Origin: a virus
Taxonomy: Duplodnaviria > Caudoviricetes
Virus record (IMG/VR): IMGVR_UViG_3300020576_005084
Span: 1,184 to 65,183 of that record
Length of the DNA stretch: 64,000 nucleotides
Reading direction: 5' to 3' (one strand)
The position numbers were made by a program, and so were the translations under genes. The notes under the pieces were generated by a model. The model was not told where the DNA came from and did no database searches. It worked only from the letters and a program-made list of their open reading frames with translations. This document shows positions 1-64,000 of this stretch, in pieces (position 1 is the first letter of the stretch; every line of letters begins with the position of its first letter).

Positions 1-321
1 ATACTTGCGCTTGGTGGTGAGCACGGTGTTGACCGGCAGGTAGCCGCACGGCACCCACTGGCCCTGCAGCAGCACTTCGCCGCCGCGGCCGTTGATCCAC
101 AACGGGACATGCGCAGCGGCGTTCTTGTCGCTGGACGGCTCGATACGGATGGTCACAGGCTCTTCGTTGAAGGCCAGCTCGTCGGCATAGTCGTCGTTGA
201 TGTTGGCCATGGTGATGCGCTCACCGATGACGATGTCAGGCTTGCGGTCGCTCAGATCTCCAATGAGATCGTCGTGCTGCTGGATCTTGCCCAGATGGCC
301 GCTGTAAATTTCGCTTCTCAT
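1..321 (-). CDS. Conserved phage head-region protein, partial (runs off the window edge)
   Basis: Not in the ORF track. Manual translation: MRSEIYSGHLGKIQQHDDLIGDLSDRKPDIVIGERITMANINDDYADELAFNEEPVTIRIEPSSDKNAAAHVPLWINGRGGEVLLQGQWVPCGYLPVNTVLTTKRKY, open to base 1. Purine-rich RBS (AAAGGAAAAGGA) upstream. Confidence 0.8.
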   Translation of the reverse strand, partial: MRSEIYSGHLGKIQQHDDLIGDLSDRKPDIVIGERITMANINDDYADELAFNEEPVTIRIEPSSDKNAAAHVPLWINGRGGEVLLQGQWVPCGYLPVNTVLTTKRKY

Positions 322-344
322 GTTCTTTCGGTCCTTTTCCTTTG

Positions 345-381
345 AAAGAAGAAAACGGCGCGGGGCACCACGCCCCGCGCC
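345..381 (-). terminator. Intrinsic terminator after the capsid/decoration genes
   Basis: Perfect 10-bp stem GGCGCGGGGC/GCCCCGCGCC (357-366 and 372-381), followed on the minus strand by GUUUUCUUCUUUC. Confidence 0.8.
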
Positions 382-390
382 GGTAAGCCA

Positions 391-903
391 TTACGAGATG
401 ATCGGACGATCCGGCCAGCCGACCAGATCACCGAAGATGTAGGTGATGCCGGTCACGCCAGACATGTTGCTCGTGCCGAAGATCCAGCCAGTCGTCGCAT
501 TGGCGGTCGAACCCGCCTTGATGATCAGATAGCCGATCGGGCAGAAGTCATTGTCCGTGGAGCCGGAGCCCGCGGGCGCGAAGCCCCCGAACACAGGCGC
601 GCGAACAAAGTTGCCAGACGAGTCCAACGGCTGGATCGTGCTCTGGATCGCACGAAGCGCGCCAGTGCTGTCGAAGCCGATGATGTAAGAGCAGCCGTTG
701 TTGGCGGTGACGCCAATGAACGCGTTGCCGGTGGCCCAGTCAGTGGTGGGCGTGGCAGCGTTGGCCATCGCCGTCTTGGTGTAGACCCTGCTCTTGATCG
801 CGTAGGTGGTGGTGCCGGTGTTGTTGAGCGTGGTGGTGGTGCCCGCAGCGAGCGTCACCTTTCCCAAGCACATTGTTACCGGCTGGAACGATTGATTATC
901 CAT
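391..903 (-). CDS. Putative capsid decoration/minor head protein (likely paralog of 943-1467)
   Basis: 170 aa, Thr/Gly/Ala-rich, second gene downstream of the MCP. Shares the 'IGY/F-I-I' and 'F.xG.T' pattern with the neighbouring ORF. Confidence 0.6.
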   Translation of the reverse strand: MDNQSFQPVTMCLGKVTLAAGTTTTLNNTGTTTYAIKSRVYTKTAMANAATPTTDWATGNAFIGVTANNGCSYIIGFDSTGALRAIQSTIQPLDSSGNFVRAPVFGGFAPAGSGSTDNDFCPIGYLIIKAGSTANATTGWIFGTSNMSGVTGITYIFGDLVGWPDRPIIS

Positions 904-942
904 GTGTTCTGTCCCTCCTTCGGACAGTATTCAGGTTGTGGC

Positions 943-1467
943 TTAGTAGCCGATGACGCACGCCGGGTCGAAGCCCGAAAGCGCGCTGTTGAAGAAGGCA
1001 TTCGGAACGACCGTCACATCGTCCAACGCCGTGGTGCCGCCAACAAAGTTGCCGGTACCGGTCGGGTTGATCTCGATGAAACCGATCAACGCCTTGCCAA
1101 CCGGGAGCTGGGGGAATTTCACCAGCGCGTGGGTGGTGCCTTCCGTGCCCATCTGCGAGGTAACAGTCCCCGCATTGTCCACGAAGAAGCAAAAGACGTT
1201 GAACTTGGCGTTGGTCACGGTGCCCGAGAGAGCGGGCATGTCCGTTGCCGCGGCGATGCTGCCGTAAGTGCCGTTGGCAAAGTATTTGGTCGCCGAAGCG
1301 CCAGTCTTCGCCAAGGTGCTACCGCCAGCCTTGATCACAAGGCCAGCGGACGACACCACCAAACTGCTGTACCGATCGAACACCGGGGACATGACGGTGC
1401 GCAAGATGCCTTGCGAAACGGCGTCCCTGAAGATGGCGATCTGACGGTACAAGGTGTCAGTGAACAT
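943..1467 (-). CDS. Putative capsid decoration/minor head protein
   Basis: 174 aa directly downstream of the MCP, with RBS AAGGAGGA. Confidence 0.6.
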   Translation of the reverse strand: MFTDTLYRQIAIFRDAVSQGILRTVMSPVFDRYSSLVVSSAGLVIKAGGSTLAKTGASATKYFANGTYGSIAAATDMPALSGTVTNAKFNVFCFFVDNAGTVTSQMGTEGTTHALVKFPQLPVGKALIGFIEINPTGTGNFVGGTTALDDVTVVPNAFFNSALSGFDPACVIGY

Positions 1468-1509
1468 ATTGTCCTCCTTTCAAGAGGTCAGTGGATTAAG
1501 TGCTGGCTA

Positions 1510-2580
1510 TTACACCAGCACCTTGGATCCGACGAAGCCGACGGCCATCCAGCCGTTGTTCTCGATCATCACCGACTTCCACCAGATGGTGCCCGCATAG
1601 CCGCGCTGGCCGTGGGGATCGGACTTGGACTTCTCGCCCGGCGGAATGTACGTCGGGTTGAGGGAGTCCTTGCCGCGCACCGCGACCTGCGACCACGCAT
1701 CTTCGGCCGCCACGATGAAGGGATAGACGTCGATGTTCACGCCGGTCGTCGAGTACAGGCCGGTGGCGCCAATGGCGGCACCCGCGTCCTGCAGCGACGG
1801 CAGATCCGGCGAGGTGATGAAGCGGAAGCGCTCGACCTTGCCGATTTCGTTCGGCATGGGCGTGCCCGACGCATACTTCTCGACGGGAATGAAGTTCGGG
1901 ATGTCGCGAATATCCGGCTCGAGGTCGGTGTGGCAGTAGACCGTGAAGCCTTCCGCCACCGGGTCAGTGGCATAGTCGCCGCTGGCCTTCAGCACCTTGT
2001 TGACCGGCATGGCGTGGTTGGCCTGCAGGTTCTTCACGACCTTGCGGACCATGCCCAGCGAGAAGCCGCCGTTCACAGTCGCGATGGTCGTGCCGGTGCC
2101 ACCGAAATACTGGTTGGTGCACGCACGAAGCGCACCGTACAGGATCATCTCGTTCACCAGCGTCACGCGCTCGCCGACCTGCGTGATCATCTGCTGCGGG
2201 ATGTCATCCTCGTACAGATCATACGTCTTGTCGGTGAAGCCATACAGGCAGCTGTACTGCTGCAGGATGACGGTGGTGTCGACCGGGATGATGCTGTCGG
2301 GCGCCGGAGTGACACCTTCCTGCGTCTGGTGCGCGATGACCAAGGCGTTGCCGCGATCGCCGGTACCGTTCTGGAAGAACTGGTTCTGGCTGGACGCGGT
2401 GGCAGCCGTGGCGCCATAGGGCAGCCAGCGACGGGCGACATAGGTGTCGGAGTTGTTCTTCGGGAACTTGACCTGACGGCCAGTACGCCCGAGGACTTCC
2501 TTCGGCACGGCATGGGCCAAGATCTGGCCCTTGTACTTGTTCAGACGACCGGGGGTCATCGTGAATGTTTGCATGCTCAT
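1510..2580 (-). CDS. Major capsid protein (N4-gp56-like family, HK97 fold)
   Basis: 356 aa with motifs typical of the N4-gp56 family (EGVTP, QY...YGFTD, E.G.VE..RFI, K.DP.GQRG..G..WW). Sits after the scaffold gene; RBS AAGGAGG. Confidence 0.88.
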   Translation of the reverse strand: MSMQTFTMTPGRLNKYKGQILAHAVPKEVLGRTGRQVKFPKNNSDTYVARRWLPYGATAATASSQNQFFQNGTGDRGNALVIAHQTQEGVTPAPDSIIPVDTTVILQQYSCLYGFTDKTYDLYEDDIPQQMITQVGERVTLVNEMILYGALRACTNQYFGGTGTTIATVNGGFSLGMVRKVVKNLQANHAMPVNKVLKASGDYATDPVAEGFTVYCHTDLEPDIRDIPNFIPVEKYASGTPMPNEIGKVERFRFITSPDLPSLQDAGAAIGATGLYSTTGVNIDVYPFIVAAEDAWSQVAVRGKDSLNPTYIPPGEKSKSDPHGQRGYAGTIWWKSVMIENNGWMAVGFVGSKVLV

Positions 2581-2602
2581 TGTTGTGTGGCCTCCTTAGC
2601 CA

Positions 2603-3580
2603 CTAGCCAGACTTGAACCCTTCGTTGAAGCTCTCGTCGGCAGTTTTGCGTGTGGGTGGGGGATTGCCGTCGCCTTTCGGCTGCACGGCATCTTCAAAGC
2701 GACCGTTACGGGCCGCGGCTTGCTTGGAAGGAGTCTTCGGCGGAACAGGCTTTTTCTCTTTGGCCTTCTCCGCGGCAGCGAATGCCTTGAACTTCTCGAT
2801 CGCACGGCTGACCACAAGTGGCGAGTCCGTGGTGTTGATCTTTTCCTTGTAGTCGTCAGGCTGTTTCGAAAGCCAAACCCGGAAGGGGTTTGCCTTGTCG
2901 ACAACAGTCTTGCCGTCCACAGTGGTGACACCGACATCCTTGCGCCAGTTGGGGTGCTCTTCCTCGAGCAGCTTCAACTCGCGCCGGGCGACGGAATCAT
3001 CGACGATGGCTTGGATGGCTTCGGGCTTGAGAGCCGTGGCCGCCTTGTCATCACCTTCACCTGCAGGCTTCTCGTCGCCAGTGCCCTTCACGCCCGCGAG
3101 AGTTTTCTCGAGGGCAGAACGGACGCGTGCGCCGATCTCAGGATATTCCTCTTCCAGCTCCTTGAACGCGTCGGCGGGGATTTCCACCTTCAGGCCCTTC
3201 GGAGTGGCGTCCTGCAGATTCTTGACGAGCTGCTGGAGATCGCCGGTCTTGCCGAACAGCTTCTCGATGCGTGCTTCCGCGCCCTCTGCTTTGTCGGCAG
3301 CGGCGAGGAGACGATCGAGCTGGCTCTTCGTCAGTTTGACGACTTCTTCGCCTTCTGGCTTGTCTTCACCTTCGGGTTTGTCCTCGCCTTCGGGCTTGTC
3401 TTCGCCTTCGGGTTTGTCTTCGCCTTCCAGATTTTCTTCGCCAGTGCCGAGCAGGTCTTCGTTCTCGTCTTCACCTTCCGGCCGGGTCAGCGCAGGGCCG
3501 CCCTTATTCGGCATGGTGAAGCCTGCCTCGAAATCGCTCTCGGCATTCTCGTCAGTGTACTTGTCACCTTGTCCAGACAT
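2603..3580 (-). CDS. Capsid scaffolding protein
   Basis: 325 aa, acidic N-terminus, helical/coiled body, Lys/Pro-rich C-terminus; lies between portal and MCP. Confidence 0.7.
   Translation of the reverse strand: MSGQGDKYTDENAESDFEAGFTMPNKGGPALTRPEGEDENEDLLGTGEENLEGEDKPEGEDKPEGEDKPEGEDKPEGEEVVKLTKSQLDRLLAAADKAEGAEARIEKLFGKTGDLQQLVKNLQDATPKGLKVEIPADAFKELEEEYPEIGARVRSALEKTLAGVKGTGDEKPAGEGDDKAATALKPEAIQAIVDDSVARRELKLLEEEHPNWRKDVGVTTVDGKTVVDKANPFRVWLSKQPDDYKEKINTTDSPLVVSRAIEKFKAFAAAEKAKEKKPVPPKTPSKQAAARNGRFEDAVQPKGDGNPPPTRKTADESFNEGFKSG
3356..3427 (-). repeat. Four 18-bp tandem repeats encoding (EGEDKP)x4 in the scaffold
   Basis: Units at 3410-3427, 3392-3409, 3374-3391 and 3356-3373, with synonymous variation. 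Confidence 0.95.
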
Positions 3581-3638
3581 TCTTTTCTCCTATTCGGCCC
3601 GCGTTTCCGTGTGCCGCACCTGTGGTAACGTCTATCGA

Positions 3639-3875
3639 CTATTCGTCGATCGGCGTCGGGTCATCACCAAGACCCAGAAGGTACTTGGCGAATTTGATCT
3701 GACCGCGCAGCGCAGCGGTCTGCGCCTCGGTCAATGTCTCGTCATCGTTCTTGATGCGAAGCTGGGCGAGCTTCTTCTCGACCTCTTCGCTGATCTTGGC
3801 CCACAACGGACCTTTGCGCTCTGCTTGGTTCAGCGCGAACGGGAATTCCAGATCGTCGACAACGCCGTTTCTCAT
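3639..3875 (-). CDS. Small conserved protein between portal and scaffold
   Basis: 78 aa; ATGA overlap with the portal stop codon; helical. Confidence 0.7.
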   Translation of the reverse strand: MRNGVVDDLEFPFALNQAERKGPLWAKISEEVEKKLAQLRIKNDDETLTEAQTAALRGQIKFAKYLLGLGDDPTPIDE

Positions 3876-6436
3876 GACGTCACCGTTTCGTCTTCAGCGT
3901 TGGCCATGTCCTCGTTGCTCTGCTGCGACATGGCTTGGCCGTTGGCTGCGCGGCCGGGCAGCTGGGCGATCGGCTTCACGGTAGCGCCCGGCAGTGGCGC
4001 CGGAGCTTCTTCGCCGGTCTCGTCGGCGCCCTTGTTGTGGTGCTTGTGCAGGTCGACACCGTGCGCGGCCGCGGCCAGCTCGCGCTGGGCCTGCAGCGTC
4101 ATGGCGGTCTTGGCCAGCTCGGCCTTCACCTGCGTCAGCGTCAGGCCGTTCTTGTTGGCATACTCCAGCTGCTTGATGGCCAGCTCCTGTTGCATCTCCT
4201 CGCGGCGCAGCTGGATCTCTTCGGCATTCATCTGTTGGTCGATGCCAGCCGAGCCGGTCGCGATCTTCTCGCGCGATGCAGCGAGGATCTGCGCAGCCTG
4301 CACGCGTGGATCCGGGGGCGGCGGCGTGCTGTCGATCTTCTGCTGCTCTTCTTCCGTGTACTGCAGCTTCTTCGGGTCCATGCGACGGGACTTGAGGTAG
4401 TTCTCCATCGTCCGGCGCGGGCTCAGGCCATAGGCAGGATCCTTGGACACCGGCACGAGGGTGGCCAGCGTCTGGTTCTCGATCGCCTGCTCGACCAGCG
4501 CCGAGGATCCGTGGGCGTCGATCTTGAAATCACCCTTCTCCTCGTTCGGTACCTTGGGATCCAACAGCAGCCACTCGTAGAAGTCGGTGACCAGAGGCTC
4601 GTTGACGCAATCGTCGGCGTTGGCGCCGATCGAACGGAGCAGCTGGTTGGCGTTGCTGTCCTGCAGCTGCATGCCGCCGAAGGTGTCAGGCGTGGTCTTG
4701 CCCGACTGGCCCTGCGTCACGAGCGGGATCGACGACACATTTTCGGCTTGCTTCTCGGCGAACTCGATGATCTTGAGCATCTCGTCCGTCATGTTCGGCA
4801 CGTCGAAGGCGTAGAAAGCCTTGCGCACGTCATCACCGGGCGAGTCTGCGGTCTTGTACCAGATCTTGTCGGGCTCGAGGCCCCAGTTGCCGTTGGCCGG
4901 GCGGATGGCGCCCTGATCGATCACGATCTGCGAGCCGGAGCTCTTGCCAGCGTTGTTGAGCATCGCGCGGACGGACGCGTTGAGGATCCGCTGCGGCGCG
5001 CGAACCTGCTCGGCCACACCGACGCCAGCCCAGTAACCGGCGCGGCGCTGCCACGGCAGCACGCGATACGGGAAGTGGCCGGTGTCGAGCGGGTTGAGCA
5101 CAGCGCGCACCACGGTGTCGCCGATCATGGTGGCGATGACGTGCACATGCTTCTTGTCGGCCGGGAGATCGTCGCGCGTCAGCGGCTGGCGGCCGGACAT
5201 CTGGCGGCAGCAATCGATCTCGTCGCGCGAGAGCACGCCGTAGTAGTACCAGATGACGCGGCGACCCTTGCGTTCGTCCTCGTCGCCGTAGCGCGTGTTG
5301 CGCTGGGCGGCGGCGCCGACCGACGGCGAGATCTCCTGCTCGAGCACAAGGTCGATCTGGCTGGTGATGTAACCCGGCAGCTTCTTCAGCGCGCGGACCT
5401 GTGTGTCCGTCATGTAGTCGCGCTCGAACAGATACTCGCCGTTGTGGATGTCGTCGCCGCAGCTGGGATCGGGGAACAGGTTCCAGACGTCGACGTAGCT
5501 GACGCCCGGCTTGATCTCACGCTTGATCTGCACCGTGACGTCGTTGCCCCCTTCCTTGGAGGCATTCGTCATGATGGCTTCGGAGACCTTGGGATGCGGG
5601 CCCTTGAGCACGCCGGATCCCAACCGCGCGGAGTCGGCGATGACCTTACGCATGTTGGTGGAGTATTTGCTCTCCACCATCCAGTCCCAGATGCGCGTCT
5701 CGGCCAGCTTGGCCTTGTCGTGCGCGATCTGGATGTTCTCTTTCGCCAGATCGCCGACGGTCAGCGGCATGCGCGGCGCCGGGGGATTTATGGCAGCGGG
5801 TGATTCTCCGGCAGCACCGGGAGGTTGGACCGCTCCGCCCCCCGGTGCTGCCGTCGGCGCAGGCTGCGGTGCGGGTGTCAGAGACACAGCCGTCGCTGCA
5901 GCACCAGTTGTGGGCGCCGGGGCAGGCGGCATTTCGCCGGGCTGCGCAGGGCGCGTGAGCGGGACGCCTTCGTCGTTGACGACTTGGCTGTTGTCCTTCT
6001 TGGCCTTCGCCAATTCGGGAAGCGGCGTCTCCTTGATGGAGAACGCCTTGTCGCCGGACAGCGGCAGCAGGATCTCGGACAGCTTCGCCGAGCCAGCGTC
6101 GACGTAGCGCGCGGTCAGGCGAAGGAAGACGGTCGACTTGTGATCGGGCTTGCCTTTGATGGTGCTGCCCGCCTGCACGGGGCCATTCATGGCCTGCGGC
6201 TTGGACCACTTGCCGCTGCCGCCGAACTCGGTGCGGTTGGCGTCGTCGATGCCGATGTACGCGTCTTCGCACTCGGCCCAGATGTTCTCGATGCCCGAGG
6301 AGGTTCGGGCAGCCATGGCGGCATTCCGCTTGGTAGTCAGAGCAACGCTGATGGCCGCCAAGGTGCCCGGCTCCGGGTCCAAGTACGGCCTGATCAGCTC
6401 TGCTACTTCAGCAGGAATGCCGTCTAGGTAGTTCAT
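3872..6436 (-). CDS. Portal protein (P22-like podovirus type), long
   Basis: 854 aa with portal-type motifs (NLFPDP, F..DY.T, FPY...PW......WG.GVAE..R.PQ..LN...R..L.N). Pro/Ala-rich insertion at about aa 160-225 and a coiled C-terminal extension. Confidence 0.85.
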   Translation of the reverse strand: MNYLDGIPAEVAELIRPYLDPEPGTLAAISVALTTKRNAAMAARTSSGIENIWAECEDAYIGIDDANRTEFGGSGKWSKPQAMNGPVQAGSTIKGKPDHKSTVFLRLTARYVDAGSAKLSEILLPLSGDKAFSIKETPLPELAKAKKDNSQVVNDEGVPLTRPAQPGEMPPAPAPTTGAAATAVSLTPAPQPAPTAAPGGGAVQPPGAAGESPAAINPPAPRMPLTVGDLAKENIQIAHDKAKLAETRIWDWMVESKYSTNMRKVIADSARLGSGVLKGPHPKVSEAIMTNASKEGGNDVTVQIKREIKPGVSYVDVWNLFPDPSCGDDIHNGEYLFERDYMTDTQVRALKKLPGYITSQIDLVLEQEISPSVGAAAQRNTRYGDEDERKGRRVIWYYYGVLSRDEIDCCRQMSGRQPLTRDDLPADKKHVHVIATMIGDTVVRAVLNPLDTGHFPYRVLPWQRRAGYWAGVGVAEQVRAPQRILNASVRAMLNNAGKSSGSQIVIDQGAIRPANGNWGLEPDKIWYKTADSPGDDVRKAFYAFDVPNMTDEMLKIIEFAEKQAENVSSIPLVTQGQSGKTTPDTFGGMQLQDSNANQLLRSIGANADDCVNEPLVTDFYEWLLLDPKVPNEEKGDFKIDAHGSSALVEQAIENQTLATLVPVSKDPAYGLSPRRTMENYLKSRRMDPKKLQYTEEEQQKIDSTPPPPDPRVQAAQILAASREKIATGSAGIDQQMNAEEIQLRREEMQQELAIKQLEYANKNGLTLTQVKAELAKTAMTLQAQRELAAAAHGVDLHKHHNKGADETGEEAPAPLPGATVKPIAQLPGRAANGQAMSQQSNEDMANAEDETVTS

Positions 6437-6885
6437 TCGGTGATCAGCGCGCCCATATCGATGATCTCGGCGCCTTCGACACTGCCATCAGTGCCTGTGC
6501 CCAGATCGAACAGCTTGACCGAGATCGGCTTGACGTCGAGCTCGATTTCTTCCTCGCCGAGGATCTTCCACTTCTCTTCGAAGTCCTTCAGCTTGTCTTC
6601 CGGCACCGAGAACTCCGTGCTGGTGCGCTCGGAGTATCCGCGCTTGACGTCTTCCTCGCTGTCCTGACCGGCGATCGCCGGGCGGCGCAGCTTTTCCTTG
6701 TGACCATACGCAGCGATCAGCTCGTCGCGCTTGCCGCTCCACTCGTTGAAGGGATCCATCAGCGCGGTGTGCAGCTTGGCGAATGCGAACTTGCCACGCT
6801 GCGGCATGGGGCGCCGCTCGCGCAGGATGGTGGAGACGGTAGTCATTGCCGTCAGAAGTTTGTCGGCGGTTAGCTTCACAGTCAT
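6433..6885 (-). CDS. Hypothetical protein
   Basis: Likely start MTVKL at 6885 after RBS GGAC/AAGAA; the stop overlaps the portal start (ATGA). Confidence 0.65.
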   Translation of the reverse strand: MTVKLTADKLLTAMTTVSTILRERRPMPQRGKFAFAKLHTALMDPFNEWSGKRDELIAAYGHKEKLRRPAIAGQDSEEDVKRGYSERTSTEFSVPEDKLKDFEEKWKILGEEEIELDVKPISVKLFDLGTGTDGSVEGAEIIDMGALITE

Positions 6886-6936
6886 TTCTTTGCGGTCCTC
6901 AAATACACCCGGAAGCACAACGCCCCGGGAATCTTG

Positions 6937-7464
6937 TTAGCCCAGAATGTTCTGGGCGGTCTTTTTCAACTCGTCGATCGCGGTCTGCGTTGCCGCAAGG
7001 TCGTCCTTCGCGGCAGCGATTGCCCGTTGTGTGTTGGCCAACTCGCTGTTCGCAGCGGTGATGTTGTCTTTGGCGACCGCCAGCTCGGAGTTCGACCGGG
7101 CAGTAACAGAGGCCGCATCTTTTTTGGCGGCGGCGACCACACTGTCGGCAGTGGCACGGGCGTCACCCTTGATCTTCTCGGCCTCGGCTAGTGCAGTTCT
7201 AACCGTCGTCTCGGCCGAAGACTTGGCCGCGTTCAGAATACCCTCGCCTTCCTCGCGCATCGCAACGAGCTTTCTTTCGCCTTCCGCAAGGCGAGCAACG
7301 AGATCCTCGTGCTCTTTGACGGCTTTGTTGTAGGCGTCCTGACGCTCGGCAGCTGCCTGTTCGAGGGAGCCGAGGTTCTTGAGCACATCGGAGACAGCCA
7401 CGATCGCGGAATACTTCTCCGCCATCTGCGCGATGGCCTCTGCGGCAGCGGTGAGATTGGACAT
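6937..7464 (-). CDS. Coiled-coil protein
   Basis: 175 aa, Ala-rich heptad pattern. Confidence 0.7.
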   Translation of the reverse strand: MSNLTAAAEAIAQMAEKYSAIVAVSDVLKNLGSLEQAAAERQDAYNKAVKEHEDLVARLAEGERKLVAMREEGEGILNAAKSSAETTVRTALAEAEKIKGDARATADSVVAAAKKDAASVTARSNSELAVAKDNITAANSELANTQRAIAAAKDDLAATQTAIDELKKTAQNILG

Positions 7465-7468
7465 GGTC

Positions 7469-7837
7469 TTACGTCCTCAACGGGTTGGAAATGTGGATGA
7501 GCATGGAGACATTGAGGCTCTGCGCCGCACCCCCAGTGATGACCGGCTTGATCTGATAGGTGTTCTCCAGAACGGCCTTGATCTTTGCGGTGGTGATCGC
7601 GATGACAGTGCCCGAGGCGTCGTTCAACGCGGCGAAGTTGGTACCGTCGTTGGATCCGTGAAGCGCGACCGAGGCACCGCCGAACGTGCCAGACACCTGA
7701 ATCGACTTGTCGGCGTACTCAGGGTACTGGACCGCCCGGCACGAGTCGTTCTCGGTCACGGCTGCCCAGATCACCTGAAATACATAACCAGAGCCTGTCA
7801 GGCCGATGTCCACGATTGTCGGAGCGATAACCGCCAT
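7469..7837 (-). CDS. Small beta-rich putative virion protein
   Basis: 122 aa with the pattern 'SIQVSGTFGGASVALHGSNDG.NF' seen in phage beta-sandwich proteins; RBS AAGGAG. Confidence 0.6.
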   Translation of the reverse strand: MAVIAPTIVDIGLTGSGYVFQVIWAAVTENDSCRAVQYPEYADKSIQVSGTFGGASVALHGSNDGTNFAALNDASGTVIAITTAKIKAVLENTYQIKPVITGGAAQSLNVSMLIHISNPLRT

Positions 7838-7840
7838 TGT

Positions 7841-8032
7841 CTATCTCCTTGCCATGCGGCGAACGAGTGGCACGAACAGAACGACGGCCTCCCCGAACGC
7901 TGTCAGTGTTGCTGTGACGTATGCGATGCCGTTGATCGCCGCGCTGAGCGCGCCGGGCGTCTGCGCCCCGCTCTCGAAATACGGAGGAGCGAAGTAGGTC
8001 GGCGCAAAGTATGAGGCTGGATTGTAAGCCAT
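7841..8032 (-). CDS. Hypothetical protein with YFAP/YF repeats
   Basis: 63 aa; start overlaps the upstream stop (TGATG). Confidence 0.6.
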   Translation of the reverse strand: MAYNPASYFAPTYFAPPYFESGAQTPGALSAAINGIAYVTATLTAFGEAVVLFVPLVRRMARR

Positions 8033-8832
8033 CAGTTCGGGTCCAGCGTGATGTTGGTGCGGTTGCCGCTGCTGTCGACGTCGGCAACGATGCGGTCGAC
8101 GGTGTCGTTGATGTCGCGGAATGTGATGGTCGCACCACCCGCGCCCGAAACCTTGCCAGCCAGCGCGGCAGCGAACAGGCGCAGGATGTCTTCCGCCGAA
8201 TACCCGGTCTCAAGGATCTGGGCCCACACAGCATCGGCCGCACCTTGTGCGGTCAGGTCGGTATAGGACTTGATGCCAGCAGCGAGAGTGCCAATGGCGG
8301 TCGGGACGGATCCTGCAGCGGTGCCGTCGCCGGACAGGGCCGCAAGGATGATGCCCTTGGCGAGGATGGTGGCAGATGCGTCGCCCGAGCCGGTCAGCGC
8401 GGCGATGGCGTTCTGGATGGCGTTCAGCGCGGCGGTGGAGACCGTACCAGAGCCGGTCAGGTTCGCTACGGCAGAGACGATCAGCGCGGCAACTGCGGAC
8501 GAGATGTCGCCCGCGCCAGTCAGGGGGGCGACACCGTTGAGACCGCCAGCCAGATTGCCGCTGGTGACTGCGCCCAACCCAGTGATGAATTTCGTGCTGC
8601 CAATCTCGCCGGAGGTCTGGGGGAACATCCAAGCGTACGGCTGGTAGTAGCCAGTCGGCTCGGCATACTTGTACAGCGCCGTCGCCGCGCCGCCGGGGGC
8701 CTGCACGATGCGGGCACGCTGCATGCCTGACTTGTTCCAGTTCGAGCGCACCTGCCCTTCGACAGATGTGGTCGACCCGGCCAGAAACCTGCCGGGCGAT
8801 TTGGAAAGAACGCTGTAGTTGCCCAGCAGCAT
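8032..8832 (-). CDS. Putative virion structural protein (Ala/Gly-rich repeats)
   Basis: 266 aa with repeated 'A.L.G.G..' units; C-terminal motif 'TITFRD....DRI.A.VD..GNRT.ITLD'. Confidence 0.6.
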   Translation of the reverse strand: MLLGNYSVLSKSPGRFLAGSTTSVEGQVRSNWNKSGMQRARIVQAPGGAATALYKYAEPTGYYQPYAWMFPQTSGEIGSTKFITGLGAVTSGNLAGGLNGVAPLTGAGDISSAVAALIVSAVANLTGSGTVSTAALNAIQNAIAALTGSGDASATILAKGIILAALSGDGTAAGSVPTAIGTLAAGIKSYTDLTAQGAADAVWAQILETGYSAEDILRLFAAALAGKVSGAGGATITFRDINDTVDRIVADVDSSGNRTNITLDPN

Positions 8833-9966
8833 TTAGCCCCACACCGTGTTGACGTGGCCATAGAACGCCGAGTTCACCGGGGTATTGGCACCGGCATACA
8901 TCAGCCACTGCAGGTTCGCGCCGTCATAGACGCGCGGGAAGGACGGCAGCTGGTTGAGGAAGTCACGCTCGCCAGCCACGCCCACAGTGGTGATCGGGAT
9001 GGTGATCAGCGGCTTGCAGATGATCAAGTTCATGCAGCCCGACACCATCGTCGCCGAGAAGTTGATGCTTTCCACCGATTTGATGCCCGGGTCGCCGGAC
9101 TGAAGCGGAAGGAAGGGGCCAAACTTGCCGACGCCAGTGCCACTGTAGGGGATCGCGCCAACCGGGGAGGTGGTGTTGATGACAGGCAGTGACGGCGCGG
9201 TTGGTGTCAGGCGGCCAGCGGTGGATGCCGGGTTGGTATAGCTCAATTGCACTGTCGGGGTGCCAGCGCCCATGACGATGGACGGCACCAGATAGGCACG
9301 GACACCCTTGCCATCTGCATAGCGGGGCCATGCGGAAGCCCCGGTGAAGCTCTGCGCGCCGGTCGTGGTCACACTACTGATGGTGAAGCTGGCCAGCGTA
9401 TCGATCAGCATGAACACGGCCGGGGCCGTGGTCGCAGCTGCCGAAAACACCGATGCGTCGGTGATCTGCTTGACGTTGGTGGAGACGTCACCGCCATGCG
9501 GCAGGCCGCCAGCACCAGAGGTGCCGGTGATGGTCTGGGACGTGACGGTCTGCGATATGTTGACGGTGTATGTACCGCCGTTGTTCGCGCCTGTGCCGGT
9601 GCCCAACGCCGTGATCTGGGTGCCAGCGACGACGCCTGATCCGGTCAAGACCATTCCGACCGTGAAACGGCCGGTGCTGTGGGTGGTGTCGGTGAAGGTG
9701 GTGGCGGAAATCGAGCCGCTCAGCGCCGCAGTCGTCGCCGTGGTGGTCGTGGTTTCCGACTGGGACTGCTGCGCGAGGTTCGTGGTGGACCCGATGATCG
9801 AGTTCATCTGCGGGTTGCCCGGCGCAAGGCTCAGGTCATACCACTGGCCCGCCACCTGCGCGGTGGTCGGCAAGGCGTTCTTGTTCCAGTCAGAGCGATA
9901 GTTCTGACCTGCGGTCAGCGCGGTGATCAACTGATCGAGCGATTGAATGGTCACGTTTAACCCCAA
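8833..9966 (-). CDS. Putative virion structural protein (paralog of 9957-10826, with a Thr/Gly-rich insertion)
   Basis: 377 aa; shares W.DLS..PGNP, G.PHGG.V and GPF.PLQ.GD.G..S with the neighbouring ORF. Confidence 0.65.
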   Translation of the reverse strand: MGLNVTIQSLDQLITALTAGQNYRSDWNKNALPTTAQVAGQWYDLSLAPGNPQMNSIIGSTTNLAQQSQSETTTTTATTAALSGSISATTFTDTTHSTGRFTVGMVLTGSGVVAGTQITALGTGTGANNGGTYTVNISQTVTSQTITGTSGAGGLPHGGDVSTNVKQITDASVFSAAATTAPAVFMLIDTLASFTISSVTTTGAQSFTGASAWPRYADGKGVRAYLVPSIVMGAGTPTVQLSYTNPASTAGRLTPTAPSLPVINTTSPVGAIPYSGTGVGKFGPFLPLQSGDPGIKSVESINFSATMVSGCMNLIICKPLITIPITTVGVAGERDFLNQLPSFPRVYDGANLQWLMYAGANTPVNSAFYGHVNTVWG

Positions 9967-10826
9967 ACCGTTTCAATGGTGCCGTGGATCGGCGCAGCGG
10001 ACAGCGTGCCACGCGGGCAGCAAACCAAGTTCAGATAGGCGTCGTCTTCGATGATCGGCATGTGCGCGAAGTCAACGAAAGGGATGCGCTCGGCCGGTGC
10101 GTCGACGGTGCGGACGCTTACATTGTCGATGGGCTTCACCAGCACAAAGGCGACCAGTCCGATATCAGGACGGTCAAAGGTCACCGTGTCGATGCTGCGA
10201 ACCCCTGTGTCGCCATACTGCAGCGGCATGAATGGCCCGGCATTCTTCGCTAGGGCAGCCGAGGTCGATATGATCGTGCCGTTCACCGTCTGGGTGTTGC
10301 AGGCCACGCGCGGGGTGTTGCGCCCCGATACGCCGCTGCTGTTGGTGTAGCCAACCGAGAAGGTCGGGTTGCCAGCGCCGCTCTGGCTGGCCACTTCCAC
10401 CGCCATGATCTGCACGCCAGCGCCCGTGACACTGCGCGGTAGCGTGACCGTGTTGGTCATGACCTGCGAGTCGGTGATCGACATGTCGACGAACGGATAG
10501 AACAACAGGTAATCGCACAGGATCATGGGGAGCGGCACGGCGGTGGCCGTCTGCGACATCGCCATGAAGGTCTTCAGGTGCTTCTTGAAGCCGAGCGAGG
10601 AGACGTTGCCGCCGTGCGGGATGCCGCCATCGGTGGACTGCGCCAGCGCAATGGCGACGGCAGGGGACGCCGCATAGTAATTCGGCACCGGATTGCCCGG
10701 CGACATGGATAGGTCGAACCAGATGCCAGCACCCGTCGTCTGCGTGGCGGTCTTGCGCCACGTCGCGAAGAACGACTGGCCAGCAAGGTCAGCATCGACA
10801 AGTCCCTGTACCGAGGCCAGCGTCAT
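9957..10826 (-). CDS. Putative virion structural protein
   Basis: True start is probably MTLASVQG at 10826 (ATGA overlap with the upstream small ORF); 289 aa. Confidence 0.65.
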   Translation of the reverse strand: MTLASVQGLVDADLAGQSFFATWRKTATQTTGAGIWFDLSMSPGNPVPNYYAASPAVAIALAQSTDGGIPHGGNVSSLGFKKHLKTFMAMSQTATAVPLPMILCDYLLFYPFVDMSITDSQVMTNTVTLPRSVTGAGVQIMAVEVASQSGAGNPTFSVGYTNSSGVSGRNTPRVACNTQTVNGTIISTSAALAKNAGPFMPLQYGDTGVRSIDTVTFDRPDIGLVAFVLVKPIDNVSVRTVDAPAERIPFVDFAHMPIIEDDAYLNLVCCPRGTLSAAPIHGTIETVWG

Positions 10827-10999
10827 CCGAGGATACCCGCCTCCCCGGTTGCGACGGCTTCCATGTTGGCGAGAACAGCCGCGTCGATATGGCCGCAAGG
10901 CTTGTACAGTTTGCCATCCTTCATGGGGATCACGGGCTCGCCGCATTCACCGCACTGGTAGATGGACTTCTGGCCCTGAGCAGCGTGGAAAGCTTCCAT
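10823..10999 (-). CDS. Small zinc-finger-like protein (58 aa)
   Basis: Not in the ORF track. MEAFHAAQGQKSIYQCGECGEPVIPMKDGKLYKPCGHIDAAVLANMEAVATGEAGILG has CxxC...CxH and is coupled to both neighbours. Confidence 0.6.
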   Translation of the reverse strand: MEAFHAAQGQKSIYQCGECGEPVIPMKDGKLYKPCGHIDAAVLANMEAVATGEAGILG

Positions 11000-11002
11000 G
11001 CT

Positions 11003-11434
11003 TCAGGTCTCCGTCACGGTCAATGCGCTGGCGGCGAACTGCGGCTGGATGCCGTTGCTGACGACCAGTGAGGCCGACAACGCGCCGGAGTAGAGCAGGT
11101 TACCCGCGCCTGAAGACGCAGTGCCGATGCCAACGTGTGTCAGCGTTGCGCCGGATGCGCCGCACTGGGCGAACTGGGCCAGCGCAGCATTCGACGTCAC
11201 GCCGCCGGACGGAACCGCCCAACCAGACGTCGTTCGAACGATTGGGATGCGGGCATAGTTGGTGTAGGCGGTCTCGTTGGTGGACTGGCTCGCCCCAGCC
11301 GGGCTCGCGGTGTGCAAGCTGAGATAAAGGTCTGTTAGCGGCGCTGACGCGGCGTTGTCCGCGATGTTCGCGATCGCGGTGGCGTTGAAGATCAAGGCCA
11401 GCACTTGGTTGTCGAAAGTCGTGCCTTTTGGCAT
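11003..11434 (-). CDS. Phage virion protein ('LYLSLHTA.P' family)
   Basis: Start MPKGTTF at 11434; 143 aa. The motif LYLSLHTASP...ETAYTNYAR recurs in phage tail/head accessory proteins. Confidence 0.65.
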   Translation of the reverse strand: MPKGTTFDNQVLALIFNATAIANIADNAASAPLTDLYLSLHTASPAGASQSTNETAYTNYARIPIVRTTSGWAVPSGGVTSNAALAQFAQCGASGATLTHVGIGTASSGAGNLLYSGALSASLVVSNGIQPQFAASALTVTET

Positions 11435-11547
11435 GCGTCGGCGCCCCTGATCTTGTTGCCCGAATCCGCTTTGGGCGTATTCGAGATTTTTTGCAAGAGC
11501 TCTTGAATTCCGTAACGCGATGTGTTTGGCGAGACGACGCACCAAAC

Positions 11548-11580
11548 AAAAAGCCCGCCGAGCAATATCGACGGGCTTTT
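11548..11580 (-). terminator. Intrinsic terminator
   Basis: Minus-strand RNA AAAAGCCCGUCGA-UAUUGC-UCGGCGGGCUUUUUG: 13-bp stem with one U-G pair and a U tract. Confidence 0.8.
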
Positions 11581-11621
11581 CTGTCTCTTGGCTGCACGAA
11601 ACTGGCGCAGTTGACGATGAA

Positions 11622-11672
11622 CTACTTCTTCTTGCCGCCCTTTTTCATCGGGGGCATCTTGTCCTTGGCCAT
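11622..11672 (-). CDS. 16-aa basic micropeptide MAKDKMPPMKKGGKKK
   Basis: Strong RBS AAGGAG 6 nt upstream of the ATG; TAG stop; followed by a terminator. Confidence 0.6.
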   Translation of the reverse strand: MAKDKMPPMKKGGKKK

Positions 11673-11738
11673 GTGAATCTCCTTGGTTTGCAACACAGGG
11701 ACGCAGACGATGTGCTGATTCATCCGGTCTGTCCAGTA

Positions 11739-11987
11739 TCACTCGCCCTTGAGCAGCAGCTTCTTGGCCCGGTCGAGCATCCAGTTGACCCGCTCCACCG
11801 TCGCGTTGGTGTTGAGCTCCAGCAGCTGGTACTCGTCCAGCGCCAGCACCACGATCTTGCCTTTAAACCGCCCACTCAGGTGATCAAGGATCTCGTCGGC
11901 CGTCATCTCGCCGATGTCCTTGGTCTTGGGTTTGAAGCGCACGATGGTGTTGTCGCGCCCAGCCGTGTCCTTTTCGTTCTTGATCAT
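11739..11987 (-). CDS. Hypothetical protein
   Basis: 82 aa; ATGA overlap with the terL stop. Confidence 0.65.
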   Translation of the reverse strand: MIKNEKDTAGRDNTIVRFKPKTKDIGEMTADEILDHLSGRFKGKIVVLALDEYQLLELNTNATVERVNWMLDRAKKLLLKGE

Positions 11988-13519
11988 CCCAGCAGGCCCA
12001 TCCCATCGTTGCCCACGTTCTCGAACGCAGGCACGTCAGGCCCCCGGTCGACATACTCGTCGTCGATAATGCGATCGATGACCTCGCACATGGCGCCGAA
12101 CGCGTCGGCGCCGTGGCTGAATTCGTCGTGGTCCGGCGTGGCTGGCTCGTTGTTGGTCTTGCGCACGATGCGCTTGTAGCGGCGCAGGCATTCCAGCAGC
12201 CGCGCGCCGCCGGTCCAGCCGGTCTCGGCCGGGTCGCTGCGGTCGGTGCCGTCGATCATGATGCGAGGGAACGCTTCGCGCGCGGCCTTGATGCGCTGCT
12301 CTGGGCCTGTGCGCTCCATGGGCTTCTTCACCCTGCATCCCAGACCCTTGAGCCACATGTAAGGGCTCTTGCCTGTCTGCGGATTCTTGTGGTCGCCGTC
12401 GTGCGGCAACCAGTGCCAGCCCCAGCGCGAGTAGCGCATGCGCCGCAAGCGTTCGACCATCTCGTCGTAGCGCTGGAAGCTGTCCTCGAGATAGTTGATC
12501 ACCGCAGCGGTCGACGGCGTGGGCTTCTGCACCACGACCACGGTCATTGCGTCGTTCCATCCCAAGTCCCAGATGAAATGCACCTGCAGCCGCGGATCAT
12601 ACGGCACGATGAAGCAGCGCTTGTCCTGCACCATCTGCGCCATTTCCTTGGAGTAGATTGCTCCGATCACGGACGATCTGCACACGCCTTCCCAGATGTT
12701 CTCGTAATCCTCCTTGGTCTTGCTGCGCTTGGCCTCGAGCCGCTTCTTGTTGAGGTTGGCAGGGAACCACGGATTGTCGGACCAGTTCATCTTGACCACG
12801 ACCGCATCGTCCGGCGGGTTGACGACGAACATCTTCCACGTCGGGTCGGTGTCCATGCCCGGGTTGAACGTCGCCCAGATCTCGCTGTTATCCTTGCGGA
12901 TGGTGGGGATCAGGATGTCCCAGCTGTTCTGGCTCACGCTCTGGGCTTCTTCCACCCAGACGATGTCGATGCCCTCGAACGACTTGATGGAGTCGGCCGT
13001 CTGGTCGCTCAGACCAGCGAACACGATCAGCGTGCCGTTGCCGCCGCGGATCTCGGTGTCGTAGACGTCGTAGAAGCCCTCAAGCCCGAGGGCGACGATG
13101 CGATCCTTGAGCAGCTGGTGCACGGACTGCTTGATCGACTTCTGCACTTCACGCGCGCAGAGAATGCGCAGCTTCTGCGCAGCGCCCAGTGCGAGCAGCG
13201 CATCGGCGACTGCCCAGCTCTTACCGCCGCCTCGCCCGCCATAGATGATCTTGTAGGTGTGCAGCTTGAGCAGGAAGCCCAGTTTCTTCGGCAGCTGGAT
13301 GTTGACCTTGCGCGACGGTTGCGTCGGCTCGTGGTCCTCCGGCATGCGGAAGAGATAGTCGTGCTCGCCTGTCTCTGCGTCTGGGTTGAAATCGTCAGCG
13401 CTGATCTCGATGCCCGGCGCGTCGGTGCAGTCGCCCACCAGATCCATGTTCATGCGGATCATGCTGGGTTGGAACGCGGGCTCGTCATCGCCGAGCAGAT
13501 CGGCATGCCTGTGCTGCAT
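11984..13519 (-). CDS. terL: Terminase large subunit (PBSX/P22-like)
   Basis: Walker A 'IIYGGRGGGKS', 'ILCAREVQKSI', Walker B 'IVWVEEAQ', 'TFNP', nuclease 'WDLGWND' and 'HDEFSHGADAF'. Has an acidic N-terminal extension of about 70 aa. Confidence 0.95.
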   Translation of the reverse strand: MQHRHADLLGDDEPAFQPSMIRMNMDLVGDCTDAPGIEISADDFNPDAETGEHDYLFRMPEDHEPTQPSRKVNIQLPKKLGFLLKLHTYKIIYGGRGGGKSWAVADALLALGAAQKLRILCAREVQKSIKQSVHQLLKDRIVALGLEGFYDVYDTEIRGGNGTLIVFAGLSDQTADSIKSFEGIDIVWVEEAQSVSQNSWDILIPTIRKDNSEIWATFNPGMDTDPTWKMFVVNPPDDAVVVKMNWSDNPWFPANLNKKRLEAKRSKTKEDYENIWEGVCRSSVIGAIYSKEMAQMVQDKRCFIVPYDPRLQVHFIWDLGWNDAMTVVVVQKPTPSTAAVINYLEDSFQRYDEMVERLRRMRYSRWGWHWLPHDGDHKNPQTGKSPYMWLKGLGCRVKKPMERTGPEQRIKAAREAFPRIMIDGTDRSDPAETGWTGGARLLECLRRYKRIVRKTNNEPATPDHDEFSHGADAFGAMCEVIDRIIDDEYVDRGPDVPAFENVGNDGMGLLG

Positions 13520-13596
13520 CAGAGTGGTCCTGTCATCAGCAGGTACAAACCGAACACGGTGGCGACGAAAGCGATCAGCACAAGGAGCTCTTTCAT
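13519..13596 (-). CDS. 25-aa single-pass membrane peptide
   Basis: MKELLVLIAFVATVFGLYLLMTGPL; ATGA overlap upstream and TGATG overlap with the terL start. Confidence 0.55.
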   Translation of the reverse strand: MKELLVLIAFVATVFGLYLLMTGPL

Positions 13597-13907
13597 TCGA
13601 CCAGATCCATGTGCTTCGCCTTGCGTGGTGGGTACACGCGCTTCTTCGGCGGGATCGCCACTGGGATCTCCTTGGCGCGCGGCAGCTCGCGCATCAGGGC
13701 GTAGGCCTGCGTGCCCTTGCCGTATCGCGCAAGGATCTGCCGCGTCGTCATCTCGTGTGTGTTCCACTTGCCCTTGTGGCTCAAGCGGACAGCGAAGTGC
13801 TGCGCGCCCGTGCGCTCGACGCGCATGCCAGCGAGCCGCATCAGGCACACGATCTCGTACACCTGATAGTTGGTGTTGCGACAAGACGAGTAGTAGCGCT
13901 TAGGCAT
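13593..13907 (-). CDS. Hypothetical basic protein
   Basis: MPKRYYSSC...HMDLVE, 104 aa, coupled to its neighbours. Confidence 0.6.
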   Translation of the reverse strand: MPKRYYSSCRNTNYQVYEIVCLMRLAGMRVERTGAQHFAVRLSHKGKWNTHEMTTRQILARYGKGTQAYALMRELPRAKEIPVAIPPKKRVYPPRKAKHMDLVE

Positions 13908-14274
13908 TCTTCGCTTGCTGCTTGCGCGCACGGTATGCGGCCTGCTTCGCAGCGTCGTTGGGGTACAGCCGCGGGCGCCCGGCGTTGGGATTGCTGCGCT
14001 TGGGTTTGACCGGATTGCCGATGTCATCACCGACGAGGTCGTAGTTGTCCGAGGTGATGTCATGCTTGCGCTCAGGCTCTGGTGCGTCTGGCACCACGGT
14101 CGACGGGTCGACAGGCTTGAAGCGCGGACGCTCGCCAGCCTGTGGCCTCGTGTCTGCGCGCACCACGGTGTCGCCGCCCTGCGTCTCCTCGACGATCAGC
14201 ACGTCGTCGTTGACCACGTTGACCGGCTCGCGCTTCGGCGCGCTCTTCAGTTTATCCCAGAGTGCGGATCCCAT
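13900..14274 (-). CDS. Hypothetical protein with a C-terminal 'GRPRLY..DAAKQAAYRARK' basic helix
   Basis: Start MGSALW at 14274 after RBS AGGAG; 124 aa. Confidence 0.65.
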   Translation of the reverse strand: MGSALWDKLKSAPKREPVNVVNDDVLIVEETQGGDTVVRADTRPQAGERPRFKPVDPSTVVPDAPEPERKHDITSDNYDLVGDDIGNPVKPKRSNPNAGRPRLYPNDAAKQAAYRARKQQAKNA

Positions 14275-14282
14275 GGTCTCTC

Positions 14283-14651
14283 CTACAGATACTTGATGGC
14301 GAAGCCGTTGCAGATCAGATGCAACGTGTTGTCGGCAATGATCAGCAGCCACACGCTCAGCCACGGCGGCACGTCGGCTGGGTAGCCTGTCGGCGTCACT
14401 GGCCAGATGCACCCGTTCTTCGCCCACACGACGAAGCGCGCAAGGCGCCAGCGATCGATGATGAAATGGGTGATGAAGATGAAGTTCAGCGCACCCCACG
14501 TTGGCGCAAGGAGAATGAACGGCAGCGAGTAGCACAGCACATGCACCACCGCGGCCAACGTCTGTTTGGTCTTCTCCGTCGCCATCCAATGCGACTGGAG
14601 CAGATAGTCGCCGATCAGGTGCGCGAGGATCTGGTCTGCTGTGATGAACAT
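14283..14651 (-). CDS. DUF3307-like membrane protein
   Basis: MFITADQILAHLIGDYLLQ...THFIIDRW...ADNTLHL: the H..GDY..Q, HF.ID and D..LH motifs of DUF3307. Confidence 0.75.
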   Translation of the reverse strand: MFITADQILAHLIGDYLLQSHWMATEKTKQTLAAVVHVLCYSLPFILLAPTWGALNFIFITHFIIDRWRLARFVVWAKNGCIWPVTPTGYPADVPPWLSVWLLIIADNTLHLICNGFAIKYL

Positions 14652-14779
14652 CAGTACCACTCCTCGTCTTTGAGCTTTTCCTCCAACGACCACGTCGCCA
14701 GCATGACGTATAGAAAGAGCAGGCCTGCACCAACTGCAGCGGACACAGGAACGATCAGCAAAAGCCAGTACGGGTTCAT
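14651..14779 (-). CDS. Small membrane protein (42 aa)
   Basis: MNPYWLLLIVPVSAAVGAGLLFLYVMLATW...; one TM helix; overlapping start/stop. Confidence 0.5.
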   Translation of the reverse strand: MNPYWLLLIVPVSAAVGAGLLFLYVMLATWSLEEKLKDEEWY

Positions 14780-15084
14780 GGGTGTGCTCCTTGATCCGTG
14801 TGCTGACGAAAGCCCTTGTAGGCATCGTGCCTGCGCGGGTGGAAGATGTTGCCGCGTGCGCGCTTCTCGAGCACAGCGTTGATGTATGCGATCTGCTTGT
14901 GCGTCACCGGCTCTTGGTACGGTGCAATGCTCTCGGGCAGGATGACCGGCTCGCGCTGGCCTTGGATGTACACGCGCAGATCGCCAGTGAACCTTTCGCG
15001 TTCTGCATGAAGCACCTTGAACGGCACGCCGCGCCAACCGCTGATGTGATCGGAGCTGTGCTCTGTGCGATTGGTCAAGGCCAT
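14776..15084 (-). CDS. Hypothetical protein
   Basis: MALTNRTEH..., 102 aa, coupled to its neighbours. Confidence 0.55.
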   Translation of the reverse strand: MALTNRTEHSSDHISGWRGVPFKVLHAERERFTGDLRVYIQGQREPVILPESIAPYQEPVTHKQIAYINAVLEKRARGNIFHPRRHDAYKGFRQHTDQGAHP

Positions 15085-15248
15085 CAGAATGCACTCCTGA
15101 CGCGCTGCCACCACGACAGCTTTGGGGGTTGGTTGAGCTGCGCGATCGCGTGCTCGGGGCGAACAACATCTTTGTGGTGCGGGCCGTGGTTGTGCAGCAC
15201 GGCGTGCAGCTGACGCTCCAGCAATTCTCTTTCGGTGAGCTCGGTCAT
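15084..15248 (-). CDS. Hypothetical protein (54 aa)
   Basis: MTELTERELL...WWQRVRSAF; RBS AGGAG. Confidence 0.55.
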   Translation of the reverse strand: MTELTERELLERQLHAVLHNHGPHHKDVVRPEHAIAQLNQPPKLSWWQRVRSAF

Positions 15249-15346
15249 GCCATCACTCCTGTTCGAACAACACCAACATCTTTGCGCACCACAAGGCGGC
15301 AGCGCAGTTGCCACGACAACCAATCGACGATGTGCTGGTTGAACAT
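15245..15346 (-). CDS. Hypothetical 33-aa protein
   Basis: MFNQHIVDWLSWQLRCRLVVRKDVGVVRTGVMA; TGATG and ATGA overlaps on both sides. Confidence 0.4.
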   Translation of the reverse strand: MFNQHIVDWLSWQLRCRLVVRKDVGVVRTGVMA

Positions 15347-15882
15347 CAAACCAGCGTCACGTTGATCGACAGGTTCTCGCGCCGCTGGTCGTTGTCCTTC
15401 TCGAATCCGCCCAGATGCTTCATGGCCATGTCGATCGCCTGCAGCTTGTTGAAGGGCTGAAAGTCATTGGGCCCCATGTGCGAGATGGCCGCTGCGGTCT
15501 TGGCATCCAGCTCTGTGAAAAGTTTTCGCGTGCCGTCTGGGTGATAGAGCTTGCGGCGATCGAACGTCGCGATCGCGTGGATCTGCGCAAGCATCTCGTC
15601 CATGTCGAGCCCGGCACGACGCAACGATGTGCCTGCGAGCTCGATGATCCGTGCACGGATCGCAGGACGACGCAGCAGGAACGGTGCGTTTGATGGAGCG
15701 TATCCAGCTGCGATCGCAGCTTGCCGAGCATTTCGCTGCAGCTCGACGTACTTTATGCAAAACAATTGCTCGGCAATCGTCAAGGTTGTTACCGGCAAAA
15801 CATTTTGTGACGGCGGGAGAAGCTCCTGTTCAGGAGTTTCGTCACCAAGCAGGTCGGAATTGTCGCGCCGCGAATCAACCAT
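15346..15882 (-). CDS. terS: Terminase small subunit
   Basis: 'EQLFCIKYV...NARQAAIAAGYA......LLRRPAI' HTH and 'K..A.DM..KHLG.F..D', both typical of TerS. Confidence 0.85.
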   Translation of the reverse strand: MVDSRRDNSDLLGDETPEQELLPPSQNVLPVTTLTIAEQLFCIKYVELQRNARQAAIAAGYAPSNAPFLLRRPAIRARIIELAGTSLRRAGLDMDEMLAQIHAIATFDRRKLYHPDGTRKLFTELDAKTAAAISHMGPNDFQPFNKLQAIDMAMKHLGGFEKDNDQRRENLSINVTLV

Positions 15883-15895
15883 GAGTTACGATTTA

Positions 15896-16078
15896 TCAGT
15901 GAAGGGCGATCTCTGTCCAATACAGCTCGCCAATGCGCCACAGGAAACGCTGCTCGATGCCGGTGACCGGGTAGCGCGTGACCACATACACCCAGTCGTC
16001 ACAGTGCAGCTGCACCTCGACCGGGGCATAGGTCGGCAGCGCCGGTAGCACATGCTCCGGGGCCTGCAGGATCGGCAT
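15896..16078 (-). CDS. Hypothetical protein
   Basis: MPILQAP..., 60 aa. Confidence 0.45.
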   Translation of the reverse strand: MPILQAPEHVLPALPTYAPVEVQLHCDDWVYVVTRYPVTGIEQRFLWRIGELYWTEIALH

Positions 16079-16082
16079 GGAA

Positions 16083-16508
16083 TTACTGCTGGGGCTTGTC
16101 TTTGGAATCGGCCTTGAAGCCGTCTTCGAAGCTGGACTGGGCGCCATCATCAGTGCCTCCGGTGGCACCACGCATCAGGTCCAGAATGGCCTTGAGGGCC
16201 TGCCCCTCATTCTCGAACGTCTGGCCTTCGGGCAGGGCGGGTGTGCCGCCCTCGGCCGGGCTGGCACCTTCGGGAGCGGCCAGATCCTCGCCATCCTCGG
16301 GCTCGTCGCCGCTGATGACGGTGTAGCTGCCGTCCTTGTTCAGCATCACCGTGCAGAGCACGGTGGCATCGCTTTCGTCGCCGTCTTCGTTGTCGTCCTG
16401 ATCCTGCGCGCCTTCGCCGTTCATGGTCTCGTTGTCGGTGTCGCCGAGGAGATCAGCGTTGCCGCTGGGAGCGGGCTGCTTGCCCGCGGTACCGTTCAGA
16501 AGTGCCAT
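16083..16508 (-). CDS. Highly acidic hypothetical protein
   Basis: 141 aa, D/E-rich; RBS GGGG/CAGG. Confidence 0.7.
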   Translation of the reverse strand: MALLNGTAGKQPAPSGNADLLGDTDNETMNGEGAQDQDDNEDGDESDATVLCTVMLNKDGSYTVISGDEPEDGEDLAAPEGASPAEGGTPALPEGQTFENEGQALKAILDLMRGATGGTDDGAQSSFEDGFKADSKDKPQQ

Positions 16509-16571
16509 AGCCAGCCCCTGCAGATGAATCAGGAGCTGACTGAAGACACAGATCGGCCATTAACGCAAGGA

Positions 16572-17384
16572 TCAGCCCAGCAGGTCGCTGTTGTCGGGCG
16601 GGGGATCTGCAGCCAGCATCTCGATATCCTCCTGCCTTGCGCTGCTCTTGTACGCCGCCTCATCTTTTTTCAAAGCCTCGTACCGTTCTATAACTTCTGA
16701 GAGAGAAATGTTCGGGCGTGTTTTTCTCAGAAGCAAGCCATAATCTTTAAGCGGGCCTGATCGCAAACCATCAAGAGATTCAGCGATTTCGTTTTTATTT
16801 TTAGACGTGTGCTTTGCCGCCCGTGATTTATTTTCAGCACCAAAAACCCTTGGAGCATTTTCCCACTCCACCGGATCGGGCCAGTCGTGTGTTTCGAGCT
16901 GACCCAACTTTCCCCTGTGGGTCTCGCATGTGCGCGTCATGCCTGTGACCGAGCGCACAAACATGGTGCTGTTGTGCTCGAACAAAACGCCACACACCTT
17001 GCAAGGCGACGACCACACATATCGGCTGCTCTTGCCTTCCCGAGACACCCCCTCGAGCCGAAAGCGTTGACCATCAGGGGTTGTGAATACTTGACCGGGC
17101 AAAAGTTTTTTATCCTCGCCCCGCTGGGCTGTTTCTTCAAAAGCAATCATCATGTGTCGAAGAGATTTTGCAGCGCCGCGCCGGGGCCTCTCAATCGGGT
17201 CATTTTCACGCGCCTGCTCATACACAATGCTGGCTTCACCTGCTGTGAGAAAAGAACCCAGATATCTTTTCTCGCCACGCACCGTGATGGCTGCAGTAAA
17301 TCGATCGATGCGCCTGTCGTAGGTCACACCAACATAGGCCGCAGCTTCTGCGCGTTTCCGCTCGAGTGTTTCGTTGTCTATCAT
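16572..17384 (-). CDS. AP2-domain DNA-binding protein with a putative Zn-binding domain
   Basis: N-terminal 'YVGVTYDRRIDRFTAAITVRGEKRYLGSFLTAGEASIVYEQA' matches AP2; internal CxxC...CxxH; lower GC than the flanks. Confidence 0.7.
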   Translation of the reverse strand: MIDNETLERKRAEAAAYVGVTYDRRIDRFTAAITVRGEKRYLGSFLTAGEASIVYEQARENDPIERPRRGAAKSLRHMMIAFEETAQRGEDKKLLPGQVFTTPDGQRFRLEGVSREGKSSRYVWSSPCKVCGVLFEHNSTMFVRSVTGMTRTCETHRGKLGQLETHDWPDPVEWENAPRVFGAENKSRAAKHTSKNKNEIAESLDGLRSGPLKDYGLLLRKTRPNISLSEVIERYEALKKDEAAYKSSARQEDIEMLAADPPPDNSDLLG

Positions 17385-17689
17385 CAGTGGCAAATCCTTT
17401 TCTTCGGATCTTTCATGTAATAAAAATCGAGCCGCATCTCAGCGTAGCCAAGATCTGTTTCGCCCCAGAGCCAGTCGACATCGAGCAGCGCCTCATAGAT
17501 GGCCGAGGGGCGGGCCCCTTCTTCCATCATGCAATCGATCACGGCATCCTTGGCATTAAGATATTCGCCATGATGTTCCACGTCGGTCAGCGGAGACTCT
17601 GGTATGTCATAGCCCCCTAATGCTTCGAACTCGGCCTGTTGTTCGAGGGTGAGCTGTTCTCTTTCGGCCTGTCTCTTTTTCGATAGCAT
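17384..17689 (-). CDS. Hypothetical protein
   Basis: First gene of the leftward arm; RBS-like GGAG upstream; TGATG overlap with the next gene. Confidence 0.6.
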   Translation of the reverse strand: MLSKKRQAEREQLTLEQQAEFEALGGYDIPESPLTDVEHHGEYLNAKDAVIDCMMEEGARPSAIYEALLDVDWLWGETDLGYAEMRLDFYYMKDPKKRICH

Positions 17690-17735
17690 CACCGGCTCCA
17701 CAACGAATCACTTTCACACTCCAAACCTATATTGT

Positions 17736-17880
17736 ACTCAGCACTGCTGCAAACCATACGCCTCTCCGCTGCGTGGGGTAGACCTAAAGGTCTATACCCC
17801 CATACACAGCAGAGCGGGGTGGAAGAGTAATATTGGGTGCAGAGTAATGAGTGCTGAGTTGATGAGTAGCTTAGAGTATA
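17736..17880. other. Nested imperfect palindrome plus GAGTA repeats at the transcriptional divergence point (candidate origin or packaging site)
   Basis: TGGGGTAGACC-TAAA-GGTCTATACCCCA (17774-17801); outer arms ACTCAGCACT (17736) and AGTGCTGAGT (17850); four [A/T]GAGTA copies at 17824, 17841, 17863 and 17873. Confidence 0.5.
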
Positions 17881-18051
17881 GCTTTACTAAAAGAGCGCAT
17901 TGCTGAAACAACATAAAAACCGTGTTGCCTGCCGCCCGTCTAAGCATGCCGCGCGGCTCGGCCGCCTACCACGACACCGGCCGCCCGAGGCCAGCACCGG
18001 GCCCCGGGCCAGACAGGCAAAAACCCAGCTTTTCGGCCAAAAACAACCCCA

Positions 18052-18081
18052 TTGTATTTCGTAACGATATGCGCATATCAT
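18052..18081 (+). promoter_or_regulatory. Sigma70-type early promoter overlapping the palindromic operator GATATGCGCATATC
   Basis: TTGTAT-N18-TATCAT; perfect 14-bp palindrome at 18066-18079. Confidence 0.65.
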
Positions 18082-18127
18082 GTCCTGCAACCTGTGAGTT
18101 GCAGCAACCAAAGCAAGGACCGACAAG

Positions 18128-18436
18128 ATGAACACTGCAAAGATCGCCAACAACAGCAACGAGCACCCCATCGACCGCCTCGGCGCCGTGCTCGCCCAGA
18201 TCAAGGATCTGGAAGGCATCGCCAACCCGCTGAAGGAAGAGGTCAAGGCCATGGGCCCCGGCCAGCACGACGGCAACCTGTTCATGGCCACCGTCTCCGA
18301 CGTCGACGAGAGCGAGAGCTACGATAGCAAGGACATGGAGAAGAAGCTCCGCGAGATGGGCGTCACTGACAGCTGGTTCCGTCACCACAAGAAGGTCAAG
18401 GCCGGGTACCGCAAGGTGCTGGTCAAATCGCGATAG
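18128..18436 (+). CDS. Early hypothetical protein
   Basis: 102 aa; first rightward gene; its stop codon overlaps the 5' strand of hammerhead 1. Confidence 0.75.
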   Translation: MNTAKIANNSNEHPIDRLGAVLAQIKDLEGIANPLKEEVKAMGPGQHDGNLFMATVSDVDESESYDSKDMEKKLREMGVTDSWFRHHKKVKAGYRKVLVKSR

Positions 18437-18493
18437 GTCGAAACGCCGGGTGGAGGCCCGGCGTATGCCAGTGATGCTGGCACTGACGAGACC
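18436..18493 (+). ncRNA. Hammerhead ribozyme 1, type II (open stem II)
   Basis: GGUC-GAAA-C-GCCGGG-(UGGAGG)-CCCGGC-G-U-A^UGCCAG-(UGAUG)-CUGGCA-CUGACGA-GACC. Complete core (CUGANGA, GAAA, GUA), perfect stems I and III, 4-bp stem II. Predicted cleavage after 18465. Confidence 0.93.
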
Positions 18494-18512
18494 AACCAAG
18501 AAGGAATGACAC

Positions 18513-18866
18513 ATGAAAGTTCGCGACTACTTCGCCGGTATGGCCATGCAGGCCTACATCATAGCTGCGGCGCAGAAGGCCCCGGCAATTACAAACGAAA
18601 ACGAAGAAAGCATAACCGCCGACAACTACGCCCTTGCAGACAGCGCGTACAACATGGCGGCGGCAATGATGCAGTACCGCGAGGACAATCTCGAGGCAGG
18701 GAAAAACTGGTCGCTGACGGTCGAACCAACAAGCGGCGACGATTTTATCGTGCGTGGGGTTACCAACATGGCCATCTACGACATCGGCGAGCGCATCGAG
18801 CGCGGCGTCATAGCTCTTCTGTGTGAAGATGAAGACTGCGAGGTGATTTTCATTTCCACACCGTAA
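18513..18866 (+). CDS. Hypothetical protein of the widespread phage 'RDYFA...AM' family, bracketed by two ribozymes
   Basis: MKVRDYFAGMAMQA...AY.MAAAMM.YR motif plus an acidic C-terminal domain; RBS AAGAAGGA. Confidence 0.75.
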   Translation: MKVRDYFAGMAMQAYIIAAAQKAPAITNENEESITADNYALADSAYNMAAAMMQYREDNLEAGKNWSLTVEPTSGDDFIVRGVTNMAIYDIGERIERGVIALLCEDEDCEVIFISTP

Positions 18867-18868
18867 CA

Positions 18869-18928
18869 GGTCGAAACGACGCCCTGCCCCGGCGCCGTCT
18901 GCCAGTGATGCTGGCACTGATGATGACC
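18869..18928 (+). ncRNA. Hammerhead ribozyme 2, type II, with an extra U between A9 and stem II
   Basis: GGUC-GAAA-C-GACGCC-(CUGCCCC)-GGCGCC-G-U-C^UGCCAG-(UGAUG)-CUGGCA-CUGAUGA-U-GACC. Stem I identical to copy 1; stem III has one A-C mismatch. Predicted cleavage after 18899. Confidence 0.88.
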
Positions 18929-18949
18929 AACCAAGAAGGACAGACCCTG

Positions 18950-19198
18950 ATGACGAAACCCACGCTGGTCCCTGCACCCAAGACTTGGCAGGAGAAGGCC
19001 ACCCTGCTGCAGAACAAAACACTGGAAGCGCTGCACGCTTGGAGCAACGCGCTGGTCGACTACCAGACAACCCCCGGCATGCTGTCGATGAACACCATGG
19101 ACCGCATGGAGACACGCATCGGTCACCTGTGGGCGCAGTACAAGGCCGCTGCGAAAGCGCGCGACACCTTCTTCGACAACCAGACAGGGAAGGCCTGA
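18950..19198 (+). CDS. Hypothetical protein
   Basis: MTKPTLV..., 82 aa; RBS AAGAAGGA immediately after hammerhead 2. Confidence 0.7.
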   Translation: MTKPTLVPAPKTWQEKATLLQNKTLEALHAWSNALVDYQTTPGMLSMNTMDRMETRIGHLWAQYKAAAKARDTFFDNQTGKA

Positions 19199-19201
19199 GC
19201 C

Positions 19202-19558
19202 GTGACCAAGATCGGCGACAAGCTCTGGCGCTACAATCGCGATGCGGACAACCGCATGGGCCGCGATGGCAAGATGATGGATCCGTGGACCGACAGCTAC
19301 AAGATCACGGGCGAGAGCAAGACGCACTGGCTCGTATCGCTGGGACACTACAACGCTAAGGTCAACAAGAAGACGCTGCAGGAGAGCACGCGATCGGGCT
19401 GGGGCAACATACAGTGGTACACCGAGGCGGGCATGACCGAACGCAAGTGGCGCGAAACGCACGCCAAGAAGATTGCTGGCCTCGTTACCGGCCAAGCCAC
19501 CGTCGACCAGTTGAAACAGATCGCCAAGATTGTTGGCTACAAGGAGACCGACCAGTGA
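19202..19558 (+). CDS. Hypothetical protein (beta-barrel-like)
   Basis: 118 aa; GTG start; normal codon usage. Confidence 0.7.
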   Translation: MTKIGDKLWRYNRDADNRMGRDGKMMDPWTDSYKITGESKTHWLVSLGHYNAKVNKKTLQESTRSGWGNIQWYTEAGMTERKWRETHAKKIAGLVTGQATVDQLKQIAKIVGYKETDQ

Positions 19559-19848
19559 GCAACACCGAGAACACCATTATATTCGACGAAGATAGCCTGA
19601 AGAACACGGCCGAGGCGTTGATCGTCGTCAACCCCCGAGGACACAGCGTGTCCGAGGGCATCTACCAGTACATGAAGAACACCGCGCTGCGGCAGCTCGA
19701 CAAAACACCCGACTATGTCGGCTACCTGAGCACGGCCGGGTTCGAGCTTTGCTTCTGGCGCGACGATGACGGCCACATGAACGTGCGCGCGTCCGTCATG
19801 GCCTACACCGTCGTTCGCTTTCTCAAGGAAAAAGGACTGAGCAAATGA
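19555..19848 (+). CDS. Hypothetical protein
   Basis: GTG start overlapping the upstream stop (GTGA); RBS AAGGAG; 97 aa. Confidence 0.65.
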   Translation: MSNTENTIIFDEDSLKNTAEALIVVNPRGHSVSEGIYQYMKNTALRQLDKTPDYVGYLSTAGFELCFWRDDDGHMNVRASVMAYTVVRFLKEKGLSK

Positions 19849-20030
19849 AACAGGAACTGAAAGACAAGATCCTCGCCGTCACGAAGAACAGCAAGTTTGG
19901 TTCGATCCTGCGCTGCGCGCTGAACGTCGAGCGCGATGCGCTGCCGCGCTTCACCGGCAAGGCGATCGTGACCAGCGATGGGTTCGTCATGGCTACCTTC
20001 ATAAGTTCTGACGGCGATCTGGGCGATTAA
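19845..20030 (+). CDS. Hypothetical protein
   Basis: 61 aa; ATGA overlap; RBS AAAGGA. Confidence 0.55.
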   Translation: MKQELKDKILAVTKNSKFGSILRCALNVERDALPRFTGKAIVTSDGFVMATFISSDGDLGD

Positions 20031-20072
20031 AAACAAAAAATCTTGGACCCACATCACAAAGGAAAGCACCTG

Positions 20073-20801
20073 ATGTCTGATACCTCTGATATGTTCCGCC
20101 GCTTCCAGCGGCATCCTGAAGCCCTCGAGCAGGCCGACACGGTCGAGAAGTTCGTCGAGCTGGTCTATGCGGGCCCGGCCAAGGGCCACGCCGATGCCGG
20201 TGTGATCGAGATGTTCGTCAAGCCGTCGAACGCGTGGACCCGCTACGTCTTCCGCACGCTGAAGGCCCACGGCATCGACACGGCGCCGTCCCGGCCGCTG
20301 TATGTGCCCGAGGCGAAGAAGCTGACCGACATTGTCTGGGATGTCCGCTTCCTGCCATGCCCCGAGGGTGGCCAGACGCGCGAGCAGAACCTGCAGCAGG
20401 TGGGCCACAGGCTCTTCCTGAGCGGCCTGCGCAGCAAGGGTGACATCCCGTTCGGCACCATGGGCGGCACGCGCAGCTGGTCTCCCGGCTGGCTCAAGCG
20501 CGGCGAGAAGATCCGCCAGCACAATGGCGGCAAGACCTACGGCTGCTATGCCCGGCCGCAGACCGCTGTGCTGGAAGCGTGGCGCAGCATTGTCGGCGGC
20601 GTGATCGACGCGCTGGAGTTCGTGCGCTGGGACGACGGCCGCACGCTGGTGCTGGCGCGCGGCGAGAAGACGTTCGAGCTCTGGCTGGCGCTGCTGGATC
20701 CCGGCGCGTGTGGTGCTGCCACCCTCATGCCGTTCGAAGACCAGCAGCTGATCGCCGACAACAAGGCCGCTGCGATCGCGGCGTGGGGAGACGACGCATG
20801 A
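20073..20801 (+). CDS. Hypothetical protein
   Basis: Start MSDTSD after RBS AAAGGA; 242 aa; strong codon bias. Confidence 0.75.
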   Translation: MSDTSDMFRRFQRHPEALEQADTVEKFVELVYAGPAKGHADAGVIEMFVKPSNAWTRYVFRTLKAHGIDTAPSRPLYVPEAKKLTDIVWDVRFLPCPEGGQTREQNLQQVGHRLFLSGLRSKGDIPFGTMGGTRSWSPGWLKRGEKIRQHNGGKTYGCYARPQTAVLEAWRSIVGGVIDALEFVRWDDGRTLVLARGEKTFELWLALLDPGACGAATLMPFEDQQLIADNKAAAIAAWGDDA

Positions 20802-20905
20802 GCTGGGAGATCGTCAAGACCCTGATCATCGTCTTCGTGCTGATCGCGATCGGCACGGCGATACCCTACGCCACCCAGTTCGGCATCCGTCTGGTGGTGC
20901 CATGA
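20798..20905 (+). CDS. Small membrane protein (35 aa)
   Basis: MSWEIVKTLIIVFVLIAIGTAIPYATQFGIRLVVP; ATGA overlaps on both sides. Confidence 0.55.
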   Translation: MSWEIVKTLIIVFVLIAIGTAIPYATQFGIRLVVP

Positions 20906-21282
20906 GCCAGCCCAAGACCGAGGTGTATTTCCTCGCCCAGATCCGCGGGAGCAACGGCATAGAGTGGGGCGCGTGGCGCGACATCACCGAGGATCCTGAC
21001 TGGGTGCACAACACGCTGGACGAGGCGCTGGTGCATCTGGAGTGCTACCTGCACTTCACCAAGCATGGTGTGTATCCGGCCGCGTACATGGAGATCCTGC
21101 ACAATAAGGGCAGCCTGCTGGCCATGCTAAACTACGAGAGCGCGAAGATGCAGCGGGAGCACATCATCAAGAACAAGGAGTTCGGCACCAAGACCCAGCT
21201 GCGCATCGTCAAGCGCACACTGGTGATCACCGACGAGGTGGTCGAGGTGCCCGCGACCGTCAGCTACGGAGAAGAGAAGTGA
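20902..21282 (+). CDS. Hypothetical protein
   Basis: 126 aa, coupled to its neighbours. Confidence 0.7.
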   Translation: MSQPKTEVYFLAQIRGSNGIEWGAWRDITEDPDWVHNTLDEALVHLECYLHFTKHGVYPAAYMEILHNKGSLLAMLNYESAKMQREHIIKNKEFGTKTQLRIVKRTLVITDEVVEVPATVSYGEEK

Positions 21283-21692
21283 GTATCGATTGCCCCTACT
21301 GCGGCAAACCCGCCGAGTTCGTCAGCGGCCCCGAGATCTATCCGCACCGCGGCGATCTTGCGTCGAAGCAATACTGGCTGTGCCGGAAGTGCGATGCGTA
21401 TGTTGGGTGCCACCAGAACACGACGACGCCCCTCGGGCGCCTTGCAGATCCGAAGTTGCGCAAGGCCAAGATCGCTGCGCATGCCGCGTTCGATCCCATC
21501 TGGCGAAGCGCGCACGAGAGCAGGCGGCCGAAGGCCCGGCGCGATGCGTACAAGTGGCTGGCCGAAGCTCTGGGCATGCGCCCGGCCGACACGCACATCG
21601 GCATGTTCGACGAGAAGATGTGCATGCGCGTGGTGACGCTGTGCAAGGAGTACGCAGTGAAGAAGCTCGCTGCAGAGATGATGGAGAAGTGA
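21279..21692 (+). CDS. DUF3268-family zinc-finger protein
   Basis: 'CPYCG...YWLC..CDAYVGCH...PLGRLAD..LR..K..AH.AFDPIW...R..AY.WLAE.LG.....THIGMFD...C', the DUF3268 signature. Confidence 0.85.
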   Translation: MSIDCPYCGKPAEFVSGPEIYPHRGDLASKQYWLCRKCDAYVGCHQNTTTPLGRLADPKLRKAKIAAHAAFDPIWRSAHESRRPKARRDAYKWLAEALGMRPADTHIGMFDEKMCMRVVTLCKEYAVKKLAAEMMEK

Positions 21693-21749
21693 CGCACGAC
21701 GTTTTGAAAACCTTTCAACCATTTTGACCGCAAACCAAGGAGAACTAGC

Positions 21750-22187
21750 ATGACCACTTATCGTGTTTCTTTTGATGTGCCGGAGAGCAAGCTGACCACT
21801 GTCATCGGTCTGCTTTCCAAGGAAGTGAAGAATCTTGTCATCCGTGACACCGGCACGATCAACGGCGCAACGCCGTCAGCCGCAAAGCCCGTGCCGCAAC
21901 CGTCGCAGCCACCCCCGCCCCAGCACAGAAAGTCCAGCAGCCGCAATGGTGTCCACGGCGCCATGTGGAATTCAACCATACAAGGCGTCATGGACCGGCA
22001 CGTTCATGTCGGCGACATGATCACCATGCAAGATATCCAGAGCATACTCGCCACGAACAATTACAGGCCGACATCTGCCAGCTCGCTTGTCACCAACATG
22101 GTTGCGGCTGGCCTGTTTGAACGTGTTGGGGGCGGCAACCTTCGCTGCCTGAAAGATCCGGCAAGTGTTGTGGTGGCCCGGGGTTAA
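21750..22187 (+). CDS. Putative winged-helix DNA-binding protein
   Basis: C-terminal 'ITMQDIQSIL....RPTSASSLVTNMVAAGLFERVGGG' is wHTH-like; RBS AAGGAG. Confidence 0.5.
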   Translation: MTTYRVSFDVPESKLTTVIGLLSKEVKNLVIRDTGTINGATPSAAKPVPQPSQPPPPQHRKSSSRNGVHGAMWNSTIQGVMDRHVHVGDMITMQDIQSILATNNYRPTSASSLVTNMVAAGLFERVGGGNLRCLKDPASVVVARG

Positions 22188-22219
22188 AAACCCCGGGAAA
22201 CCGGTCTGCAACCCCCGGG

Positions 22220-22248
22220 TTGACAGGTATGCGCATATCCCCCATTAT
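22220..22248 (+). promoter_or_regulatory. Sigma70-type promoter with an operator copy
   Basis: TTGACA-N17-CATTAT; the spacer holds GGTATGCGCATATC (22226-22239, 13/14 match to the 18066 palindrome). Confidence 0.65.
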
Positions 22249-22278
22249 CCCCCTGCAACCAACCAAGGGATTGACCCC

Positions 22279-22785
22279 ATGACCAAGAATATCCACACCG
22301 CCAAGCTCCCCGACGGCACCATCGCCAAGCGCACCAGCTTCTCTGGCCGCGCCTACCTCTTCTGCGTTGCCACCCTCCCGTCTTATGAGCTGGCGCTGAA
22401 GCGGGCTTCCAAGCCCTCCGAGACCGACGCTTCGAACTACAAGTACCACCTGCGCGTCATCGCTGAAAAAGGCACAACGTACCAGACCAAGTGGAACAAC
22501 GAGACTAACGAAGAGTACGCCGCCCGTTGCGCCGAGCGTGTCGCTGAAGCCATTGAGGACAACAAGGGCGCGACCAGCGCCGCCGAGTATGTGGCCATCA
22601 AGGTCGCCGAGCGCATCGCCCACATCGAAGATCTGAAGGCCAACGGCCATTTCAAGAAGTGGATTGTGCAGGGCTGGCAGTCCCGCGCGGATCTCGCCCA
22701 GAAGGAACTGGACAAGGCCCTGAAGAGCGAATGGTTGATCGTCGCCGACGCCAAGATCATCCCCGTCACCATGGTCACCGAGTAA
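22279..22785 (+). CDS. Hypothetical protein
   Basis: Start MTKNIH after RBS AAGGGA; 168 aa; highly biased codons. Confidence 0.75.
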   Translation: MTKNIHTAKLPDGTIAKRTSFSGRAYLFCVATLPSYELALKRASKPSETDASNYKYHLRVIAEKGTTYQTKWNNETNEEYAARCAERVAEAIEDNKGATSAAEYVAIKVAERIAHIEDLKANGHFKKWIVQGWQSRADLAQKELDKALKSEWLIVADAKIIPVTMVTE

Positions 22786-23069
22786 TGGGCATCCTCGATC
22801 GCTGGTCGCCCTTCCCCAAAGTCAACAGCAGCCGTGGCGCCCCGATGGGCCGCCACGGCGACGGCGTCGACCAGTGGGACGGGCAGGGTGAGCTCGTCGC
22901 CCGCCACTGCGGTGGTGACGGCTACTATGACTGTGGCGGCGCGTACTGGGGCCACAACCGCGTGTATGCCGTCTGGCGCAAAGGCCACGGCCGCAGGTTC
23001 TGCGCCTACGTCGAGGCGCACAGCAAGGCTGGCGCGATCGCCATCGTCAAGCAGGAGAGCGAGCAATGA
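22785..23069 (+). CDS. Hypothetical protein
   Basis: MGILDRWSPF..., 94 aa; 'GGDGYYDCGGAYWG' motif; TAATG overlap. Confidence 0.65.
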   Translation: MGILDRWSPFPKVNSSRGAPMGRHGDGVDQWDGQGELVARHCGGDGYYDCGGAYWGHNRVYAVWRKGHGRRFCAYVEAHSKAGAIAIVKQESEQ

Positions 23070-24571
23070 AGACCGCAGTCAAAGCCAAGCGCCGCTTCAC
23101 CGAGCGCAGCAAGAAGCATAAGCCGATGTCGCTGAGCGCCGATCACAAGGCCGTTGTCAACGGTGTGACGCTCTTTCCGACACAGGTGCGCGTGCCGGAT
23201 CACGAGAGCAACCTGTTCAAGCCCGGCGCCAACAACGTCAAGATCGGATCCCACGTCGCCAAGGGAAAACTCTGGGCGGGCTTTCCGATCTACATGCTGT
23301 CTCTGGAGGAGCGCGCGACGTGCCCCCGGGTGTGCGAGAACTGGAACCAGTGCTTGTTGCCCGGATCTCTTGTGCTGACTGCGAATCTGCGTTGGGTGCC
23401 GATCGAAAAATTGAAAGTCGGCGACAAGATCGTCGGCTTCGATGAAGAGCACGATGGTTCTCGCAGAAAGTTAAGGCGTTTTAGAACGTCGATCGTCGAA
23501 GCGCTTGGCGAAGCGCGAAAGGCATCGTACCGGGTCAGCACCAGTCTAGGTGAGTTGAGCGCGTCAGCCGAACACCTTTGGCTTGTTCGTCGCGATCGCG
23601 CCGGGTTCATGTGGCGCAAGACAGAAGATCTGGAGCTCGACGACGAGATCCAGTTTCTCAAGAAACCGTGGTTTCAAAATGAAAGCTATGAGGCGGGGCG
23701 TGTACGCGGCTTTGTTGAAGGCGAAGGTTTTGTTGACGTTCGCAAAGGCCGCCTTGGCTGGGCGCAAAGACCCGGCAAGCTCATAGAAGAAATAAACCAC
23801 GACGTTAAAAAACTTGGCTTCCATTTCATCAGTCAGTTTTGTCGTTCAGGCGTCAACAGGTCCGAGATGCATCTGACCCATCTCGAGGGTGGCTGGCGTG
23901 AAGTTATGCGCTTCCTCGGAACGATCCGGCCGACACGTCTTATCGAGCGCGCAGAAGAGCTGTTCAACGGTCGTTTTGTGCAGGCAGCAGATTACGGCAC
24001 TGCCGCCAAGGTGCGTTCGATCGAACCGCTCGGCCGTAGAAAAGTGATCACCATCAAGACGTCAACCAAGACCCTCGTGGCTGAAGGATTTCTCGTTCAT
24101 AACTGCTACGGCAACCACATGCCGTTCGCCCGCCGCTGGGCCGCTGGCGAAGCCCTCGAGCAGGCCATCCCGGTCGAGCTGACCAAGCTCGCGAAGAAGC
24201 ATCCCGGCGGGTTCGTTGTCCGGCTGCACATTCTCGGCGATTTCTACAGCGCCAAATACGTCAAGCTCTGGGGCTCGATGATGGCGCGCATCCCCCAGCT
24301 CTGCGTGTACGGCTACACGCGGCGCGAGAAAGACAGCGCCGAGGGCATACACCTGCGGATGATCGAAGATCTGCACCCGGGCCGCTGGCGGATCCGCTGG
24401 AGCGAGCGCCCGGGCGAGATGGGCACCAAGGTCACGGATGATGTCACCGCGCGTGGCAAGACGCCCGAGGGCATCGTGTGCCCGGCCCAGACCGAGGGCG
24501 ACGAAGTTTGCTGCGGCAATTGCAGCCTGTGCTGGAGCCAGTCTGCTCCGATCATTTTCATCAATCACTAG
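23066..24571 (+). CDS. Gp88-like putative Fe-S/radical-SAM-like protein interrupted by an intein
   Basis: Extein about 250 aa with TCPRVCENWNQ/CYGNHM (CX3CX5C after splicing), 'VRLHILGDFYS', 'YGYT' and a C-terminal CPAQ...CGNCSLCW. Confidence 0.75.
   Translation: MKTAVKAKRRFTERSKKHKPMSLSADHKAVVNGVTLFPTQVRVPDHESNLFKPGANNVKIGSHVAKGKLWAGFPIYMLSLEERATCPRVCENWNQCLLPGSLVLTANLRWVPIEKLKVGDKIVGFDEEHDGSRRKLRRFRTSIVEALGEARKASYRVSTSLGELSASAEHLWLVRRDRAGFMWRKTEDLELDDEIQFLKKPWFQNESYEAGRVRGFVEGEGFVDVRKGRLGWAQRPGKLIEEINHDVKKLGFHFISQFCRSGVNRSEMHLTHLEGGWREVMRFLGTIRPTRLIERAEELFNGRFVQAADYGTAAKVRSIEPLGRRKVITIKTSTKTLVAEGFLVHNCYGNHMPFARRWAAGEALEQAIPVELTKLAKKHPGGFVVRLHILGDFYSAKYVKLWGSMMARIPQLCVYGYTRREKDSAEGIHLRMIEDLHPGRWRIRWSERPGEMGTKVTDDVTARGKTPEGIVCPAQTEGDEVCCGNCSLCWSQSAPIIFINH
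23351..24103 (+). mobile_element. Intein (251 aa) with a single LAGLIDADG-like motif
   Basis: Block A CLLPGSLVLTANLRWVPIEKLKVGDKI; block B SASAEHLWLV; GFVEGEG; block F/G KVITIKTSTKTLVAEGFLVHN followed by Cys+1. Lower GC than the exteins. Confidence 0.92.
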
Positions 24572-24581
24572 GAGGACCGAC

Positions 24582-24974
24582 ATGACCAAGTACCACGGCG
24601 TATATGCGTTGGATTTATTTCTGCGCGACAATCCTGCGCACATCTTGCCGTTCGTGGCATTGATGGCGGCGGAGCCTGAAGCAAATAAGAGCGTCGTGTT
24701 GATGCTACGCAGCGCTAAACAAGGCAACTGCGTCAAAGACTGCGGCCCTTGTGGCAAGCCGATAAAGAGCGTGGGTGAGTTGGCAGGTTTTGCCTACTTC
24801 CGTGGGCAGGACGACAGGAACGACAAACCGACTGCGCTTCTTGCGGCGGTGTGTCAGAGCTGCGCTTCGCTTGGCCCTGACATTGTGATCAGCCGATATT
24901 CTGATCTGCTTAAGAAAAAACTTTTTAACGGCGAGCTGGTCGCCGTTCCTGATCCCACCAGCGACAACTATTAG
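24582..24974 (+). CDS. Hypothetical protein (two CxxC motifs)
   Basis: Start MTKYHG after RBS AGGAGG; 130 aa; lower GC. Confidence 0.65.
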   Translation: MTKYHGVYALDLFLRDNPAHILPFVALMAAEPEANKSVVLMLRSAKQGNCVKDCGPCGKPIKSVGELAGFAYFRGQDDRNDKPTALLAAVCQSCASLGPDIVISRYSDLLKKKLFNGELVAVPDPTSDNY

Positions 24975-24987
24975 AAAGGACCGAGAA

Positions 24988-25500
24988 ATGGGTACGCGTT
25001 CAGACATCATCGTTCAAAGACAAGACGGCAAGTACGCCCGGATCTATTGCCACTGGGACGGCTACATCGATCACAACGGCAAGATCCTTTACGCACACTA
25101 CAACTCGCAGGAGCTGGCCGAAAAACTGACGCAGTTGGGCGATCTTTCTGTGTTGGCGCCCAGAGCGAACAAACCGAAGGGTCACACGTTCGACACGCCG
25201 AAGAAAGGCTACTGCATCGCCTACGGCCGTGATCGCGGCGAGAAGGACGTCGACGCTACGGTGGTCGACACGTTGGCCGAAGCATGGCCTGAGCAGGACA
25301 CATGGACCGAGTTCACTTACGTCTGGTCGCGCGAGCTGGGCGGCAAGGATTTCGAAAACGGCGCGTGGTGGGTGGGCGATCCTGATGAAGGTTCGCAGAC
25401 CCTCAAGCTGCTGGCCGAAGTCATTGCCGGTGTCGCCGTGATCAAGACGGCGATCAAGGTGCCGTTTCTCGGCGCCAGCAAGAAAGTGCAGAGGACATAA
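24988..25500 (+). CDS. Conserved phage protein ('MGTRS...IYCHWDGY' family)
   Basis: The N-terminal motif TRS.I......IYCH.DGY....G..L..HY recurs in many phages; RBS AAAGGA. Confidence 0.75.
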   Translation: MGTRSDIIVQRQDGKYARIYCHWDGYIDHNGKILYAHYNSQELAEKLTQLGDLSVLAPRANKPKGHTFDTPKKGYCIAYGRDRGEKDVDATVVDTLAEAWPEQDTWTEFTYVWSRELGGKDFENGAWWVGDPDEGSQTLKLLAEVIAGVAVIKTAIKVPFLGASKKVQRT

Positions 25501-26090
25501 TGGACACTGCAGACAAACTGAGAGACGCCAACCCGTGGCGTGCCGAGCCGGATCCCGTCAAGCTGGCGATCCTCGGGAAGCTGAGCGAGGAGCTGGGCGA
25601 GCTGCAGGCGGCCGTCGCGCGCTGCATCATCCAAGGCCTCGACGGCGTGCATCCTGTCACCGGCAAGCCGAACATCGATTGGTTGTGTGAAGAAAAAACC
25701 GACGTCGAGAACATGTTGTTCTTTTTAGGCGAAGAGCTGTCGCTGTTCTTGGCTATCGATGGCTCGGACGATGCCGCGATGACAGAACGGCGCAAAAAGA
25801 AACAAGCGCACATCCAACAGTGGTTGGATCAGTTGGATCCGCCACCTTTCGATAAGGACAGCAAAGAGATGTTCGTCACTGCCGAGTTGCTTGGTAGTGG
25901 CTGGGCTGCGGTGTGCTACCACTGGAACACCGAAGATCCTGTTGTGCTTAAAGCGCGTGGCTTCTGGGAGCCTTGGGATGTCGTGCCGGGCAGGTACGCC
26001 ACGGTCGAGGAAGCCGACGCCGTGGCCCGGGAATGGGCCCGGGACACCGGGGTCCGCTACCGGCCGCAGGAGCCCAAGAAAACCGCCTAA
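25500..26090 (+). CDS. MazG-like nucleotide pyrophosphohydrolase fused to an unknown C-terminal domain
   Basis: 'KLSEELGELQAAVARCIIQG...LCEEKTDV' gives the MazG ExxE...ExxD acidic cluster. Confidence 0.65.
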   Translation: MDTADKLRDANPWRAEPDPVKLAILGKLSEELGELQAAVARCIIQGLDGVHPVTGKPNIDWLCEEKTDVENMLFFLGEELSLFLAIDGSDDAAMTERRKKKQAHIQQWLDQLDPPPFDKDSKEMFVTAELLGSGWAAVCYHWNTEDPVVLKARGFWEPWDVVPGRYATVEEADAVAREWARDTGVRYRPQEPKKTA

Positions 26091-26110
26091 AATAATCTGC
26101 AACCACCCCC

Positions 26111-26140
26111 TTGCACCCGGGCCGGATATGCGTCTATCTT
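26111..26140 (+). promoter_or_regulatory. Sigma70-type promoter with a degenerate operator copy
   Basis: TTGCAC-N18-TATCTT; GATATGCGTCTATC at 26125-26138 (12/14 match). Confidence 0.55.
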
Positions 26141-26166
26141 GGCCGGGTGATCAGGAAGCTCTAAAA

Positions 26167-26424
26167 ATGACCCAGCCCAAGCTCAGCCCGCGCCCGATAC
26201 ACGTCATCGCGCGCGACATCCGCAACAACTGGCCGAAGCCTTACTTCGGCGCCGTGCCGTATCTCGACGCCATGCGATCGTTGGACCAGATCACCGACAA
26301 GTACGGTGAGGACTCTGGCGAGAGCATCGTGCTCTACTTCCTGAGCAATGCCGCGACTTGGAGGGGTCCAAAAGCAAGAGAACTGAAAGCAGAACTGAAG
26401 GCCATCCTGAAGAAGGTGAAGTGA
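26167..26424 (+). CDS. Small conserved phage protein
   Basis: 'RPIHVIARDIRNNW.KPYFGAVPYLDAM..L......YG.DSG.SIVLYFL.NA.TWRG..A..LKAELK', a recurrent phage family of unknown function. Confidence 0.75.
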   Translation: MTQPKLSPRPIHVIARDIRNNWPKPYFGAVPYLDAMRSLDQITDKYGEDSGESIVLYFLSNAATWRGPKARELKAELKAILKKVK

Positions 26425-26654
26425 TGCGCAAGATATTTCCGCTATCTCTCCTGCTCTTGCTCGCCGCGTGCGGGCCTGATGCGAACGAACGCCGCGCCCA
26501 GTTCCACAAGGACTGCGACGGCGCCTTCACCCCCGCCCAGTGCGCTGTCCTGTTCAGTATGCAGGAGCGCACCGACTCACATACCGAGGCCAACGCTGTT
26601 CTGACCGGCGCCGCGATCGGTATCGTTGCTGGCAGCTCCGCAGGCCGACGTTAA
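26424..26654 (+). CDS. Predicted lipoprotein (76 aa)
   Basis: MRKIFPLSLLLLLAA-C lipobox; TGATG overlap. Confidence 0.7.
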   Translation: MRKIFPLSLLLLLAACGPDANERRAQFHKDCDGAFTPAQCAVLFSMQERTDSHTEANAVLTGAAIGIVAGSSAGRR

Positions 26655-26689
26655 AACAACCCAAGACCGCAAACCAAAGGACCGCAAAA

Positions 26690-28678
26690 ATGGATACGCC
26701 TGACTTCAAAGTTTTCTCCCGCGCCGTGCACGAGCGATACGAGATGCTCGCCAAGAACGAGCTGTTCGTCGTCGACGTCACCAACATCTTCGAAACCTAC
26801 CTCTCCGCGTTTCCGCAGGGCAGCAACCCGGTGTACCGCACCAACCGGGTCTACGACTGCAACTGCTGCAAGCAGTTCATCCGCAAGCTTGGCGCCCTTG
26901 TGCGCATCACTCTGGACGGCGAAGTCCAGAGCGTCTGGGACAATCTGGATCTGCCGCATCCGTTCGACATCGTCGCGCAGCGTATGTCCGAGATTGTGCG
27001 GCAGGCGCCGATCAAGTCGGTCTTCCGCACCAAGGAGCGCCAGTACGGCACCGAGTACAACTACGACACCAAGGACAACAATCGCTGGGATCATTTTCAC
27101 GGTGTTGTTGGTGCCAAGCACTTCGCCACGGATCCTGAAGCCAAGCGCGGCGAGCAGGATACCAATGCGCAGGTGCTGCGCCGCGGTCTGGAAGAGATCC
27201 GTGCGGAAGACATCCAGAGCCTTCTGGAGCTGATCGACGCGAACCAGCTGTACCGCGGTGAGCAGAGCAGCGGCGTCTTGCACGGCTTCGCGGATCTGCT
27301 GCGCAAGTACAAGGCCTTCAAAGGTGGCAAGGATGTTTTCGTCTGGGCCAACATCACCCACCACGCGGCGCGCATCCGCAACACCGCGATCGGCACGTTG
27401 CTGCTGGATCTGGCCAGCGGCACGGATATGGAAAACGCCGTGCGCAAGTACGAAGCCATGGTCGCCCCGCACAACTACAAGCGGCCGAAGGCACTGATCA
27501 CCCAGCGCATGGTCGACGACGCCGTGAAAACGCTTGACGAGCTCGGCCTTGAAGGCGCCGTGCATCGCCGCTTCGCCCGCACCAACGACGTGTCAGTGCG
27601 CAACGTGCTGTTCGTCGACAACGCCGTGCGCGGCAAGATGAAAGGCGGGGTGGCCGGGCTGCTGGCTAATGACGTGCGCACTAGCCTGAGCAAGCCGAAG
27701 CAGGCCACGGCAGTGCACATCGACACCTTTGTCGAGAGCATCCTGCCGACCGCCACGACGCTGGATCTATTGCTCGAGGGCAGGCATCTGGGCAACTTCG
27801 TCAGCCTAACCGGCGGCGACGGCGACGAGAGGCTGTTCAAATGGGACAACAACTTTGCGTGGTCCTACGATGGTGAAGTGACCGACTCCATCAAGCAGCG
27901 CGTCAAGGCGGCTGGCGGCAAGGTCGATGCACTGTTCCGTGTCAGCCTGAGCTGGTCGAACTACGACGATCTGGACATCCACTGTGTCACGCCGAGAAAG
28001 AAGCACATCTACTACAGCAACCCGTGCGGCATTCTCGACGTCGACATGAACCGCGGCGGCGGCAACGCGCACATGCACAGCCCCGGCTACTCGCGCACGC
28101 CTGTTGAAAATCTCGCCTTCCGCACCGTCGAGGATGGCGCCTACGAGATCGTCGTCAACAACTATGCGCAAGTGGAATTCACCGACGTCGGCTTCACGAT
28201 CGAGATCGAGTACGGCGGCCAGATCACCCAGCTGAGCTACGCCAAGGCGGTGCGCAACAAGGAGAGCGTGCTGGCTGCCAAGATCACGTTTGTCCACGAC
28301 GAGATGCAGATCGAGCCGGGCGAAGGCATGACCGGCGGCGGGATCTCTACCGAGAAGTGGGGCGTCAAGACAGACACCCTCGTGCCCGTGTCGATCGCGC
28401 TGAACAGCCCCAATTACTGGGATGACAACGCGACTGGCCAGAAGCACTGGTTCTTCATGCTGCAAGGATGTAAAAACCCGGATGCCGTGCGCGGCATCTA
28501 CAACGAGTTTCTTCGCTCCGATCTCGAGAAGCACCGCAAGGTCTTCGAAGTGCTCGGGTCGAAGACTAAGTGCCCGCCGACGGATGATCAGATTTCCGGC
28601 GTCGGTTTTTCTGCGGCGCGCAACGATACGGTGACCGTGGTGGTCAACGGTCGCCGCGCGTACAACATCAACTTCTGA
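26690..28678 (+). CDS. Large conserved phage protein with a C-terminal YfaP/DUF2135-like beta domain
   Basis: Start MDTPDF after RBS AAAGGA; 662 aa; N-terminal 'YDCNCCKQFI'; C-terminal 'LSWSNYDDLDIH..TP...LDVDMN'. Confidence 0.7.
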   Translation: MDTPDFKVFSRAVHERYEMLAKNELFVVDVTNIFETYLSAFPQGSNPVYRTNRVYDCNCCKQFIRKLGALVRITLDGEVQSVWDNLDLPHPFDIVAQRMSEIVRQAPIKSVFRTKERQYGTEYNYDTKDNNRWDHFHGVVGAKHFATDPEAKRGEQDTNAQVLRRGLEEIRAEDIQSLLELIDANQLYRGEQSSGVLHGFADLLRKYKAFKGGKDVFVWANITHHAARIRNTAIGTLLLDLASGTDMENAVRKYEAMVAPHNYKRPKALITQRMVDDAVKTLDELGLEGAVHRRFARTNDVSVRNVLFVDNAVRGKMKGGVAGLLANDVRTSLSKPKQATAVHIDTFVESILPTATTLDLLLEGRHLGNFVSLTGGDGDERLFKWDNNFAWSYDGEVTDSIKQRVKAAGGKVDALFRVSLSWSNYDDLDIHCVTPRKKHIYYSNPCGILDVDMNRGGGNAHMHSPGYSRTPVENLAFRTVEDGAYEIVVNNYAQVEFTDVGFTIEIEYGGQITQLSYAKAVRNKESVLAAKITFVHDEMQIEPGEGMTGGGISTEKWGVKTDTLVPVSIALNSPNYWDDNATGQKHWFFMLQGCKNPDAVRGIYNEFLRSDLEKHRKVFEVLGSKTKCPPTDDQISGVGFSAARNDTVTVVVNGRRAYNINF

Positions 28679-28691
28679 GGAGAATTGGACC

Positions 28692-29096
28692 GTGAGTATT
28701 GATCTGTATAAGTACGCCGCCCAACAGGGGCTGCGCTTTCCCTCCCGTGCCGGGAGCCTGTCCGTCGAGGATCTTTTCCAGCTGCCGCTGACCAGCGCGC
28801 GTGACGCCAACCTCGACGACACCGCCAAGATGGTCAACGCCGCGCTCAAGAGTGTGAGCGAGGAATCCTTCGTCACCACCAGCAACCCCCGCAAGGGCCC
28901 GCTGGAAGTGGCGCTGGAGATCGTCAAGGATGTGATCGCCACCAAGCAGGCCGAGAACGAGGCTGTGCGTCTCAAGGCCTCGCGCGCCGAGGAACGCCGC
29001 AAGCTGCTGGACGCCATCTCGGCGGCCGACGCTCGCGAGCTGTCTTCTGCGTCGAAGGAAGATCTGCTCAAGAAGCTGGCCGAGCTGGACGGCTAG
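28692..29096 (+). CDS. Conserved partner of the preceding gene
   Basis: 'LRFPS..G.LSVEDLF.LPLT....NLD..AK' and C-terminal 'EDLLKKLAEL'; 134 aa. Confidence 0.75.
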   Translation: MSIDLYKYAAQQGLRFPSRAGSLSVEDLFQLPLTSARDANLDDTAKMVNAALKSVSEESFVTTSNPRKGPLEVALEIVKDVIATKQAENEAVRLKASRAEERRKLLDAISAADARELSSASKEDLLKKLAELDG

Positions 29097-29106
29097 AAGT
29101 GCAATA

Positions 29107-29143
29107 AGCAGCTGGCCGCACCGACGGCCAGCTGCTCTTTTCT
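29107..29143 (+). terminator. Intrinsic terminator
   Basis: AGCAGCTGGCCG-CACCGA-CGGCCAGCTGCT: perfect 12-bp stem followed by CTTTTCT. Confidence 0.8.
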
Positions 29144-29159
29144 ACCGCTACTGAAAGAG

Positions 29160-29405
29160 ATGAAGATGGGTGTGAGTATTTTGTGGGAGCCGGTCAATGA
29201 AGGCTTTGCGCTGAAAGATACTGGCGCGGCGTCTGACACGGTGAAGCGGCTGGAAGATACTTTCGGCCCGATGCCTATCGAGCTGAACGAAGGGCACTGC
29301 TTTGCCCTCAAGGCCATGACCGCTGCATCTGGCCTCAAGGCGTATGAGAACCTTTCTGACTTGATCAACGAGCACGGACCTATCCGTGTTTTCACTCGGT
29401 TTTGA
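29160..29405 (+). CDS. Hypothetical protein
   Basis: 81 aa. Confidence 0.55.
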   Translation: MKMGVSILWEPVNEGFALKDTGAASDTVKRLEDTFGPMPIELNEGHCFALKAMTAASGLKAYENLSDLINEHGPIRVFTRF

Positions 29406-29417
29406 GGAGCCGAAACC

Positions 29418-29624
29418 ATGATGGCAATGTCCGACACTTCAGCGAGCGACGACTGGCCCCTGTCACTGGATCAGGCGCGGCGCATCCTTGAAGGCAAAGC
29501 AGGGCCGATCAGCAGGGACAAGGCCGTGGAAACTGTCTTTGGCGAGATTGCCCGTCTGAATGGCGTCATCAACACACAAGCCCGGTGCATTGCGGATGTC
29601 CGCAAGGCGCTGGGGCTTCGCTAG
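29418..29624 (+). CDS. Hypothetical protein
   Basis: 68 aa; RBS GAGGAG. Confidence 0.55.
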   Translation: MMAMSDTSASDDWPLSLDQARRILEGKAGPISRDKAVETVFGEIARLNGVINTQARCIADVRKALGLR

Positions 29625-29632
29625 GGGAGCCC

Positions 29633-30148
29633 ATGACCTTGGACGTTCGACCGCACCAATCACAGCTTGCTCCGGAGGAAAACAAATTCCACCAGGGCAA
29701 TGGCGATGACGGCAAGCACTACTGGCTGACGCCGTGGGATGCGCCGGAGTTCAAGGCGCTGGAAGCCGAGTTCGGCCCCTTCGATTTTGACCCGTGCCCG
29801 TTTCCGAAGCCGGAAGGCTTTGACGGCCTGACCTGTGAATGGGGCCAGCGCAACTATGTGAACCCGCCCTTTGGATCCATCCTGCCGCCGAGCGGTAAGG
29901 GCAGGAAGATTGGCCCGACTGGCTGGGTGCGGAAGGCCATAGCGGAAGCCCAGAAGGGCAAGCTGGTCGTGCTGGTGTACCCGGTGGACAAGTGGCTGCT
30001 GATGCTCACCAAGGCCATCCTGGGCGACCACGCCGAAATCCGAAACCTGGGCGACGTGAAGTGGAAGGCCACGGAAGACGGATCCACCGGCAAGGGGACT
30101 GGTCGGCACATCGCCTGTTTCATCCTTCACCCTCAACCCCAAACTTAG
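29633..30148 (+). CDS. Phage DNA N6-adenine methyltransferase (Dam-like, single domain)
   Basis: 'YWLTP', 'FDFDPCP', 'DGL..EW', catalytic motif IV 'NPPF' and 'WVRKA..E', the phage Dam family pattern. Confidence 0.85.
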   Translation: MTLDVRPHQSQLAPEENKFHQGNGDDGKHYWLTPWDAPEFKALEAEFGPFDFDPCPFPKPEGFDGLTCEWGQRNYVNPPFGSILPPSGKGRKIGPTGWVRKAIAEAQKGKLVVLVYPVDKWLLMLTKAILGDHAEIRNLGDVKWKATEDGSTGKGTGRHIACFILHPQPQT

Positions 30149-30159
30149 ACGAGCCTGAA

Positions 30160-30417
30160 ATGAGAGACGCAACCATGAGTGCAGTTGCTGGCGCGACCAT
30201 GCCGCCACACCCGACGCCCTGGACCGGAACCGACGAAGGCGCGCCAATCGGTGATACCGGCGACGAAGATCGCCCCTTTGTGATCCGTGACGCGCGCGGC
30301 GAGGTGGTCCTGACCATTTGGGAGGAATACGCATGCGAGTGCTGCGAGGCACCAACGTCTTCGATCTCCTCAACCGGCCGCAACTCGCCGACTTCGTCAT
30401 CCACCAACCCACGGTGA
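30160..30417 (+). CDS. Hypothetical protein (3' end uncertain)
   Basis: 'HPTPWT...FVIRDARGEVV' N-terminal part looks coding; the last ~20 codons look off-frame (see findings). Confidence 0.5.
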   Translation: MRDATMSAVAGATMPPHPTPWTGTDEGAPIGDTGDEDRPFVIRDARGEVVLTIWEEYACECCEAPTSSISSTGRNSPTSSSTNPR

Positions 30418-30423
30418 AACCCA

Positions 30424-30603
30424 ATGGCCAGTAAGCCCGCCACCAAGAATGCCCTGTTCCAGCTGGACCTCGCGAAGCTCCGCAAGAAGTGGCCCGAGGT
30501 TATGATCTCCGTGCGCGACCGCGCCCGGTTCAACGAGACCATGCGGCTGGTGAACAAGAACAGCAAAAAGCGTAAAAAGCGCAAAAAGGCCGTTGCAACC
30601 TAG
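30424..30603 (+). CDS. Small basic protein (59 aa)
   Basis: Not in the ORF track. MASKPATKNALFQLDLAKLRKKWPEV...KNSKKRKKRKKAVAT. Confidence 0.6.
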   Translation: MASKPATKNALFQLDLAKLRKKWPEVMISVRDRARFNETMRLVNKNSKKRKKRKKAVAT

Positions 30604-30622
30604 CGGTTGTTATGCCTATCGT
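30593..30622 (+). promoter_or_regulatory. Sigma70-type promoter upstream of the gcrA unit
   Basis: TTGCAA-N18-TATCGT, with TTATGCCTATC resembling the operator half-sites. Confidence 0.5.
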
Positions 30623-30714
30623 CTGGCCTGTCGAACACTCTGGGGGTTACCTTGAAATCTGACTGTTACGCGCCGCCGTCACACCTGCACATCCCGCCGC
30701 CCGTCCCGCGCAGC

Positions 30715-30822
30715 ATGACAAAGTTCACTGCGCACTGCATCGGCTGGGGCCTTCTGGCTCTGGCTGGCAGCCTCGCCATCTGCGCCGTGGTGATCATGGC
30801 AGAAAGCGTCCTTGCGCCATGA
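30715..30822 (+). CDS. Small membrane protein (35 aa)
   Basis: MTKFTAHCIGWGLLALAGSLAICAVVIMAESVLAP; ATGA overlap with gcrA. Confidence 0.5.
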   Translation: MTKFTAHCIGWGLLALAGSLAICAVVIMAESVLAP

Positions 30823-31253
30823 GCGGGTTCTGGTCGGACGAAGACAAACAAACGATCAAGGCCCTGTGGGCTGAAGGATTGTCGGCCACGCAGATAGCTC
30901 GCCAAATGCCCGGCAAGCGCACACGCAACGCGGTTCTGGGTGTCGTACACCGGATGAAATTGTCGAGCAGGATCTCCGCAAAAGGGGGCCTGCGCCCTGT
31001 CCGGGTCTCACGCCCGCCACAACCCAAGCCTGCTCCAGTCGCCGACACCCCGGCCCCGGCCCCGGAAGACCCCGGCCCCATGCATCCACCGCTCACCACG
31101 CTGACCGTGCGCGATCACCACTGCAAGTGGCCCTACGACGTCGGCGCCGACTATCACTATTGTGGTGCCAAGCCACACAAGGATCATCCCTTCTGCGAGT
31201 ATCACTGCCGCAAGGCGTACCAACCGAAATTGGCGGCGAAGAGAGCCGCGTAA
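30819..31253 (+). CDS. gcrA: GcrA-like cell-cycle transcriptional regulator
   Basis: 'W......IKALWAEGLSATQIARQM...TRNAVLG.VHR..L' N-domain and 'L......CKWP......YCG....HP.CEYH...AYQP' C-domain. Confidence 0.9.
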   Translation: MSGFWSDEDKQTIKALWAEGLSATQIARQMPGKRTRNAVLGVVHRMKLSSRISAKGGLRPVRVSRPPQPKPAPVADTPAPAPEDPGPMHPPLTTLTVRDHHCKWPYDVGADYHYCGAKPHKDHPFCEYHCRKAYQPKLAAKRAA

Positions 31254-31298
31254 CGCGTTCCCGGGCGATCTTGCTCGGGCACAATGGAAGGACTGCAC

Positions 31299-32216
31299 AT
31301 GGAAACTCAATCGTTGAAGGCCACCGAAGAAGTCGGTGCCCGCGGCGCCACGCATCCGCGCGTGACGCTGGAAAACATCAAGGACAGCATCGGCGCCGTT
31401 TTCTTTGCGACTGCGGACATGATCCTGCCCGACGCCGTCAGCCAAGACGAAGCGGCGTATATCGATCCGCTGGGCATTCTCACCATCTGCGTGGTTGTGC
31501 TCAAGAACGGCTTCGTTGTTCTGGGCAAGTCGGCGCCCGCCAGCCCCGAGAACTACACCCGGGAAAAGGGCGAGCAGTTCGCCTACGAAGACGCGGTGCG
31601 CCAGATCTGGCCGCTGATGGGCTTCGCCCTGCGCGACCGGCTGCACCGGGATTCGGCCGATGCCGAGACCTACATGCGCGCCACCGGCCAGCTGCAGGTC
31701 ATTCCCGATGACATCCGGCTGAAGGCGATGGACGCCGATGCTGTTGTTGCTCTGGCCGTCAGCCACGGGTACCCCGAAGCTGGCCACGGCCGTGTCGACG
31801 CGGAGACTTTCCTGCGCGTCAAGCGGGAAGGCGGCAGCTACACGGCGCCGGTTGTCGAGCAGACTTTGCCGACCATTCCCGGCGACGAAGATCTGCAGGC
31901 CATGACCGACGACGAGATCTACCATCTCGCCCGCGACCACAGCCTGCCGCTCGGCGAAGACCCGTCTCGTGAGAACGACATCGCGAGCCTGATCACCAAG
32001 CGCGACAGCGTTGTCGTCATCAAGAACGACGGCCCGCCGCCGATCGACAGCGACGAAGAGCTGGAAGGCAGCCTCGACGGCTACATCAAGGATCTGGCCG
32101 TCGCGCATGGTCTCGAGTACGTCGACCGCGCCGACGCGATCGCCAAACTCAAGAAGGTCCGTGACTCGCTGGTGAACCACAACGCCGCCAATAGCGGCAT
32201 GCCGAACCCGGTCTAA
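31299..32216 (+). CDS. N4 Gp49/Sf6 gp66-family protein with a C-terminal extension
   Basis: 'PRVTLE.I', 'LTICV.VLKNGF.V.G.SA.ASPENY....GE..A...A..QIWPLMGF.LR..L'; acidic repeat tail. Confidence 0.8.
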   Translation: METQSLKATEEVGARGATHPRVTLENIKDSIGAVFFATADMILPDAVSQDEAAYIDPLGILTICVVVLKNGFVVLGKSAPASPENYTREKGEQFAYEDAVRQIWPLMGFALRDRLHRDSADAETYMRATGQLQVIPDDIRLKAMDADAVVALAVSHGYPEAGHGRVDAETFLRVKREGGSYTAPVVEQTLPTIPGDEDLQAMTDDEIYHLARDHSLPLGEDPSRENDIASLITKRDSVVVIKNDGPPPIDSDEELEGSLDGYIKDLAVAHGLEYVDRADAIAKLKKVRDSLVNHNAANSGMPNPV

Positions 32217-32281
32217 GACCGGACTACCCGTGGCGCCCCGGGCGGGTCATTGACCGGGGCATCTTATTCGAGGACCGCAAA

Positions 32282-32473
32282 ATGATCTTGTTCCACAGAT
32301 CCAGTAACAACTATGGCGAAGTCCCGCCTTGGGATGAACAAGTCTGGTGGGTGTTCGAGATCACCTTTAGCTGGAAGACTTTCCTTCTGGGCTTCTCCGT
32401 CGGTGACGACGTCTATTGTCTTAACGTCGGCCCGCTTGCTTTCATCTATTTCTACAACTGGGCTGCTCGCTAG
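32282..32473 (+). CDS. Hypothetical aromatic-rich protein
   Basis: 63 aa; RBS GAGG; lower GC. Confidence 0.5.
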   Translation: MILFHRSSNNYGEVPPWDEQVWWVFEITFSWKTFLLGFSVGDDVYCLNVGPLAFIYFYNWAAR

Positions 32474-32476
32474 CGC

Positions 32477-32911
32477 ATGTACAGCTTAAAGACTATCAAC
32501 GATCTGCCGTTCGCGCCGTGTCTAGCGCCGTGGGTCCGCAAGAGCTGGCTCAAGAAGATCACGGTGGAGAAGGCGCCGGACGGCTGCCGCGTCTGGGGGC
32601 GCGTGCTAGAAGGGCCCTGCTGGTTGTTTCATGGCTCCTGCAACGGCAAGGGGCATCGCAAGGTGCGGGTGCAGAAACGTCTGCAGTACCTGCACAGGTA
32701 TTCCTTCTCGGAATTCCACGGCATCCCGCTGGCGTTCGTGGACAACGGCGACCATCTCTGCAGAAACAGGAATTGCTTTCAGCCGCTTCATATCGATAAC
32801 GTGACATCACTGGAAAACTGGCTGCGCGGCGACGGCCATCTCACGACATTCAAGACCGCAGAACCAACACAGGCCGACGAAGATCTCGTGGCCGCTTTGA
32901 GAGGATACTAG
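32477..32911 (+). CDS. HNH endonuclease (His-Cys/zinc-loop type)
   Basis: 'PCWLFHG..NGKGHRK....LHRYSF......DHLCRNRNC..PLHI..V...EN'. Confidence 0.8.
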   Translation: MYSLKTINDLPFAPCLAPWVRKSWLKKITVEKAPDGCRVWGRVLEGPCWLFHGSCNGKGHRKVRVQKRLQYLHRYSFSEFHGIPLAFVDNGDHLCRNRNCFQPLHIDNVTSLENWLRGDGHLTTFKTAEPTQADEDLVAALRGY

Positions 32912-32912
32912 C

Positions 32913-33371
32913 ATGATCAATCTTAATCGCCCCCACGCCCGCGTCCACCTTGGGCCGACCGGCAAGCCGGGCATTCACCACAAGCCCGTGGTGCGCGACG
33001 AGATCGGCGACATCCAGCTGAGTGTGTCGATCGACGCCACCGGCCGCACGCGCGTCGACTTCGGCAAGCCGGTCACCTACATCGCGCTGCCACCGGACAA
33101 GGCCTACGACTTCGCCAACCTTGTGCTCGAGCACGTCAAGGACAAGCAGGGCGGCGAGCCGGTCAATGTCACCGAGGAGAAGATCATCTCAGCTCTTGCG
33201 CACACGCTGGCCGTCAATGGCATCGGCAAGAAAGGCGGCGAGCCCGACCGGGATCTCGCCGCGATCCTCGTGCCGGAATTCATGGCCCAGATGGCCGTGG
33301 ACAGTGGTGTTGTGGAAGAAGTCGTGGTCTCTGAGATCGGCCACGACGCTGTCGCCGAGGCGAAGCCGTGA
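32913..33371 (+). CDS. Hypothetical protein
   Basis: 152 aa; RBS GAGG. Confidence 0.7.
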   Translation: MINLNRPHARVHLGPTGKPGIHHKPVVRDEIGDIQLSVSIDATGRTRVDFGKPVTYIALPPDKAYDFANLVLEHVKDKQGGEPVNVTEEKIISALAHTLAVNGIGKKGGEPDRDLAAILVPEFMAQMAVDSGVVEEVVVSEIGHDAVAEAKP

Positions 33372-33760
33372 GCAACAAAGGCTGGATCGGCGTAGATCTC
33401 GACGGCACCCTCGCGCATTACGACCACTGGCGTGGCATCGCGCACATTGGCGAGCCTATCCAGCCGATGCTGGAGCGCGTCAAGACGTGGTTGGCTGAAG
33501 GCAAGGTGGTGAAGATATTCACCGCGCGCGTTCACAGCGACGGGACGCCGGAGCGCAACATCGAGGTGTCGGCTGTGCGGCGCCACATCAGCAACTGGTT
33601 GGTGCAGCACGTTGGCCAGACGCTCGAGATCACCAATGTCAAGGATTTTCAGATGATCGAGCTGTGGGACGATCGCGCAGTGCAGGTCATTCCGAACACC
33701 GGCATCACGATCGCCGACGAGCTGATCTCTGAAGTGAACGCGAGGAGTGGCAAGCCGTGA
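33368..33760 (+). CDS. HAD-superfamily phosphatase (polynucleotide 3'-phosphatase-like)
   Basis: Motif I 'WIGVDLDGT', motif II 'IFTAR', 'ITNVKD', motif IV 'WDDRA'. Confidence 0.8.
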   Translation: MSNKGWIGVDLDGTLAHYDHWRGIAHIGEPIQPMLERVKTWLAEGKVVKIFTARVHSDGTPERNIEVSAVRRHISNWLVQHVGQTLEITNVKDFQMIELWDDRAVQVIPNTGITIADELISEVNARSGKP

Positions 33761-34230
33761 TAGACCCGTGGTTCAAGCCCAACCGGGCCCCTGACGAGAA
33801 GATCGGCGGCGAAGTTCGCCCGTATCTGGAGCGCTGGCACCTCGCGCGCAAGAGCAGGATCCCCGGCCTGTCGAAGTTGCTGGAGAACGTCTACCTGCAT
33901 CGCGTGCTGCGCAGCGACGATGATCGTGCGCTGCATGATCATCCTTGGTGGAACGTCAGCATCGTGCTCTGGGGCGGGTACTACGAGTGGATGCCGGTGA
34001 TCCAGCAGGGCTACGCCGAGGGCTGGGACCGCCGCACCCGGCGCGTCTGGCGTGGCGCCGGATCGATCGTGTTCCGTCGCGCTGACGCTGCGCACCGTCT
34101 GGAGCTGCCCCGGTACCCTGTCAAGCAGACATGGACCCTCTTCATCACCGGGGTGAAATGCCGGGACTGGGGCTTCTACTGTCCCAAGGGGTGGGTGCAC
34201 CAGCAGCAGTTTGGAGATACCGGCTGCTAG
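33757..34230 (+). CDS. Cupin-like (RmlC/2OG-type) protein
   Basis: 'YLERW...NVYLH...RSD.DR.LHDHPW...SI.L.GGY.E...HRLEL...WTLF.TG...WGF'. Confidence 0.7.
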   Translation: MIDPWFKPNRAPDEKIGGEVRPYLERWHLARKSRIPGLSKLLENVYLHRVLRSDDDRALHDHPWWNVSIVLWGGYYEWMPVIQQGYAEGWDRRTRRVWRGAGSIVFRRADAAHRLELPRYPVKQTWTLFITGVKCRDWGFYCPKGWVHQQQFGDTGC

Positions 34231-34333
34231 TGCTTGACAGCCGCAAATCACCCAAGCGCTAGGCTCTGCAGAATTCTGTTGTATCAACCTGCCACTTGCA
34301 GCAGCTTAGTCGCCCAACACCGAGTATGATTCG

Positions 34334-34552
34334 ATGACCGCCAAGAAAAAAGAAACACCTGTGCAGAAGCTGCTGCGTGTATCCGGGGGCGTCCCGGCTA
34401 TCGCCAAGGCTCTGAACATCTCCCACCAGTTCGGTTATGAGTGCGTCAACCGCGGCTGGTTCCCGGCGCCGCGCGCGAAGCGGCTGGAGGAGCTGTACGG
34501 CATACCGCGCAAGAAGCTCATGAATCCTGAACTCGTAGATCTTTACAATTAA
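34334..34552 (+). CDS. Cro-like HTH regulator
   Basis: 'GGVPAIAKALNISHQFGYECVNRGWFPAPRAKRLEELYGIP...L.P' Cro/YdaS pattern, upstream of the primase. Confidence 0.75.
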   Translation: MTAKKKETPVQKLLRVSGGVPAIAKALNISHQFGYECVNRGWFPAPRAKRLEELYGIPRKKLMNPELVDLYN

Positions 34553-34594
34553 CTTTTGATATAAGCCCGCGCTATTGCGCGGTGGGGAGCGTTC

Positions 34595-36643
34595 TTGTCC
34601 GTGCCGGTCCAACCGCAGCCGCGTAGCATTGCCGTCCCTGTGCCGTTGCGCGGCATCAAGGGCTGGCTGCTGTGGAAGTCCGAGCAGATGCTCGGCGAGA
34701 AGAAGCCACGCAAGATTGCCTATTGGGCTGATGGTGGAAAGCGCCACGGTGAGCAGGGAGGCGAGCACGACCGCCGCCGACTGGTCACCTACTCAGCCGC
34801 GATCGACGCGCTGGCAAAAGGAGACTTCACCGGCCTCGCCTTCGCCCCGCTGCCCGGCTTCAATGTTGTTGCGTTGGATTTCGACAACTGTGTTACCGAT
34901 CGCAGTGTGGCGAAAGAGGTGCTGGATGTAATCTACGGCACCTACGCTGAATTCAGCCCCTCGGGCAACGGTGTGCGCGCCCTCTTCCGTGGCAACGTCG
35001 GCAATCACAAGAAGATCTCCAAGGACGGCAGCATCGGGTTCGAGACCTTCTCGACCAGCGGCTTTGTCACCATCACCGGCAACATGTTGGTGGGTGTTGA
35101 TCTGGCCGGGTTCGAAGACACCGTCGCCGACGTAACAACCGCGGTTACTGAGTATTGCGAGAAACGCTTCGGCCACAACACCCGCGACGAAATCTCTAAC
35201 GCCAACGATCCGCTGGCCAATCTTAAGCCGAAGCTCGGCTTGACCATAACCCAGATCGAAGAGCTGCTGGCCCAGCTGGATCCCGACATGGACCGCGACC
35301 AGTGGATCCGTGTCGGCATGGCGGTCCACCACGAGACCGAAGGCGATGACACCGGCTTCGCCATCTGGAACGACTGGTCGGCCGAAGGCGGCAAGTACCC
35401 GTCAGAAGAAAATCTCCGCGAACAGTGGGACAGCTTCGATCGCGCGAGGAACATGGGCCGCCAAGTCAGCATGGCGACAGTCAAGCGGATGGTCAAAGAG
35501 GTGAAGGCACCGAAGCCCAGCACCGCCAGCGCTGAAGAGATCTTGGACCGTATCTCCACCATCAAGTCCGACGGGCCCGTGGCCAGCGTCGGCAGCTCCG
35601 AAGGCTTCCAAGGCAAGTTCAAGGCGTACAGCGCTGGTGTGATGTCCGATCGCCCGCCACCGGACTGGCTGATCGACGATGTAATTCCCAAGGCAGATAT
35701 CATGGTGCTCTACGGCGCCAGCGGATCCGGCAAGAGCTTCGTTGCTCTGGACATGGGCGCCAGTATCGCGCGCGGGATCCCGTGGCGCAGCAACCGGTCG
35801 ACCAAGGGCCGTGTGCTGATCATCGCGGCCGAAGGTGGTGGTGGTGTCGGCAAGCGCATCAAGGCCTACTGCCTCCACCACGGGGTTGATCCGTACACGC
35901 TCGATATCTCGGTGATCACCGCCGCGCCAAATTTCATGCAAAAGGAAGACATCGGCGAAGTCGCAGCGACCGTGAAGGACGCAGGTGGTTTCGACCTGAT
36001 CATCGTCGACACCTTTGCGCAGGTAACGCCCGGCGCCAACGAAAACGCTGGCGAGGACATGGGCCTTGCGCTGACCAATGCCAAGGTGCTGCGCGAAGTC
36101 AGTGGCGCCATGGTCCTGCTGGTGCACCACTCGGGCAAGGACGCCACGCGCGGTGCCCGAGGGTGGTCCGGCATTAAGGCCGCCATGGACGCCGAGATTG
36201 AGGTGATCAAGCACGACAACGGCGAGCGCGAGATCCGCCTGACCAAGATGAAGGACGGCGACGACGGATTCCGCTGGGGCGTCAAGCTGGAAGTGCTGCC
36301 GACCGGCAAGGACAAGCACGGCAAGGAAATCACCAGCTGCGTGGCGATCGAGACCGACGCACCGGCCGTGCGATCGCCAATGGATGACGAGCCGCGCAAG
36401 GGTGTGCGCCGCTTCTCGGCAACCGAGAATCACATTCTGGAGATTGTGGCCACCATGCCGGAGACGGCGGCAATGGGCCGGGAGAAGTTCGTTCGTTTGT
36501 GTGCGGAGACACTGCCGACACCAGAGGAAGGCACCCGCGACAACAGGATGGTGCGCACGTCAGCCGCCATCACAGATATGTGCAAGGGCAAAGACGCACC
36601 CTTCAGAGAAATCGAAGGGGTCATCCATTTTCTTGTTACCTGA
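34595..36643 (+). CDS. Primase-helicase (PrimPol-like, PriCT-2 and RepA/AAA_25 helicase domains)
   Basis: 'ALDFD', 'E.SPSG.G' primase; 'W..VGMA.H....G..IW..WS..G.KY' PriCT-2; Walker A 'YGASGSGKS', Walker B 'IIVDT', 'LVHHSGKD...GARG.S'. Confidence 0.9.
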   Translation: MSVPVQPQPRSIAVPVPLRGIKGWLLWKSEQMLGEKKPRKIAYWADGGKRHGEQGGEHDRRRLVTYSAAIDALAKGDFTGLAFAPLPGFNVVALDFDNCVTDRSVAKEVLDVIYGTYAEFSPSGNGVRALFRGNVGNHKKISKDGSIGFETFSTSGFVTITGNMLVGVDLAGFEDTVADVTTAVTEYCEKRFGHNTRDEISNANDPLANLKPKLGLTITQIEELLAQLDPDMDRDQWIRVGMAVHHETEGDDTGFAIWNDWSAEGGKYPSEENLREQWDSFDRARNMGRQVSMATVKRMVKEVKAPKPSTASAEEILDRISTIKSDGPVASVGSSEGFQGKFKAYSAGVMSDRPPPDWLIDDVIPKADIMVLYGASGSGKSFVALDMGASIARGIPWRSNRSTKGRVLIIAAEGGGGVGKRIKAYCLHHGVDPYTLDISVITAAPNFMQKEDIGEVAATVKDAGGFDLIIVDTFAQVTPGANENAGEDMGLALTNAKVLREVSGAMVLLVHHSGKDATRGARGWSGIKAAMDAEIEVIKHDNGEREIRLTKMKDGDDGFRWGVKLEVLPTGKDKHGKEITSCVAIETDAPAVRSPMDDEPRKGVRRFSATENHILEIVATMPETAAMGREKFVRLCAETLPTPEEGTRDNRMVRTSAAITDMCKGKDAPFREIEGVIHFLVT

Positions 36644-36730
36644 CCGTTGCAACCCGCAGGTTGGGCAGATAGGCATGATGTCACTAAGTGCTATCTGATT
36701 CGCGAAACGTGACAAAAAGGAGAGTAGAAT

Positions 36731-37075
36731 ATGTTCAAGTTGACGATTGAAGGCACGTCGCCTTCGGACCTGAAGACCAAGCTGTTGGCCGCCGCCTCGG
36801 AAATCGGAGGCGCCGCTGCCCCCGCCACCGACAAGCCCAACAAGCCTGCCGCCGCCAAGGCGCCCGCCACTCCCAAGGCACCCGCCCTGACCTTCAAGGC
36901 TGACGTCGCCCCGCTGCTGCTGCAGCTGGCCGACAAGAACCGCGACAAGGCCAAGGAAGTGCTGGCGTCGTTTGGTGTTGCCAAGGGCGCCGAGCTGACG
37001 GCGGAACAGCTGCCGGAAGCCAAGGCTGCGTTCGAAGCGGCGATTGCCGAAGTCGACGAAGATTTGGCCGGTTGA
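36731..37075 (+). CDS. Hypothetical protein (Ala/Pro/Lys linker, helical C-domain)
   Basis: 114 aa; RBS AAGGAG; type commonly found upstream of DUF2800. Confidence 0.8.
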   Translation: MFKLTIEGTSPSDLKTKLLAAASEIGGAAAPATDKPNKPAAAKAPATPKAPALTFKADVAPLLLQLADKNRDKAKEVLASFGVAKGAELTAEQLPEAKAAFEAAIAEVDEDLAG

Positions 37076-37082
37076 TCAGGCA

Positions 37083-38303
37083 ATGGCAGAGCACGCGCTT
37101 CTGTCGCCCTCGGGCGCGCATCGTTGGATGCGTTGCCCGGGGAGCCTGCTTCTGGAGAAGGCAGCTCCAGACCGTTCTTCACGCTACGCGGATGAAGGAA
37201 CCGCGGCCCATCTAATCGCAACAGAGTGTCTGCAGTCCGACGGCAAGATCGCGCCAGACGACTATCTCGGCCGCCACCTCGACGTGGGCGAGAGCACGAT
37301 TCTTGTCGACCACGAGATGGTCCAGAGCGTCGAGCAGTTCATTGAGGTGGTCGAGAAGTACGCGGCTGGCGGCGGCCGTATCCTCGTCGACAAGCGCGTC
37401 AATTTCAGCAGCTATCTCGGCGTCGAGAACAGCACCGGCACCGCCGACGTCATCATCATTTTCCCCGACCGCATTATCGTCATCGACCTGAAGTATGGCC
37501 GAGGTGTCAAGGTCTATGCCGCACACAACGAGCAGTGCCGCCTGTACGCACTGGGCACGCTGCACGACTACGGCTTTGCCGTGGATCCGACCGACATCGT
37601 CATGGTCATCCACCAGCCTCGCCTCGAGCATGTCGACGAAGACTGCATGACCGTCGAGGATCTGGAAGCGTGGGCCCAGAACGAGGCCAAGCCCGCCGCG
37701 GCTGAAGCTCTGGCCATGTTCGACAAAAACGAAGCCGACGAACTTCGTCTTGAGCCCGGCGAAAAGCAGTGCAAGTTCTGCAGTGCCAAGGCGACGTGCC
37801 CGGCGCTGAAGGCCGAGATGCAGGTGTCGATTGGCCATGTCGCCACAGCCGAGGATTTTGCCAATCTCGACCGGCTCGACGACGACGAGCTGGAGCTGAC
37901 CATGCTCAAGGTTCCGCTGGTTGAGACCTATTGCAAGGCGGTGCGCGGCGAGATGGAGCGGCGTATGTTCGCTGGCCATAAGAGCAAGCATTTCAAAATC
38001 GTCGAAGGCAAGAAGGGCAACCGTGCGTGGTCCGACGAACAGCTGGTCGAGGCGGCGATGAAGTCGCAGAAGGTCAAGCCCGACGAAATGTATACCAAGA
38101 AGCTTGTCAGCCCCACACAGGCTGAGAAGAATCTCAAAAGTAAAAAGCCGAAGGCGTGGGCTGCTCTGCAGGAGCTTATCGTCCGCGCCCCCGGCAAGCC
38201 ATCTGTGGCACCCGTCACGGATAAGCGGGCAGAGATACCCGCTTCTGCCATCGCATCGGATTTCGCTGCGCTGGTTCAATCTGAAAATGATCAAGAGGAA
38301 TAG
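37083..38303 (+). CDS. DUF2800 Cas4-like PD-(D/E)xK exonuclease
   Basis: 'HALLSPSGAHRW..CPGS', 'GTAAH', 'GTAD', 'IDLKYGRG', 'QCRLYALG', 'CKFC.AK..C'. Confidence 0.9.
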   Translation: MAEHALLSPSGAHRWMRCPGSLLLEKAAPDRSSRYADEGTAAHLIATECLQSDGKIAPDDYLGRHLDVGESTILVDHEMVQSVEQFIEVVEKYAAGGGRILVDKRVNFSSYLGVENSTGTADVIIIFPDRIIVIDLKYGRGVKVYAAHNEQCRLYALGTLHDYGFAVDPTDIVMVIHQPRLEHVDEDCMTVEDLEAWAQNEAKPAAAEALAMFDKNEADELRLEPGEKQCKFCSAKATCPALKAEMQVSIGHVATAEDFANLDRLDDDELELTMLKVPLVETYCKAVRGEMERRMFAGHKSKHFKIVEGKKGNRAWSDEQLVEAAMKSQKVKPDEMYTKKLVSPTQAEKNLKSKKPKAWAALQELIVRAPGKPSVAPVTDKRAEIPASAIASDFAALVQSENDQEE

Positions 38304-38309
38304 TTGACT

Positions 38310-38921
38310 ATGGAAATCATGCTGAAAGACGTGCGTATCGCTTTCCCCGCTATCGCGGAGAAGCAGGCGATTGGTGATGGCGAACCGGCGTATGGCGCCA
38401 AGTTCATCATCGTCCCGGGCTCGCCGATCGTGAAGGTTCTCGATGATGGGATGCTTGCCGTGGCCAAGGCCATGGACAAGTGGAAGCCCAACAACGAGGC
38501 GATCTTCAAGAAGCTGAAGGAAGACAAGAAGGTCAGCTTCATCCACGCGCCCTACTGCAACAAGAACGGCGTGCCGTATCTGGGCTTTGAAGACATGTTC
38601 TCGCTGGGCAGCCGCAACGCTTCCACCCAGCCGACCGTGTTCGACAAGTACGGCAAGCAGATCCCGGGCGACAACAAGGAAGCGATCAAGTCGTTGATCT
38701 ATTCCGGTTGCTACGTCAACGCCAAGATCCAGCTCTGGGCGCAGGACAACCAGTACGGCCGCCGCATCAATGCGTCGTTGCTGGGCGTCATGTTCTCCAA
38801 GGATGGCGAAGCGTTCGGCGGCGCGGCTCCTGCCAAGGCGTCCGACTTCGCCGAGCTGGCCGCGGATCCGGCCGAAGCCATGGACACCGTCCATGGCGGC
38901 GACGACGATCTGGTAGGCTAG
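38310..38921 (+). CDS. DUF2815 single-stranded DNA-binding protein (T7 gp2.5-like)
   Basis: 'VRIAFP', 'YGAKFI', '[33 protein letters not shown]'; acidic tail ending DDDLVG. Confidence 0.9.
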
Positions 38922-38925
38922 TCCC

Positions 38926-39198
38926 ATGGCTGGCGCCGGACACAACAGCGGCTTCGCCCGCGACGGTCTCAAGTCCTTCATCTCGCGCATCGAGCGCATG
39001 GAGGAAGAGAAAGCCGCGTTGTTGGCCGACATCAAGGAAATCTATGCCGAAGCGAAAGGTACAGGTTTTGACACCAAGATCCTGCGGAAGGTCATAGCTC
39101 TGCGGAAAATGGACAAAGCCGATCGCCAAGAAATGGAAGCCTTGGTGGATCTGTACATGAACGCCGTCGGCCAAGACGATGACGACCTGATCGGATAA
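38926..39198 (+). CDS. gapR: GapR/DUF2312 nucleoid-associated protein
   Basis: '[46 protein letters not shown]...RQE.E...DLY'. Confidence 0.93.
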
Positions 39199-39202
39199 GG
39201 TG

Positions 39203-39238
39203 GCGCCCGGCCAAAAGCCGGGCGCCCCTTTCTTTTGC
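39203..39238 (+). terminator. Intrinsic terminator/attenuator between gapR and the DNA polymerase gene
   Basis: GGCGCCCGGC-CAAAA-GCCGGGCGCC followed by CCTTTCTTTT. Confidence 0.75.
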
Positions 39239-39249
39239 GCGAGACCGCC

Positions 39250-41208
39250 GTGCCCGTACTTTTCATCGACGAAGAAACCTATAGCGAAGTGCCGATTAAA
39301 TACGGCACGCATCGCTACGCCGAGAATTCGGAGATCATCCTGTTCGGCTACGCGTGGGACGACGACCCACACCAAGTCTATGAAGGCATGCCGGGCAATC
39401 TGGAAGAGATGTTCAACGCTGCTGACGAGATTGTGATCCAGAACAGTTTCTTCGACCGCACGAATCTCGCCTACAAGGGCATAAAGATACCGATCGAAAA
39501 GATCACGGACACCATGGTGCTCGCCCTCGCGCACGGTTACCCGGCCGGGCTGGACCAGATGTGCGAGGCTCTGGATGTCCCGGTCGACAAAGCGAAGAAG
39601 AAAGACGGCAAAAAGCTGATCAATCTTTTCTGCAAACCGCGCCCGAAGAAGCAGAAGCTGCGCCGCGCAACCAAGGAGACCCACCCCAAGGAGTGGGCCG
39701 AGTTTGTCGATTATTGCGGCTTCGACATCGTGTCGATGCGGGAGTGCTGGAAGCGCCTACCCCGTTGGAATTTTCAGCCGTTCGAGCGCAAGCTCTGGTA
39801 CCTAGACCAGAAGATAAACGACCGTGGTGTCGCGATCGATCTGGATCTTGCTGCTGCCGCGCTGCGCGCCGCCGAGCGCGCCGGGCAAGTGCTGGCCGCG
39901 GAATCCGACGAGATGACGGACGGCGCGGTGAAGTCGACTACGCAGCGCGATGTGCTGATGGCGTACTTGAACAACGAGCTGTCTTTCGAGATCACGGATC
40001 TTAAAAAAGGCACCATCAAAAACATTCTGAAGAAGGGCCAGCTGGAGCCCGGGGTCAAGGAGATCCTTGAAAACCGGCTGCAAGCCGCCGCCACAAGCCC
40101 GGCGAAATACAAAGTGCTGCTCAACTCAACTTCGCTCAGCGACGGCCGCCTGCGCGGCACGCTGCAGTTCTGTGGTGCTGGCCGGACCAGCCGGTGGGGC
40201 GGCCGCTTGTTCCAACCGCAGAACCTACCGCGCCCCACCCTCGAACAGGCCATGATCGAGCTGGGCATTCTCGCCATGAAGGCGAACTGCGAAGATCTTA
40301 TCTTCGACAATGTCATGGAGCTGTGCTCGTCGGCTGTGCGCGGCGCGATCATCGCGCCAGACGGCAAGAAGCTCAGTATCTCGGACCTGAGCAATATCGA
40401 AGGCCGTGTGTCCGCGTGGGTGGCGGGGGAAGACTGGAAGGTCAAGGCGTTTGCCGAGCTCGACGCTGGCCGCGGCGTCGACATCTATGTGCTTGCTTAC
40501 TCCCGTGCGTTCGGCGTGCCTGTCGAGACAGTGCTTGCCAACAAGAAAACTGGCGACGGCATGATGCGCCAGATCGGCAAGGTCATGGAATTGGCCCTTG
40601 GATACGGCGGCGCTGTCGGCGCGTTCGCTTCCATGGCGCTTCTGTACGGCATCGAGCTGCCCGAGGACGAGATTGTCGAGATCGTTCAGAAGTGGCGCAA
40701 AGCGCACCCGGCGATCAAGCGGTACTGGTATGATCTGGAGTGGGCCATACGACAGGCCTATCGCAACCCGGGCGAGAGCTTCAAGGCTGGCCCGGTTACC
40801 GCCGATCGCGTCGGCCACACTGTGCGCCTCAAGATGCCGAGCGGATCCTACCTTTGCTACCCGCACTTCAGCGAAGGCATCGGCGAAGACAACCAGTGCT
40901 CGTACATGGGCATCAATCAATACACCCGCAAATGGGAGCGCATCCGCAGCTACGGGCCTAAGTTCTTCGAAAACGTGGTGCAGAAGATCTCGCGAGATAT
41001 TCTCGGCCGCGGCATGATCAAGGCCGAGAAAACTGGGTTTGAGATGGTCCTGCATGTCCACGACGAACTTGTCGCGGAATCCAGAGAAGACGACGAAGAC
41101 CTCACACATGCGCAGCTGTCGAAGATCTTGGCGACCAACCCGCCTTGGGCATTGAATTTGCCGCTTGCTGCTGCGGGCCACGACACCTATCGATACGCAA
41201 AGGAGTAG
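39250..41208 (+). CDS. DNA polymerase, family A (phage type) with a 3'-5' exonuclease domain
   Basis: Exo I 'LFIDEETYS', 'NS.FDR', 'DTM', 'YC..D'; polymerase 'RW.GR..Q.QNL', motif A 'DLSNIEGR', motif B 'RQIGK..ELA.GYG', motif C 'HVHDE'. Confidence 0.95.
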   Translation: MPVLFIDEETYSEVPIKYGTHRYAENSEIILFGYAWDDDPHQVYEGMPGNLEEMFNAADEIVIQNSFFDRTNLAYKGIKIPIEKITDTMVLALAHGYPAGLDQMCEALDVPVDKAKKKDGKKLINLFCKPRPKKQKLRRATKETHPKEWAEFVDYCGFDIVSMRECWKRLPRWNFQPFERKLWYLDQKINDRGVAIDLDLAAAALRAAERAGQVLAAESDEMTDGAVKSTTQRDVLMAYLNNELSFEITDLKKGTIKNILKKGQLEPGVKEILENRLQAAATSPAKYKVLLNSTSLSDGRLRGTLQFCGAGRTSRWGGRLFQPQNLPRPTLEQAMIELGILAMKANCEDLIFDNVMELCSSAVRGAIIAPDGKKLSISDLSNIEGRVSAWVAGEDWKVKAFAELDAGRGVDIYVLAYSRAFGVPVETVLANKKTGDGMMRQIGKVMELALGYGGAVGAFASMALLYGIELPEDEIVEIVQKWRKAHPAIKRYWYDLEWAIRQAYRNPGESFKAGPVTADRVGHTVRLKMPSGSYLCYPHFSEGIGEDNQCSYMGINQYTRKWERIRSYGPKFFENVVQKISRDILGRGMIKAEKTGFEMVLHVHDELVAESREDDEDLTHAQLSKILATNPPWALNLPLAAAGHDTYRYAKE

Positions 41209-41212
41209 AATA

Positions 41213-41662
41213 ATGACACCAGAAGGAAAAATCGAAAAGCACCTGAAGAAGGAAGTCCAAGCTTCCGGCGGCAAGGTGCGCAAGGTGAAATGGATCGGCA
41301 AGAGCGGAGCTCCCGATCGCCTGATGTGGTGGCCCGCCGCGCACAAGCACGACCCCATGGGCACGATACCGCGCATGGCGTTCGTGGAGCTAAAGGCAAA
41401 GGGCAAGAAGCCGACCAAGGTGCAGGAAGAAGAACACGCGGCGTTGCGCGACGATGGCTTCATTGTTCTGACGTTGGACAGCATCGAAGCGGTGGACCGG
41501 GCGATCGTGCTGGTACGCGACGGCGTGGTGGTGCCCGAGGGTGCTGCCGCAGGCGCGGCGCCACCAGCCCAGAAGAGAAAGCGGCCGTCGACGGATCACA
41601 TCGACATCGTCAAGGTGCCGCCGGATCTGCCACCGCGCGACAACTCAGATCTCGTCGAATGA
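41213..41662 (+). CDS. VRR-NUC domain nuclease
   Basis: 'E..IE..L..EV...GG..RK..W.G..GAPDR...FVELKA.GK.PT..Q'; Pro-rich tail ending DNSDLVE. Confidence 0.9.
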   Translation: MTPEGKIEKHLKKEVQASGGKVRKVKWIGKSGAPDRLMWWPAAHKHDPMGTIPRMAFVELKAKGKKPTKVQEEEHAALRDDGFIVLTLDSIEAVDRAIVLVRDGVVVPEGAAAGAAPPAQKRKRPSTDHIDIVKVPPDLPPRDNSDLVE

Positions 41663-43095
41663 GCAAGGTCTTCAAGCCGCACGAATACCAGATCCCGATG
41701 ATGGACCAGATGCGCTACAACGCGCGCACTGGCATCTGGGCTCCCATGGGCGGCGGCAAGACCGTGTGCACCGAGACCGTGCTCGACCAACTCGATCTGG
41801 TTGAGGATGTCTACCCGGTGCTGGTGCTGGCGACGAAGCGTGTGGCGCGCACGGTGTGGGGACCGGAGCTGAAGAAGTGGCAACACCTCGAGCACCTGCG
41901 CGCGTCGATCGTGCTGGGCACCGAACGCGAGCGGGCACGGGCGCTGGATGCCAGCGCGGAATACTTCTGCACCAATTACGACAATCTGGTCTGGCTGGCC
42001 GAGACCCTTGGTGACGACTGGCCCTTCAAGACCGTCGTCGCTGACGAGCTCACCAAGCTGAAATCCTTCCGCCTGCGTCAAGGCACCAAGCGTGGCAGGG
42101 CGCTGGCGAAATATGCACACACCAAGATAACCCGGTTCATCGGCCTCACCGGCACACCGTCGCCGAACGGGCTGAAGGATCTGTGGGGCCAGACATGGTT
42201 TCTGGACGAAGGCAAATCTCTCGGCCGCACCTTCACGTCGTTTCAGGAGCGGTGGTTCCAGATCAAGAAGGACGGCTACGGCCTCGAGCCGATGGAGCAC
42301 ACCGAGAAGGAGATCCACGAGCGGATCGCCAAGCTGTACATCACCGTCAAGGGGCTGCCGGTCGACGAGCCGATCTTCAAGGAGGTCTATGTCGACCTGC
42401 CCGAGAAGGCACGGCAGACCTACAAGACGATGAAGCGCGCCGCGTTTGCCGAGCTGCGCAAGGATGGCAAGGCCACTGTCGCGTCGAACGGCGGCGTCAA
42501 AACCAGCAAGCTGCGCCAGATCTGCAACGGCTTCATGTTCACGGGAGATCCCGAGAAGCCCGCCGAAAAGGACATGCACGAAAATCTCCATGACGAAAAG
42601 ATCGCGGCACTGGAGAGCATCATTGAAGAGGCCAACGGCATGCCGGTGCTGGTGGCCTACAATTTCAAGCCGGATCTGGCGAAGCTGCAGAAGGCGTTCC
42701 CACAGGGCCGCGTGCTGGACGACAAGCAGAGCACTGTCGACGCGTGGAATCGTGGTGAGATCCCGGTGCTGTTTGCGCACCCGGCGTCGGCCGGGCACGG
42801 GTTGAACCTGCAGGACGGCGGCAACATCATCGCCTTCTATGGTCTGGACTGGAATCTGGAGCTCTACCAGCAGATCATCGAGCGCATTGGCCCGCTGCGG
42901 CAGAAACAGTCCGGCTACGATCGGCCGGTGTTCGTCTATCACATCATCGCCCGGGGCACGATCGAGATCGATGTGCTCGAGCGGCTGCGCAGCAAGCGGT
43001 CGGTGCAGGACATCCTGCTGGCCGCCATGGAGCGTGACGAGCTGGGCGCCCCGGATCCGGTGGAGCTGGAGCCGCTGGAAGATCTGGTGGGTTGA
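41659..43095 (+). CDS. SNF2-family DEAD/H helicase
   Basis: True start is the ATGA overlap at 41659; 'MGGGKT', 'VVADELT', 'GLTGTP..N', 'HPASAGHGLNLQ', 'ERIG..RQ'. Confidence 0.92.
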   Translation: MSKVFKPHEYQIPMMDQMRYNARTGIWAPMGGGKTVCTETVLDQLDLVEDVYPVLVLATKRVARTVWGPELKKWQHLEHLRASIVLGTERERARALDASAEYFCTNYDNLVWLAETLGDDWPFKTVVADELTKLKSFRLRQGTKRGRALAKYAHTKITRFIGLTGTPSPNGLKDLWGQTWFLDEGKSLGRTFTSFQERWFQIKKDGYGLEPMEHTEKEIHERIAKLYITVKGLPVDEPIFKEVYVDLPEKARQTYKTMKRAAFAELRKDGKATVASNGGVKTSKLRQICNGFMFTGDPEKPAEKDMHENLHDEKIAALESIIEEANGMPVLVAYNFKPDLAKLQKAFPQGRVLDDKQSTVDAWNRGEIPVLFAHPASAGHGLNLQDGGNIIAFYGLDWNLELYQQIIERIGPLRQKQSGYDRPVFVYHIIARGTIEIDVLERLRSKRSVQDILLAAMERDELGAPDPVELEPLEDLVG

Positions 43096-43197
43096 CGCCC
43101 GGGTTACGAATCAGGGAATGTGCGCCCGGGCCGCGAGGCTTCGGGGCATCTTGCGGGTGCTCTGTCATTCCCCCCGGGATGGGGCCCCGCCGCCGTC

Positions 43198-43752
43198 CTA
43201 GACGCCCGGTGGGGCCTTCCCGTGCCAGCCGGAGCAGGCGATCGCCTCAGCCTGCACCTCCTCCACCCGGCGCCCCCAGCCCTTTCCGAAGTGCTCCCAG
43301 TCGGGCAGCCCCTTGAGATACGCCAGACGGGCATCACAGAGCGCACGGATGGCCCGCTCAGGCAGCTCGGCTTCGGCCGCCCGCAAGGTCACCGGGCCAA
43401 AAGCCCCGTCTGCGACCACGCCAAGGGCTCCCTGAAGGTATTTTACGGCCCTCCCCGGGCCGCTGTTTACGGCGAAATCGAAGGTGGCATGGTCCAGCCC
43501 GGCAGGCAGCCGGTCGGCCCCGCATTTCACCCAAAACTCGGTGTAGTAGAAATGGGCGACTTTGGCGGGCGTCAGGGCCCGCATCTCGTCCTCGGACACC
43601 TCAAGGGTGGCCCGGTCGGTGTATTCGGCCCAGCGCTTGCGCGTGACGCCCAGATTGGTCATCCCGCCCTTGTCGTGGGGGTTGTTCACGAAGCCGCCCT
43701 CGCGGCCCGGCTTGAGCAGCAGCCGGAGGCACTGGTCGAAGGTCTCTTTCAT
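43198..43752 (-). CDS. Endolysin, glycoside hydrolase family 108 with a C-terminal PG-binding domain
   Basis: 'EGGFVNNPHDKGGMTNLGVT', 'FDFAVNSGPGRA', 'DG.FGP.T', 'FGKGW.RR'. Confidence 0.92.
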   Translation of the reverse strand: MKETFDQCLRLLLKPGREGGFVNNPHDKGGMTNLGVTRKRWAEYTDRATLEVSEDEMRALTPAKVAHFYYTEFWVKCGADRLPAGLDHATFDFAVNSGPGRAVKYLQGALGVVADGAFGPVTLRAAEAELPERAIRALCDARLAYLKGLPDWEHFGKGWGRRVEEVQAEAIACSGWHGKAPPGV

Positions 43753-44198
43753 GGGGTGGCGGCGGGCGCGTTCGACGCGCTGCGGACGTTTACGAGCAGC
43801 TCTTCGCAGCTCTGCACCTGCGGCCAGTTTTTGACGATGGCGTAATACTGGCCCCGGGCGGTCTGCAGCTGGCCGGACCACGAATCGAGTGCCGCGGCGT
43901 TGCCCATCTGCTGGGCGAGGCACACCTGCCTCTTGGCGTCACGCAGATCCCGGTTGAGCTGGCCGATCTGGATCTGCACGAGGGTGTTCTGCTGGGTGGT
44001 GACATCGCTGGCCAGCGCGAACCCGCTGAGCCCAAGCCATGTCAGGTAGCCACACGCTTGCGCGGTGTGAAGACCGCCGATCAAAACGACACCCGCCAGA
44101 ATTGAAGAGATGGCCATGTCGTAACGCTCGCGCTCTGTCTTCGGGCGCATTTTCGGCGGCACCATTTTCGCTGCGACGTCTTGGATCAAGTCGGTCAT
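43749..44198 (-). CDS. Membrane protein in the lysis cassette
   Basis: 149 aa; TM segment ISSILAGVVLIGGL...WLGLSGFAL, then a coiled region with two Cys. Confidence 0.65.
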   Translation of the reverse strand: MTDLIQDVAAKMVPPKMRPKTERERYDMAISSILAGVVLIGGLHTAQACGYLTWLGLSGFALASDVTTQQNTLVQIQIGQLNRDLRDAKRQVCLAQQMGNAAALDSWSGQLQTARGQYYAIVKNWPQVQSCEELLVNVRSASNAPAATP

Positions 44199-44276
44199 TA
44201 ACTTTTTACGCCCCGAAAAAGAATCAACCGGCCCGTTAGCAATTTCGCTAAATCGTTCCCGGCTATCAAGAAAAAA

Positions 44277-44585
44277 TTAGTGCGACTTTGGTTCCATTCT
44301 GCACCCCTGCATCGCGCCTTCGACAACAGGCAGCCAACCCATGTAGGCGAGCAACTGTGACGTTACGATTTTGGTCTTGGCGTCGGTGTTCGGCACAAGC
44401 GAAAGGGTGTCCCACAGCCGTTGGCGCGTCATCAGATCCGGCCGCTGGTTCTTGGTGTCGACGGCGCAGGGCACCGGGATGGCAATGTCTACATCCTTGG
44501 TGACGATCACCGGCTCGGACTTGTGCGCACATGACGTGACGAGAAAGACGACGGCCAGAATGCTGGCGGAAGCGAGCCTACTCAT
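44277..44585 (-). CDS. o-spanin (Rz1-like lipoprotein)
   Basis: Start MSRLASAS; lipobox LVTS-C; 'V.I..PVPC...P'; ATGA overlap with the i-spanin. Confidence 0.8.
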   Translation of the reverse strand: MSRLASASILAVVFLVTSCAHKSEPVIVTKDVDIAIPVPCAVDTKNQRPDLMTRQRLWDTLSLVPNTDAKTKIVTSQLLAYMGWLPVVEGAMQGCRMEPKSH

Positions 44586-45010
44586 TTGCCAAACCCCACA
44601 GCGAAGATGTTGTCGACCGACGGGCACTTCGCGTCGGTCGGCTTGATCGCATTCACGCGTGCGATCCGATCGCGGTATTCCTTCTGGAGGCGCAGACGCT
44701 CGTCGACGAGATCCTGCGCGGCCGACTGGAGAGCAACACGCGCGGTCTCGAGCGACTTGACACCGATGTTGCACTTGTCGAGGCCGTTCGAGATCACGAG
44801 GTTGTTGGCGACCAGCTTGATGTTTTCCCGCTCTAGGCGCAGCGCCATCGGCCGGTAACCCTCGGAGATCTCCCAGCCCAGCAGGCTCATGCCGTTGAGC
44901 CGTATGCTCTGCACGACCGACACCGGCAGAGTTACGATGCCGATGCAGGCGAAGCAGAAGATCAGGATGCCCCAGAGCTTCTTGGCAAGAATCTCGGCGA
45001 TGAAACTCAT
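44582..45010 (-). CDS. i-spanin (Rz-like)
   Basis: N-terminal TM segment, coiled periplasmic region, C-terminal Cys 'DAKCP'. Confidence 0.75.
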   Translation of the reverse strand: MSFIAEILAKKLWGILIFCFACIGIVTLPVSVVQSIRLNGMSLLGWEISEGYRPMALRLERENIKLVANNLVISNGLDKCNIGVKSLETARVALQSAAQDLVDERLRLQKEYRDRIARVNAIKPTDAKCPSVDNIFAVGFGK

Positions 45011-45294
45011 TTCGCTACGTCTCCCTTGGCTTTCATCCACAGTGCGCCGCCGGTAGTGGTCAGAAGCACACCACCGCCTGCGGCCCATGCCGCCAGCGCG
45101 GTTCCGTAGGCTGTCATGTCAGCGCTGTGGTCCGGCGTGTAGATGACCTTGTGCACGAGGGCGAAGATGAGGGCGCCCCCACCAACAATGTAAACCAGCA
45201 GAATGGAGAGAAACCCAGCGCGCAGCGGATCCAGCTGCTCGTTGTTGTCGTCCTCACACATCATGTTGAAGATCTGGCGGAAGAAAGATTTCAT
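45007..45294 (-). CDS. Holin-like protein (2 TM segments)
   Basis: 95 aa, two hydrophobic segments, basic C-terminus, first gene of the lysis cassette. Confidence 0.6.
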   Translation of the reverse strand: MKSFFRQIFNMMCEDDNNEQLDPLRAGFLSILLVYIVGGGALIFALVHKVIYTPDHSADMTAYGTALAAWAAGGGVLLTTTGGALWMKAKGDVAK

Positions 45295-47090
45295 TGGGCC
45301 ACCTGCTGTGTCTGGCTTTCGTCGTTCCAGTATTCGTCATCCCAGATCTCATAGGACTTCTGCCCCTCGCGCTTCGCGCGCTTTGGGCCGTAGGTGCTGG
45401 CACCGAAGCCGAGGCCGTCGGCGATCATCACGGCCAAAAACGGCGCAGCGTTAGGATCCTGCAGCGCTTCGTAGCCGGTGCTGGCGCCGATCGGTGTTAC
45501 CAAGCCAAGAGCGGTGTTGGTCCACGTCACCTTGTTACCGGCCATGTCGGTGCCGTTTGCCAGCGCGATCATCTTGCCGAGCAGCGGCGATGCCTTGCCT
45601 TCGATATAATCCTCTATGACGTCGATACGGGTGCGAGATCCGAACTTGCCGGTGCCCAACTCCGAGACGCGGCCGGACGTCGAGCTCTTGCTGGAGCCCA
45701 TGATCAGGCGCGCGGCCAGCGTCACCATGGAGCCCATGCCGCCGGATATGTCGAACCGGGTGTCGCCGATTTTTATCTTTCCGAAGTTTGCCGAGCGCGG
45801 ATCCCACTCGACACTGTCAGGATCCAGCATGCCCGCGATGGCGTAAACCAAGGCCATGGTACCGACGATGCGCGCCAGATTCATCGCAGCCTGACGGCGC
45901 ACGAAGTTGCGCGCGGGGCCCTTCTCGATGCCGAAGCCCAGCGTGTGCCCCGTGAGTGTGTCCCAGTTGGACTTCAGGAAGCGCAACGAGAAGAACGCGG
46001 CGTTGACCCAGTCTGCGGGCCTGTCGCCAACCAAGGCTTTCACGCTGCCGCGGCCGGTCATGGAGTTGATCAGATCCCCGATGCCTTCTGCCGCACCACC
46101 GGGCGCGGACAAGTCGACGCCAGCGGCCTCGGCTTTAGGAATCAGGCGATCGGCGATGTCGGCGCGGAAGCGCAGCGAGCCACCAACAAAAGCCGATTCC
46201 GACATTTTGTAGACGCGTCCAAAAACCGGAATTTTCTCCGGCAAGGCGGTGGGGAAAGCCTCTTCGAACTGCTGCCCGAGGGCGAGCTTCATGTTGTCGT
46301 ATTTGCCCATCATCGCGTTGGGCCGGGAGTAGATGTCGGCTTTGAGTGCAGAGATTGGATCGCCACCAACAGCCACACTGGCCATGTCGCTCCACGATTT
46401 CACAAAACCCTTGGCCCAGATATCGGGATGGTTGATCAGTGTCCTGAGACCCTGACGGCCGAAGAAGCTGTTGTCGAGCGATGCGACGACACCCTTGACG
46501 GAGTTGGCGGCGTCGAGAAGCGCGCGGCCGTTGGGTTGCGTCAGCCACTCCTTGAAGTTCTTGGCGTTTGCATCGCGCATCAGCACACCAACATAGTCCT
46601 GATATGCGACGAGCGCGGTGCCGTAGGCCAGCCGATCGGTCTCGCTGGTCCACTCCTGTGTATCCGCGTTCCACTTTTCCTTGAGCGCGGAGATGTTCTT
46701 GGCGCCGGTCGAGATGGTCTTGGCCTCGTCGAAGGTCACGGACGCACCGAACTTCTTGGCGGCCAGATCCGCAAGGAAGGCCTTCTCTTCGGCGGGCTCG
46801 AGCACGTTCTCCAGCTTCTTCACCTTCTCGATGAAGTCCTTGCGGGTCTTCGGCGACAGACCGGACATGTCCGTGGCCCACCGCTGCAGGCCCGCGATCT
46901 GGTCCTTCAGGAGCAGCTTGCTTTCGAACGCGGCGTTCACACCCTCGGCGTTGGCCGGTCCTACGATCTTGGCGAAGTAGGCACGGCGATCGGCGCTGGT
47001 CATGTCCATCAGCTTCCCGGGATCGATCGCACCGGACTTCAGTGCGGCGAGAAACTTCTGAGCATCAGGTTTCGGAATGCAATACGACAT
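45291..47090 (-). CDS. Internal virion (ejected) protein
   Basis: 599 aa, helical; C-terminal 'VEWDPRS.NFGKIKIGDTR.D' motif seen at the end of podovirus ejection proteins. Confidence 0.65.
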   Translation of the reverse strand: MSYCIPKPDAQKFLAALKSGAIDPGKLMDMTSADRRAYFAKIVGPANAEGVNAAFESKLLLKDQIAGLQRWATDMSGLSPKTRKDFIEKVKKLENVLEPAEEKAFLADLAAKKFGASVTFDEAKTISTGAKNISALKEKWNADTQEWTSETDRLAYGTALVAYQDYVGVLMRDANAKNFKEWLTQPNGRALLDAANSVKGVVASLDNSFFGRQGLRTLINHPDIWAKGFVKSWSDMASVAVGGDPISALKADIYSRPNAMMGKYDNMKLALGQQFEEAFPTALPEKIPVFGRVYKMSESAFVGGSLRFRADIADRLIPKAEAAGVDLSAPGGAAEGIGDLINSMTGRGSVKALVGDRPADWVNAAFFSLRFLKSNWDTLTGHTLGFGIEKGPARNFVRRQAAMNLARIVGTMALVYAIAGMLDPDSVEWDPRSANFGKIKIGDTRFDISGGMGSMVTLAARLIMGSSKSSTSGRVSELGTGKFGSRTRIDVIEDYIEGKASPLLGKMIALANGTDMAGNKVTWTNTALGLVTPIGASTGYEALQDPNAAPFLAVMIADGLGFGASTYGPKRAKREGQKSYEIWDDEYWNDESQTQQVAQ

Positions 47091-47560
47091 TAGAATTGCG
47101 CCCTCAGATATGCGACCAGCTTTTCAAGCAGCTTTGCGTTGTCATCCGCCAAACCAAGAATAGTATTGCAGTGCGAACATATCCAACCACGAAAAAGACC
47201 AGTCAAGTGGCAGTGATCGAAACATATCCTTCGTGCCTGCCCACACACTTCGCAATTTTTGGGTTTTGGTCGGCCTGCTTCTTTTAGCTGGCGCGCTGCA
47301 TATTTTTCCACCTGCCTTCTGCGTTTCTCTTCGTAAGGAATTTTACCTTTTTTCTTGTTGGCCTCTGACAGCTTCCTTCTGTGCTCCGCAGTTTTAACTC
47401 TGCCTTTTCCTGCAGCTGAAATTTTTGCACGGTGTTCTGGCGTTTTTACAACCATACTTAGTTTTGCTCGGTGCTCCGCAGAGTGCTTGCGGCCGGTTAA
47501 AGAAGCACGCATTTTAGCTTTCGCTTCTTCCGACAGCTTATGTCCTTTCACAAAAACCAC
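47090..47560 (-). mobile_element. Free-standing homing endonuclease: NUMOD3 repeats plus an endonuclease VII domain
   Basis: Repeats 'KHSAEHRAKLS', 'KTPEHRAKIS', 'KTAEHRRKLSEA'; 'CEVCG...CFDHCH.TG.FRGW.C..CN..LG'; AT-rich relative to the genome. Confidence 0.85.
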
Positions 47561-47563
47561 AGG

Positions 47564-50500
47564 CTACACCTTGCAAATAAGAGACGCGATGAAATCGTTC
47601 CAGTTGGCCTTCTTGGTCGACTTGGCTGTCGCCCGCGACACACGAAGACCACGCTCTACCGTTTCATTGATCTTGGCCTCCGGGTCAATGCCACGGGCTT
47701 TACCACGGGCTTCGCGGGCCAGACGGATCTGCCGCATGGCCTCGGCCGGGGTATCCTTGAGCCGGTTACGCCACGCGGCCGTCTGCTGGCCTTGGGTGGT
47801 GGCGAGCTCGGATATGGGCGACCGGCTCAGGCGTTCTTGCAGCGCGTAGTCGTTATTGGCGATGGCGGCTTTTTCCAGCTCGATGAACACGAACTGGGGG
47901 TGGACACCCGTCAGCGATTTTGCCTCGAGCATGGCGATTGCCAGTGCCCGCTCAGGATCCTCGGCCACCAGACGTGCGGCGCGATCCAGTTGGGGCTTCT
48001 CCTCCCCGACATCATAGGCTTCGCCGTTTATCGCACGGAAACGGGTCTCACCAGTGCCGTCGATCGGCTGCTGCGCCCGGCGACGGGGCGCGCGATCGGG
48101 GATCGGGGGCAGATCCACAACCGTAGTGCTCGAGGGGCCTGCGTTGTTGCCAAACATGGCGGCGTAAGTGGGATCCTGCCGGATCATCTTCTCACGCAGC
48201 GAAGACGGCACGCGCGGAGAGAAGGACGCGCTTTCTACCGTCTGGAATTTTGACGGGTCGAACGGGCCCCACTTCGCAGCGTTGGGACCGAGCACTTCAC
48301 CCTGCCCATCGGCGAACTGGCTGATAGCGTCCTGCTTCAGCCGTTCGCTGACCGCGTTGGCCTCCTCGGCCGTCAGCGGACGATCGAGCTGCATGGCGAC
48401 TGCGGGCGCACCGGACTTGCCGTAAATGCGACGGGCACGCTCTGCAATGACGCGGGCGCCGGTATCCTCGACAACGGCGCGGGCCTCGTCGACGGTGAAA
48501 GACTGGCCACCGTCCAGACGATCGAGGCGCAGGTTGATGGTCGCGCCTTCCGGCGCGGCGGGATGCAGATAGTCCAGAAGGCGCTCCTGCGCCTCGGCGG
48601 CTTCGTCCCACGAGGGGTACACCGGGGCGCGCTGCAGCTCGGCCGACATCTCCTTGGGGTCGAGCACCATGAGCACAACGTCCGGCTTGCCGCCGTTGAA
48701 CTTCTTGTACAGATCCTTGTCCCAGCCTTCAGGCGCATACTCGTCGTTCCACGACGTGCGTGCGGCCTCGACGAAGCCGAAGCGGTGATAGAACTTCGGA
48801 AGGATGGTGTCGAAGGCGTCAAGCTTCACACCACCAGCGGCGACGGCGACTTCCATCATCGCGCTGCCGCTCTTGTCGGTGGAGAACACCGACACAATGT
48901 CGCCGTCAGGCTTCACCGCCACGCCGCTCTTGCCGTTGTCGGCGAGCATCAGGCGGAAGTTCTTGTAGTCCTCGACCGGGTACACGGCGACGGCCGCGCC
49001 GAAGCGGTTGGCGCTCTTCGCAGCGGTGATCAGGTCGGCGAAGCGGCGGGCGTTGGAATCCGTCTGCTCGAGCTCGAGCACGCGGGCGGGAATGTTGACG
49101 CCTGCAGCGGTGTAGCTTTCACGCAGATCCTTGCCAGCGTTCCACTCCGCGGCATAGGTGACACCGAGCGACTTTAGAAGCCGCCCGCGGCCGCCATCTC
49201 TTCCGCCTCCTCGCGTGTAAGACCGGGATGATCCCGCATCGCCTGCGCGATCGGATCGGAGCTGTCGAGTTGTGTCGAGCCTTGGAGAGAACTGAGCGGC
49301 AGCATACGGCTGGGCGTCTGCCCCGGCTCCGAGGGGTCCACCGGCAAAGTCTTCACCCGGGACAGGCCCCGGAAGAGCTCCCTCTCGGTTTCTGTCGGCG
49401 AAGCGCCGGGCGACGTCGTCGAGACGTGCGCGGTTGACTTCAGGTCTTTCATACCAAGCCTCGTTGCCGCTTGCGGTGACCTTGAATTTCGAGGGCACTA
49501 CGCCGTTGGCGGGTTTTTTGATCTCTTCCAGAAACGCACGGAAGGCCGGGACGCTGAATTCGTAGCGCCCGCCCGAGGGGGTGTCATAGCGGAAAAAGGG
49601 CCGGTTGTCATCATCCCGGCCGTACCGGGCGCCATACTCGTAGGCCCCGTATTCACCCTGTTTTGCGGTCACGTCGGCGATCGCCGACCGGTTGGACTTG
49701 GAGATCAGGGCATCGTCCAGAATGGCCCCCAGCGTGCCGTGGGAGGCTTCCTGCTGGGAGTAGGCGACCCAGCTCTCCCAGTGGTAGCGCCCCACGGAGG
49801 CGTCCTGCGGGCGCCCAGCGGCGGCGTAAATGGACCCGATCTTGGCCTGCAGGCCCCGCTCGATCGCCTCGTAAGCCAGCAGGCCGCGGACGCCGTAGGT
49901 CAGGTTGGCCAGCGGGGTGCCGGTGATCACCTTGCCCTCGGCGTCCTTCTGGCCGTCGTAGATGTTGGTGTCCTTGAACCGGCCGTCGTCCCACAGCTGG
50001 CGCGTCTGGACGCGGTCGATGACCATGACGTCGCTGTGACCGGCAACCAGCAGGGTGAAGGAGACCACCTTGTTGTCGATGCCGACGCCTTCGCCGAACT
50101 TCATGAACTCGCGGCGGATCTGCTGGCCGGTCATGTTCGGATCGCTGAACATCTCGTGCAGGTGCTGCATCCGGGTTTTGCCGGTCTCATCCTTCAGCGC
50201 CATGTTCACGAGGAAGTTGTTGCCGAACGCGTTGAGATTGTGCGTGGCACCGGCACCGGGCTGGCCCGAGCCCTTGGGCGCCACAGAGCGGGCCCACGCC
50301 TCGTACTCGGGCATGTCGTCCTTGGTGAAGTTGCCGTCGGCCGCGCGTTGGATCCACGGCGCGGCGCCATCAAAGGCGTCGATGAAGAGGCTTTCCTGAA
50401 CATATGGTGACACGCCACGCGAGAGGAACGACCAGAGGAAAAGCTTGCCGGTTGTGACCGGCGTCAGCTGGCCGCTTTCATAGGCGGCACGGAATTTCGC

Positions 50501-53500
50501 GGCCTGCTCAAAACCGTGGGTCGCATCTTCAATCTGGCCCGCGGACAGGGCAGACACCTTGTTGGTGGCCTCCGCGCTGTTGAGATCGCGGATGAAGGCA
50601 TACGGCGGGATCGGCACGTCGCTGCCCCCAAGGGCATACGCCATCATCTCCGACCACGCCTCCGGGGACTTGGTCGGGTTCTTGAACTTCGACAGGACGT
50701 CGTCGAGATTTTCGAGCTGCTTGCCAGCGTTGCCATTGGTGGTCGTCTGGGTCAGCAGCGTCTGCGGCTCGCCCTTGTTGTTGAGCGCGAACTTCGGCGG
50801 ATTGAGAACGCGGACACGCAGCGACGGTGCGAAGCCGTGCACGTTCTTGTCGGCGACATCCTTGCCGGGCTTGGAGATCTTGATCTTGGGGCTGAACTTC
50901 GGCTGGCCACGCATGACTTCAGCGCGCATTTGCGGCGTGATGTCGAGCGAGTGGACGGGTGTGTTGCCTGTGTTTTTCGCCTTGTTTTCAGGATCGTTGA
51001 TGTATTCCTGTGTCAGAACACGGCGCTCGGCCTGCGATGTGTTGTTCCACGTCTCGTCCGACATGTCGTGGTATTGCGCGACATCTTCGGGTTGAGCTGC
51101 GGCATCGCGCAAGGTCGTGCCCGCTGTCGGCACCACGCCGTCTTCGACCTTGGCGGCCCACTTCTTGACGTACTTGTCGACAAACGCGGGCAGGATCTTG
51201 TCGTAGAACCCGCGCATGCCGGAGCCGCCGACCTTCAGGCCGTCGCCATCGACGCGACCTTCGCTCTTTTTCGACTGCACGATCCCGTCGGCGATGTCCT
51301 TGCCGACAACGTCAGGGATCTCTTCTGCCGGAATCGTCTTTCCGTAAATCACGTCACCGTCGTGATCGTAGACATCGAGATGATACTTGCCGGTCGCGGT
51401 CTTGTACCAGTCAATGTATTCAACCTTCTGGCTCAGGTCATAGCGATCGGCGTTGGTGTCGCCGGTATCCCACGTCACACGGTCATAGCCGTTCTCGACG
51501 GCATAGCGCAGGGCCCGCTTGAAGGCGAGCTCGTGCCATGTGGTCTTGAACGGGGCGTCTGGCACGGCGCTGCGGGCCTTGCGCAAGGCTTCGACAGCGT
51601 CGTTGTGCTTCTTGATAGCCGCCAGCATCTCAGGATCGCTGTCGATCGCGTTTACGCGACTGAGAGCCTCCATGGCTTCAGGGCTGGCGTCGTCATAGAT
51701 TTCACGTTTGCTGGTGTACTTGCCGCCCGTTGCTTCGGCGAACTTCTTCTCGCGCAAAGCATACATCTCGTCGGTGGCTTTTTTGCTGGCTTCAACCAGC
51801 GCAGGCACCTTGGAAGCATCGCCGTATCCGTTCTTGCGGCCGATCTGGTGCCAGTCGCTCTGGATCTCGGCGATGTGCAGGATCTTCTCGCCGTTCGGCC
51901 CGGTGCGGGTATCGAAACGGATGTGGGCAAGGACATTGGATTCGGCCCAATGCTTTCCTTTGAAATTTCCAGCAGCAGATCCGATCGGAGAATTCTTCGC
52001 TGCGCGGGCAATAGCATCCTGCGCGGTGCGTGCGGATTCCCGCGGCACACCAAGAATCCAACGCTTGTTTGCATCGCGCACTTCCCAAATCGGGCCACTG
52101 GCAGGATCGCCTTCAGCCTCTTTCGCTGTCCACCCTGTGGTGTCGCGGGGAATCGCAGGAAGCGTGAGCAGGAGCTCGTGGTAGTCCTTGCCGCCGGGCA
52201 GCGAGTATTCGGCGAACTTCGTCGGGTTGTCGCTGTTCGCAATGCGCTCCAGCTCGACCATGCGATCGTAAGCCGCCTGCGGCATGTCTTCCATTTGCGC
52301 GCGGTACTGCGCGCGGAGTTCGTCGTATTCCGCCTCTTCCGCAGGGCCGATGACGCCGCCCTTCATCACTTCTTCGATCTTTACCGAGCCGACTTCCAGC
52401 TGCTCGAGCACCTCGGCCTTGGTCACCGGGCGCGTCTGGGCACCCAGCCACTTGTCGATGCCAGTGGTCTTGATCTCCTCGGCCTTGATGCCGGGCATGT
52501 TCTTGATGGTCGCCAGCCACTGGCCGGGAGGTGCCTTGTCGAACTTCACGCTGTCGACGGCACGCTCCAGCGCAGAGAAGAACACCGGGCCTTTCTCTTC
52601 GACCTTGGGGCTGAACTGCGGCTTGCCGCCAGTATCCTGCGCCATCTGGTTGGCGACAAAACGGTCGGCGTCGGTCGGGTTGCCGGTCTCGGCTTCGCGC
52701 GGCGTGGGCTTGCCGATCCGCACAGGCTCGCCGGAGGCGGGCTTCTTGGCGGCGGGCTCTTCGGTCTTTTCCTTCGTGACCTCGGCAGCCTTGGCCATGC
52801 GCGCATGTGCTTCGACCATCTTGGCCCGCACAACGGCCATGTCCTCGTTGTCGGTCTTGGGGTTGACCCGGTCCTCGATCGCGGCGCGAATCTTCGCGAG
52901 ACGATCCCGAGCGGCCTTGGTCAGGTACTTCTCACCGCCGCGCACCTTGGCGACGATCGCCTTCTCTTCGGCGCGCAGGTGGGCGACTTGGGGGCTCTTC
53001 TCCGCATCGCTGCGGCGTTTGGTGTCCAGCTCGCCCAGCCAGCGCTTGTAGACCTCGGCCTGCTGCTTGGCCTCGGCATAGCCTTCGCGCGGCTTGGGGC
53101 CAGCGCGTGTGGGGTTGGCCTCCTTGCCGACCATCGCCTCGGTGACGACGTTCTCGGCGGTCGGCGCCTTGTCGGACAGGCCTTCCGTCTCGCCGATCTT
53201 GGCGGCGTGCATCTTCGCGATGGTGTCGTGGATCTGGTCGAGGTTGGTCACCCACTTGTCGGTCTCGAACATGCGGGCAGGCTTGAAGAACTTCTGCAGC
53301 GTGTTGAAGCTCTCGCGCAGGCTGGTCATCAGCTTGCCCAGAACGTCGGTGGCGACGTTCTTGCCGTAGCGTTCCTCGACGGCACCAATGACCTTCTCGA
53401 CGAAGCCGGTGAACCGCGGCGCATCGCCGATCATGTCCTTGCCAAGCTCGTTGTACAGGTGGTCCAGCACGGCGTCAGCATGCGCGGCCTGCCCTTCCGG

Positions 53501-55462
53501 TGTGGAGGGGAAAGAAGCGCGGCTGGGCGCAGTTTCGGAGTGCAGCTCGAGGGCGAGGCGAGCATCGCTGGTCAGGCCTTCAGCCAGCTGCTGCTTCAGC
53601 ATCTGGTTCAGGTTGCTGCCGTCCGGCAGCTTCACACCTTCGAAGGTGTGGCCGAGCTCGTGCATCGATATCTGCGCAACAGCACGCGTCGGGTTGCTGG
53701 AGATGAAGACGGTGTTCGGCTGGCGCTCGTCAACCACACCGTCGAAGCCCTTTTCTCCGATGTCTTTAACAAAGACGACATCCACACCGTACTTCGCAAA
53801 ATGTTCGCGAGCTGCATTGGCGAATTCCGGCGTGACGGCACCAGCATCCGGTTTTGCCGGATCCGGTTCCCATGCTTCCAGCGGCTCGGCGATGGCATCA
53901 CGGTTGTTGGCGTACAGCTGGTCGACAGCGGCCTGCCGCTTCGACCGCAGGTTGGGCAGATCCTGATCGAGAGACTTCTTGGTCTCGTCGATCATCTGGT
54001 CGAGCGATGCACGAGGGGCGCCAGTCGGCGAAGCGACGGCCGCCTCGGCCGCAGCGGCGATCGCAGTGTCGACATCCGGCGCAGCGAGGACGCTGTCGAC
54101 CGAGACCTTCTGCTGCGGTGTGATGGTGTCGGCCGGGGGAGCCGCGGTCGTTGTATCGATCAGAGGCGTGCCGGTGTTGGGCGGGGGCGGCGCAGCGGCA
54201 TCGGGCGGTGGCGGTGCGGCCGTATCCGGTGCAGCCGTGGGCTCCTTGCCCGGGGCGAAGTCACCCAGACCACCGGACAACTGGTTGTCGCGGTGCTGGA
54301 TGTAGGCATCGACCTTGCTGTTGTCGGCCGGAGCTTCAGCAGCAGGTGTCAGGGCTTCTGTAATCCCTTTTGCGCCGCCACCCATAATGCCGCCGGTAAG
54401 GCCACCAATGATGGCGCTCAGCGCGGCACTCTTGGCGGTCTCGGCAGTGAAAAACGGTTTGTCGGATGCCGCGCTGACAGCAGCGCTGGAAATAAGATCC
54501 TGCGCACCTTCTGTGCCCGCTTCAATTACACCAGACTCCCCGGTCTCGGCCAATATACGCTTCACAACACCACGGACAGCTTCGGCTTTCGCTTCCTTCG
54601 TACCAAGGCCGCCAACCCAACGTGTTGGGTTGATGGTATCGAGCGCGGTGATCGGGATGGCGGCGCCGAAAGCCCATTTCGCGGCCTGTTCTTTCGGAAC
54701 ACCTGCGGCTTTCAACTGGCCGTAGACGTCGCCGTAATTCAAAACATATGAGGGGGCGGCGGCGCCAAAGGCCGCGCCGCCCGGCCCCGCGACGGCTCCA
54801 CCACCGAGAGCACCAACAATGGATGCAGCAGAAGAACCAATCGCGCCACCAACACCTTCACCAACCCACGTCAGTGTTTTTCCAAGATCGAAATTCTTTA
54901 GGCTGGGTTCCTCGGCGCGAAGGGCAAAATCCTTCGGCGACTTGTTCGCAAGCTCGAGCACTTGTTTGGATGCATCGCGCAACATCTCGTCGATGTGTGG
55001 TGCCTTGTCCTGCATCTTCCGCATGGACTCGGTGACCGCACCCATTCCCGTCTCGGAATCGACACGATCGGTGTTGTTTGGTACGAGGAACGAAAACCCC
55101 TCAAGTGTTTCAGCTGTTGCCCGCGGATTGTCGCCCATTAGTTTTGTCACCAAACCACGGGTCAGCGCCCAGTGGTCAGATGGCTTCTCTGGTGCGTCCG
55201 AGGGGGCTTCACCCTTTATACTGTTCAATACGTCGTTATTGGGCAGGCCGCTTTTCACCGGGCCGGTATCACGCATCATGGAGTTGATCAGGCCACCCTT
55301 TAAAGGGTCCGGGGCCTTGGCCAAGAAATCAACAATCTCGCTATCGTCATAACCAGACTTGCGCGCAGCCGCAGTGTCGAACTCCTTCATCGGTGCGAGG
55401 AAGTCGGCAATCTCGCTGTCGGAATAACCAGCCTTGCGTGCGCCTGCTACATCAAACGGCAT
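47564..55462 (-). CDS. Large polyvalent internal virion protein (2632 aa)
   Basis: N-terminal 'MPFDV.GARKAGYSD.EIA.FL'; HELGH motif at aa 601; FSP[KR] linkers starting near aa 949, 1522, 2057 and 2413; HhH-GPD-like and GNAT-like segments. Confidence 0.85.
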   Translation of the reverse strand: MPFDVAGARKAGYSDSEIADFLAPMKEFDTAAARKSGYDDSEIVDFLAKAPDPLKGGLINSMMRDTGPVKSGLPNNDVLNSIKGEAPSDAPEKPSDHWALTRGLVTKLMGDNPRATAETLEGFSFLVPNNTDRVDSETGMGAVTESMRKMQDKAPHIDEMLRDASKQVLELANKSPKDFALRAEEPSLKNFDLGKTLTWVGEGVGGAIGSSAASIVGALGGGAVAGPGGAAFGAAAPSYVLNYGDVYGQLKAAGVPKEQAAKWAFGAAIPITALDTINPTRWVGGLGTKEAKAEAVRGVVKRILAETGESGVIEAGTEGAQDLISSAAVSAASDKPFFTAETAKSAALSAIIGGLTGGIMGGGAKGITEALTPAAEAPADNSKVDAYIQHRDNQLSGGLGDFAPGKEPTAAPDTAAPPPPDAAAPPPPNTGTPLIDTTTAAPPADTITPQQKVSVDSVLAAPDVDTAIAAAAEAAVASPTGAPRASLDQMIDETKKSLDQDLPNLRSKRQAAVDQLYANNRDAIAEPLEAWEPDPAKPDAGAVTPEFANAAREHFAKYGVDVVFVKDIGEKGFDGVVDERQPNTVFISSNPTRAVAQISMHELGHTFEGVKLPDGSNLNQMLKQQLAEGLTSDARLALELHSETAPSRASFPSTPEGQAAHADAVLDHLYNELGKDMIGDAPRFTGFVEKVIGAVEERYGKNVATDVLGKLMTSLRESFNTLQKFFKPARMFETDKWVTNLDQIHDTIAKMHAAKIGETEGLSDKAPTAENVVTEAMVGKEANPTRAGPKPREGYAEAKQQAEVYKRWLGELDTKRRSDAEKSPQVAHLRAEEKAIVAKVRGGEKYLTKAARDRLAKIRAAIEDRVNPKTDNEDMAVVRAKMVEAHARMAKAAEVTKEKTEEPAAKKPASGEPVRIGKPTPREAETGNPTDADRFVANQMAQDTGGKPQFSPKVEEKGPVFFSALERAVDSVKFDKAPPGQWLATIKNMPGIKAEEIKTTGIDKWLGAQTRPVTKAEVLEQLEVGSVKIEEVMKGGVIGPAEEAEYDELRAQYRAQMEDMPQAAYDRMVELERIANSDNPTKFAEYSLPGGKDYHELLLTLPAIPRDTTGWTAKEAEGDPASGPIWEVRDANKRWILGVPRESARTAQDAIARAAKNSPIGSAAGNFKGKHWAESNVLAHIRFDTRTGPNGEKILHIAEIQSDWHQIGRKNGYGDASKVPALVEASKKATDEMYALREKKFAEATGGKYTSKREIYDDASPEAMEALSRVNAIDSDPEMLAAIKKHNDAVEALRKARSAVPDAPFKTTWHELAFKRALRYAVENGYDRVTWDTGDTNADRYDLSQKVEYIDWYKTATGKYHLDVYDHDGDVIYGKTIPAEEIPDVVGKDIADGIVQSKKSEGRVDGDGLKVGGSGMRGFYDKILPAFVDKYVKKWAAKVEDGVVPTAGTTLRDAAAQPEDVAQYHDMSDETWNNTSQAERRVLTQEYINDPENKAKNTGNTPVHSLDITPQMRAEVMRGQPKFSPKIKISKPGKDVADKNVHGFAPSLRVRVLNPPKFALNNKGEPQTLLTQTTTNGNAGKQLENLDDVLSKFKNPTKSPEAWSEMMAYALGGSDVPIPPYAFIRDLNSAEATNKVSALSAGQIEDATHGFEQAAKFRAAYESGQLTPVTTGKLFLWSFLSRGVSPYVQESLFIDAFDGAAPWIQRAADGNFTKDDMPEYEAWARSVAPKGSGQPGAGATHNLNAFGNNFLVNMALKDETGKTRMQHLHEMFSDPNMTGQQIRREFMKFGEGVGIDNKVVSFTLLVAGHSDVMVIDRVQTRQLWDDGRFKDTNIYDGQKDAEGKVITGTPLANLTYGVRGLLAYEAIERGLQAKIGSIYAAAGRPQDASVGRYHWESWVAYSQQEASHGTLGAILDDALISKSNRSAIADVTAKQGEYGAYEYGARYGRDDDNRPFFRYDTPSGGRYEFSVPAFRAFLEEIKKPANGVVPSKFKVTASGNEAWYERPEVNRARLDDVARRFADRNREGALPGPVPGEDFAGGPLGAGADAQPYAAAQFSPRLDTTRQLRSDRAGDAGSSRSYTRGGGRDGGRGRLLKSLGVTYAAEWNAGKDLRESYTAAGVNIPARVLELEQTDSNARRFADLITAAKSANRFGAAVAVYPVEDYKNFRLMLADNGKSGVAVKPDGDIVSVFSTDKSGSAMMEVAVAAGGVKLDAFDTILPKFYHRFGFVEAARTSWNDEYAPEGWDKDLYKKFNGGKPDVVLMVLDPKEMSAELQRAPVYPSWDEAAEAQERLLDYLHPAAPEGATINLRLDRLDGGQSFTVDEARAVVEDTGARVIAERARRIYGKSGAPAVAMQLDRPLTAEEANAVSERLKQDAISQFADGQGEVLGPNAAKWGPFDPSKFQTVESASFSPRVPSSLREKMIRQDPTYAAMFGNNAGPSSTTVVDLPPIPDRAPRRRAQQPIDGTGETRFRAINGEAYDVGEEKPQLDRAARLVAEDPERALAIAMLEAKSLTGVHPQFVFIELEKAAIANNDYALQERLSRSPISELATTQGQQTAAWRNRLKDTPAEAMRQIRLAREARGKARGIDPEAKINETVERGLRVSRATAKSTKKANWNDFIASLICKV

Positions 55463-56130
55463 CAGCCGCCCCCGCTAAGGAAGCTCTTGAGGGGCGGTTT
55501 TGGCTTGCCATCGACAGCGGCCTTCTTGGGCGGCTTGAAAATGGCCGCCATATCCTCGAGGCCGGGCTTGCCCTTTAGAGAGTTGTACACAACGCTGCCA
55601 TCAGTAACATTTCTGATGATGGGGGCGCCACTTGCAGTCTGCGCAGGCTTCCCATCCTTATCCATCACAGGAACCGCGCGGGTGGCGTTCTTGATCGCGG
55701 CGTCCAGCATGGTTTTTTGATGATCGGTTGCCGCCAACTTCGCAGCAGCGTCAACTTGCGCGGCGATCTGCTTGTCGAGGCGGGCGTTAGCGGCGTCATC
55801 GGACATGCTGGCGGCCTTGAGCGTTGTGTTGGCCGACAGTAGCGCGCGGCGATCGTCGCCCGCCTCGCGTGTGGAGAGATTCTGATCCTCATGTTCGCGG
55901 GTAAGCACCGCCTCGCCGGAACGCCAAGTCTGCTCCTTGGTTGACGCCTTGTCCGCAATGTCGGCAGCCTGCACGCGGCCGCGGGTCTCACGGCCTTCGG
56001 CCAGAGATTCAGCCAGCTCGGTGCGCTGGCGCTCGAGGTCGGCGCGCTGGGCGGTCAGCAACATGTCACCGGCCGTGGTGGCGATGGTCTTGCCCATCTC
56101 GGACAGGCCGCCGTTGATATTAAACCCCAT
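55462..56130 (-). CDS. Internal virion protein
   Basis: 222 aa; 'MGF...GGLS..G' start; coiled region. Confidence 0.65.
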   Translation of the reverse strand: MGFNINGGLSEMGKTIATTAGDMLLTAQRADLERQRTELAESLAEGRETRGRVQAADIADKASTKEQTWRSGEAVLTREHEDQNLSTREAGDDRRALLSANTTLKAASMSDDAANARLDKQIAAQVDAAAKLAATDHQKTMLDAAIKNATRAVPVMDKDGKPAQTASGAPIIRNVTDGSVVYNSLKGKPGLEDMAAIFKPPKKAAVDGKPKPPLKSFLSGGG

Positions 56131-56701
56131 CGGTCGGTACCTCTTCAGTGGGCTCTTCGTCCGGCACTTCGGTCGGCGAGCTGGTGCCCGGCGCCTTGAC
56201 CAGACCGGCCTTGCGCTTCATCTGCTCCATCAGGGCAGGATCCTTGGTCGTATTCTCGACGGCTTCGTTGCCCTTGATCAGCATCTGGGGTGTGATGCCC
56301 AGAAGCTTGAAGATGGTGTTGGCGTAGGCCTTGCTGGCGATCGCCAGCTCCTCGGTGCCGACCTTGGCAATGCCTGCCTTGTCGCAGAAGTCCAGCGCGT
56401 GCATCATGAGCGTGGCGCCCGCAGGCACCATGGCGTTCACCGGCATGGTGTCGCGCGACTGCTTCTTGAGAATTCCCACGAGGGCAGCGGCGCCCTTCCC
56501 GCAGTCGGTGATCGGATCCTTGCTGTCCTTCAGCTTCGCCAGAATGCTGTCGGGGCCGCCTTCCAGACCCGCCTTGGATCCGGCGACGACGATCTTGGCA
56601 TAGACCGGCTTGATGCTGTCGGTGAGATTGCTTTCGATTTTCTCTTCGGCAGCCTTGAGAACGGAGTTGTCAGACAACACCGGCTTTTTTGCGGGAGCCA
56701 T
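56120..56701 (-). CDS. Internal virion-region protein
   Basis: 193 aa, helical. Confidence 0.65.
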   Translation of the reverse strand: MAPAKKPVLSDNSVLKAAEEKIESNLTDSIKPVYAKIVVAGSKAGLEGGPDSILAKLKDSKDPITDCGKGAAALVGILKKQSRDTMPVNAMVPAGATLMMHALDFCDKAGIAKVGTEELAIASKAYANTIFKLLGITPQMLIKGNEAVENTTKDPALMEQMKRKAGLVKAPGTSSPTEVPDEEPTEEVPTDGV

Positions 56702-56708
56702 GGTTCAC

Positions 56709-57749
56709 CTAGCGGTTGATCAGGCCGACGCCGCCGGTCACGTTTATGCGACGGGCTGTCGGGATGTTGGAATTCATGTTGCCGAGTTCTTTCTGGGCCA
56801 ACGCAGCTTGAGCGTTGTTGGCCGCGGCCTGTGCTTCGTAGGCCTTGATCCGCGCAGGCTTCAGTTCGTCGGTGGCGCCAGACAGGAAGGATCCTGCAGC
56901 TTGCACCACACCCACGCCCAACATGGCGCTGGCGTTGCTGCCCCAGAAGCTGGGCGTCTTGGTCCACTGCTTGCCGTCGTAAGACCAGCTGCCACCGTTC
57001 TCGTCTTCGTACTTCTCGCCCAGCTTCCATGACGACGCATCGCCCGGGGGACCGTTGACCTTGCCGGTAGCAGCCGCCGCGTTGTTTTTGGTTGCGGCGG
57101 TATTGGTGCTGGTGCCCGAAGACGGCGCGTTGTCGGCGTTCGTGGGCCCTTCGGTGGTGTTGTCGGGAGACGTCGCCTTCTTGGCCAGCACCTTGGTGTT
57201 GTCGACTACCTTCTGTGCCCCGCTCGGGGAGCCGCCACCACCAAAAGCACCAGCTCCCAGAATGTCGTCTGCGGAATCTGAGGTCTGGTTAAAGCCGCCG
57301 ATGTGGTTGATCGCATCGAACACATCCTCGGAGGTGCCGCCCGCATTCGCACCGCTGAAAGCGCCCACGCCCAGAATGTCGTCGGCCGAATCCGAAACTT
57401 GGTTGAAGCCGCCGTTGATCGGGCCGGTAGCGCCCGAGGTGGCCGCACCTGCTTCGCTGGTGGCTGCGCCTGCGCTGCCGAACACGGAGTTGATGGTAGC
57501 GCCTTCGCCGAACGCACCGACGGCGCTGGCCAAAGATCCGACGCCACCGATGCCGCCGAGAACTAGGCCAGCGGTCTTGAGCTCCTTGACGCCAGCGATC
57601 TCACCGATTGCGCCCAGCGTGGCGCCGACCGCGCCGATCGCGGCGAAGGTGGTGCCCAAGGTGGCGGTGCCAGCGAGGACGGCGCCAAAGCCCGCCATGC
57701 CGACTGACGACACGGCAGCAATCGCCGGAATGATTGCAACAACAGGCAT
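56709..57749 (-). CDS. Gly/Ala-rich ejected (pilot-like) protein
   Basis: 346 aa; hydrophobic Gly/Ala N-terminus; internal duplication GGFNQ.SDSADDILG.GAF. Confidence 0.65.
   Translation of the reverse strand: MPVVAIIPAIAAVSSVGMAGFGAVLAGTATLGTTFAAIGAVGATLGAIGEIAGVKELKTAGLVLGGIGGVGSLASAVGAFGEGATINSVFGSAGAATSEAGAATSGATGPINGGFNQVSDSADDILGVGAFSGANAGGTSEDVFDAINHIGGFNQTSDSADDILGAGAFGGGGSPSGAQKVVDNTKVLAKKATSPDNTTEGPTNADNAPSSGTSTNTAATKNNAAAATGKVNGPPGDASSWKLGEKYEDENGGSWSYDGKQWTKTPSFWGSNASAMLGVGVVQAAGSFLSGATDELKPARIKAYEAQAAANNAQAALAQKELGNMNSNIPTARRINVTGGVGLINR
57244..57413 (-). repeat. Internal duplication of about 19 codons (GGFNQ[VT]SDSADDILG[VA]GAF[SG]G)
   Basis: Copies at about 57358-57413 and 57244-57299. 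Confidence 0.85.
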
Positions 57750-57752
57750 TGT

Positions 57753-58139
57753 CTATCCCCTAGATCCTGAGCCCCGGATCTGTGTGATCCGGTAATGAAC
57801 ATCATATTCGTCGCGGCCTGTCACCTCGAAACCAAGGGCTTCGTTGAAACGCTGCTGCCGCTGCATTTGATGCGGAGTTTTCGTAACAGCAAAACCGAAA
57901 CGGCTGATCTTCTCTTGCAGAAAGTCATTAATGATTCGGCGCGAGAGCCTGCCGTCGCCGGTCGGTTGGAAGTGAAACTCAGGCCCCTTCTCGCACAGAA
58001 TGGCGATCGGCTTTTCTGGATCCGGCGCCCCGCGCACTTCGTATTCGGCGAGCCCAGCGACGAACTGATCCTTGGTGATGTAGACGTGCGGCTCTACACC
58101 TTCCCACAGCTTGTCGAGGAGCGCGCCACGAGACATCAC
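57753..58139 (-). CDS. GNAT-like protein in the virion module
   Basis: 128 aa; 'T.TP......RFNEALGF..TG.D' resembles the C-terminal GNAT motif; its position between tail and ejection genes is common in podoviruses. Confidence 0.6.
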   Translation of the reverse strand: MMSRGALLDKLWEGVEPHVYITKDQFVAGLAEYEVRGAPDPEKPIAILCEKGPEFHFQPTGDGRLSRRIINDFLQEKISRFGFAVTKTPHQMQRQQRFNEALGFEVTGRDEYDVHYRITQIRGSGSRG

Positions 58140-59416
58140 GACAGGTTCACCGTGTCCACATAGTTGCCGTTGGCGTCGTAGCGATTGCCGCTCGGATCGG
58201 TGTACGCGATCGCGGGCGTGCCGCCATAGCCGCTGTTAGCGCCATAGCCGTAGCCGTTGTTGTCGAGGCCGCCATTGGCCACACCGTTCGCGAAGCTGTT
58301 CACGACCGAGCTGCCACCACCACCCGGGGCGGGAGTGCCACCGCCGAAGTCCAGAAGGCTTTGCAGGCCCGGCACGCCGGAGATCTGCGACAGCGTTGCG
58401 AGGAAGTCGTTGAGCTGGGTGACCTGATTGTTGAGGGCCGTCTGCTTCTGGCTCTCGGACAGATCCTTGTTGGTCTGGATGTTCGACATCGTCGTCAGCA
58501 TCTGGGTGTAGACCTGAGCCGCGCTGGACGATGTCTGCAGCAGGTTCTTGTTCTTCTCTGTCAGCTGCTGGACGGCCATGTTGACTTCACCGTTGGCCTT
58601 GATGTTGTCCAGAGCGGCGGCGTTGACCATGCCCTGCACGACGCGTGCGTTCTCGTTGTTCATCGACGCGATGATCTGGGCAGACTGGTTGTTCTTCTCT
58701 GCGATCGACAGGCTGTTGTCGGCCTGAATGCGCGCGATCAGCTGCTGCGAGACGTTGTTGGCCGACGAGATGGCCTTCTGGGCTTCCGACGCCATCTGCT
58801 GGGCCGTCAGTGTCGTGTTGGACGACAGTTGTCCGAGGTAGGTCTGGAGCTTGGCCTGTGTGTCGGCCACCAGCACGGACGTCTTGTCCTGCATGTCCTG
58901 CGCACTGAGCGTGGTGTCGGCCTGCAGCTTGGCGATCTGCGAGGCGTTTTCGGCGCCCGCGTTGAATTCCAGAGCCTTATTACCGGCCGCTGTGTTCTCG
59001 CTGGCCGCCTTGGCATACGTCGCCGCGTCCGCAGCCGCGATCGGCAGGGCCGCCTTGTAGACGGAATCCTGCCCAGCGCTGATGGCCTGAGACGAGTTGA
59101 TCAGGCCGCGCTGGTTCATCGTCTGCTTGGCAGCAGTCTGGGCCTGCTGCATCAGCGGCGAGTCCGAGGCGATGATGTCCTTGATCTGGCCAGCCACGGT
59201 CATCTTCGGCGTGACGTCATACGTCTTCGCTTCATATGGCGTGGTGGCAGGAGCCTGAGCAGGTGCAGGAGCAGGCGGCGCCGCCGTGGGAGGAGGCGGC
59301 GTTGTGGTTTGCTGTAGGTTCTGCGGCGTCCCCTCGGGTGCAGGAGTGATCGGAGGCGGCGCCCCGTTGACGAGGCCGACCGGGCTGGAATCACCGGGGT
59401 TCAGAAGACTGGGCAT
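58136..59416 (-). CDS. Virion/ejection protein (Gln/Ala/Asn-rich)
   Basis: 426 aa; Pro-rich N-terminus and helical repeats. Confidence 0.65.
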   Translation of the reverse strand: MPSLLNPGDSSPVGLVNGAPPPITPAPEGTPQNLQQTTTPPPPTAAPPAPAPAQAPATTPYEAKTYDVTPKMTVAGQIKDIIASDSPLMQQAQTAAKQTMNQRGLINSSQAISAGQDSVYKAALPIAAADAATYAKAASENTAAGNKALEFNAGAENASQIAKLQADTTLSAQDMQDKTSVLVADTQAKLQTYLGQLSSNTTLTAQQMASEAQKAISSANNVSQQLIARIQADNSLSIAEKNNQSAQIIASMNNENARVVQGMVNAAALDNIKANGEVNMAVQQLTEKNKNLLQTSSSAAQVYTQMLTTMSNIQTNKDLSESQKQTALNNQVTQLNDFLATLSQISGVPGLQSLLDFGGGTPAPGGGGSSVVNSFANGVANGGLDNNGYGYGANSGYGGTPAIAYTDPSGNRYDANGNYVDTVNLS

Positions 59417-59417
59417 G

Positions 59418-59741
59418 TTAGCTTTTGTCCTTCCCGGATTCGATATTGTCCTGCGAGACGTGTTTTTTGTTCGCTGTCAAGTAGGCAACTATTTTATCCG
59501 GGGTCCATTCACGTGCTGCGTCTGCGCAAATCGTGTTTCGATCTTCGTTTGATATTGTCGCGAACTCGCTTTCCGCCAGCTGCGCGTCGATCTGGTCCAG
59601 TTGCTTCGAAACCGGGATGCCGGAAGGAACCAACGTCGTGCGGTGGGGCTCGGACAAAGAACCGATGCGCTTGTCGAGACGGATGCCGATGCTTCCGTCC
59701 TCGTTGAGAATGCGCTGCGTCAAAACAGTTTCGATTTTCAT
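59418..59741 (-). CDS. Hypothetical protein (tail-fibre associated)
   Basis: 107 aa immediately after the fibre gene. Confidence 0.6.
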   Translation of the reverse strand: MKIETVLTQRILNEDGSIGIRLDKRIGSLSEPHRTTLVPSGIPVSKQLDQIDAQLAESEFATISNEDRNTICADAAREWTPDKIVAYLTANKKHVSQDNIESGKDKS

Positions 59742-59750
59742 TGGTGCCTC

Positions 59751-61124
59751 TTACACGAAATAGGTGATTGTGAACTGGAAGGTGCCATTGGAATAGCCAG
59801 CGTTGGAGTGGCTGCCGCCGGTCGCCATTTCAAAGATCTGGACAGTTGTGGTGCCGGTGATGGCCTTGGCCTGCAGCGTGAACGACTTGTCGTTGATGCA
59901 CGCACCGATAAAGCTGTTGGTCGAATTGACCGTGAACGGGAGGCCGCCGATAATCGCCGTGGCACCATCTGCAGTGGCGGGGTACTGCAAACGGGCGGTA
60001 ACAGTAACTTGGCGACCGATCTTGGTGTAGGTGGCCACCACGCCAGAGAAAGAAAGGCCTGTGCCGCTGGCGTCAGTCGGGGTCCACGTTCCTTCCTCGT
60101 AGTCGTCGAGCGTGTTGGCATCCGCCGACGGGTTCTGCGTGGCGGGAAACTTGATCTGGCCAGCACCAGCAGCGGAAATGTCCAGCAAGTTTGCCGGTGA
60201 CCAAGCCGTCGCGTTGATGGTGCCGTAAGTTGCGCCGCCGTTAATACTGCGGAAATGGTGCGTGGTGTTTTGATAGTAATTCGAGGGATCGCCAGCGTTA
60301 CCAGAAAGAACAAATTGATTGCTGCTAGAGCCTAGCAGGATCGTATAATTGCCAGACTGGTACATGGCCGCGTTTGCGCCGAGGTAGAAGCCAGATGCCG
60401 CCGCTGCGGAAACAGTGCTTGCGAACGTTGCCGCACCAGTAGTCGAAAGCCCAAGCGCCACAAGGCCGCTGTTATTGACGTAGATATTCAGCCCGGAAGT
60501 GGCACCGATCGCCATGTCAGTGACGTTCGTGCCGGAACCAAGCCAGCCTTTCACTGTAGAAAGAACAACAGCACTCGTTGTGGCGGTGTTTTGAACACGA
60601 AGCTGAGTTATGTCGCCGTTTTGGCTGACGTTGCCGGTGAAGGTTATCGTACCAGAATAAGAGTGCGCACCTGCGACCGTGCCCGAGAGGGTGGGCGACG
60701 AGAAGGTGCCGCCGGTCACCGTCTTGCCAGTGAAAGTCAGGGATGTCGGCAGAGAAACTGTAGCGGTGCCGGAAACCGTCGACACGCTGATCTCGTTAGC
60801 AGTGCCGGATACACCGAACACCACGGTACCACCCGCACCGAAGTTGACGCTCGAGCCGTCGGTGCCGGTGAAGGTCAGCGTGTTGGACAACGTGACCGTC
60901 TTTCCGGTGGCGACGGACAGGTTGCCGTTAAGCGTCAGTGTGCCAGTCGAGATCGTAAGCCCGGTGGCACCCGCATTCACCACGACAGCCTTATTGGCCG
61001 TCAGCGAAGAGGGCAGCTTATCGAAGCCCGCCGCGATCGCAGAGAATTCAGCACGAATAGACGCCGACGCACCAAATGATGATGTGACGGGCGCTCCCGA
61101 AGGATTATAGAAAGCGTTTGCCAT
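59751..61124 (-). CDS. Tail fibre/spike protein
   Basis: N-terminal anchor 'SA.IRAEF.AI.AGFDKLP'; C-terminal 'ANTLDDYEEGTWTP...Y TKIGRQV...GLPF', a common fibre-tip module. Confidence 0.8.
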   Translation of the reverse strand: MANAFYNPSGAPVTSSFGASASIRAEFSAIAAGFDKLPSSLTANKAVVVNAGATGLTISTGTLTLNGNLSVATGKTVTLSNTLTFTGTDGSSVNFGAGGTVVFGVSGTANEISVSTVSGTATVSLPTSLTFTGKTVTGGTFSSPTLSGTVAGAHSYSGTITFTGNVSQNGDITQLRVQNTATTSAVVLSTVKGWLGSGTNVTDMAIGATSGLNIYVNNSGLVALGLSTTGAATFASTVSAAAASGFYLGANAAMYQSGNYTILLGSSSNQFVLSGNAGDPSNYYQNTTHHFRSINGGATYGTINATAWSPANLLDISAAGAGQIKFPATQNPSADANTLDDYEEGTWTPTDASGTGLSFSGVVATYTKIGRQVTVTARLQYPATADGATAIIGGLPFTVNSTNSFIGACINDKSFTLQAKAITGTTTVQIFEMATGGSHSNAGYSNGTFQFTITYFV

Positions 61125-61125
61125 T

Positions 61126-61629
61126 TTAGACCCCGACCTCGAAAAAGTTTCCTTTGCTCAGGTTCGCGGTCGCTCTGAGGATCTGCAGATTTTCTTCAAC
61201 ATGAAGGCCACAAACCGTTTTGCCTTTCAACGGAATTTTATGGTCGACATGGTGCGGCACCCCCGTTTCTTTCGTCAGGCGCCGGGCTTCTGCGTAAACA
61301 GCACGAATAGCGGGCCTGTTGGCAAAAGGTGGAATTTTTGTTCCGCGTTGTGTGACGCGTCGTTCGTTGGCGACAGGGGTGTTAGCTTCTAGGTTTTTAT
61401 CACGCCAAATTTTTGCTTTGGCGTTCAGTTTTTTACGGTTTTTCTTTCCCCACACCGAGCGCATCGCGCTGTGTTTCTCTGGGTTGCATTTCTGCCATTC
61501 TTTCAGGCGCACTAGGCAGTGTTCTTTGCACAGCGTGCTTTTAGTCTTCTCACGGATATGACTCGCATGAAAAAACTTCAACGGCAAAAGTTTGTTGCAC
61601 TTTTTACAAAGAACGAGCCGGGGGATCAT
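61126..61629 (-). mobile_element. Free-standing HNH homing endonuclease
   Basis: Start [11 protein letters not shown] at 61629 (ATGA overlap); '[24 protein letters not shown]...NLSKGN'; AT-rich. Confidence 0.88.
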
Positions 61630-63752
61630 ACGCGCAAGCCCCTTCTCATGCTGTAATGGTATATTATCGAGTTCAGGTTGAAACTCTCGATGTAGTTGGT
61701 GCCACACGTTATGGCGACCTGTACGTTCTCCGCGGTCCCGGTCATGTCGACGTCTGTGGGAAGGAGGGTCTGCCCGTCCCAGATGAAATTGTCCCAGTAG
61801 AAAGCATCCCAGAAAGGAATGGCCGTCAGGTTTGACGAATAATCGACCGGCGACGGCTGTCCGATCATGTCTGTGCCATAGCCGAGCTTGTAGCCGAAAG
61901 CGATCGCGGCGTAGAAGCTGCTCTGGATCTCGATGCTGGCGGCGCGGAAGCGCTTCAGGATACGTGGCGACTTGATGGCGTTCCACGCCAGCATTGCGCG
62001 AGCAGCGATCGGGCCTCCATCAAACGAAGGGCCTACATCCAACTGATACACGTACCCAAGCTCGTCGGTGGATCCGAAATAAGACACCTCGCCGCCGGAA
62101 AGGGCGTTGTTGGTGTCGATGCAGTTCACCGGGTTCGGGAAATATACCGGGCAAGCACCCAGATACTGGTCATTGACCGACGTGACATAGAGGCCGTATC
62201 CGTCGCTGAAGAACAGGCGGTACTGGCTCTTGGCGTGCGACAACGCGCTTGCGCTGGTCTTGCTCGCTTCTGACTGAATGAACGGAAAGATGTTCTTGGT
62301 CAACACAGAGGAGTCGAAGTTGCCGAAGTTCAGCGATGCTTTCAGAGACACCACACCCATGTTGTCAAGCATGAAAATGTCGAAGAAGTTCTGCGCGGTG
62401 TAAGGCAGCGCCGACACACCACTGTTGTAGGTGATCAGGTTGAACGTCGTCGGATCTGTGCCGTACAGGATGTTCGCGGCGTTTTGCGTAAAGACCGCCA
62501 GCGTGGCCGTGGTCGTGGATCCCACCGAGCTGAGCAGTCCGGTGATGTCGTCGCCGACCGCGATTTCACCACCACCGTCGGTCGTCAGGTATTTGAACGG
62601 TGTTCCGATGCCGGAATGGATCAACGAGCTCTCGAACGACAGGAACAACATGTTCTTGTGGATCGCGATGAATTTCGGGCGATCGTCGGCCAGACCAGTC
62701 GTGATCGGCGCGTAGGTTTCGCCGTCGAATTCGAAGGCCTTGTTGGCGTTATCGCAGCCGTAGATCCGGCGCGTGCTGGACGAGCCGGAAAAGTTGCCCT
62801 TGTCGAACTGGTACTTGCCACCCGGCTGGATGACAATAGCAGTCTCCGCACCAGTGAGATTGAGCGTGGCGCCCGAGGGGGCGCAAGTCGCCGCACCGGC
62901 TGTAAAAGGGCCGCCGACAATGTTGGTGATGACCAGCTGGCCAGCAAGCGTGCTGGCTCCGAACGTACCGGACTGAACCTGCACACGCATGATGGTGGCG
63001 GTTACGCCACCCTTGGTGATGGTGTCGCCGTCCTGCGGTTCTGCGATCGCACCCCCAGTGAACTGGATGGTGTTGAACAGAGGCACATTCACCCAGCCTG
63101 CGGTCGAGGCCTTGTAGATGTCGCAGGCCGTGCCTGCTGCGTTGTCTCGGAAGGCGTAGACATTGTCCCGATTGGAGAAGGTCATCGCCACAACGCCGCG
63201 GATGGCGCCTGATCCCGGCACCGGGCCGATGTCGGCACGATAGTTTTCATACGCCAGCGCGAGATACTGCGCGTTGAGCAGCGACGTGATAGGTGAGGTG
63301 GCGTTTACCGCGGTGCCGATCAGGATGACGCCAACATAGACACCATGGCTGGTATCGAAGGTGCCGGTGACCTTGGTCACCACGATGTAAGGTGCTGCGC
63401 CCGTCACGATCGCGATCACAACACCAGTAGCGCCGCTGACCAGCTGGTTGACGGTATCCCCGGGGGCAGGAGCATTGGTGAAGGCGTCAAGATTGATGAC
63501 GGTGTATGTGCCGTTGTGCGGCGCGGGCTGGCCGCTGAAGCGCTCGTAGCCTTGGATGCGGGCGTACCCGCCAGACTGGCTGCATTCGAAATTGACGACA
63601 TCACGCAAGGCGCCGGGCTGCAGCGACAGGCTAGGCGTGGTGAGATCCAGCCCGCCCGGGAACATCTGGCCGTTGCCAGTTACGCCACCACCCAGACGGG
63701 TGATCTCATACTTGACCGGCACTGCAGCGAAAGGAGCCTTACCCCGTGCCAT
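61626..63752 (-). CDS. Tail nozzle / head-closure protein (P22 gp10-like beta-propeller)
   Basis: 708 aa; 'GGLDLTTP', 'N.EC...GGY.RI.GYERF'; beta-rich; follows the adaptor gene. Confidence 0.7.
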
Positions 63753-64000
63753 TACGCAAGCGGCTCCCCGCTGTTGAATTCGGGGAGATAGAGCATCTCG
63801 AGCTTGGCCATCATGTCGCCTTCGCCGTCGACGGCGCGCTGGTGCACTTCCGGTGCGCTTTCATAGGCGGCGTAGTAGCGCATGGCGCGATACACGATGA
63901 GCATGTCGAAACGCTTCGGTAGACGCCACGTCAGGCCGCGGTTCTTGGGCTCGTCGGCATCCAGCGTCATGATCTGCGGCGCCCAGTAGAAGTCGCCGGT
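63752..64000 (-). CDS. Head-tail adaptor protein, C-terminal part (5' end outside the window)
   Basis: The frame continues to the window edge; 'LP.RF..LIVYRAM..YA.YE.APEV' is typical of the podovirus adaptor C-terminus. Confidence 0.65.
   Translation of the reverse strand, partial: TGDFYWAPQIMTLDADEPKNRGLTWRLPKRFDMLIVYRAMRYYAAYESAPEVHQRAVDGEGDMMAKLEMLYLPEFNSGEPLA

Follow-up and report, generated by a model that had tools for sequence, protein, structure and literature searches.

A short terminal tag matching the SSB tip is shared by replication, recombination and packaging proteins of a phage and its relatives and is a putative docking motif

In a 65-kb phage, a short peptide tag, identical in kind to the tip of the phage's own SSB, is carried by members of 11 protein families and is found at the same positions in their orthologues from nine related lineages. 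The presence of the same tag at the same places in related phages suggests an undescribed docking code. We give about an even chance to the explanation that the tag is a conserved docking motif that copies the SSB tip and is most likely read by one co-evolving site. No description of a tag of this breadth, including both terminase subunits and GapR, was found in the literature searched; the principle of a shared tip is already known from the gp2.5 and gp4 tails of T7 and the clamp-binding ends of T4.

Every tag copy listed in a preliminary description of the window (the whole stretch of 64,000 nucleotides of phage DNA that was analysed) was located where it had been placed, and the terminal enrichment over shuffled proteomes is far beyond chance. 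The exact C-terminal pattern D-L-[LVIA]-[GE] occurs in 7 of the 86 called proteins versus 0.022 expected, and five further proteins have D-L-[LVI]-G-D inside residues 1–45 (0.02 expected, n = 86). The core motif is found 18 times in all 86 proteins versus 4.3 expected. Expected counts were obtained from 1000 per-protein shuffles of the 86 called proteins, and no shuffle (0/1000) matched any observed motif count. In a six-frame scan all seven stop-adjacent matches were within real genes, with none among ~370 spurious ORFs. The tag copies differ in codons; hence, as the preliminary description held, conservation acts on the peptide and does not reflect a DNA repeat. The AP2-like and SSB tails also have L-A-A-D-P in common, and the codons of this 5-mer differ between both genes.

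Table 1. Tag copies and untagged candidate readers, with positions in the window
Feature	Tag	Residues	Gene	Strand	Remark
SSB, C-terminal tag	38907-38918		38310-38921	+	exact C-terminus, motif prototype
GapR, C-terminal tag	39184-39195		38926-39198	+	8-residue addition beyond GapR fold
Endonuclease, C-terminal tag	41648-41659		41213-41662	+	tail ~104-149
ORF 36731, C-terminal tag	37061-37072		36731-37075	+	small conserved ORF upstream of DUF2800
SNF2 helicase, C-terminal tag	43081-43092		41659-43095	+	D-L-V-G
AP2-like DNA-binding protein, C-terminal tag	16575-16586		16572-17393	-	exact C-terminus
ORF 13593, C-terminal tag	13596-13607		13593-13907	-	small basic ORF between TerL and TerS
TerS tag	15844-15855	10-13	15346-15882	-	precedes Terminase_2 domain (residues 34-163, Pfam)
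TerL, conserved tag	13433-13444	26-29	11984-13519	-	disordered N-terminal extension
TerL, second, upstream tag	13490-13501	7-10	11984-13519	-	depends on start-codon choice
ORF 16083 tag	16443-16454	19-22	16083-16508	-	acidic ORF; conserved island, lineages A, D, G
ORF 13900, internal tag	14029-14040		13900-14274	-	conserved island within variable linker
Virion-module ORF past window start, tag	259-270	18-21	-182..321	-	167 aa in full genome
Scaffold, tag-like copy	3446-3457		2603-3580	-	acidic N-terminal part
Family A DNA polymerase (Pol A)			39235-41208	+	untagged candidate reader; Pfam, T7 analogy
Primase-helicase (PriCT_2 + AAA_25)			34601-36643	+	untagged candidate reader; Pfam
DUF2800 PD-(D/E)XK nuclease			37128-38303	+	untagged, weak candidate reader; covariation

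Several other matches were not counted. The HNH protein (32477–32911), previously listed with a near-C-terminal copy, ends in a conserved segment whose shape differs from that of the tag; it was excluded from the tag count. Matches in 391–903 and 9957–10826, the primase match at 35099–35110 and the internal SNF2 match at 41794–41805 have folded or unconserved context and were taken as chance. The scaffold copy, listed in Table 1, is absent from all three orthologues examined; it could be newly recruited or have arisen by chance.

The suspected kinship of the tag with SSB acidic tails proved to be close, as the tag is the tip of the phage's own SSB family. The SSB is of the Enc34/T7-gp2.5 type (Pfam PF10991, Enc34_ssDNA-bd, E = 1.6e-22), and the tips of 120 homologues follow an acidic-acidic-L/F/V-hydrophobic-COOH pattern that includes N-S-D-L-V and D-D-L-V-G forms; a distant SSB clade has the tip D-D-L-L-G. 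It shares with these SSBs the OB fold and a disordered tail in which an acidic run leads to a hydrophobic tip whose carboxylate is free. The AF2 model has a mean pLDDT of 92, with the OB-like core above 90 and the last 13 residues at ~61.

Among the family names proposed from the sequence, TerL, TerS, SSB, GapR, SNF2, Pol A and DUF2800 were confirmed, while 'VRR-NUC' was recovered only as the PHROG endonuclease phrog_93 and 'AP2' only as a DNA-binding segment of HNH-endonuclease PHROGs. GapR (Pfam PF10073, E = 6e-33) has the DNA-binding domain of its family, of which an acidic tail is no feature, and is tagged in 9/9 related lineages. The endonuclease consists of a folded part (residues 1–103, matched by phrog_93) and a tail that is tagged in 7 of 8 lineages. 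Orthologues of ORF 36731 from eight lineages end in [DES]-L-[VTAG]; those of ORF 13593 have a D-L-V or D-L-I end in two lineages and none in lineage D. Among relatives, the SNF2 helicase terminates in L-A-A or V-A-A in five lineages and in D-L-A-A in two; by this comparison, SNF2 is a recent recruit to the tag set. The extreme N-terminus of TerS reads N-E-D-L-V-G-D in four related lineages (N-E-D-L-V-D-H in the most distant). In TerL, residues 1–38 are modelled with pLDDT <50, and the tag island at residues 26–29 is kept in homologues down to ~60% identity. The upstream TerL copy is found only in this phage and is absent from its relatives; some TerL homologues have the tag in the upstream slot in place of the residue 26–29 slot. 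The alignment of ORF 13900 has an invariant D-L-V-G-D with variable flanks, and D-L-V-G-D is conserved in three lineages of the virion-module ORF at the window start.

The tethers that carry the tags are disordered and poorly conserved. The tails are add-ons to standard folds, because the most distant lineage is without the entire endonuclease tail, D-L-V-G on SNF2 is found only in this phage, TerL homologues align only from ~residue 65, and a [DE]-L-[LVI] C-terminus is found in 0 of 150 GapR family representatives. The pLDDT values, the absence of the endonuclease tail in the most distant lineage and the GapR comparison support the earlier view of a tag on appended disordered tails common to replication, recombination and both terminase subunits.

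Orthologues in nine related phage lineages retain the motif at the same sites. The conserved tags are C-terminal in SSB, GapR, the VRR-NUC-type endonuclease, the AP2-like protein and ORFs 36731 and 13593, and N-terminal or internal in TerS, TerL, ORFs 16083 and 13900 and the window-start ORF. With GcrA and GapR, the phage clade is of an alphaproteobacterial type. In Caulobacter phage RW the C-terminal copies number only three, and the terminase has none.

The tip covaries by lineage. The plain tag is found at 38 of 41 orthologous C-termini in the nine related lineages. In this phage, G or E is added beyond the tip in 6/6 C-terminal copies versus 0/41 in relatives (p = 9e-8), and lineage D has an A or G end on 5/6 C-terminal copies versus 2/35 elsewhere (p = 1.6e-4), by Fisher tests that overstate independence because the lineages are few and related. 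These tip changes occur between phages that are 65–90% identical.

We infer that the tag serves as a handle for docking and has a single reader. The core of the motif consists of Leu between an acidic and a hydrophobic residue, frequently after Asn and Ser/Asp. A carboxylate closes the motif, provided by the chain end in C-terminal copies and by Gly with Asp/Glu in N-terminal and internal ones. The proteins with tethered tags belong to at least 11 conserved families: SSB, GapR, the endonuclease and ORF 36731 in replication and recombination (with SNF2 in this phage), the AP2-like protein in DNA binding, and TerS, TerL, ORFs 13593, 13900 and 16083 and the window-start ORF in packaging and the virion. 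One binding site, co-evolving with the tip, would read all copies and so gather proteins of replication, recombination, nucleoid remodelling and packaging at one place on phage DNA. The covariation could also reflect a general pressure on chain ends, such as host proteases or a tip-sensing defence.

Three untagged proteins are candidates for the reader. Pol A is a candidate by analogy with T7; a PDB search detected no sequence link to T7 gp5, and the T7 basic patch therefore cannot be mapped on Pol A. The primase-helicase is a candidate by analogy with T7 gp4. The DUF2800 nuclease is a weak candidate: of the proteins represented in nine lineages, it is the only one in which both tip-variant lineages differ at two columns that are invariant elsewhere.

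A different possibility, which we hold tentatively, is that the tag is a generic handle resembling an SSB tail and that the replication and packaging sets have different readers, the former docking on a polymerase, helicase or nuclease and the terminase and virion set using a look-alike of the tag on another surface (such as TerS, TerL or the portal), with no single hub. The sets do differ in position, being C-terminal in replication proteins and N-terminal or internal with G-D/E in packaging proteins; the more distant lineage I keeps the packaging and GapR tags without the endonuclease tail and with an altered SSB tip, and the terminase of Caulobacter phage RW is untagged beside its three C-terminal copies. 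However, both sets have an identical extended consensus, (D)-N-[SD]-D-L-[VLI], and the C-terminal copies of this phage gained the G typical of the internal form.

As every tagged protein handles DNA, the tails could also be cis regulators that fold back as DNA mimics on their own DNA-binding surfaces, without a common partner; T7 gp2.5, T4 gp32 and Enc34 ORF6 are precedents. The tail of the Enc34 SSB (ORF6) tunes discrimination of ssDNA and dsDNA and, in the crystal, occupies a neighbouring molecule's OB groove, and in our SSB model the tail part D-F-A-x-L-A, upstream of the tip, is placed on the core with pLDDT 84. What makes this reading doubtful is the tip itself, which is not docked in cis in the SSB and TerL models and falls within the last 11 residues that are disordered and invisible in the Enc34 crystal. 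A specific Leu-hydrophobic tip changing across unrelated folds in one lineage would also be unexpected for cis regulators.

We rate as improbable a reader of host origin, such as the beta sliding clamp or a host enzyme that binds SSB tails, by which the phage would connect its proteins to a host hub. Many DNA-metabolism proteins have the beta-clamp motif Q-L-[SD]-L-F at their very N- or C-terminus, and all of them bind one hub. The tags resemble this five-residue motif in their position at extreme termini of such proteins, the order amide-x-acid-Leu-hydrophobic loosely parallels it, and the phage genome has no sliding clamp gene of its own. However, the defining Gln and aromatic end are missing, as in the cross-lineage tag logo Asn/Asp/His stand at the Gln position and Val/Leu/Ile/Ala at the end, and the acidic run is foreign to the clamp motif. 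The polymerase, expected to be the prime clamp client, is untagged, and tip changes between phages 65–90% identical fit a fast-evolving phage reader better than a conserved pocket of a host protein.

Last among the readings still standing, and unlikely, is a role of the tag in degradation or stability, as a signal by which a host protease times protein turnover. The same motif is also N-terminal and internal, its carriers include proteins needed in bulk or late (SSB, TerS, TerL), and it is the ancestral tip of the SSB family, whose tails are interaction modules; these points outweigh the facts that hydrophobic C-termini can be degrons, that the SNF2 ends of relatives are ssrA-like and that the G or E added here could be an escape from recognition. 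No tag in this phage has an ssrA-like end (Ala-Ala after a hydrophobic residue), which is confined to the SNF2 of relatives. An origin of the pattern in chance, or in the composition of acidic ends of low complexity, suggested by the post hoc definition of the motif and by the copies in the scaffold, 391–903 and 9957–10826 that are unconserved or inside folded domains, is already refuted by the shuffles and the nine-lineage conservation.

The docking motif proposed here has its closest parallels in systems where unrelated proteins of a phage share one tip, as they do in this phage. In T7, the acidic tails of gp2.5 and gp4, which end in Asp-Phe, dock on basic patches of gp5. Our phage has the same type of SSB (Enc34/gp2.5), a disordered acidic tail, a hydrophobic tip with a free carboxylate and more than one protein with the tip. 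It differs from T7 in that the tag extends to at least 11 families, including both terminase subunits, GapR, the endonuclease and virion-module ORFs, in that N-terminal and internal versions exist, and in the tip, which is Leu with an aliphatic residue (and G or E) rather than Phe. In T4, gp43, gp33 and gp55 bind the sliding clamp gp45 through C-terminal epitopes that are acidic-hydrophobic and interchangeable. Both T4 and this phage have one short epitope on several unrelated proteins with divergent flexible linkers, and replication is coupled to another late function; in contrast to T4, there is no clamp gene, the clients are many more and include packaging enzymes, and the motif is another one. 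The bacterial SSB tip D-D-D-I-P-F is a docking peptide on a disordered tail, with three acidic residues before a hydrophobic end. The architecture is inverted in comparison: bacteria have one tagged SSB and many partners that bear the pocket, whereas in this phage many proteins are tagged.

The C-terminal form of the acidic tag, D-L-[LVIA]-[GE], was found at the exact chain end of seven proteins: an AP2-like protein, ORF 13593, ORF 36731 (ORFs are named by their start in the window), SSB, GapR, an endonuclease and an SNF2 helicase. The window itself was used to train the codon-usage model that called the 86 genes searched, and the gene models of TerS and the AP2-like ORF were corrected by homology. 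Per-protein shuffling of this set yielded a mean of 0.022 such C-termini, and none of 1000 shuffles reached seven. The N-terminal form, D-L-[LVI]-G-D, occurs five times in the first 45 residues (twice in TerL and once each in TerS, ORF 16083 and an ORF truncated at the window start) versus 0.02 expected, and ORF 13900 holds one internal copy. All stop-adjacent copies recovered by a six-frame scan lie inside real genes. Comparison with shuffled proteins had been proposed in the preliminary description, and terminal tags exceed that background in both forms.

Positions of the tagged proteins and other features in the window
Feature	Position	Strand
Small virion-module protein	6433-6885	
TerL C-terminus	11984-12004	
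ORF 13593	13593-13907	-
ORF 13900	13900-14274	-
ORF 16083	16083-16508	-
AP2-like protein	16572-17393	-
Dam-like methylase fragment match	29633-30148	
HNH protein	32477-32911	
ORF 36731	36731-37075	+
DUF2800 nuclease C-end	38250-38303	
SSB tail with second conserved island	38835-38880	
Endonuclease	41213-41662	+
SNF2 helicase	41659-43095	+
SNF2 C-terminus	43081-43095	

The window covers 64,000 of the 65,183 bases of the virus record, which has a 77-base terminal repeat; the G+C content of the phage is about 60%. The leftward virion and packaging arm includes an SU10-type portal, scaffold, capsid, TerL, TerS and a 2632-aa protein. The rightward early and replication arm includes GcrA, a Dam-like gene, a PriCT_2/AAA_25 primase-helicase, a DUF2800 nuclease, an Enc34/DUF2815 SSB, GapR, a family A polymerase (Pol A), the endonuclease and the SNF2 helicase. 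For the replication module, the closest cultured relatives are Caulobacter phages RW, KcrB, RLK and GB2A (about 67% DNA identity), which makes an alphaproteobacterial host likely. Pol A is 909-960 aa long in three related lineages (L096, L106 and Caulobacter phage RW) versus 652-665 aa elsewhere; the greater length indicates an insert, possibly an intein.

The codons of the tag vary from copy to copy, and GATC within it (GAT-CTN) is no more frequent than at other Asp-Leu pairs of the genome. A DNA-level explanation is therefore ruled out and the signal lies in the peptide, as had been claimed against a DNA repeat. GATC as such occurs 607 times in the whole genome versus 232 expected from base composition, and 72 of 103 Asp-Leu dipeptides are written GAT-C.., though GAT accounts for only a third of Asp codons. 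A match to a Dam-like methylase fragment is also encoded.

The tags are mostly conserved in nine related lineages with 55-93% protein identity, taken from Logan, JGI, NCBI and IMG/VR contigs. [DES]-L-[LVIATG] ends are present at 38 of the 41 orthologous C-termini of SSB, GapR, endonuclease, ORF 36731, AP2-like and ORF 13593, a count taken directly from the ortholog table, the island score from automatic alignment being spoiled for C-terminal tags by the one-residue offset of this phage. TerS orthologues start with N-E-D-L-V followed by G-D or D, and TerL orthologues carry N-x-D-L-V-[GQD]-[DE]. The same island is retained in relatives of ORF 16083, ORF 13900 and the window-start ORF; in the alignment of ORF 13900 it is invariant within a linker that varies in both length and sequence. 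Caulobacter phage RW has a smaller tagged set (SSB, GapR and gp13c). In the cultured Caulobacter phages RW, KcrB, RLK and GB2A, the C-termini of SSB, GapR and gp13c are D-D-F-V, E-D-L-V and D-D-L-V. The existence of a conserved, selected and shared tag is nearly certain.

By their distribution the tails are add-ons, in agreement with the earlier claim that they are appended to standard families. The endonuclease tail is absent in the most distant lineage, and a tag-like end was found in none of 150 GapR-family representatives. TerL homologues with as little as about 60% identity still have N-S-D-L-V-like N-termini. In IMG/VR, the alignment of TerL homologues begins only near residue 65; that of the nearest cultured TerL relatives, F116/H66-like Pseudomonas phages, begins only at residue 72, the N-terminal tag region being outside it.

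Several other ends resemble the tag. The HNH protein had been listed among its carriers; its C-terminal segment, conserved in four lineages as [DE]-D-L-x-A-x-x-x-R-G-Y, has a tag-like start and continues as a different motif. The TerL C-terminus G-M-G-L-L-G is kept across the whole TerL family with G508 and L510 nearly invariant (alignment A1); this motif is separate from the tag and is perhaps a portal-binding end. In the closest lineage (L104) the portal, encoded by gene 14091-16628, has the tag-like end N-D-D-L-V-S, and the portal of this phage has no such end. Orthologues of the small virion-module protein end with G-D-L-[VI]-x-E and the copy in this phage with G-A-L-I-T-E; such an end may be a variant of the tag or may belong to the fold.

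The SSB is of the Enc34/T7-gp2.5 type. Among 120 SSB homologues, the chain end consists of two acidic or polar residues, then L, F or V, then a hydrophobic residue. The ends in close relatives include N-S-D-L-V, D-D-L-V and N-S-D-L-G, a distant clade of the same family ends with D-D-L-L-G, and for Enc34 a D-E-V end is implied by a primer sequence given in its paper. Since these ends match the tag, the tag on the other proteins is the SSB tip. L-A-A-D-P from the SSB tail recurs in the AP2-like tail, written in other codons. Another conserved island of the SSB tail, D-F-A-x-L-A, has pLDDT 84 in the AF2 model; at the C-end of the DUF2800 nuclease, a similar stretch, D-F-A-A-L-V with an acidic run after it, is kept in relatives.

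The form of the tip varies between lineages. One extra residue (G or E) follows it in all six C-terminal copies outside SNF2 in this phage versus none of 41 orthologous ends in relatives (Fisher p = 9e-8), and lineage D, represented by two contigs of one assembly, has A or G ends in five of six cases versus 2 of 35 elsewhere (p = 1.6e-4); both tests treat genes and lineages as independent, so their significance is overstated. The SNF2 C-terminus is ..P-L-A-A or ..P-V-A-A in five lineages (among L096-L107) and ..D-L-A-A in two, and has the tag form D-L-V-G only in this phage. The ends of the five lineages resemble an ssrA-type end. Stop-codon mutation as the source of the extra residue was ruled out: the Gly codons are mostly GGC or GGT, each directly before an in-frame stop. 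Even so, it is difficult to account for seven separate additions of one codon within a single genome unless they share a cause. The extended D-L-V-G-COOH equals the internal D-L-V-G-D cut after Gly, so that what is read seems to include a negative charge one or two positions past the hydrophobic residue.

In AF2 models built with deep alignments, residues 1-38 of TerL, which hold both of its tags, have pLDDT below 50. The last 13 residues of SSB have pLDDT of about 61 versus above 90 in the core, and the last 11 residues are not seen in the Enc34 SSB crystal; thus the tip is free and undocked in cis. Docking of the tag in cis was ruled out in single-chain AF2 models of full-length SSB and TerL.

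In the favoured reading, the tag is a docking motif like an SSB tail, carried by many proteins, and a common site would read it and co-evolve with the tip. In the module that accompanies this SSB family, the conserved proteins that have no tag are Pol A, the primase-helicase and DUF2800. A crude scan for columns invariant elsewhere and changed in both tip-variant lineages gave a weak lead, A248 and L280 of DUF2800; no such columns were found in Pol A, the primase-helicase or SNF2. This points weakly to DUF2800 as a candidate reader. A profile search of PDB with Pol A recovered chains of the Pol I type only, and nothing that connects it to T7 gp5.

A single reader for all tags has about an even chance, and the first alternative is that several readers share them. 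The tails could also act in cis as DNA mimics on the proteins that bear them, an explanation to be set beside the free tip. The binding partner could instead be a hub of the host, for example the beta clamp; a PF00712 search found no match to a sliding clamp in the phage. The tag could otherwise be a degron, and chance is hardly compatible with the shuffling counts.

The fuller proposal built on a single reader is a tentative and rather doubtful one. The tag would then be an address code used throughout the phage: a single reader that evolves fast, probably a protein of the DUF2800/SSB/Pol A replication module, would recognise the SSB tip on whichever protein displays it. Terminase loading and GapR-type DNA remodelling would thereby be coupled to replication and recombination on the same DNA. 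Specificity would be set by the tip of each lineage, whether plain, A/G-ended or G/E-extended, and would keep the machineries of related phages orthogonal. More speculatively, the terminase could be tagged so that, during packaging, the formation of ends is coupled to DNA synthesis and the resolution of branches.

If one site reads the tag, replication, recombination, chromosome remodelling and genome packaging would be wired together by one transferable peptide about five residues long. The tag would then be a simple handle for locating the centre that organises phage DNA metabolism, and could help to give roles to small tagged ORFs without assigned function or bring cargo to the sites of phage replication or packaging. 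The change of tip between lineages offers a natural specificity experiment. Literature searches found no description of a phage-wide shared tail beyond T7, T4 and Enc34. The principle is established in T7, where the tails of gp2.5 and gp4 dock on a basic patch of gp5, and in T4, where gp43, gp33 and gp55 bind gp45 through interchangeable ends on flexible linkers. Compared with these tail systems, the tag system would be much broader, provided that one site reads it.

Follow-up and report, generated by a model that had tools for sequence, protein, structure and literature searches.

Near the start of a phage operon, two short elements that resemble self-cleaving RNAs lie between the first three genes, and the question this locus raises is whether both are ribozymes and, if they are, what they would do to the transcript that carries them. 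The record of the source virus is 65,183 bp long, has direct terminal repeats and is rated complete, and the window, by which we mean the whole stretch of 64,000 nucleotides that was analysed, covers nearly all of it. Genes on the + strand run from 18128 to approximately 44000, beginning with small ORFs of unknown function and continuing with a primase-helicase, an exonuclease, DNA polymerase A and a helicase; the two elements occupy the first two intercistronic gaps of this co-directional operon. Natural type II hammerheads often flank single genes in prophages, and it has been suggested that long phage transcripts are processed in this way into single-gene mRNAs (Perreault et al., 2011; PMC3088659). 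As processing into separate mRNAs has already been proposed for phage hammerheads (PMC3088659; PMC6765202), both the finding and the mechanism discussed here are published in general form, and the locus is a good new example of operon-punctuating phage hammerheads, which have been known since 2011. For the question of what ribozymes do in phages (PMC6765202), the locus offers a clean and minimal test case. It comprises three small genes, two ribozymes and a single likely promoter, and if it is cut as predicted it would yield a 434-nt single-gene RNA.

The three genes concerned are all ORFs of unknown function on the + strand: gene 1 (18128-18436, 102 aa, GC3 0.90); gene 2 (18513-18866, 117 aa), which is flanked by both elements; and gene 3 (18950-19198, 82 aa, GC3 0.82), which is the first gene of the RNA left 3′ of the second element. 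A divergent intergenic region of 440 nt precedes the first + strand gene and contains, at 18052-18081 on the + strand, a sigma-70-like promoter candidate (TTGTAT, an 18-nt spacer and TATCAT), recognised by eye only from its resemblance to the consensus, with a 14-bp palindrome, GATATGCGCATATC (18066-18079), inside its spacer. A consensus promoter scan listed no + strand promoter in the 18052-18081 region, and no + strand terminator-like sites were found between 15500 and 21500. Transcription through both elements probably starts at the site at 18052-18081; to call the resulting transcript the first early mRNA depends on the by-eye promoter match and on the absence of + strand terminator-like sites.

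Hammerhead 1 (18436-18493) and hammerhead 2 (18869-18928), both on the + strand, are arranged in the type II permutation, in which the 3′ strand of stem II is followed by GAAA, the stem III hairpin, UH, the stem I hairpin, CUGANGA and the 5′ strand of stem II; in both, loops close stems I and III and stem II is open. A first-pass annotation had described two complete hammerheads in this order, and every element is indeed in place in both copies. Specifically, copy 1 consists of GGUC (18436-18439), GAAA (18440-18443), a 7-bp stem III with the loop UGGAGG (18444-18463), U16.1 and A17 (18464-18465), stem I UGCCAG/CUGGCA with the loop UGAUG (18466-18482), CUGACGA (18483-18489) and GACC (18490-18493). 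Copy 2 consists of GGUC (18869-18872), GAAA (18873-18876), a stem III of seven pairs, one of them an A.C mismatch (18877-18897), U16.1 and C17 (18898-18899), stem I (18900-18916), CUGAUGA (18917-18923) and GACC (18925-18928), with an extra U at 18924 between A9 and G10.1, as the annotation had also reported. Its reading of the cleavage triplets, GUA in copy 1 (18463-18465) and GUC in copy 2 (18897-18899), is likewise correct, and the predicted cuts at 18465/18466 and 18899/18900 fall immediately before the two nucleotides, 18466 and 18900, at which it had placed new RNA ends. Stem III had been said to differ between the copies while keeping its pairing with one mismatch in copy 2, and this holds, two pairs being flipped from G-C to C-G in addition to the A.C mismatch.

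The residues of the hammerhead core, C3 U4 G5 A6 N7 G8 A9 and G12 A13 A14, are complete in both copies, and both have the A15.1-U16.1 pair and a nucleotide other than G at position 17 (H17). All three helices form in both copies, with the 4-bp stem II, GGUC/GACC, starting with G10.1-C11.1. The 21-nt word that spans stem I and the core occurs twice, against an expectation of 0 from shuffles, so chance does not account for it. Folding of copy 1 gives the hammerhead secondary structure at minimum energy (-32.7 kcal/mol, z -4.65). The hammerhead fold of copy 2 (-21.4 kcal/mol, z -2.07) lies 1.2 kcal/mol above its minimum-energy fold, and given this competing fold and z value copy 2 may be the slower ribozyme of the two. 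In the predicted folds of both 3′ products stem I alone forms, while the leader and ribosome binding site are single-stranded. We also considered a bistable ribozyme, in which the 3′ tail would mask the catalytic core; this was rejected because in both 3′ products the tail is predicted to be unpaired, and copy 1 takes up the hammerhead fold.

The elements fit closely between the genes. Gene 1 stops with TAG at 18434-18436, the last base of which is also the first G of hammerhead 1, the stop codon of gene 2 (TAA, 18864-18866) ends 2 nt 5′ of hammerhead 2, and both ribozymes are followed by the same tail, AACCAAGAAGGA, which forms the spacer and Shine-Dalgarno sequence of the next gene. In front of gene 2 (18494-18512, + strand) this tail (18494-18505) is followed by 7 nt and the ATG at 18513, and in front of gene 3 (18929-18949, + strand) the tail (18929-18940) is followed by 9 nt, CAGACCCUG (18941-18949), and the ATG at 18950. 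The Shine-Dalgarno sequence AAGAAGGA, which lies inside the shared tail, is thus approximately 7 nt from the start codon of gene 2 and approximately 9-10 nt from that of gene 3, in agreement with the earlier description of copies that begin at or near a stop codon and end just before a Shine-Dalgarno sequence.

Both copies were compared with the families of Rfam. A scan of the window in gathering mode gave no match. With an E-value threshold, the Hammerhead_II model RF02276 (clan CL00010), which the first-pass annotation had proposed as a check, matched both copies, with 26.6 bits for copy 1 and 31.7 bits for copy 2, both below the gathering cut-off of 37 bits, which is an operational threshold and not a structural feature. 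The E-values for the two copies in a 611-nt scan were 1.6e-4 and 3.5e-3, the alignment runs end to end over model positions 1-66, and Hammerhead_II is the sole credible Rfam family match for both copies. A search of viral contigs with the core and the stem I of the window copies, leaving stems II and III free, retrieved 103 contigs; 18 of these, with copies of one length and none from the source genome, were aligned (alignment A1), in which 288 of 288 cells were paired and seven pairs covary. The covariance model built from A1, R1, scores copy 1 at 65.6 bits (E 2e-16) and copy 2 at 56.8 bits (E 7e-14), and its next best hit in the 64 kb window has an E-value of 1.6. No other ribozyme was found in the window, either in the whole-window Rfam scan (E up to 1) or in the full R1 scan.

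With R1, 158 copies were recovered from 100 loci, and many of these copies have another stem I sequence. Aligned with one another, 130 distinct relatives have paired bases in 98.9% of cells, and compensatory change is seen at 13 of the 16 pairs, including all six of stem I; the only three invariant pairs, A15.1-U16.1, C15.2-G16.2 and C11.1-G10.1, are known to be conserved in hammerheads. Since the search pattern behind these loci was derived from the window copies, the evidence from the core and stem I is partly circular, whereas that from stems II and III, from the flanks and from the extra copies with other stem I sequences is not. It is on core, topology, family covariation and model scores together that the assignment of both elements to the type II hammerheads, as the annotation had proposed, is strongly supported.

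The family also shows what kind of type II hammerhead these copies would be. The majority of type II hammerheads, although not all, have a pseudoknot of at least 4 bp between loop I and the 3′ tail, and in most of them it is needed for fast cleavage (Perreault et al., 2011; PMC3088659). Neither window copy has it, there being no complement of UGAUG in the tail or the 5′ flank of either. The retrieved copies split into two forms: 1) a pseudoknot form, the one modelled by Rfam and characterised by Perreault et al., in which a loop I of approximately 10 nt is paired with the 3′ tail and stem II has 2-3 bp; and 2) a compact form, which includes both window copies, in which loop I has 5 nt, stem II has 4 bp and the pseudoknot is missing. 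The window copies thus share with RF02276 the core, the permutation, the flanking of single genes in phage DNA and the stem I that is commonest there, UGCCAG/CUGGCA (Rfam consensus ugCCgg/ccGGca); they differ from it in the dimensions that define the compact form, in its conserved A on both sides of stem II and in scoring below the gathering cut-off. Ten other compact copies straddle that cut-off, with Rfam scores of 28.6-39.7 bits. In their helix lengths before any interacting elements, with a stem I of approximately 6 bp and a stem II of 4 bp, the window copies resemble the loop-loop extended hammerheads (type III) of viroids and satellites such as CChMVd; these, however, have a closed loop II and serve in rolling-circle replication, whereas here stem II is open and its two single-stranded flanks, inside an mRNA, stand where loop II would be.

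A second, broader scan together with our own scanner brought the compact form to at least 223 distinct copies in viral contigs, with at least 113 stem I strands and at least 20 stem II types, so that phage hammerheads, which the first-pass annotation had put at 'a few', number in the hundreds. The window stem I pattern has one match in a prokaryote collection of 185,579 species, one genome each; the compact form is abundant in viral contigs and, with this stem I, nearly absent from the prokaryote collection searched. The window-copy sequences have no match in the searched text of Perreault et al. Among the 223 matches listed, an A stands directly 5′ of stem II (position -1) in 220 and directly 3′ of it (position +1) in 180, and loop I begins with U in 62 of 62 and ends with G in 59 of 62; both window copies have both adenines and the U...G loop. 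This near-invariance of the flanking adenines and of the first and fifth nucleotides of loop I suggests a tertiary contact that takes the place of the pseudoknot, and we infer from it that these conserved positions beyond the core may point to an undescribed replacement for that element. The conserved flanking adenines and the U...G loop of the compact form merit a biochemical look.

The same comparison bears on whether one or both motifs could be inactive or very slow relics, copy 2 above all. Such a reading would draw on the A.C mismatch, the inserted U and the competing fold of copy 2, which is 1.2 kcal/mol more stable, and on the missing pseudoknot and sub-threshold Rfam scores of both copies. 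However, the core is intact in both, and so are the positions outside the core that are kept in the compact form. Among the 223 compact copies listed an extra residue after A9 recurs in six, and at nucleotide 17 there are 207 with C, 15 with A and one with U, which means that the GUA triplet of copy 1 also occurs in 15 of these relatives. An extra residue between A9 and G10.1 is found in some loop-loop extended hammerheads as well, and in the CChMVd hammerhead a U at this place is not only tolerated but raised the trans-cleavage rate 3-4 fold (PMC3705267). We consider it improbable that either motif is a relic, and hold that both are real ribozymes, which very probably cleave the transcript in the gaps that follow genes 1 and 2.

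The position of the ribozymes relative to genes is also a property of the family. An ORF of at least 50 codons ends within 25 nt upstream in 42 of the 45 compact copies that have enough flank, as compared with 14% of random positions, and in most cases the stop codon either overlaps stem II or has its end no more than 5 nt away. Downstream, a Shine-Dalgarno sequence and start codon follow within 70 nt in 39 of the 45, mostly at 14-25 nt, as compared with 17% of random positions. Multiple copies per contig are common, with up to eight within 4 kb among the matches listed, and adjacent copies are mostly spaced by 220-1000 nt, which indicates that neighbouring copies bracket single small genes. 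A comparable pair has been studied in Desulfovibrio vulgaris, for which cleavage by three type II hammerheads has been shown in vivo as well as in vitro (Olzog et al., 2021; PMC8782182). There, loc 2 and loc 3 lie 313 nt apart, against 433 nt here, and both pairs are found among hypothetical or phage-like genes; the D. vulgaris pair is located in a phage-like region of a bacterial chromosome, and is likened to ours by its arrangement and not by sequence or tertiary elements.

We propose as the most probable explanation of the whole locus that compact type II hammerheads cut the + strand early operon into three RNAs and thereby uncouple its cistrons. Both elements would be transcribed within the operon from a start near 18088, and each would fold co-transcriptionally and cut after A17 (18465) or C17 (18899), leaving a 2′,3′-cyclic phosphate on the upstream piece and a 5′-OH on the downstream piece. 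As the products would be held together only by the 4-bp stem II, prompt separation would be expected and religation would be unlikely. Three RNAs would result: a) a gene-1 mRNA that ends in the GC-rich stem III hairpin; b) a gene-2 mRNA of 434 nt (18466-18899) that starts with a 5′-OH stem I hairpin and ends with a stem III hairpin; and c) the remaining polycistronic operon from 18900, again starting with a 5′-OH stem I hairpin. The first-pass annotation had envisaged that the transcript is cut into monocistronic units, which would be true of genes 1 and 2 and would not extend to the RNA 3′ of copy 2. In each downstream product the stem I hairpin would be followed by about 23-25 single-stranded nt and then by the ribosome binding site.

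Cleavage in this arrangement may give each cistron its own stability and translation rate. 5′-end-dependent RNases act poorly on 5′-OH ends with a hairpin and terminal 3′ hairpins block exonucleases, and it is from these two properties, together with a freed leader in front of the ribosome binding site, that we infer an uncoupling. That 5′-OH, hairpin-capped mRNA ends would resist decay, as the annotation had supposed, is a reasonable and plausible idea, which fits the anatomy of the elements and their position between stop codon and ribosome binding site. An engineered parallel is RiboJ, a synthetic insulator made from the sTRSV hammerhead, of type III origin, placed before a ribosome binding site. 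Here too a hammerhead lies directly upstream of the ribosome binding site, and its cleavage would produce a defined 5′-OH hairpin leader independent of upstream sequence. Unlike the engineered element, the window copies are natural and of type II, and the upstream cistron would be left with a 3′ hairpin as well.

Several observations stand against the processing explanation. Both copies are below the Rfam gathering score, and both lack the pseudoknot on which fast cleavage depends in the majority of type II hammerheads (Perreault et al., 2011), while the contact that may replace it is read solely from conserved positions; copy 2 is the weaker, by its stem III mismatch, its fold that is not of minimum energy and its z of -2.07; and, as described below, the nearest cultured relatives and a contig with the gene-1 ortholog are without such motifs. 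Cleavage of both copies in vivo is a prediction.

Processing at two sites would also generate an RNA whose ends could in principle meet again. The excised 434-nt gene-2 RNA (18466-18899) has the 3′ half of hammerhead 1 at its 5′ end and the 5′ half of hammerhead 2 at its 3′ end, stem II is identical in the two copies, and a 5′-OH with a 2′,3′-cyclic phosphate is a substrate for RtcB, such that a nicked chimeric hammerhead might be closed again, either by its own ribozyme activity or by a ligase of the RtcB type. Were this true, the 117-aa gene 2 would have an exonuclease-proof circular mRNA. Stem II is compatible in 61 of 83 adjacent pairs on the same contig, as against 27% between lineages, and in 19 of 25 lineages this holds although stem I differs at three or more of its six positions, a pattern in favour of circularisation. 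Yet in the 36 adjacent pairs whose stem II differs, those compatible only in the forward direction (seven) are balanced by those compatible only in reverse (eight), and this directional null argues that the sharing of stem II reflects descent or slow helix change and not selection on the junction. Moreover, a 4-bp helix is weak for closing a 360-nt loop, and Perreault et al. (2011; PMC3088659) sought circular RNAs, and spliced ones, arising from clustered hammerheads of phages and detected neither. Circularisation of the gene-2 RNA is accordingly very remote in our estimate.

Whether the ribozymes belong to this type of phage as such can be judged from its relatives. A blastn search of 18100-19250 against cultured phages gave no match. 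By its DNA polymerase, at 57% amino acid identity, the nearest cultured relatives are the Caulobacter phages RW, KcrB, RLK and GB2A, and RW and KcrB have the same genome layout as the source virus; no hammerhead was found in the 43 kb of RW that were examined. Viral contigs with relatives of genes 1 and 2 (L107-L109) have no hammerhead either. One of them, L109, has a 58% identical ortholog of gene 1 as the first gene after a promoter (TTGACA, 17 nt, TATTGT), with neither gene 2 nor a hammerhead, and next to it a homolog of the ORF at 19845-20030. As no hammerhead is present at orthologous loci, conservation was studied across the family instead. That the motifs are missing from RW and from the contig with the gene-1 ortholog indicates that they are dispensable for such a type of phage.

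These absences also feature in another reading, in which the ribozymes are real but serve mainly as the borders of a movable gene cassette, the motifs of approximately 60 nt providing short homologies for swapping while cleavage is incidental. The third-position GC content of gene 2 is 0.69, against 0.82-0.90 in the adjoining genes; L109 has gene 1 without gene 2 and the hammerhead; and the two copies are identical over their 3′ 40 nt and differ in stem III. Across the family, compact hammerheads are followed by small genes (median 100 aa) of mixed kinds, with 41 PHROG families among 150 downstream proteins and none in more than four of them. An intact core and compensatory stem changes in more than 200 copies would, however, be unneeded in recombination linkers, and the reading explains how the elements are distributed and not why their RNA structure is conserved, which makes it a complement to processing and no replacement for it. 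As the main role of the elements we judge it unlikely, and retain the cutting of the operon into three RNAs as the preferred explanation. Variable downstream genes, the low GC3 of gene 2 and the lack of both gene 2 and hammerhead in L109 indicate that the ribozymes travel with accessory genes that vary and are not a fixed component of the phage type.

The genes that follow compact hammerheads in other contigs include a few anti-restriction proteins, an ATPase, an HNH endonuclease and a ligase. Gene 2 itself had no match in a Pfam search and its Atlas matches are small viral hypothetical proteins only, while its N-terminus matches phrog_2201, a PHROG family of unknown function, with an E-value of 2e-6.

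The compact form of the type II hammerhead, with its 5-nt loop I and an open 4-bp stem II but without a pseudoknot, is found in arrays in many unrelated viral contigs, with one ribozyme in each intercistronic gap. Among the copies listed from the viral loci retrieved for comparison (L003-L229), these arrays reach at least 8 copies per approximately 4 kb at their densest; examples are L117:476-5082, L126:2225-5493 and L098. Copies from one contig usually share an identical 4-bp stem II, even where stems I and III have diverged.

Conservation also extends to positions outside the known catalytic core. Among the matches listed, an A lies directly 5' of the open stem II in 220 of the 223 distinct compact copies and directly 3' of it in 180 of the 223, the corresponding positions in the window being 18435 and 18494 for copy 1, and 18868 and 18929 for copy 2. 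Loop I of the compact hammerheads reads U-N-A-N-G, and it may be that the flanking A's and these loop positions together form a tertiary contact in place of the pseudoknot. Stem II of copy 1 has a potential competitor, since in the minimum-energy fold of 18380-18560 an extra GGUC within gene 1 (18394-18397) rivals the cognate strand, although this rivalry is probably thermodynamic noise.

When one genome from each of 185,579 prokaryote species was searched with this stem I and 5-nt loop, only one match was obtained (L110:2031-2075, in a Clostridia MAG), whereas dozens are present in viral contigs. On this sequence pattern the compact form seems nearly restricted to free phage genomes.

Gene 2 (18513-18866), which is bracketed by the two ribozymes, has a GC content of 0.55 and a GC3 of 0.69, and the lower GC3 relative to the adjacent early genes (0.82-0.90) suggests, from composition, a cassette acquired separately. 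Upstream of gene 1, a perfect 14-bp palindrome, GATATGCGCATATC (18066-18079), is located inside the spacer of the promoter-like site and resembles an operator. The divergent promoter region is adjoined by a 273 amino acid ORF on the minus strand (16572-17393), with a weak match to an HNH endonuclease (phrog_953, E 1e-6).

A related 58.5-kb viral contig, L109, encodes a gene 1 ortholog (58% amino acid identity) and contains no hammerhead. There, in the region L109:2900-3870, a near-consensus promoter (TTGACA, 17 nt, TATTGT) precedes the ortholog, which is followed by one further gene and then, around L109:3830-3868, by a clear intrinsic terminator consisting of a hairpin and a U-run.

Follow-up and report, generated by a model that had tools for sequence, protein, structure and literature searches.

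Near the start of the rightward operon of an uncultured phage, two hammerhead ribozyme motifs bracket one small gene. The question raised by this locus is what cutting at both sites would produce: a linear message for a single gene or, as the first-pass annotation proposed, an RNA whose ends rejoin to form a circular mRNA. The phage is represented by a 65,183-bp IMG/VR virus record (IMGVR_UViG_3300020576_005084), and the window, which is the whole stretch of 64,000 nt that was analysed, covers nearly all of it. According to the IMG/VR record, the genome has direct terminal repeats and an estimated completeness of 100%. Its leftward genes, which extend to ~17,700, have a terminase and an SU10-type portal among their products; its rightward genes, from 18,128 to ~43,800, have a primase-helicase, a family A DNA polymerase and an SNF2 helicase among theirs, and beyond this block an ORF of 2,632 aa lies on the minus strand. 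A blastn search against the INPHARED phages found no relative.

Two hammerheads in the early operon

The hammerheads, HH-A and HH-B, lie after gene 1 and after gene 2 of the rightward early/replication operon (Table 1). The order of elements is the same at both sites: a stop codon that abuts or overlaps the start of the ribozyme, then the hammerhead, and then a Shine-Dalgarno (SD) sequence and an ATG within ~20 nt. At the first site the TAG stop codon of ORF1 (18434-18436) shares its last base with the first base of HH-A stem II, and both hammerheads are followed on their 3' side by a repeated 21-nt tail that includes the SD. As the first-pass annotation had stated, the two predicted cleavage sites enclose one RBS and one ORF. 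A scan of 17300-21500 for sigma-70 promoters found none, and on the + strand no terminator-like site occurs within the cassette.

Table 1. Features of the hammerhead locus, with positions in the window.
Feature	Position	Strand	Description
ORF1	18128..18436	+	102 aa; first cistron of the rightward early operon; 58%-identical homologue in L057
HH-A, type II hammerhead	18436..18493	+	stem II 18436-39 with 18490-93; stem III 18443-18464; stem I 18466-18482
Predicted released RNA	18466..18899	+	434 nt; one SD and one credible ORF (18513-18866)
ORF2 Shine-Dalgarno AAGGAA	18500..18505	+	7 nt 5' of the ATG; within the repeated 21-nt tail
ORF2	18513..18866	+	117 aa; bracketed gene
HH-B, type II hammerhead	18869..18928	+	stem II 18869-72 with 18925-28; stem III 18876-18898; stem I 18900-18916
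ORF3 Shine-Dalgarno AAGGA	18934-18938	+	in the repeated tail 3' of HH-B
ORF3	18950..19198	+	82 aa; next cistron

The product of the bracketed gene had been assigned to an 'RDYFA' family. Residues 1-60 of ORF2 match phrog_2201 (E 2e-6) and small phage ORFs with an RDYFAGMAMQA motif, one example being a 75-aa ORF in L014. Relatives of ORF2 amounted to two N-terminal matches, both without hammerheads. Word-based and exhaustive protein searches returned ORF2 itself and weak matches to long repetitive proteins, and the protein atlas gave only sub-threshold leads, which were viral hypothetical proteins of 60-78 aa. The label therefore holds weakly, for the N-terminal 60 residues, and the full-length protein is an orphan. 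Relatives of ORF4 were sought and none was found.

HH-A consists, in order, of GGUC, GAAA, an 8-bp stem III hairpin, GUA, the stem I hairpin, CUGACGA and GACC, and its predicted cut falls between A18465 and U18466. HH-B consists of GGUC, GAAA, stem III, GUC, the stem I hairpin, CUGAUGA, an extra U and GACC, with the predicted cut between C18899 and U18900. The two copies have the same stem I (6 bp, UGCCAG/CUGGCA, with the loop UGAUG) and the same 4-bp stem II (GGUC/GACC); stem III of HH-B has a sequence unlike that of HH-A and contains one A.C mismatch. Near-identical stretches of 31 nt and 21 nt, each 90% identical, are repeated between the copies. Both have the elements of the type II core, namely CUGANGA, GAAA and a UH cleavage dinucleotide with the A15.1-U16.1 pair. 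The extra U of HH-B (18924), which the first-pass annotation did not mention, sits between A9 and G10.1, and the remaining core positions are intact. In minimal constructs the expected three-helix junction, in which stems I and III are loop-closed and stem II is open, is predicted with pair probabilities of 0.75-1.0 for HH-A and 0.36-1.0 for HH-B. Both GUC and GUA are natural cleavage triplets, GUA being somewhat slower (PMC1636495), and GUA is found in 14 of 284 family members among the matches listed.

Many type II hammerheads are sped up by a pseudoknot between loop I and the 3' tail (PMC3088659). This pseudoknot is common but not universal, with a frequency of about 40% of hammerheads. At this locus it was not found: the 5-nt loop UGAUG has no complement in the tail AACCAAGAAGGA, and among the relatives the loop I sequence varies freely while the tail shows no matching changes.

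A composite hammerhead pattern matched twice in the window and in none of 100 shuffles, so chance is excluded. Against the Rfam Hammerhead_II model (RF02276), HH-A scored 31.7 bits and HH-B 26.6 bits (E 2e-4 and 5e-3; local region). Neither copy reached the gathering score of 37 bits, and the whole window contained no match at that threshold; the missing pseudoknot and the short loop I are probably the cause of these low scores. One relative, L003, passes the gathering score at 39.7 bits, and a permissive Rfam scan of the window for other ribozyme families found none. Exact-pattern scanning of IMG/VR yielded phage contigs that carry this subclass, 11 at first and 52 later, and 12 of the subclass contigs were used to build a covariance model (R1), which scored HH-A at 70 bits and HH-B at 62.9 bits and found 84 hammerheads in 53 sources. 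In an alignment of relatives (A2), 95.9% of the cells were standard pairs, compared with 24-58% when the partners were slid, and the covariation score was reached by 0 of 500 shuffles. Six pairs in stems II and III of this alignment had changed on both sides; its stem I was fixed by the search pattern, and other stem I sequences come from methods that favour pairing. Judged by their core, their stems and this covariation, HH-A and HH-B are genuine type II hammerheads.

We also analysed how the neighbouring coding sequences affect the folds, using equilibrium predictions in which tertiary contacts, folding during transcription and ribosomes play no part. When the 3' half of HH-A was removed and the native ORF2 kept upstream, the stem II of HH-B formed with a predicted probability of 0.78. 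Synonymous permutation of the ORF2 codons reduced this to a mean of 0.05, and none of 150 permutations reached 0.78, which indicates that the codon order of ORF2 keeps the 5' strand of HH-B unpaired, as self-cleavage needs. For HH-A, minimum-energy prediction over 18100-18495 gives the correct fold; it was not significantly better than with permuted ORF1, since 15% of the permutations reached its value. In long thermodynamic contexts the predicted probability of the 4-bp stem II is only 0.01-0.04.

These results bear on whether one or both motifs might be inactive relics that leave the transcript polycistronic. HH-B would be the likelier candidate, because of its inserted U between A9 and G10.1 and its A.C mismatch in stem III; in addition, both copies score below the Rfam gathering score and have no apparent loop I to tail pseudoknot, and hammerhead-like RNAs that carry core changes and are inactive have been listed by Perreault et al. 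(PMC3088659). However, all other core positions are intact, and the extra-U variant (CUGAUGA-U-G) recurs in four hammerheads of two other phages (two in L056 and two in L030), with compensated stems. An extra nucleotide at the same position, an A, is tolerated in the natural viroid hammerhead of CChMVd, where the cleavage rate is only moderately lower (PMC1636495). The codon order of ORF2, moreover, specifically preserves the fold of HH-B (0 of 150 permutations). We consider relics highly improbable.

Hammerhead arrays in other phages

The first-pass annotation had suggested a search of related phages for paired hammerheads around single ORFs. A broader IMG/VR scan combined with a structural scanner gave 164 sources (163 IMG/VR loci plus the window), of which 151 contained at least 284 type II hammerheads, in 99 lineage clusters. 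Their placement is very regular among the matches listed. For the 227 distinct copies with enough flanking sequence, an ORF ends within -12 to +4 nt of the ribozyme start in 78%, a start codon follows within 45 nt 3' of the ribozyme in 94% (median 19 nt), and an SD-like motif is carried by 169. Arrays of two to nine copies on the same strand are frequent among these matches, with nine each in L059, L064 and L111. Neighbouring copies are separated by a median of 462 nt among the matches listed, making a single-gene cassette of about 434 nt typical, and the suggested pairs proved numerous: at least 120 distinct neighbour pairs in 49 phage lineages. The arrangement seen in clustered phage hammerheads, in which two or more same-strand copies occupy intergenic spacers around a single gene, is also that of this locus, and the two-hammerhead layout is ordinary for the subclass.

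The first-pass annotation was not aware of a circular or self-religating mRNA having been described for a dsDNA phage. This claim of novelty fails, since prophages in which several hammerheads surround individual genes or short gene blocks were reported by Perreault et al. (2011), who also explicitly raised circular or spliced products and detected neither (PMC3088659). Cleavage of these prophage hammerheads was shown both in vitro and in E. coli (PMC3088659). Like them, the copies analysed here are type II, arranged in tandem on the same strand of a phage operon with changing cargo genes, and processing into single-gene lengths was proposed there too. Unlike them, the present subclass combines a stem II of 4 bp with a loop I of 5 nt that lacks the consensus pseudoknot, and it scores below the Rfam threshold; the earlier cases were prophages, whereas the present one is an uncultured, podovirus-like phage of 65 kb with terminal repeats. 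The paired-hammerhead cassette is one more example of the hammerhead-punctuated phage operons known since 2011.

Other systems resemble the cassette in part. The loc 2 and loc 3 hammerheads of Desulfovibrio vulgaris are a type II pair ~313 nt apart, beside small phage-like genes, but they are chromosomal and belong to another host and another sequence subclass. For the D. vulgaris pair, cyPhyRNA-seq revealed linear RNAs with cyclic-phosphate and 5'-OH ends in vivo (Olzog et al., 2021; PMC8782182). In eukaryotic RNA viruses, self-cleaving ribozymes of the 5' UTR enable translation to start: a hammerhead may stand directly upstream of a viral ORF, sometimes as one of a tandem pair enclosing a few hundred nt, and its cutting has been tied to translation (Lopez-Galiano et al., 2026; PMC13725137); those viruses use cap-independent translation, in contrast to the SD-led ORFs of a dsDNA phage. 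A 2019 review considered the role of bacterial and phage hammerheads formally open, with the processing of polycistronic transcripts as the usual proposal (PMC6765202).

Can the released ends be rejoined?

In the predicted fold of the 434-nt RNA, the stem I hairpin takes up the 5' end by base pairing, and the stem III hairpin followed by UC forms the 3' end. From the chemistry of hammerheads, cleavage would leave a 5'-OH and a 2',3'-cyclic phosphate, which could in principle be rejoined. The first-pass annotation proposed that the 3' half of HH-A and the 5' half of HH-B would then rebuild a hammerhead across the junction, and that reverse hammerhead chemistry or a host RtcB-type ligase would join the ends into a circular or closed-loop ORF2 mRNA, resistant to exonucleases. 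It was correct that a hammerhead with a canonical core would be rebuilt: as HH-A and HH-B share stems I and II, the chimera would have the fully canonical core of HH-A. Any two hammerheads in tandem whose stems II match would, however, have such a rebuildable junction.

Retrozymes and viroid-like circles work in a comparable way, in that two hammerheads in tandem release a unit whose ends are able to re-form a hammerhead and can be sealed by a cellular ligase (de la Pena and colleagues; PMC7229834, PMC7761336). They differ in carrying type I or III hammerheads and in being non-coding eukaryotic retroelements or replicons whose circles have been demonstrated (PMC7229834, PMC7761336); the phage cassette has type II hammerheads and carries as cargo an SD-led ORF of bacterial style, and none of the results points to circles or to RNA-templated copying. 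As for synthetic designs, paired twister ribozymes in the Tornado system leave ends that RtcB can join. The end-pairing stem of Tornado is designed, and is much longer than the 4-bp stem II by which alone the ends would be held here.

For the chimeric stem II, a probability of 0.71 is predicted in the excised RNA of 434 nt; among 100 dinucleotide shuffles and 100 synonymous permutations, just one of each reached this value. At first sight this fold supports a circle, a reading that we reject, as the fold is explained by that of HH-B itself (0.78; 0 of 150): ORF2 frees the 5' strand of HH-B, and since a free GGUC pairs with any GACC offered, the value of 0.71 does not separate the cutting model from the circle.

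The family provides a more direct comparison. In type II hammerheads the cleavage products are held by stem II only, so the junction needs the 3' strand of the upstream copy to pair with the 5' strand of the downstream copy. Among the matches listed, this forward compatibility (4 of 4 pairs) was found in 62.5% of the 120 neighbour pairs, compared with 26% between lineages. A first sample of two pairs, in which neighbours appeared to be junction-incompatible, was overturned by this larger one, which shows enrichment. Neighbours whose stems I and III had fully diverged were, among the same matches, still forward-compatible in 72% of cases against 25%; the matching of stem II within genomes is therefore real, and goes beyond a mere trait of the subclass.

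Compatibility at the junction nevertheless falls far below the compatibility of each stem II with itself, which is 96% among the matches listed; across the 120 pairs, the junction was thus less conserved than each copy's own fold, and a pattern of ends evolving to stay joinable was not found. Some arrays are conserved and yet unable to rebuild the junction, with 2 of 4 pairs in the L013 group, 1 of 4 in L036 and mixed stems in L067/L123. To control for relatedness, we paired the strands the other way round (5' strand of the upstream copy, 3' strand of the downstream copy), a combination of no use for a circle. Of 64 neighbour pairs with non-identical stem II among the matches listed, 11 were compatible in the forward direction only and 11 in the reverse direction only; cassettes shorter than 700 nt gave 9 forward and 6 reverse. 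This symmetry disposed of the enrichment as a junction-specific signal. With 11 against 11, the matching looks like the outcome of shared ancestry, of a 4-bp open helix in which compensatory changes are slow, or of recombination among the copies. The pattern does not look like selection on the junction and, as far as comparison of these sequences goes, it argues against a circle as the selected product.

Other observations weigh against joining. Neither RtcB nor Rnl2-type RNA ligase families occur among the genes of the phage, and in comparable clusters Perreault et al. looked for circular or spliced products without finding any (PMC3088659). A circle would offer no endless or otherwise special translation, as 434 nt is not a multiple of 3 and the ORF has an in-frame stop. 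An exact search of metagenome contigs for the back-joined junction gave 0 matches, as did the control search for native HH-A, so that this search weighs neither for nor against joining. A circular ORF2 mRNA is, in our estimation, very unlikely. The same small chance attaches to the version in which the joined ORF2 message would be a natural circular, translatable mRNA and the partial matching of stem II within genomes would be a footprint of such joining in a subset of the cassettes.

Probable linear single-gene messages and possible exchangeable cassettes

The reading that we prefer, to which we assign a probability of roughly three in four, is that both ribozymes cut the early transcript into linear, hairpin-capped, monocistronic messages. 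It starts from what is observed, namely the motifs, their covariation, their position between stop codon and RBS, their recurrence in arrays and a coding sequence that permits HH-B to fold. Each ribozyme would fold locally during transcription and cut itself, and the cuts would separate ORF1, ORF2 and the downstream genes into distinct RNAs, the most likely product of both cuts being a linear 434-nt monocistronic mRNA. The piece downstream of a cut would begin with a 5'-OH directly in the 6-bp stem I hairpin, with its own SD and ATG ~20 nt further on, and the piece upstream would finish with the GC-rich stem III hairpin, a tail of 2 nt and a 2',3'-cyclic phosphate. Each message would so gain defined, nuclease-resistant 5' and 3' ends. 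In bacterial mRNA decay, such ends should resist both the 5'-end-dependent entry of RNase E or J and the 3' exonucleases. The 5' part of this scheme has a synthetic parallel in RiboJ-type insulators, where a self-cleaving ribozyme 5' of the RBS produces a message that has a defined 5'-OH and starts with a hairpin, as is predicted here. The likely effect is that neighbouring cistrons would become independent of each other in stability and translation; we infer cleavage itself, the protection of the ends and the regulatory benefit from the arrangement.

Some observations count against the cutting model: the sub-threshold Rfam scores, the lack of a loop I pseudoknot and the low stem II probability in long contexts. 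The fold of HH-A, no better than with permuted ORF1, also belongs here.

A further role, compatible with cutting of the RNA, would be played at the DNA level, with the hammerheads as short stretches of homology between exchangeable early-gene cassettes. Recombination between hammerheads would add, delete or swap ORF cassettes, and the sameness of stem II would keep the recombinant ribozymes functional. The 31-nt and 21-nt stretches shared by the two copies fit this proposal, and so does L057, which has a homologue of ORF1 but lacks both hammerheads and the block 18437-19844; there the ORF1 homologue is directly followed by a homologue of the window ORF 19845-20030, which makes the ribozyme-containing block accessory. 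When L036 is compared with L026 and L035, homology breaks at or beside hammerheads, and one hammerhead is an isolated island of 84 nt with 97.6% identity between unrelated flanks. Islands at mosaic joints may, however, simply be the most constrained sequence, and among the relatives found none is close enough to reveal the gain or loss of a cassette bounded by both sites. The direction-symmetric coherence of stem II is what recombination or common descent predicts, although slower compensatory evolution of the 4-bp open helix could alone explain it. We regard this linker role as unlikely.

Taken as a single case, the locus matters little, the arrangement having been published in 2011 (PMC3088659). 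The family-level results narrow the question of what such cutting would do for the phage, through the near-constant placement of the ribozymes between stop codon and RBS among the matches listed. They are joined by the finding that an upstream coding sequence can be tuned for ribozyme folding, as none of the 150 synonymous permutations matched the native order. The agreement of stem II between neighbours, though real, is symmetric in direction and argues against a selected circular mRNA; circles, if they were found, would be the first case of natural circular mRNA in a dsDNA phage.

Coding sequence of ORF2 and predicted folding of the ribozymes

Two type II hammerhead ribozymes, HH-A and HH-B, bracket ORF2. 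With the native ORF2, the downstream HH-B was predicted to form its own stem II (the 4-bp open helix) with a probability of 0.78 (window 18513-18928), the native codon order leaving the 5' strand of HH-B free. Synonymous permutations of ORF2 gave a mean probability of 0.05, and 0 of 150 reached the native value, a sign that the ORF2 coding sequence is constrained by the ribozyme that follows it. The stem I hairpins of HH-A and HH-B are identical, loop included, and in equilibrium folds of 18466-18930 their arms exchange to form a long-range duplex, the local hairpin having a probability of 0.004. This predicted swap is probably kinetically irrelevant; a misfolding trap between the tandem copies is possible.

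The N-terminal RDYFAGMAMQA motif of ORF2 also occurs in a 75-aa ORF of the phage locus L014, directly upstream of a 283-aa ORF (L014:2817-3974); there is no hammerhead close by.

Core variant, stem II sharing and arrays

A natural core variant, in which an additional U separates A9 from G10.1, recurs in five hammerheads from three phages (see the table). Among the IMG/VR loci listed (L003-L168), an identical 4-bp stem II was shared by 47% of same-phage neighbours, compared with 12% between lineages. Sharing between neighbours (as in L038, L054, L023/L028 and L111) is symmetric in direction and persists even where stems I and III, the loop-closed hairpins, have fully diverged; descent, slow compensatory change or recombination may be the cause. 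Type II hammerheads also form same-strand arrays of nine copies each in L059, L064 and L111 and of eight in L142, spaced by 250-900 nt, and in these contigs the arrays punctuate runs of small early genes.

Coordinates of the features discussed
Feature	Locus	Position
ORF1	window	18128-18436 (+)
HH-A	window	18436-18493 (+)
Stem I hairpin, HH-A	window	18466-18482
ORF2	window	18513-18866 (+)
HH-B	window	18869-18928 (+)
Stem I hairpin, HH-B	window	18900-18916
Extra-U variant	window	18924
Extra-U variant	L056	10118-10180
Extra-U variant	L056	11070-11132
Extra-U variant	L030	5958-6020
Extra-U variant	L030	6233-6295
SU10-type portal	window	3872-6436
2,632-aa ORF	window	47564-55462 (-)
Hammerheads at homology breaks	L036	5431-5514; 6442-6503

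Relatives and possible cassette exchange

The 2,632-aa ORF, for which no Pfam match was found, and the SU10-type portal together suggest that the phage is podovirus-like and has a giant protein that is either internal or ejected. In a relative, L057 (3480-4277, against window 18128-20030), ORF1 is 58% identical, and both hammerheads and the entire 1.4-kb block with ORF2 to ORF5 are absent; ORF1 is followed there, after a 108-nt spacer, by a 123-aa homologue of window ORF 19845-20030, itself only 61 aa long.

When L036 was compared with the related phages L026 and L035, homology broke at or beside the hammerheads. One hammerhead forms an island, 84 nt long and 97.6% identical, whose flanks are unrelated. 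These breaks and the island suggest that hammerhead ribozymes mark or mediate cassette exchange.

Follow-up and report, generated by a model that had tools for sequence, protein, structure and literature searches.

A zincin-like domain and recurrent FSP[KR] joints in the cassette-bearing polyvalent protein of an uncultured short-tailed phage

What purpose does a four-residue peptide, FSP[KR], serve when it recurs between dissimilar segments of one giant protein that also carries a candidate metallopeptidase motif? The protein (P0001) is encoded by an uncultured, short-tailed, 65-kb phage, and the window analysed here, a stretch of 64,000 nucleotides, covers nearly all of its source record (a 65,183-bp IMG/VR virus with direct terminal repeats that is rated complete). 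The minus-strand reading frame is open over 2,632 aa and contains exactly four FSP[KR] motifs, together with HELGH as its sole HExxH (Table 1), compared with 0.036 FSP[KR] and 0.033 HExxH expected from the protein's own composition. The Poisson probability of four FSP[KR] in P0001, calculated from the 0.036 expected, is ~7e-8. Six-frame translation of the whole 64 kb yielded eight FSP[KR] in total, four of them inside this frame. The remaining four were located in short open frames of 31–145 codons, three of which ran antisense to the local gene direction, and this six-frame translation placed no FSP[KR] in any other real gene of the window. The original prediction had described a 2,632-aa frame with four FSP[KR] and an HELGH, and its five-residue coordinates were exactly right once the preceding residue is counted; the segment sizes it gave (~570, ~530, and ~350 aa, followed by a tail) also agree with the measured inter-motif distances of 569, 531, 352, and 215 aa.

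The window encodes a large portal, a terminase, a major head protein, a primase-helicase, an exonuclease, a DNA polymerase, and a helicase, and its minus-strand block runs in the order hub gene, six module genes, giant gene, HNH/EndoVII-NUMOD3 endonuclease gene, and gene for a fibre-like protein. The upstream hub candidate resembles P22 gp10-type 'stabilization/head-closure' hub proteins of podoviruses, and the module gene order is retained in five to six related contigs. In T7 and P22, the ejection proteins are encoded between the tail hub genes and the fibre gene. By position, past the hub genes and ahead of the fibre-like gene, the giant gene would occupy the ejection-protein place of a podovirus. 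The front part of P0001 gave no PHROG or Pfam match to the T7 gp16 or P22 ejection families, and no sequence similarity to them was found. A search for related loci returned none in viral contigs with the single protein as query, and 7 viral and 3 genome loci with an alignment as query.

P0001 appears, by architecture and homologues, to be a phage-type polyvalent protein. As in the polyvalent proteins described by Iyer, Burroughs, Anand, de Souza, and Aravind in 2017 (PMC5512222), a giant multi-domain protein is encoded among virion genes, a zincin-like HExxH domain is the constant hub, and enzyme cassettes are attached to it (GNAT in P0001; ART-PolyVal, LPD38, LPD3, and Sno-type helicase in other proteins built on this frame). 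Polyvalent proteins combine 2–15 unrelated domains, several of them enzymatic, and at least six folded units were recognised in P0001 (the HExxH domain, a hairpin, the GNAT-like cassette A, the HhH-GPD cassette B, the GNAT plus alpha/beta cassette C, and domain D), while a search of a viral fold library returned matches to 'large polyvalent protein associated domain' proteins. However, no Pfam model derived from that work recognises P0001: the whole protein had no match in Pfam at E<=1 or in NCBIfam, including the polyvalent MPTase and LPD models. The fixed frame, the n+1 joints, and the cassette-less base form described below are likewise new detail.

Table 1. Position of the giant gene, its parts, and its neighbours in the window
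Feature	Residues (aa)	Window coordinates	Strand	Remarks
Upstream conserved virion-module genes		55462..63752	(-)	708-aa P22 gp10-like hub, then 457, 426, 128, 346, 193, 222 aa; syntenic in related contigs
Whole gene, P0001	2632 aa	47564..55462	(-)	Giant polyvalent / ejection-type protein
N-terminal tandem repeat	5-49	55316..55450	(-)	AR(K)xGYxDxEIxDFLA present twice; also conserved among relatives
Gly/Ala-rich hydrophobic stretch	203-241	54740..54856	(-)	Uncharged; membrane-segment-like
Second Gly/Ala-rich hydrophobic stretch	345-364	54371..54430	(-)	Uncharged
HExxH (zincin-like) domain	514-770	53153..53923	(-)	Predicted order: a helix, strands, the helix that holds HExxH, a further helix with an invariant Glu
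HELGH	601-605	53648..53662	(-)	H601, E602, and H605 invariant in 16 relatives
E672	672	53447..53449	(-)	Candidate third zinc ligand, in downstream helix; invariant, as is D676
Charged long-helix hairpin	784-897	52772..53113	(-)	Between HExxH domain and joint 1
Joint 1, FSPK	950-953	52604..52615	(-)	Linker with pLDDT<50
Cassette A	954-1522	50897..52603	(-)	GNAT-fold core with large insertions (HIRFDTR...HIAEIQSDWHQ); AlphaFold2, fold search
Joint 2, FSPK	1523-1526	50885..50896	(-)	Low-confidence edge after cassette A
Cassette B	1527-2057	49292..50884	(-)	HhH-GPD glycosylase-like; fold core aa 1630-1908
Cassette B, K1798	1798	50069..50071	(-)	Conserved residue
Cassette B, D1816	1816	50015..50017	(-)	Conserved residue
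Joint 3, FSPR	2058-2061	49280..49291	(-)	End of a 37-residue linker with pLDDT<50
Cassette C	2062-2413	48224..49279	(-)	GNAT aa 2114-2270 (phrog_2563) and small alpha/beta aa 2285-2399 (phrog_11722)
Joint 4, FSPR	2414-2417	48212..48223	(-)	Linker with pLDDT<50
Constant C-terminal domain D	2418-2632	47567..48211	(-)	Mostly helical; C-terminus of at least 12 relatives, including the cassette-less form
Downstream fibre-like protein	599 aa	45291..47090	(-)	Fibre-like pattern; only the N-terminal 139 aa conserved in a relative

The frame of P0001 consists of a fixed front (aa 1–950) and a fixed back (domain D), with the exchangeable cassettes A, B, and C between them. Reading from the N-terminus, the front comprises a tandem repeat, two membrane-like Gly/Ala-rich stretches, a Pro/Ala-rich spacer, the HExxH domain, and a helical hairpin. 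Two AlphaFold2 models, built with homologue alignments, covered aa 470–1560 (mean pLDDT 78.0) and aa 1500–2632 (mean pLDDT 79.5). In the first, aa 514–770 were modelled with confidence as one domain, in which HELGH lies in a predicted helix (aa 591–606) preceded by strands, and the invariant E672 and D676 lie in a further predicted helix (aa 655–683). At the level of secondary structure, this order of elements fits the zincin layout, namely an N-terminal helix, a three-stranded sheet, and two C-terminal helices, with the HExxH in one helix and a Glu in a later one (PMC5512222). By its predicted structure, aa 514–770 is described here as zincin-like, or zinc-protease-like.

Matches to known families were sparse for this domain. 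Fold searches (Foldseek, VIA) with the aa 470–1560 model returned lists filled by GNAT matches of cassette A and by long-helix matches, with no solved zincin among them. Five copies of the HExxH domain gave nothing above threshold in Pfam at E<=10, with a sub-threshold match to eCIS_core (E 0.08) in two of the five, and nothing significant emerged from PDB sequence searches, whether the query was the protein itself or an HExxH-domain profile of 16 or of 5 sequences. A language-model atlas placed the domain nearest to LPD23 clusters (score 0.95), which we treat as a lead only. When the domain was used as a query against 1.84 billion representative proteins, it retrieved only 63 clusters, in which it was always situated near aa 330–750 of giant proteins; it forms a separate, rare family.

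The structure models also bear on the segments between the motifs. Cassette B has a two-lobed helical fold with a helix-hairpin-helix, as is characteristic of the HhH-GPD superfamily, in agreement with the HhH-GPD-like character predicted for the ~530-aa segment. Two of its residues, D1816 (conserved in 38 of 41 sequences) and K1798 (36 of 41), are 18 residues apart, and we take them to be a candidate catalytic Lys/Asp pair of the HhH-GPD type, presuming the spacing to be that of endonuclease III. Cassette B differs from the Ogg2-type HhH-GPD glycosylases (MjOgg, 3knt; Tm1821, 3n0u) in sharing 13% identity with them, in carrying ~250 extra residues around the core, and in its place within a putative virion protein. 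The GNAT fold was likewise recognised among the cassettes of P0001. PHROGs produced two matches only on the whole protein, both unnamed and both in cassette C, for which the models agree with the GNAT-like plus small alpha/beta architecture expected for the ~350-aa segment; the expected helical tail corresponds to domain D in the AlphaFold2 model. All four FSP[KR] are found in stretches of pLDDT below 50–60 between confident folded units. The original prediction that the motifs separate domains thus holds at four of four joints, and a check set beforehand, for motifs inside folded domains of the structure models, placed all four outside.

We then considered how the joints relate to the arrangement of cassettes among homologues. 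The first homologue search identified 119 giant homologues, the majority of which share cassette B alone (it is present in ~90 of 120 giants, query included) and many of which carry polyvalent-protein Pfam domains. FSP[KR] was confined to 16 of these proteins (query included), exactly those that match the HExxH region. Among the relatives with the same frame (n = 16), ART-PolyVal is present in 9 and LPD38 in 4, with LPD3 also represented, and the joints of other members enclose ART-PolyVal, LPD38, DUF7178, LPD3, or a Sno-type helicase. The ends of BLAST segments match the motif positions, one relative (P0010) holds cassettes A and B in reverse order, and seven further proteins have cassette A between two motifs. 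At the other extreme, the 1,064-aa relative P0122 aligns to the N-terminal repeat, HExxH domain, hairpin, and domain D of the query, with one FSPR in between but without any cassette; its gene is complete and holds the same place in the same virion module. Each cassette thus has a joint on either side, and a fixed frame with n cassettes has n+1 joints.

The association between the motif and the HExxH domain proved to be strict. All 42 hits longer than 1,500 aa with E<=1e-17 carry FSP[KR] (1–6 each, 108 sites in total), compared with an expectation of 0.02–0.04 per protein, or ~1 overall, and the weak matches of the HExxH-domain search carry none. The first FSP[KR] is C-terminal of the HExxH in 52 of 52 proteins. 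A logo of 132 distinct sites shows F-S-P-[KR] to be strict, with mild flanking preferences. We compared proteins with and without the HExxH domain for the presence of [FY]SP[KR] within 45 aa of a cassette border. At the N-side border of cassette A the motif was present in 17/17 proteins with the domain versus 0/16 without it, and at the C-side border in 18/18 versus 0/11; for cassette B the corresponding values were 5/5 versus 0/84 (N-side) and 5/5 versus 0/83 (C-side). In proteins lacking the domain, cassette A ends in ...GQPLFQR, ...GFPMFAR, or ...GFPLFQG. Because these ends keep the Phe without SP[KR], the Phe of the motif is part of the cassette A end, with SP[KR] an apparent addition by the HExxH clade. 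The recognition rule seems looser at the joint before domain D, because the Phe there is often replaced in relatives (LSPR, HSPR, NSPR, QSPR). In the window taken together with seven related loci, the Ser of the motif is encoded by TCN 17 times and by AGY 4 times, and the Arg by CGC, CGG, CGA, and AGG. Because Ser uses both codon types and Arg several codons, selection on FSP[KR] acts at the level of the peptide, not of the DNA.

The reading that we favour, and consider moderately probable, is that P0001 is packed into virions as an ejection protein of the polyvalent kind, and that cuts made at FSP[KR] by its own zinc-protease-like domain free the cargo. The joints are probably the cutting sites of this domain, because FSP[KR] occurs only alongside it, and a cognate protease site would be the simplest account of a strict peptide that lies at disordered joints, downstream of and only with one peptidase-like family, under purifying selection. 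The original prediction had offered the linkers as cassette-exchange points or as cleavage sites. Exchange is borne out, with relatives swapping, reordering, or dropping cassettes exactly at the motif. Cleavage has gained strong comparative support from the strict co-occurrence of motif and HExxH domain, although we infer the proteolysis, as we do the scissile bond, the packaging, the ejection, and the cassette targets. The co-occurrence itself could stem from common descent or from hosts held in common, given that relatives of the giant protein are located in alphaproteobacterial MAGs.

Processing of polyvalent proteins by zincin peptidases has been proposed since 2017 (PMC5512222) for phage and plasmid members alike, and such self-processing is hard to test without a cleavage site. 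That paper describes neither a linker motif nor a cleavage-site motif (the terms 'linker', 'interdomain', and 'processing site' each occur 0 times), and thus does not bear out the premise of the original prediction that short linker motifs are established for the class. It never mentions a glycosylase, so that the HhH-GPD cassette is absent from the founding description; no joint motif of polyvalent proteins is described in the literature we searched. FSP[KR] offers a concrete and falsifiable candidate site, consisting of four residues at disordered joints and limited to one peptidase-like family, and the 1,064-aa form with its single joint is the minimal natural candidate substrate.

It is rather unlikely, in our estimation, that the joints instead stay uncut, acting as a beta-turn hinge or as a docking motif for another virion part and marking the places of insertion, while the HExxH domain cuts a host protein or the cross-links of peptidoglycan as the phage penetrates. 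Wall degradation has precedents: the authors of the phi24B study propose it for the metallopeptidase domain of gp47 (bioRxiv 10.64898/2026.04.10.717836), and in cyanophage A4 the ejection protein gp28 contains an M23 peptidase directed at peptidoglycan (PMC12002296). In P0001, no other wall-degrading domain was recognisable by Pfam or PHROGs, and none of the joints docks into the HExxH active site in the AlphaFold2 models, where they stay at low confidence. Further module genes are also conserved with the frame, and one of their products could be the true partner of the motif. However, a mere hinge needs no four strictly fixed residues and would not be missing at these cassette borders from every one of the 84 proteins without the HExxH domain. 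Within the protein, moreover, that domain is the only part common to every motif-bearing relative (the N-terminal part and domain D are absent from many), and the motifs never lie upstream of it.

Cutting of the joints by a different protease, either of the probably alphaproteobacterial host or of the phage (for example, a head-maturation protease), appears improbable. The occurrence of relatives in alphaproteobacterial MAGs means that host lineage is confounded with the HExxH clade, but we know of no host endoprotease with FSP[KR] specificity. As for a phage enzyme, PHROGs detected no head protease between the portal and capsid genes or elsewhere, an absence that in PHROGs is weak evidence. 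A maturation protease usually trims scaffold, portal, or capsid proteins too, and FSP[KR] is confined to the giant gene among the real genes of the window. Lastly, we rejected as highly improbable a short nucleotide signal that promotes recombination, of which the motif would be a by-product: cassettes are indeed exchanged at the joints, and joints 1 and 2 have 12 nt in common (TTCAGCCCCAAG), as well as some bases upstream, but at joints 3 and 4 the Ser codon is TCT and the Arg codon AGG or CGC, the TCN and AGY codons found across loci cannot be interconverted by one substitution without losing Ser, and twelve bases are too short for homologous recombination.

Under self-processing by the HExxH domain, a plausible course of events can be outlined. 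The full-length protein would be built into the head, a step for which both constant ends would be needed; conservation of both ends suggests that the full-length form is assembled and that cutting comes later. The metallopeptidase domain would then cut the FSP[KR] joints, either within the capsid or after ejection, and the cassettes would be freed as separate enzymes that may act on host DNA and on host proteins or small molecules ahead of phage gene expression, while the front part may help to build a conduit through the envelope. A more far-reaching version, to which we assign about an even chance, is that a family of cis-acting metallopeptidases, previously unrecognised, has FSP[KR] as its site code, and that the protein is a true phage polyprotein in which any enzyme can be plugged in between two joints and cut free in the capsid or the host. 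Because many zincins have a hydrophobic P1' pocket, we also considered a cut just before the Phe or Tyr. Speculatively, every enzyme so released would have a bacterial N-degron at its start and a short lifetime, and such a corollary, if true, would provide injected effectors such as a DNA glycosylase with a built-in timer.

Three groups of known systems invite comparison. Viral polyproteins that encode their own protease in cis and use a short site code, such as those processed by picornavirus 3C, would share with P0001, if our reading is right, synthesis as one translation product, a protease within that product, and a short peptide conserved at each domain border; P0001 differs in belonging to a DNA phage, in being putative virion cargo rather than replication machinery, and in having a predicted metallo-type rather than a Cys/Ser protease, and there is no homology. 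The podovirus ejection or core proteins (T7 gp14-16, P22 gp7/gp20/gp16, and cyanophage A4 gp26-29, PMC12002296) are similar in gene position, membrane-like segments, and the presence of an enzyme domain in an ejection protein, but P0001 is far larger, carries exchangeable cassettes of cytoplasm-type enzymes, and gave no sequence match to them. The third is phi24B gp47, a 2,811-aa polyvalent protein that mass spectrometry identified in virions and that its authors proposed to be an ejection protein, although it was not seen in the reconstruction (bioRxiv 10.64898/2026.04.10.717836). This 933W-type protein and P0001 have in common a length of ~2,800 aa, a podovirus with a hub/nozzle-type tail, and a polyvalent make-up with a metallopeptidase domain, which in P0001 is predicted. 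In contrast to P0001, gp47 contains LPD5, LPD1, LPD38, and MuF_C domains, its peptidase is assigned by the authors to peptidoglycan, and neither a joint motif nor processing is reported.

The family illustrates one route by which such proteins may evolve, namely the insertion of cassettes at a joint of a fixed ejection-protein frame, and it extends the range of likely injected effectors by a glycosylase-like enzyme of the HhH-GPD type and a GNAT-fold domain of unusual form. Should cutting be confirmed, frame and joints together would make a natural vehicle for bringing proteins of choice into bacteria along with phage DNA.

A second type of junction, P-x-[ILVM]-[LF]-x-Q, was observed in relatives without this HExxH domain, where it is only 3.5-fold enriched and usually occurs once per protein.

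A compact version of the giant protein was found on the related contig L013, where P0122 occupies the same place in the virion module as the giant gene does in the window and consists of the front part, one FSPR and the C-terminal domain, with zero cassettes. It would be a minimal natural substrate for testing cleavage. The tandem repeat at the N-terminus of the giant protein is kept at the N-terminal start of distant relatives, including P0122, and may represent a packaging or portal-binding signal. Among the first 120 giants, approximately 28 shared cassette A with the giant protein. The cassette also matched sequences from Dolichospermum phage Dfl-JY45 and Pelagibacter phage HTVC028P (30% identity).

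Features of the giant gene, its neighbour and its cassette-less relative
Feature	Location	Strand	Details
Cassette A	window 50897-52603	-	570-aa GNAT-fold domain with long helical hairpin insertion
Tandem repeat AR(K)xGYxDxEIxDFLA	window 55316-55450	-	aa 7-23 and 32-48
Homing-type endonuclease	window 47090-47560	-	NUMOD3 + endonuclease VII/HNH; 156 aa
P0122, cassette-less version	L013:8001-11195		1064 aa; complete

The putative cutting sites between cassettes (joints) varied in sequence among relatives. The joint that precedes the C-terminal domain (window 48212-48223 and its counterparts in relatives) frequently had its phenylalanine exchanged, giving LSPR, HSPR, NSPR or QSPR around an invariant SP[KR] core, and YSP[KR] replaced FSP[KR] at a few other joints. 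The C-terminus of P0043, a relative without the HExxH domain, reads exactly ...ARLFSPR (FSPR at aa 2060-2063 of 2063), which may reflect either a truncated gene call or a genuine stop following a joint.

Giants without this HExxH domain (homologues P0012-P0120) carried a different sequence ahead of cassette B, with junctions such as ...KSA.GN.G.FDPNDPNIL.Q, PEIFKQ and PQVLEQA. The motif P-x-[ILVM]-[LF]-x-Q occurred 55 times in these proteins versus 15.7 expected; in the FSP clade (relatives with the HExxH domain) it occurred twice versus 6.1 expected. Most giants without the FSP-clade HExxH domain encoded a different HExxH domain farther downstream.

Alphaproteobacterial MAGs with the names Rhodopila and Rhizomicrobium contained relatives of the front part (L010-L012). 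As for the gene neighbourhood, the homing-type endonuclease gene lies immediately past the giant gene and ahead of the fibre-like gene; L013 instead has a GIY-YIG/NUMOD3 gene, some genes further along.
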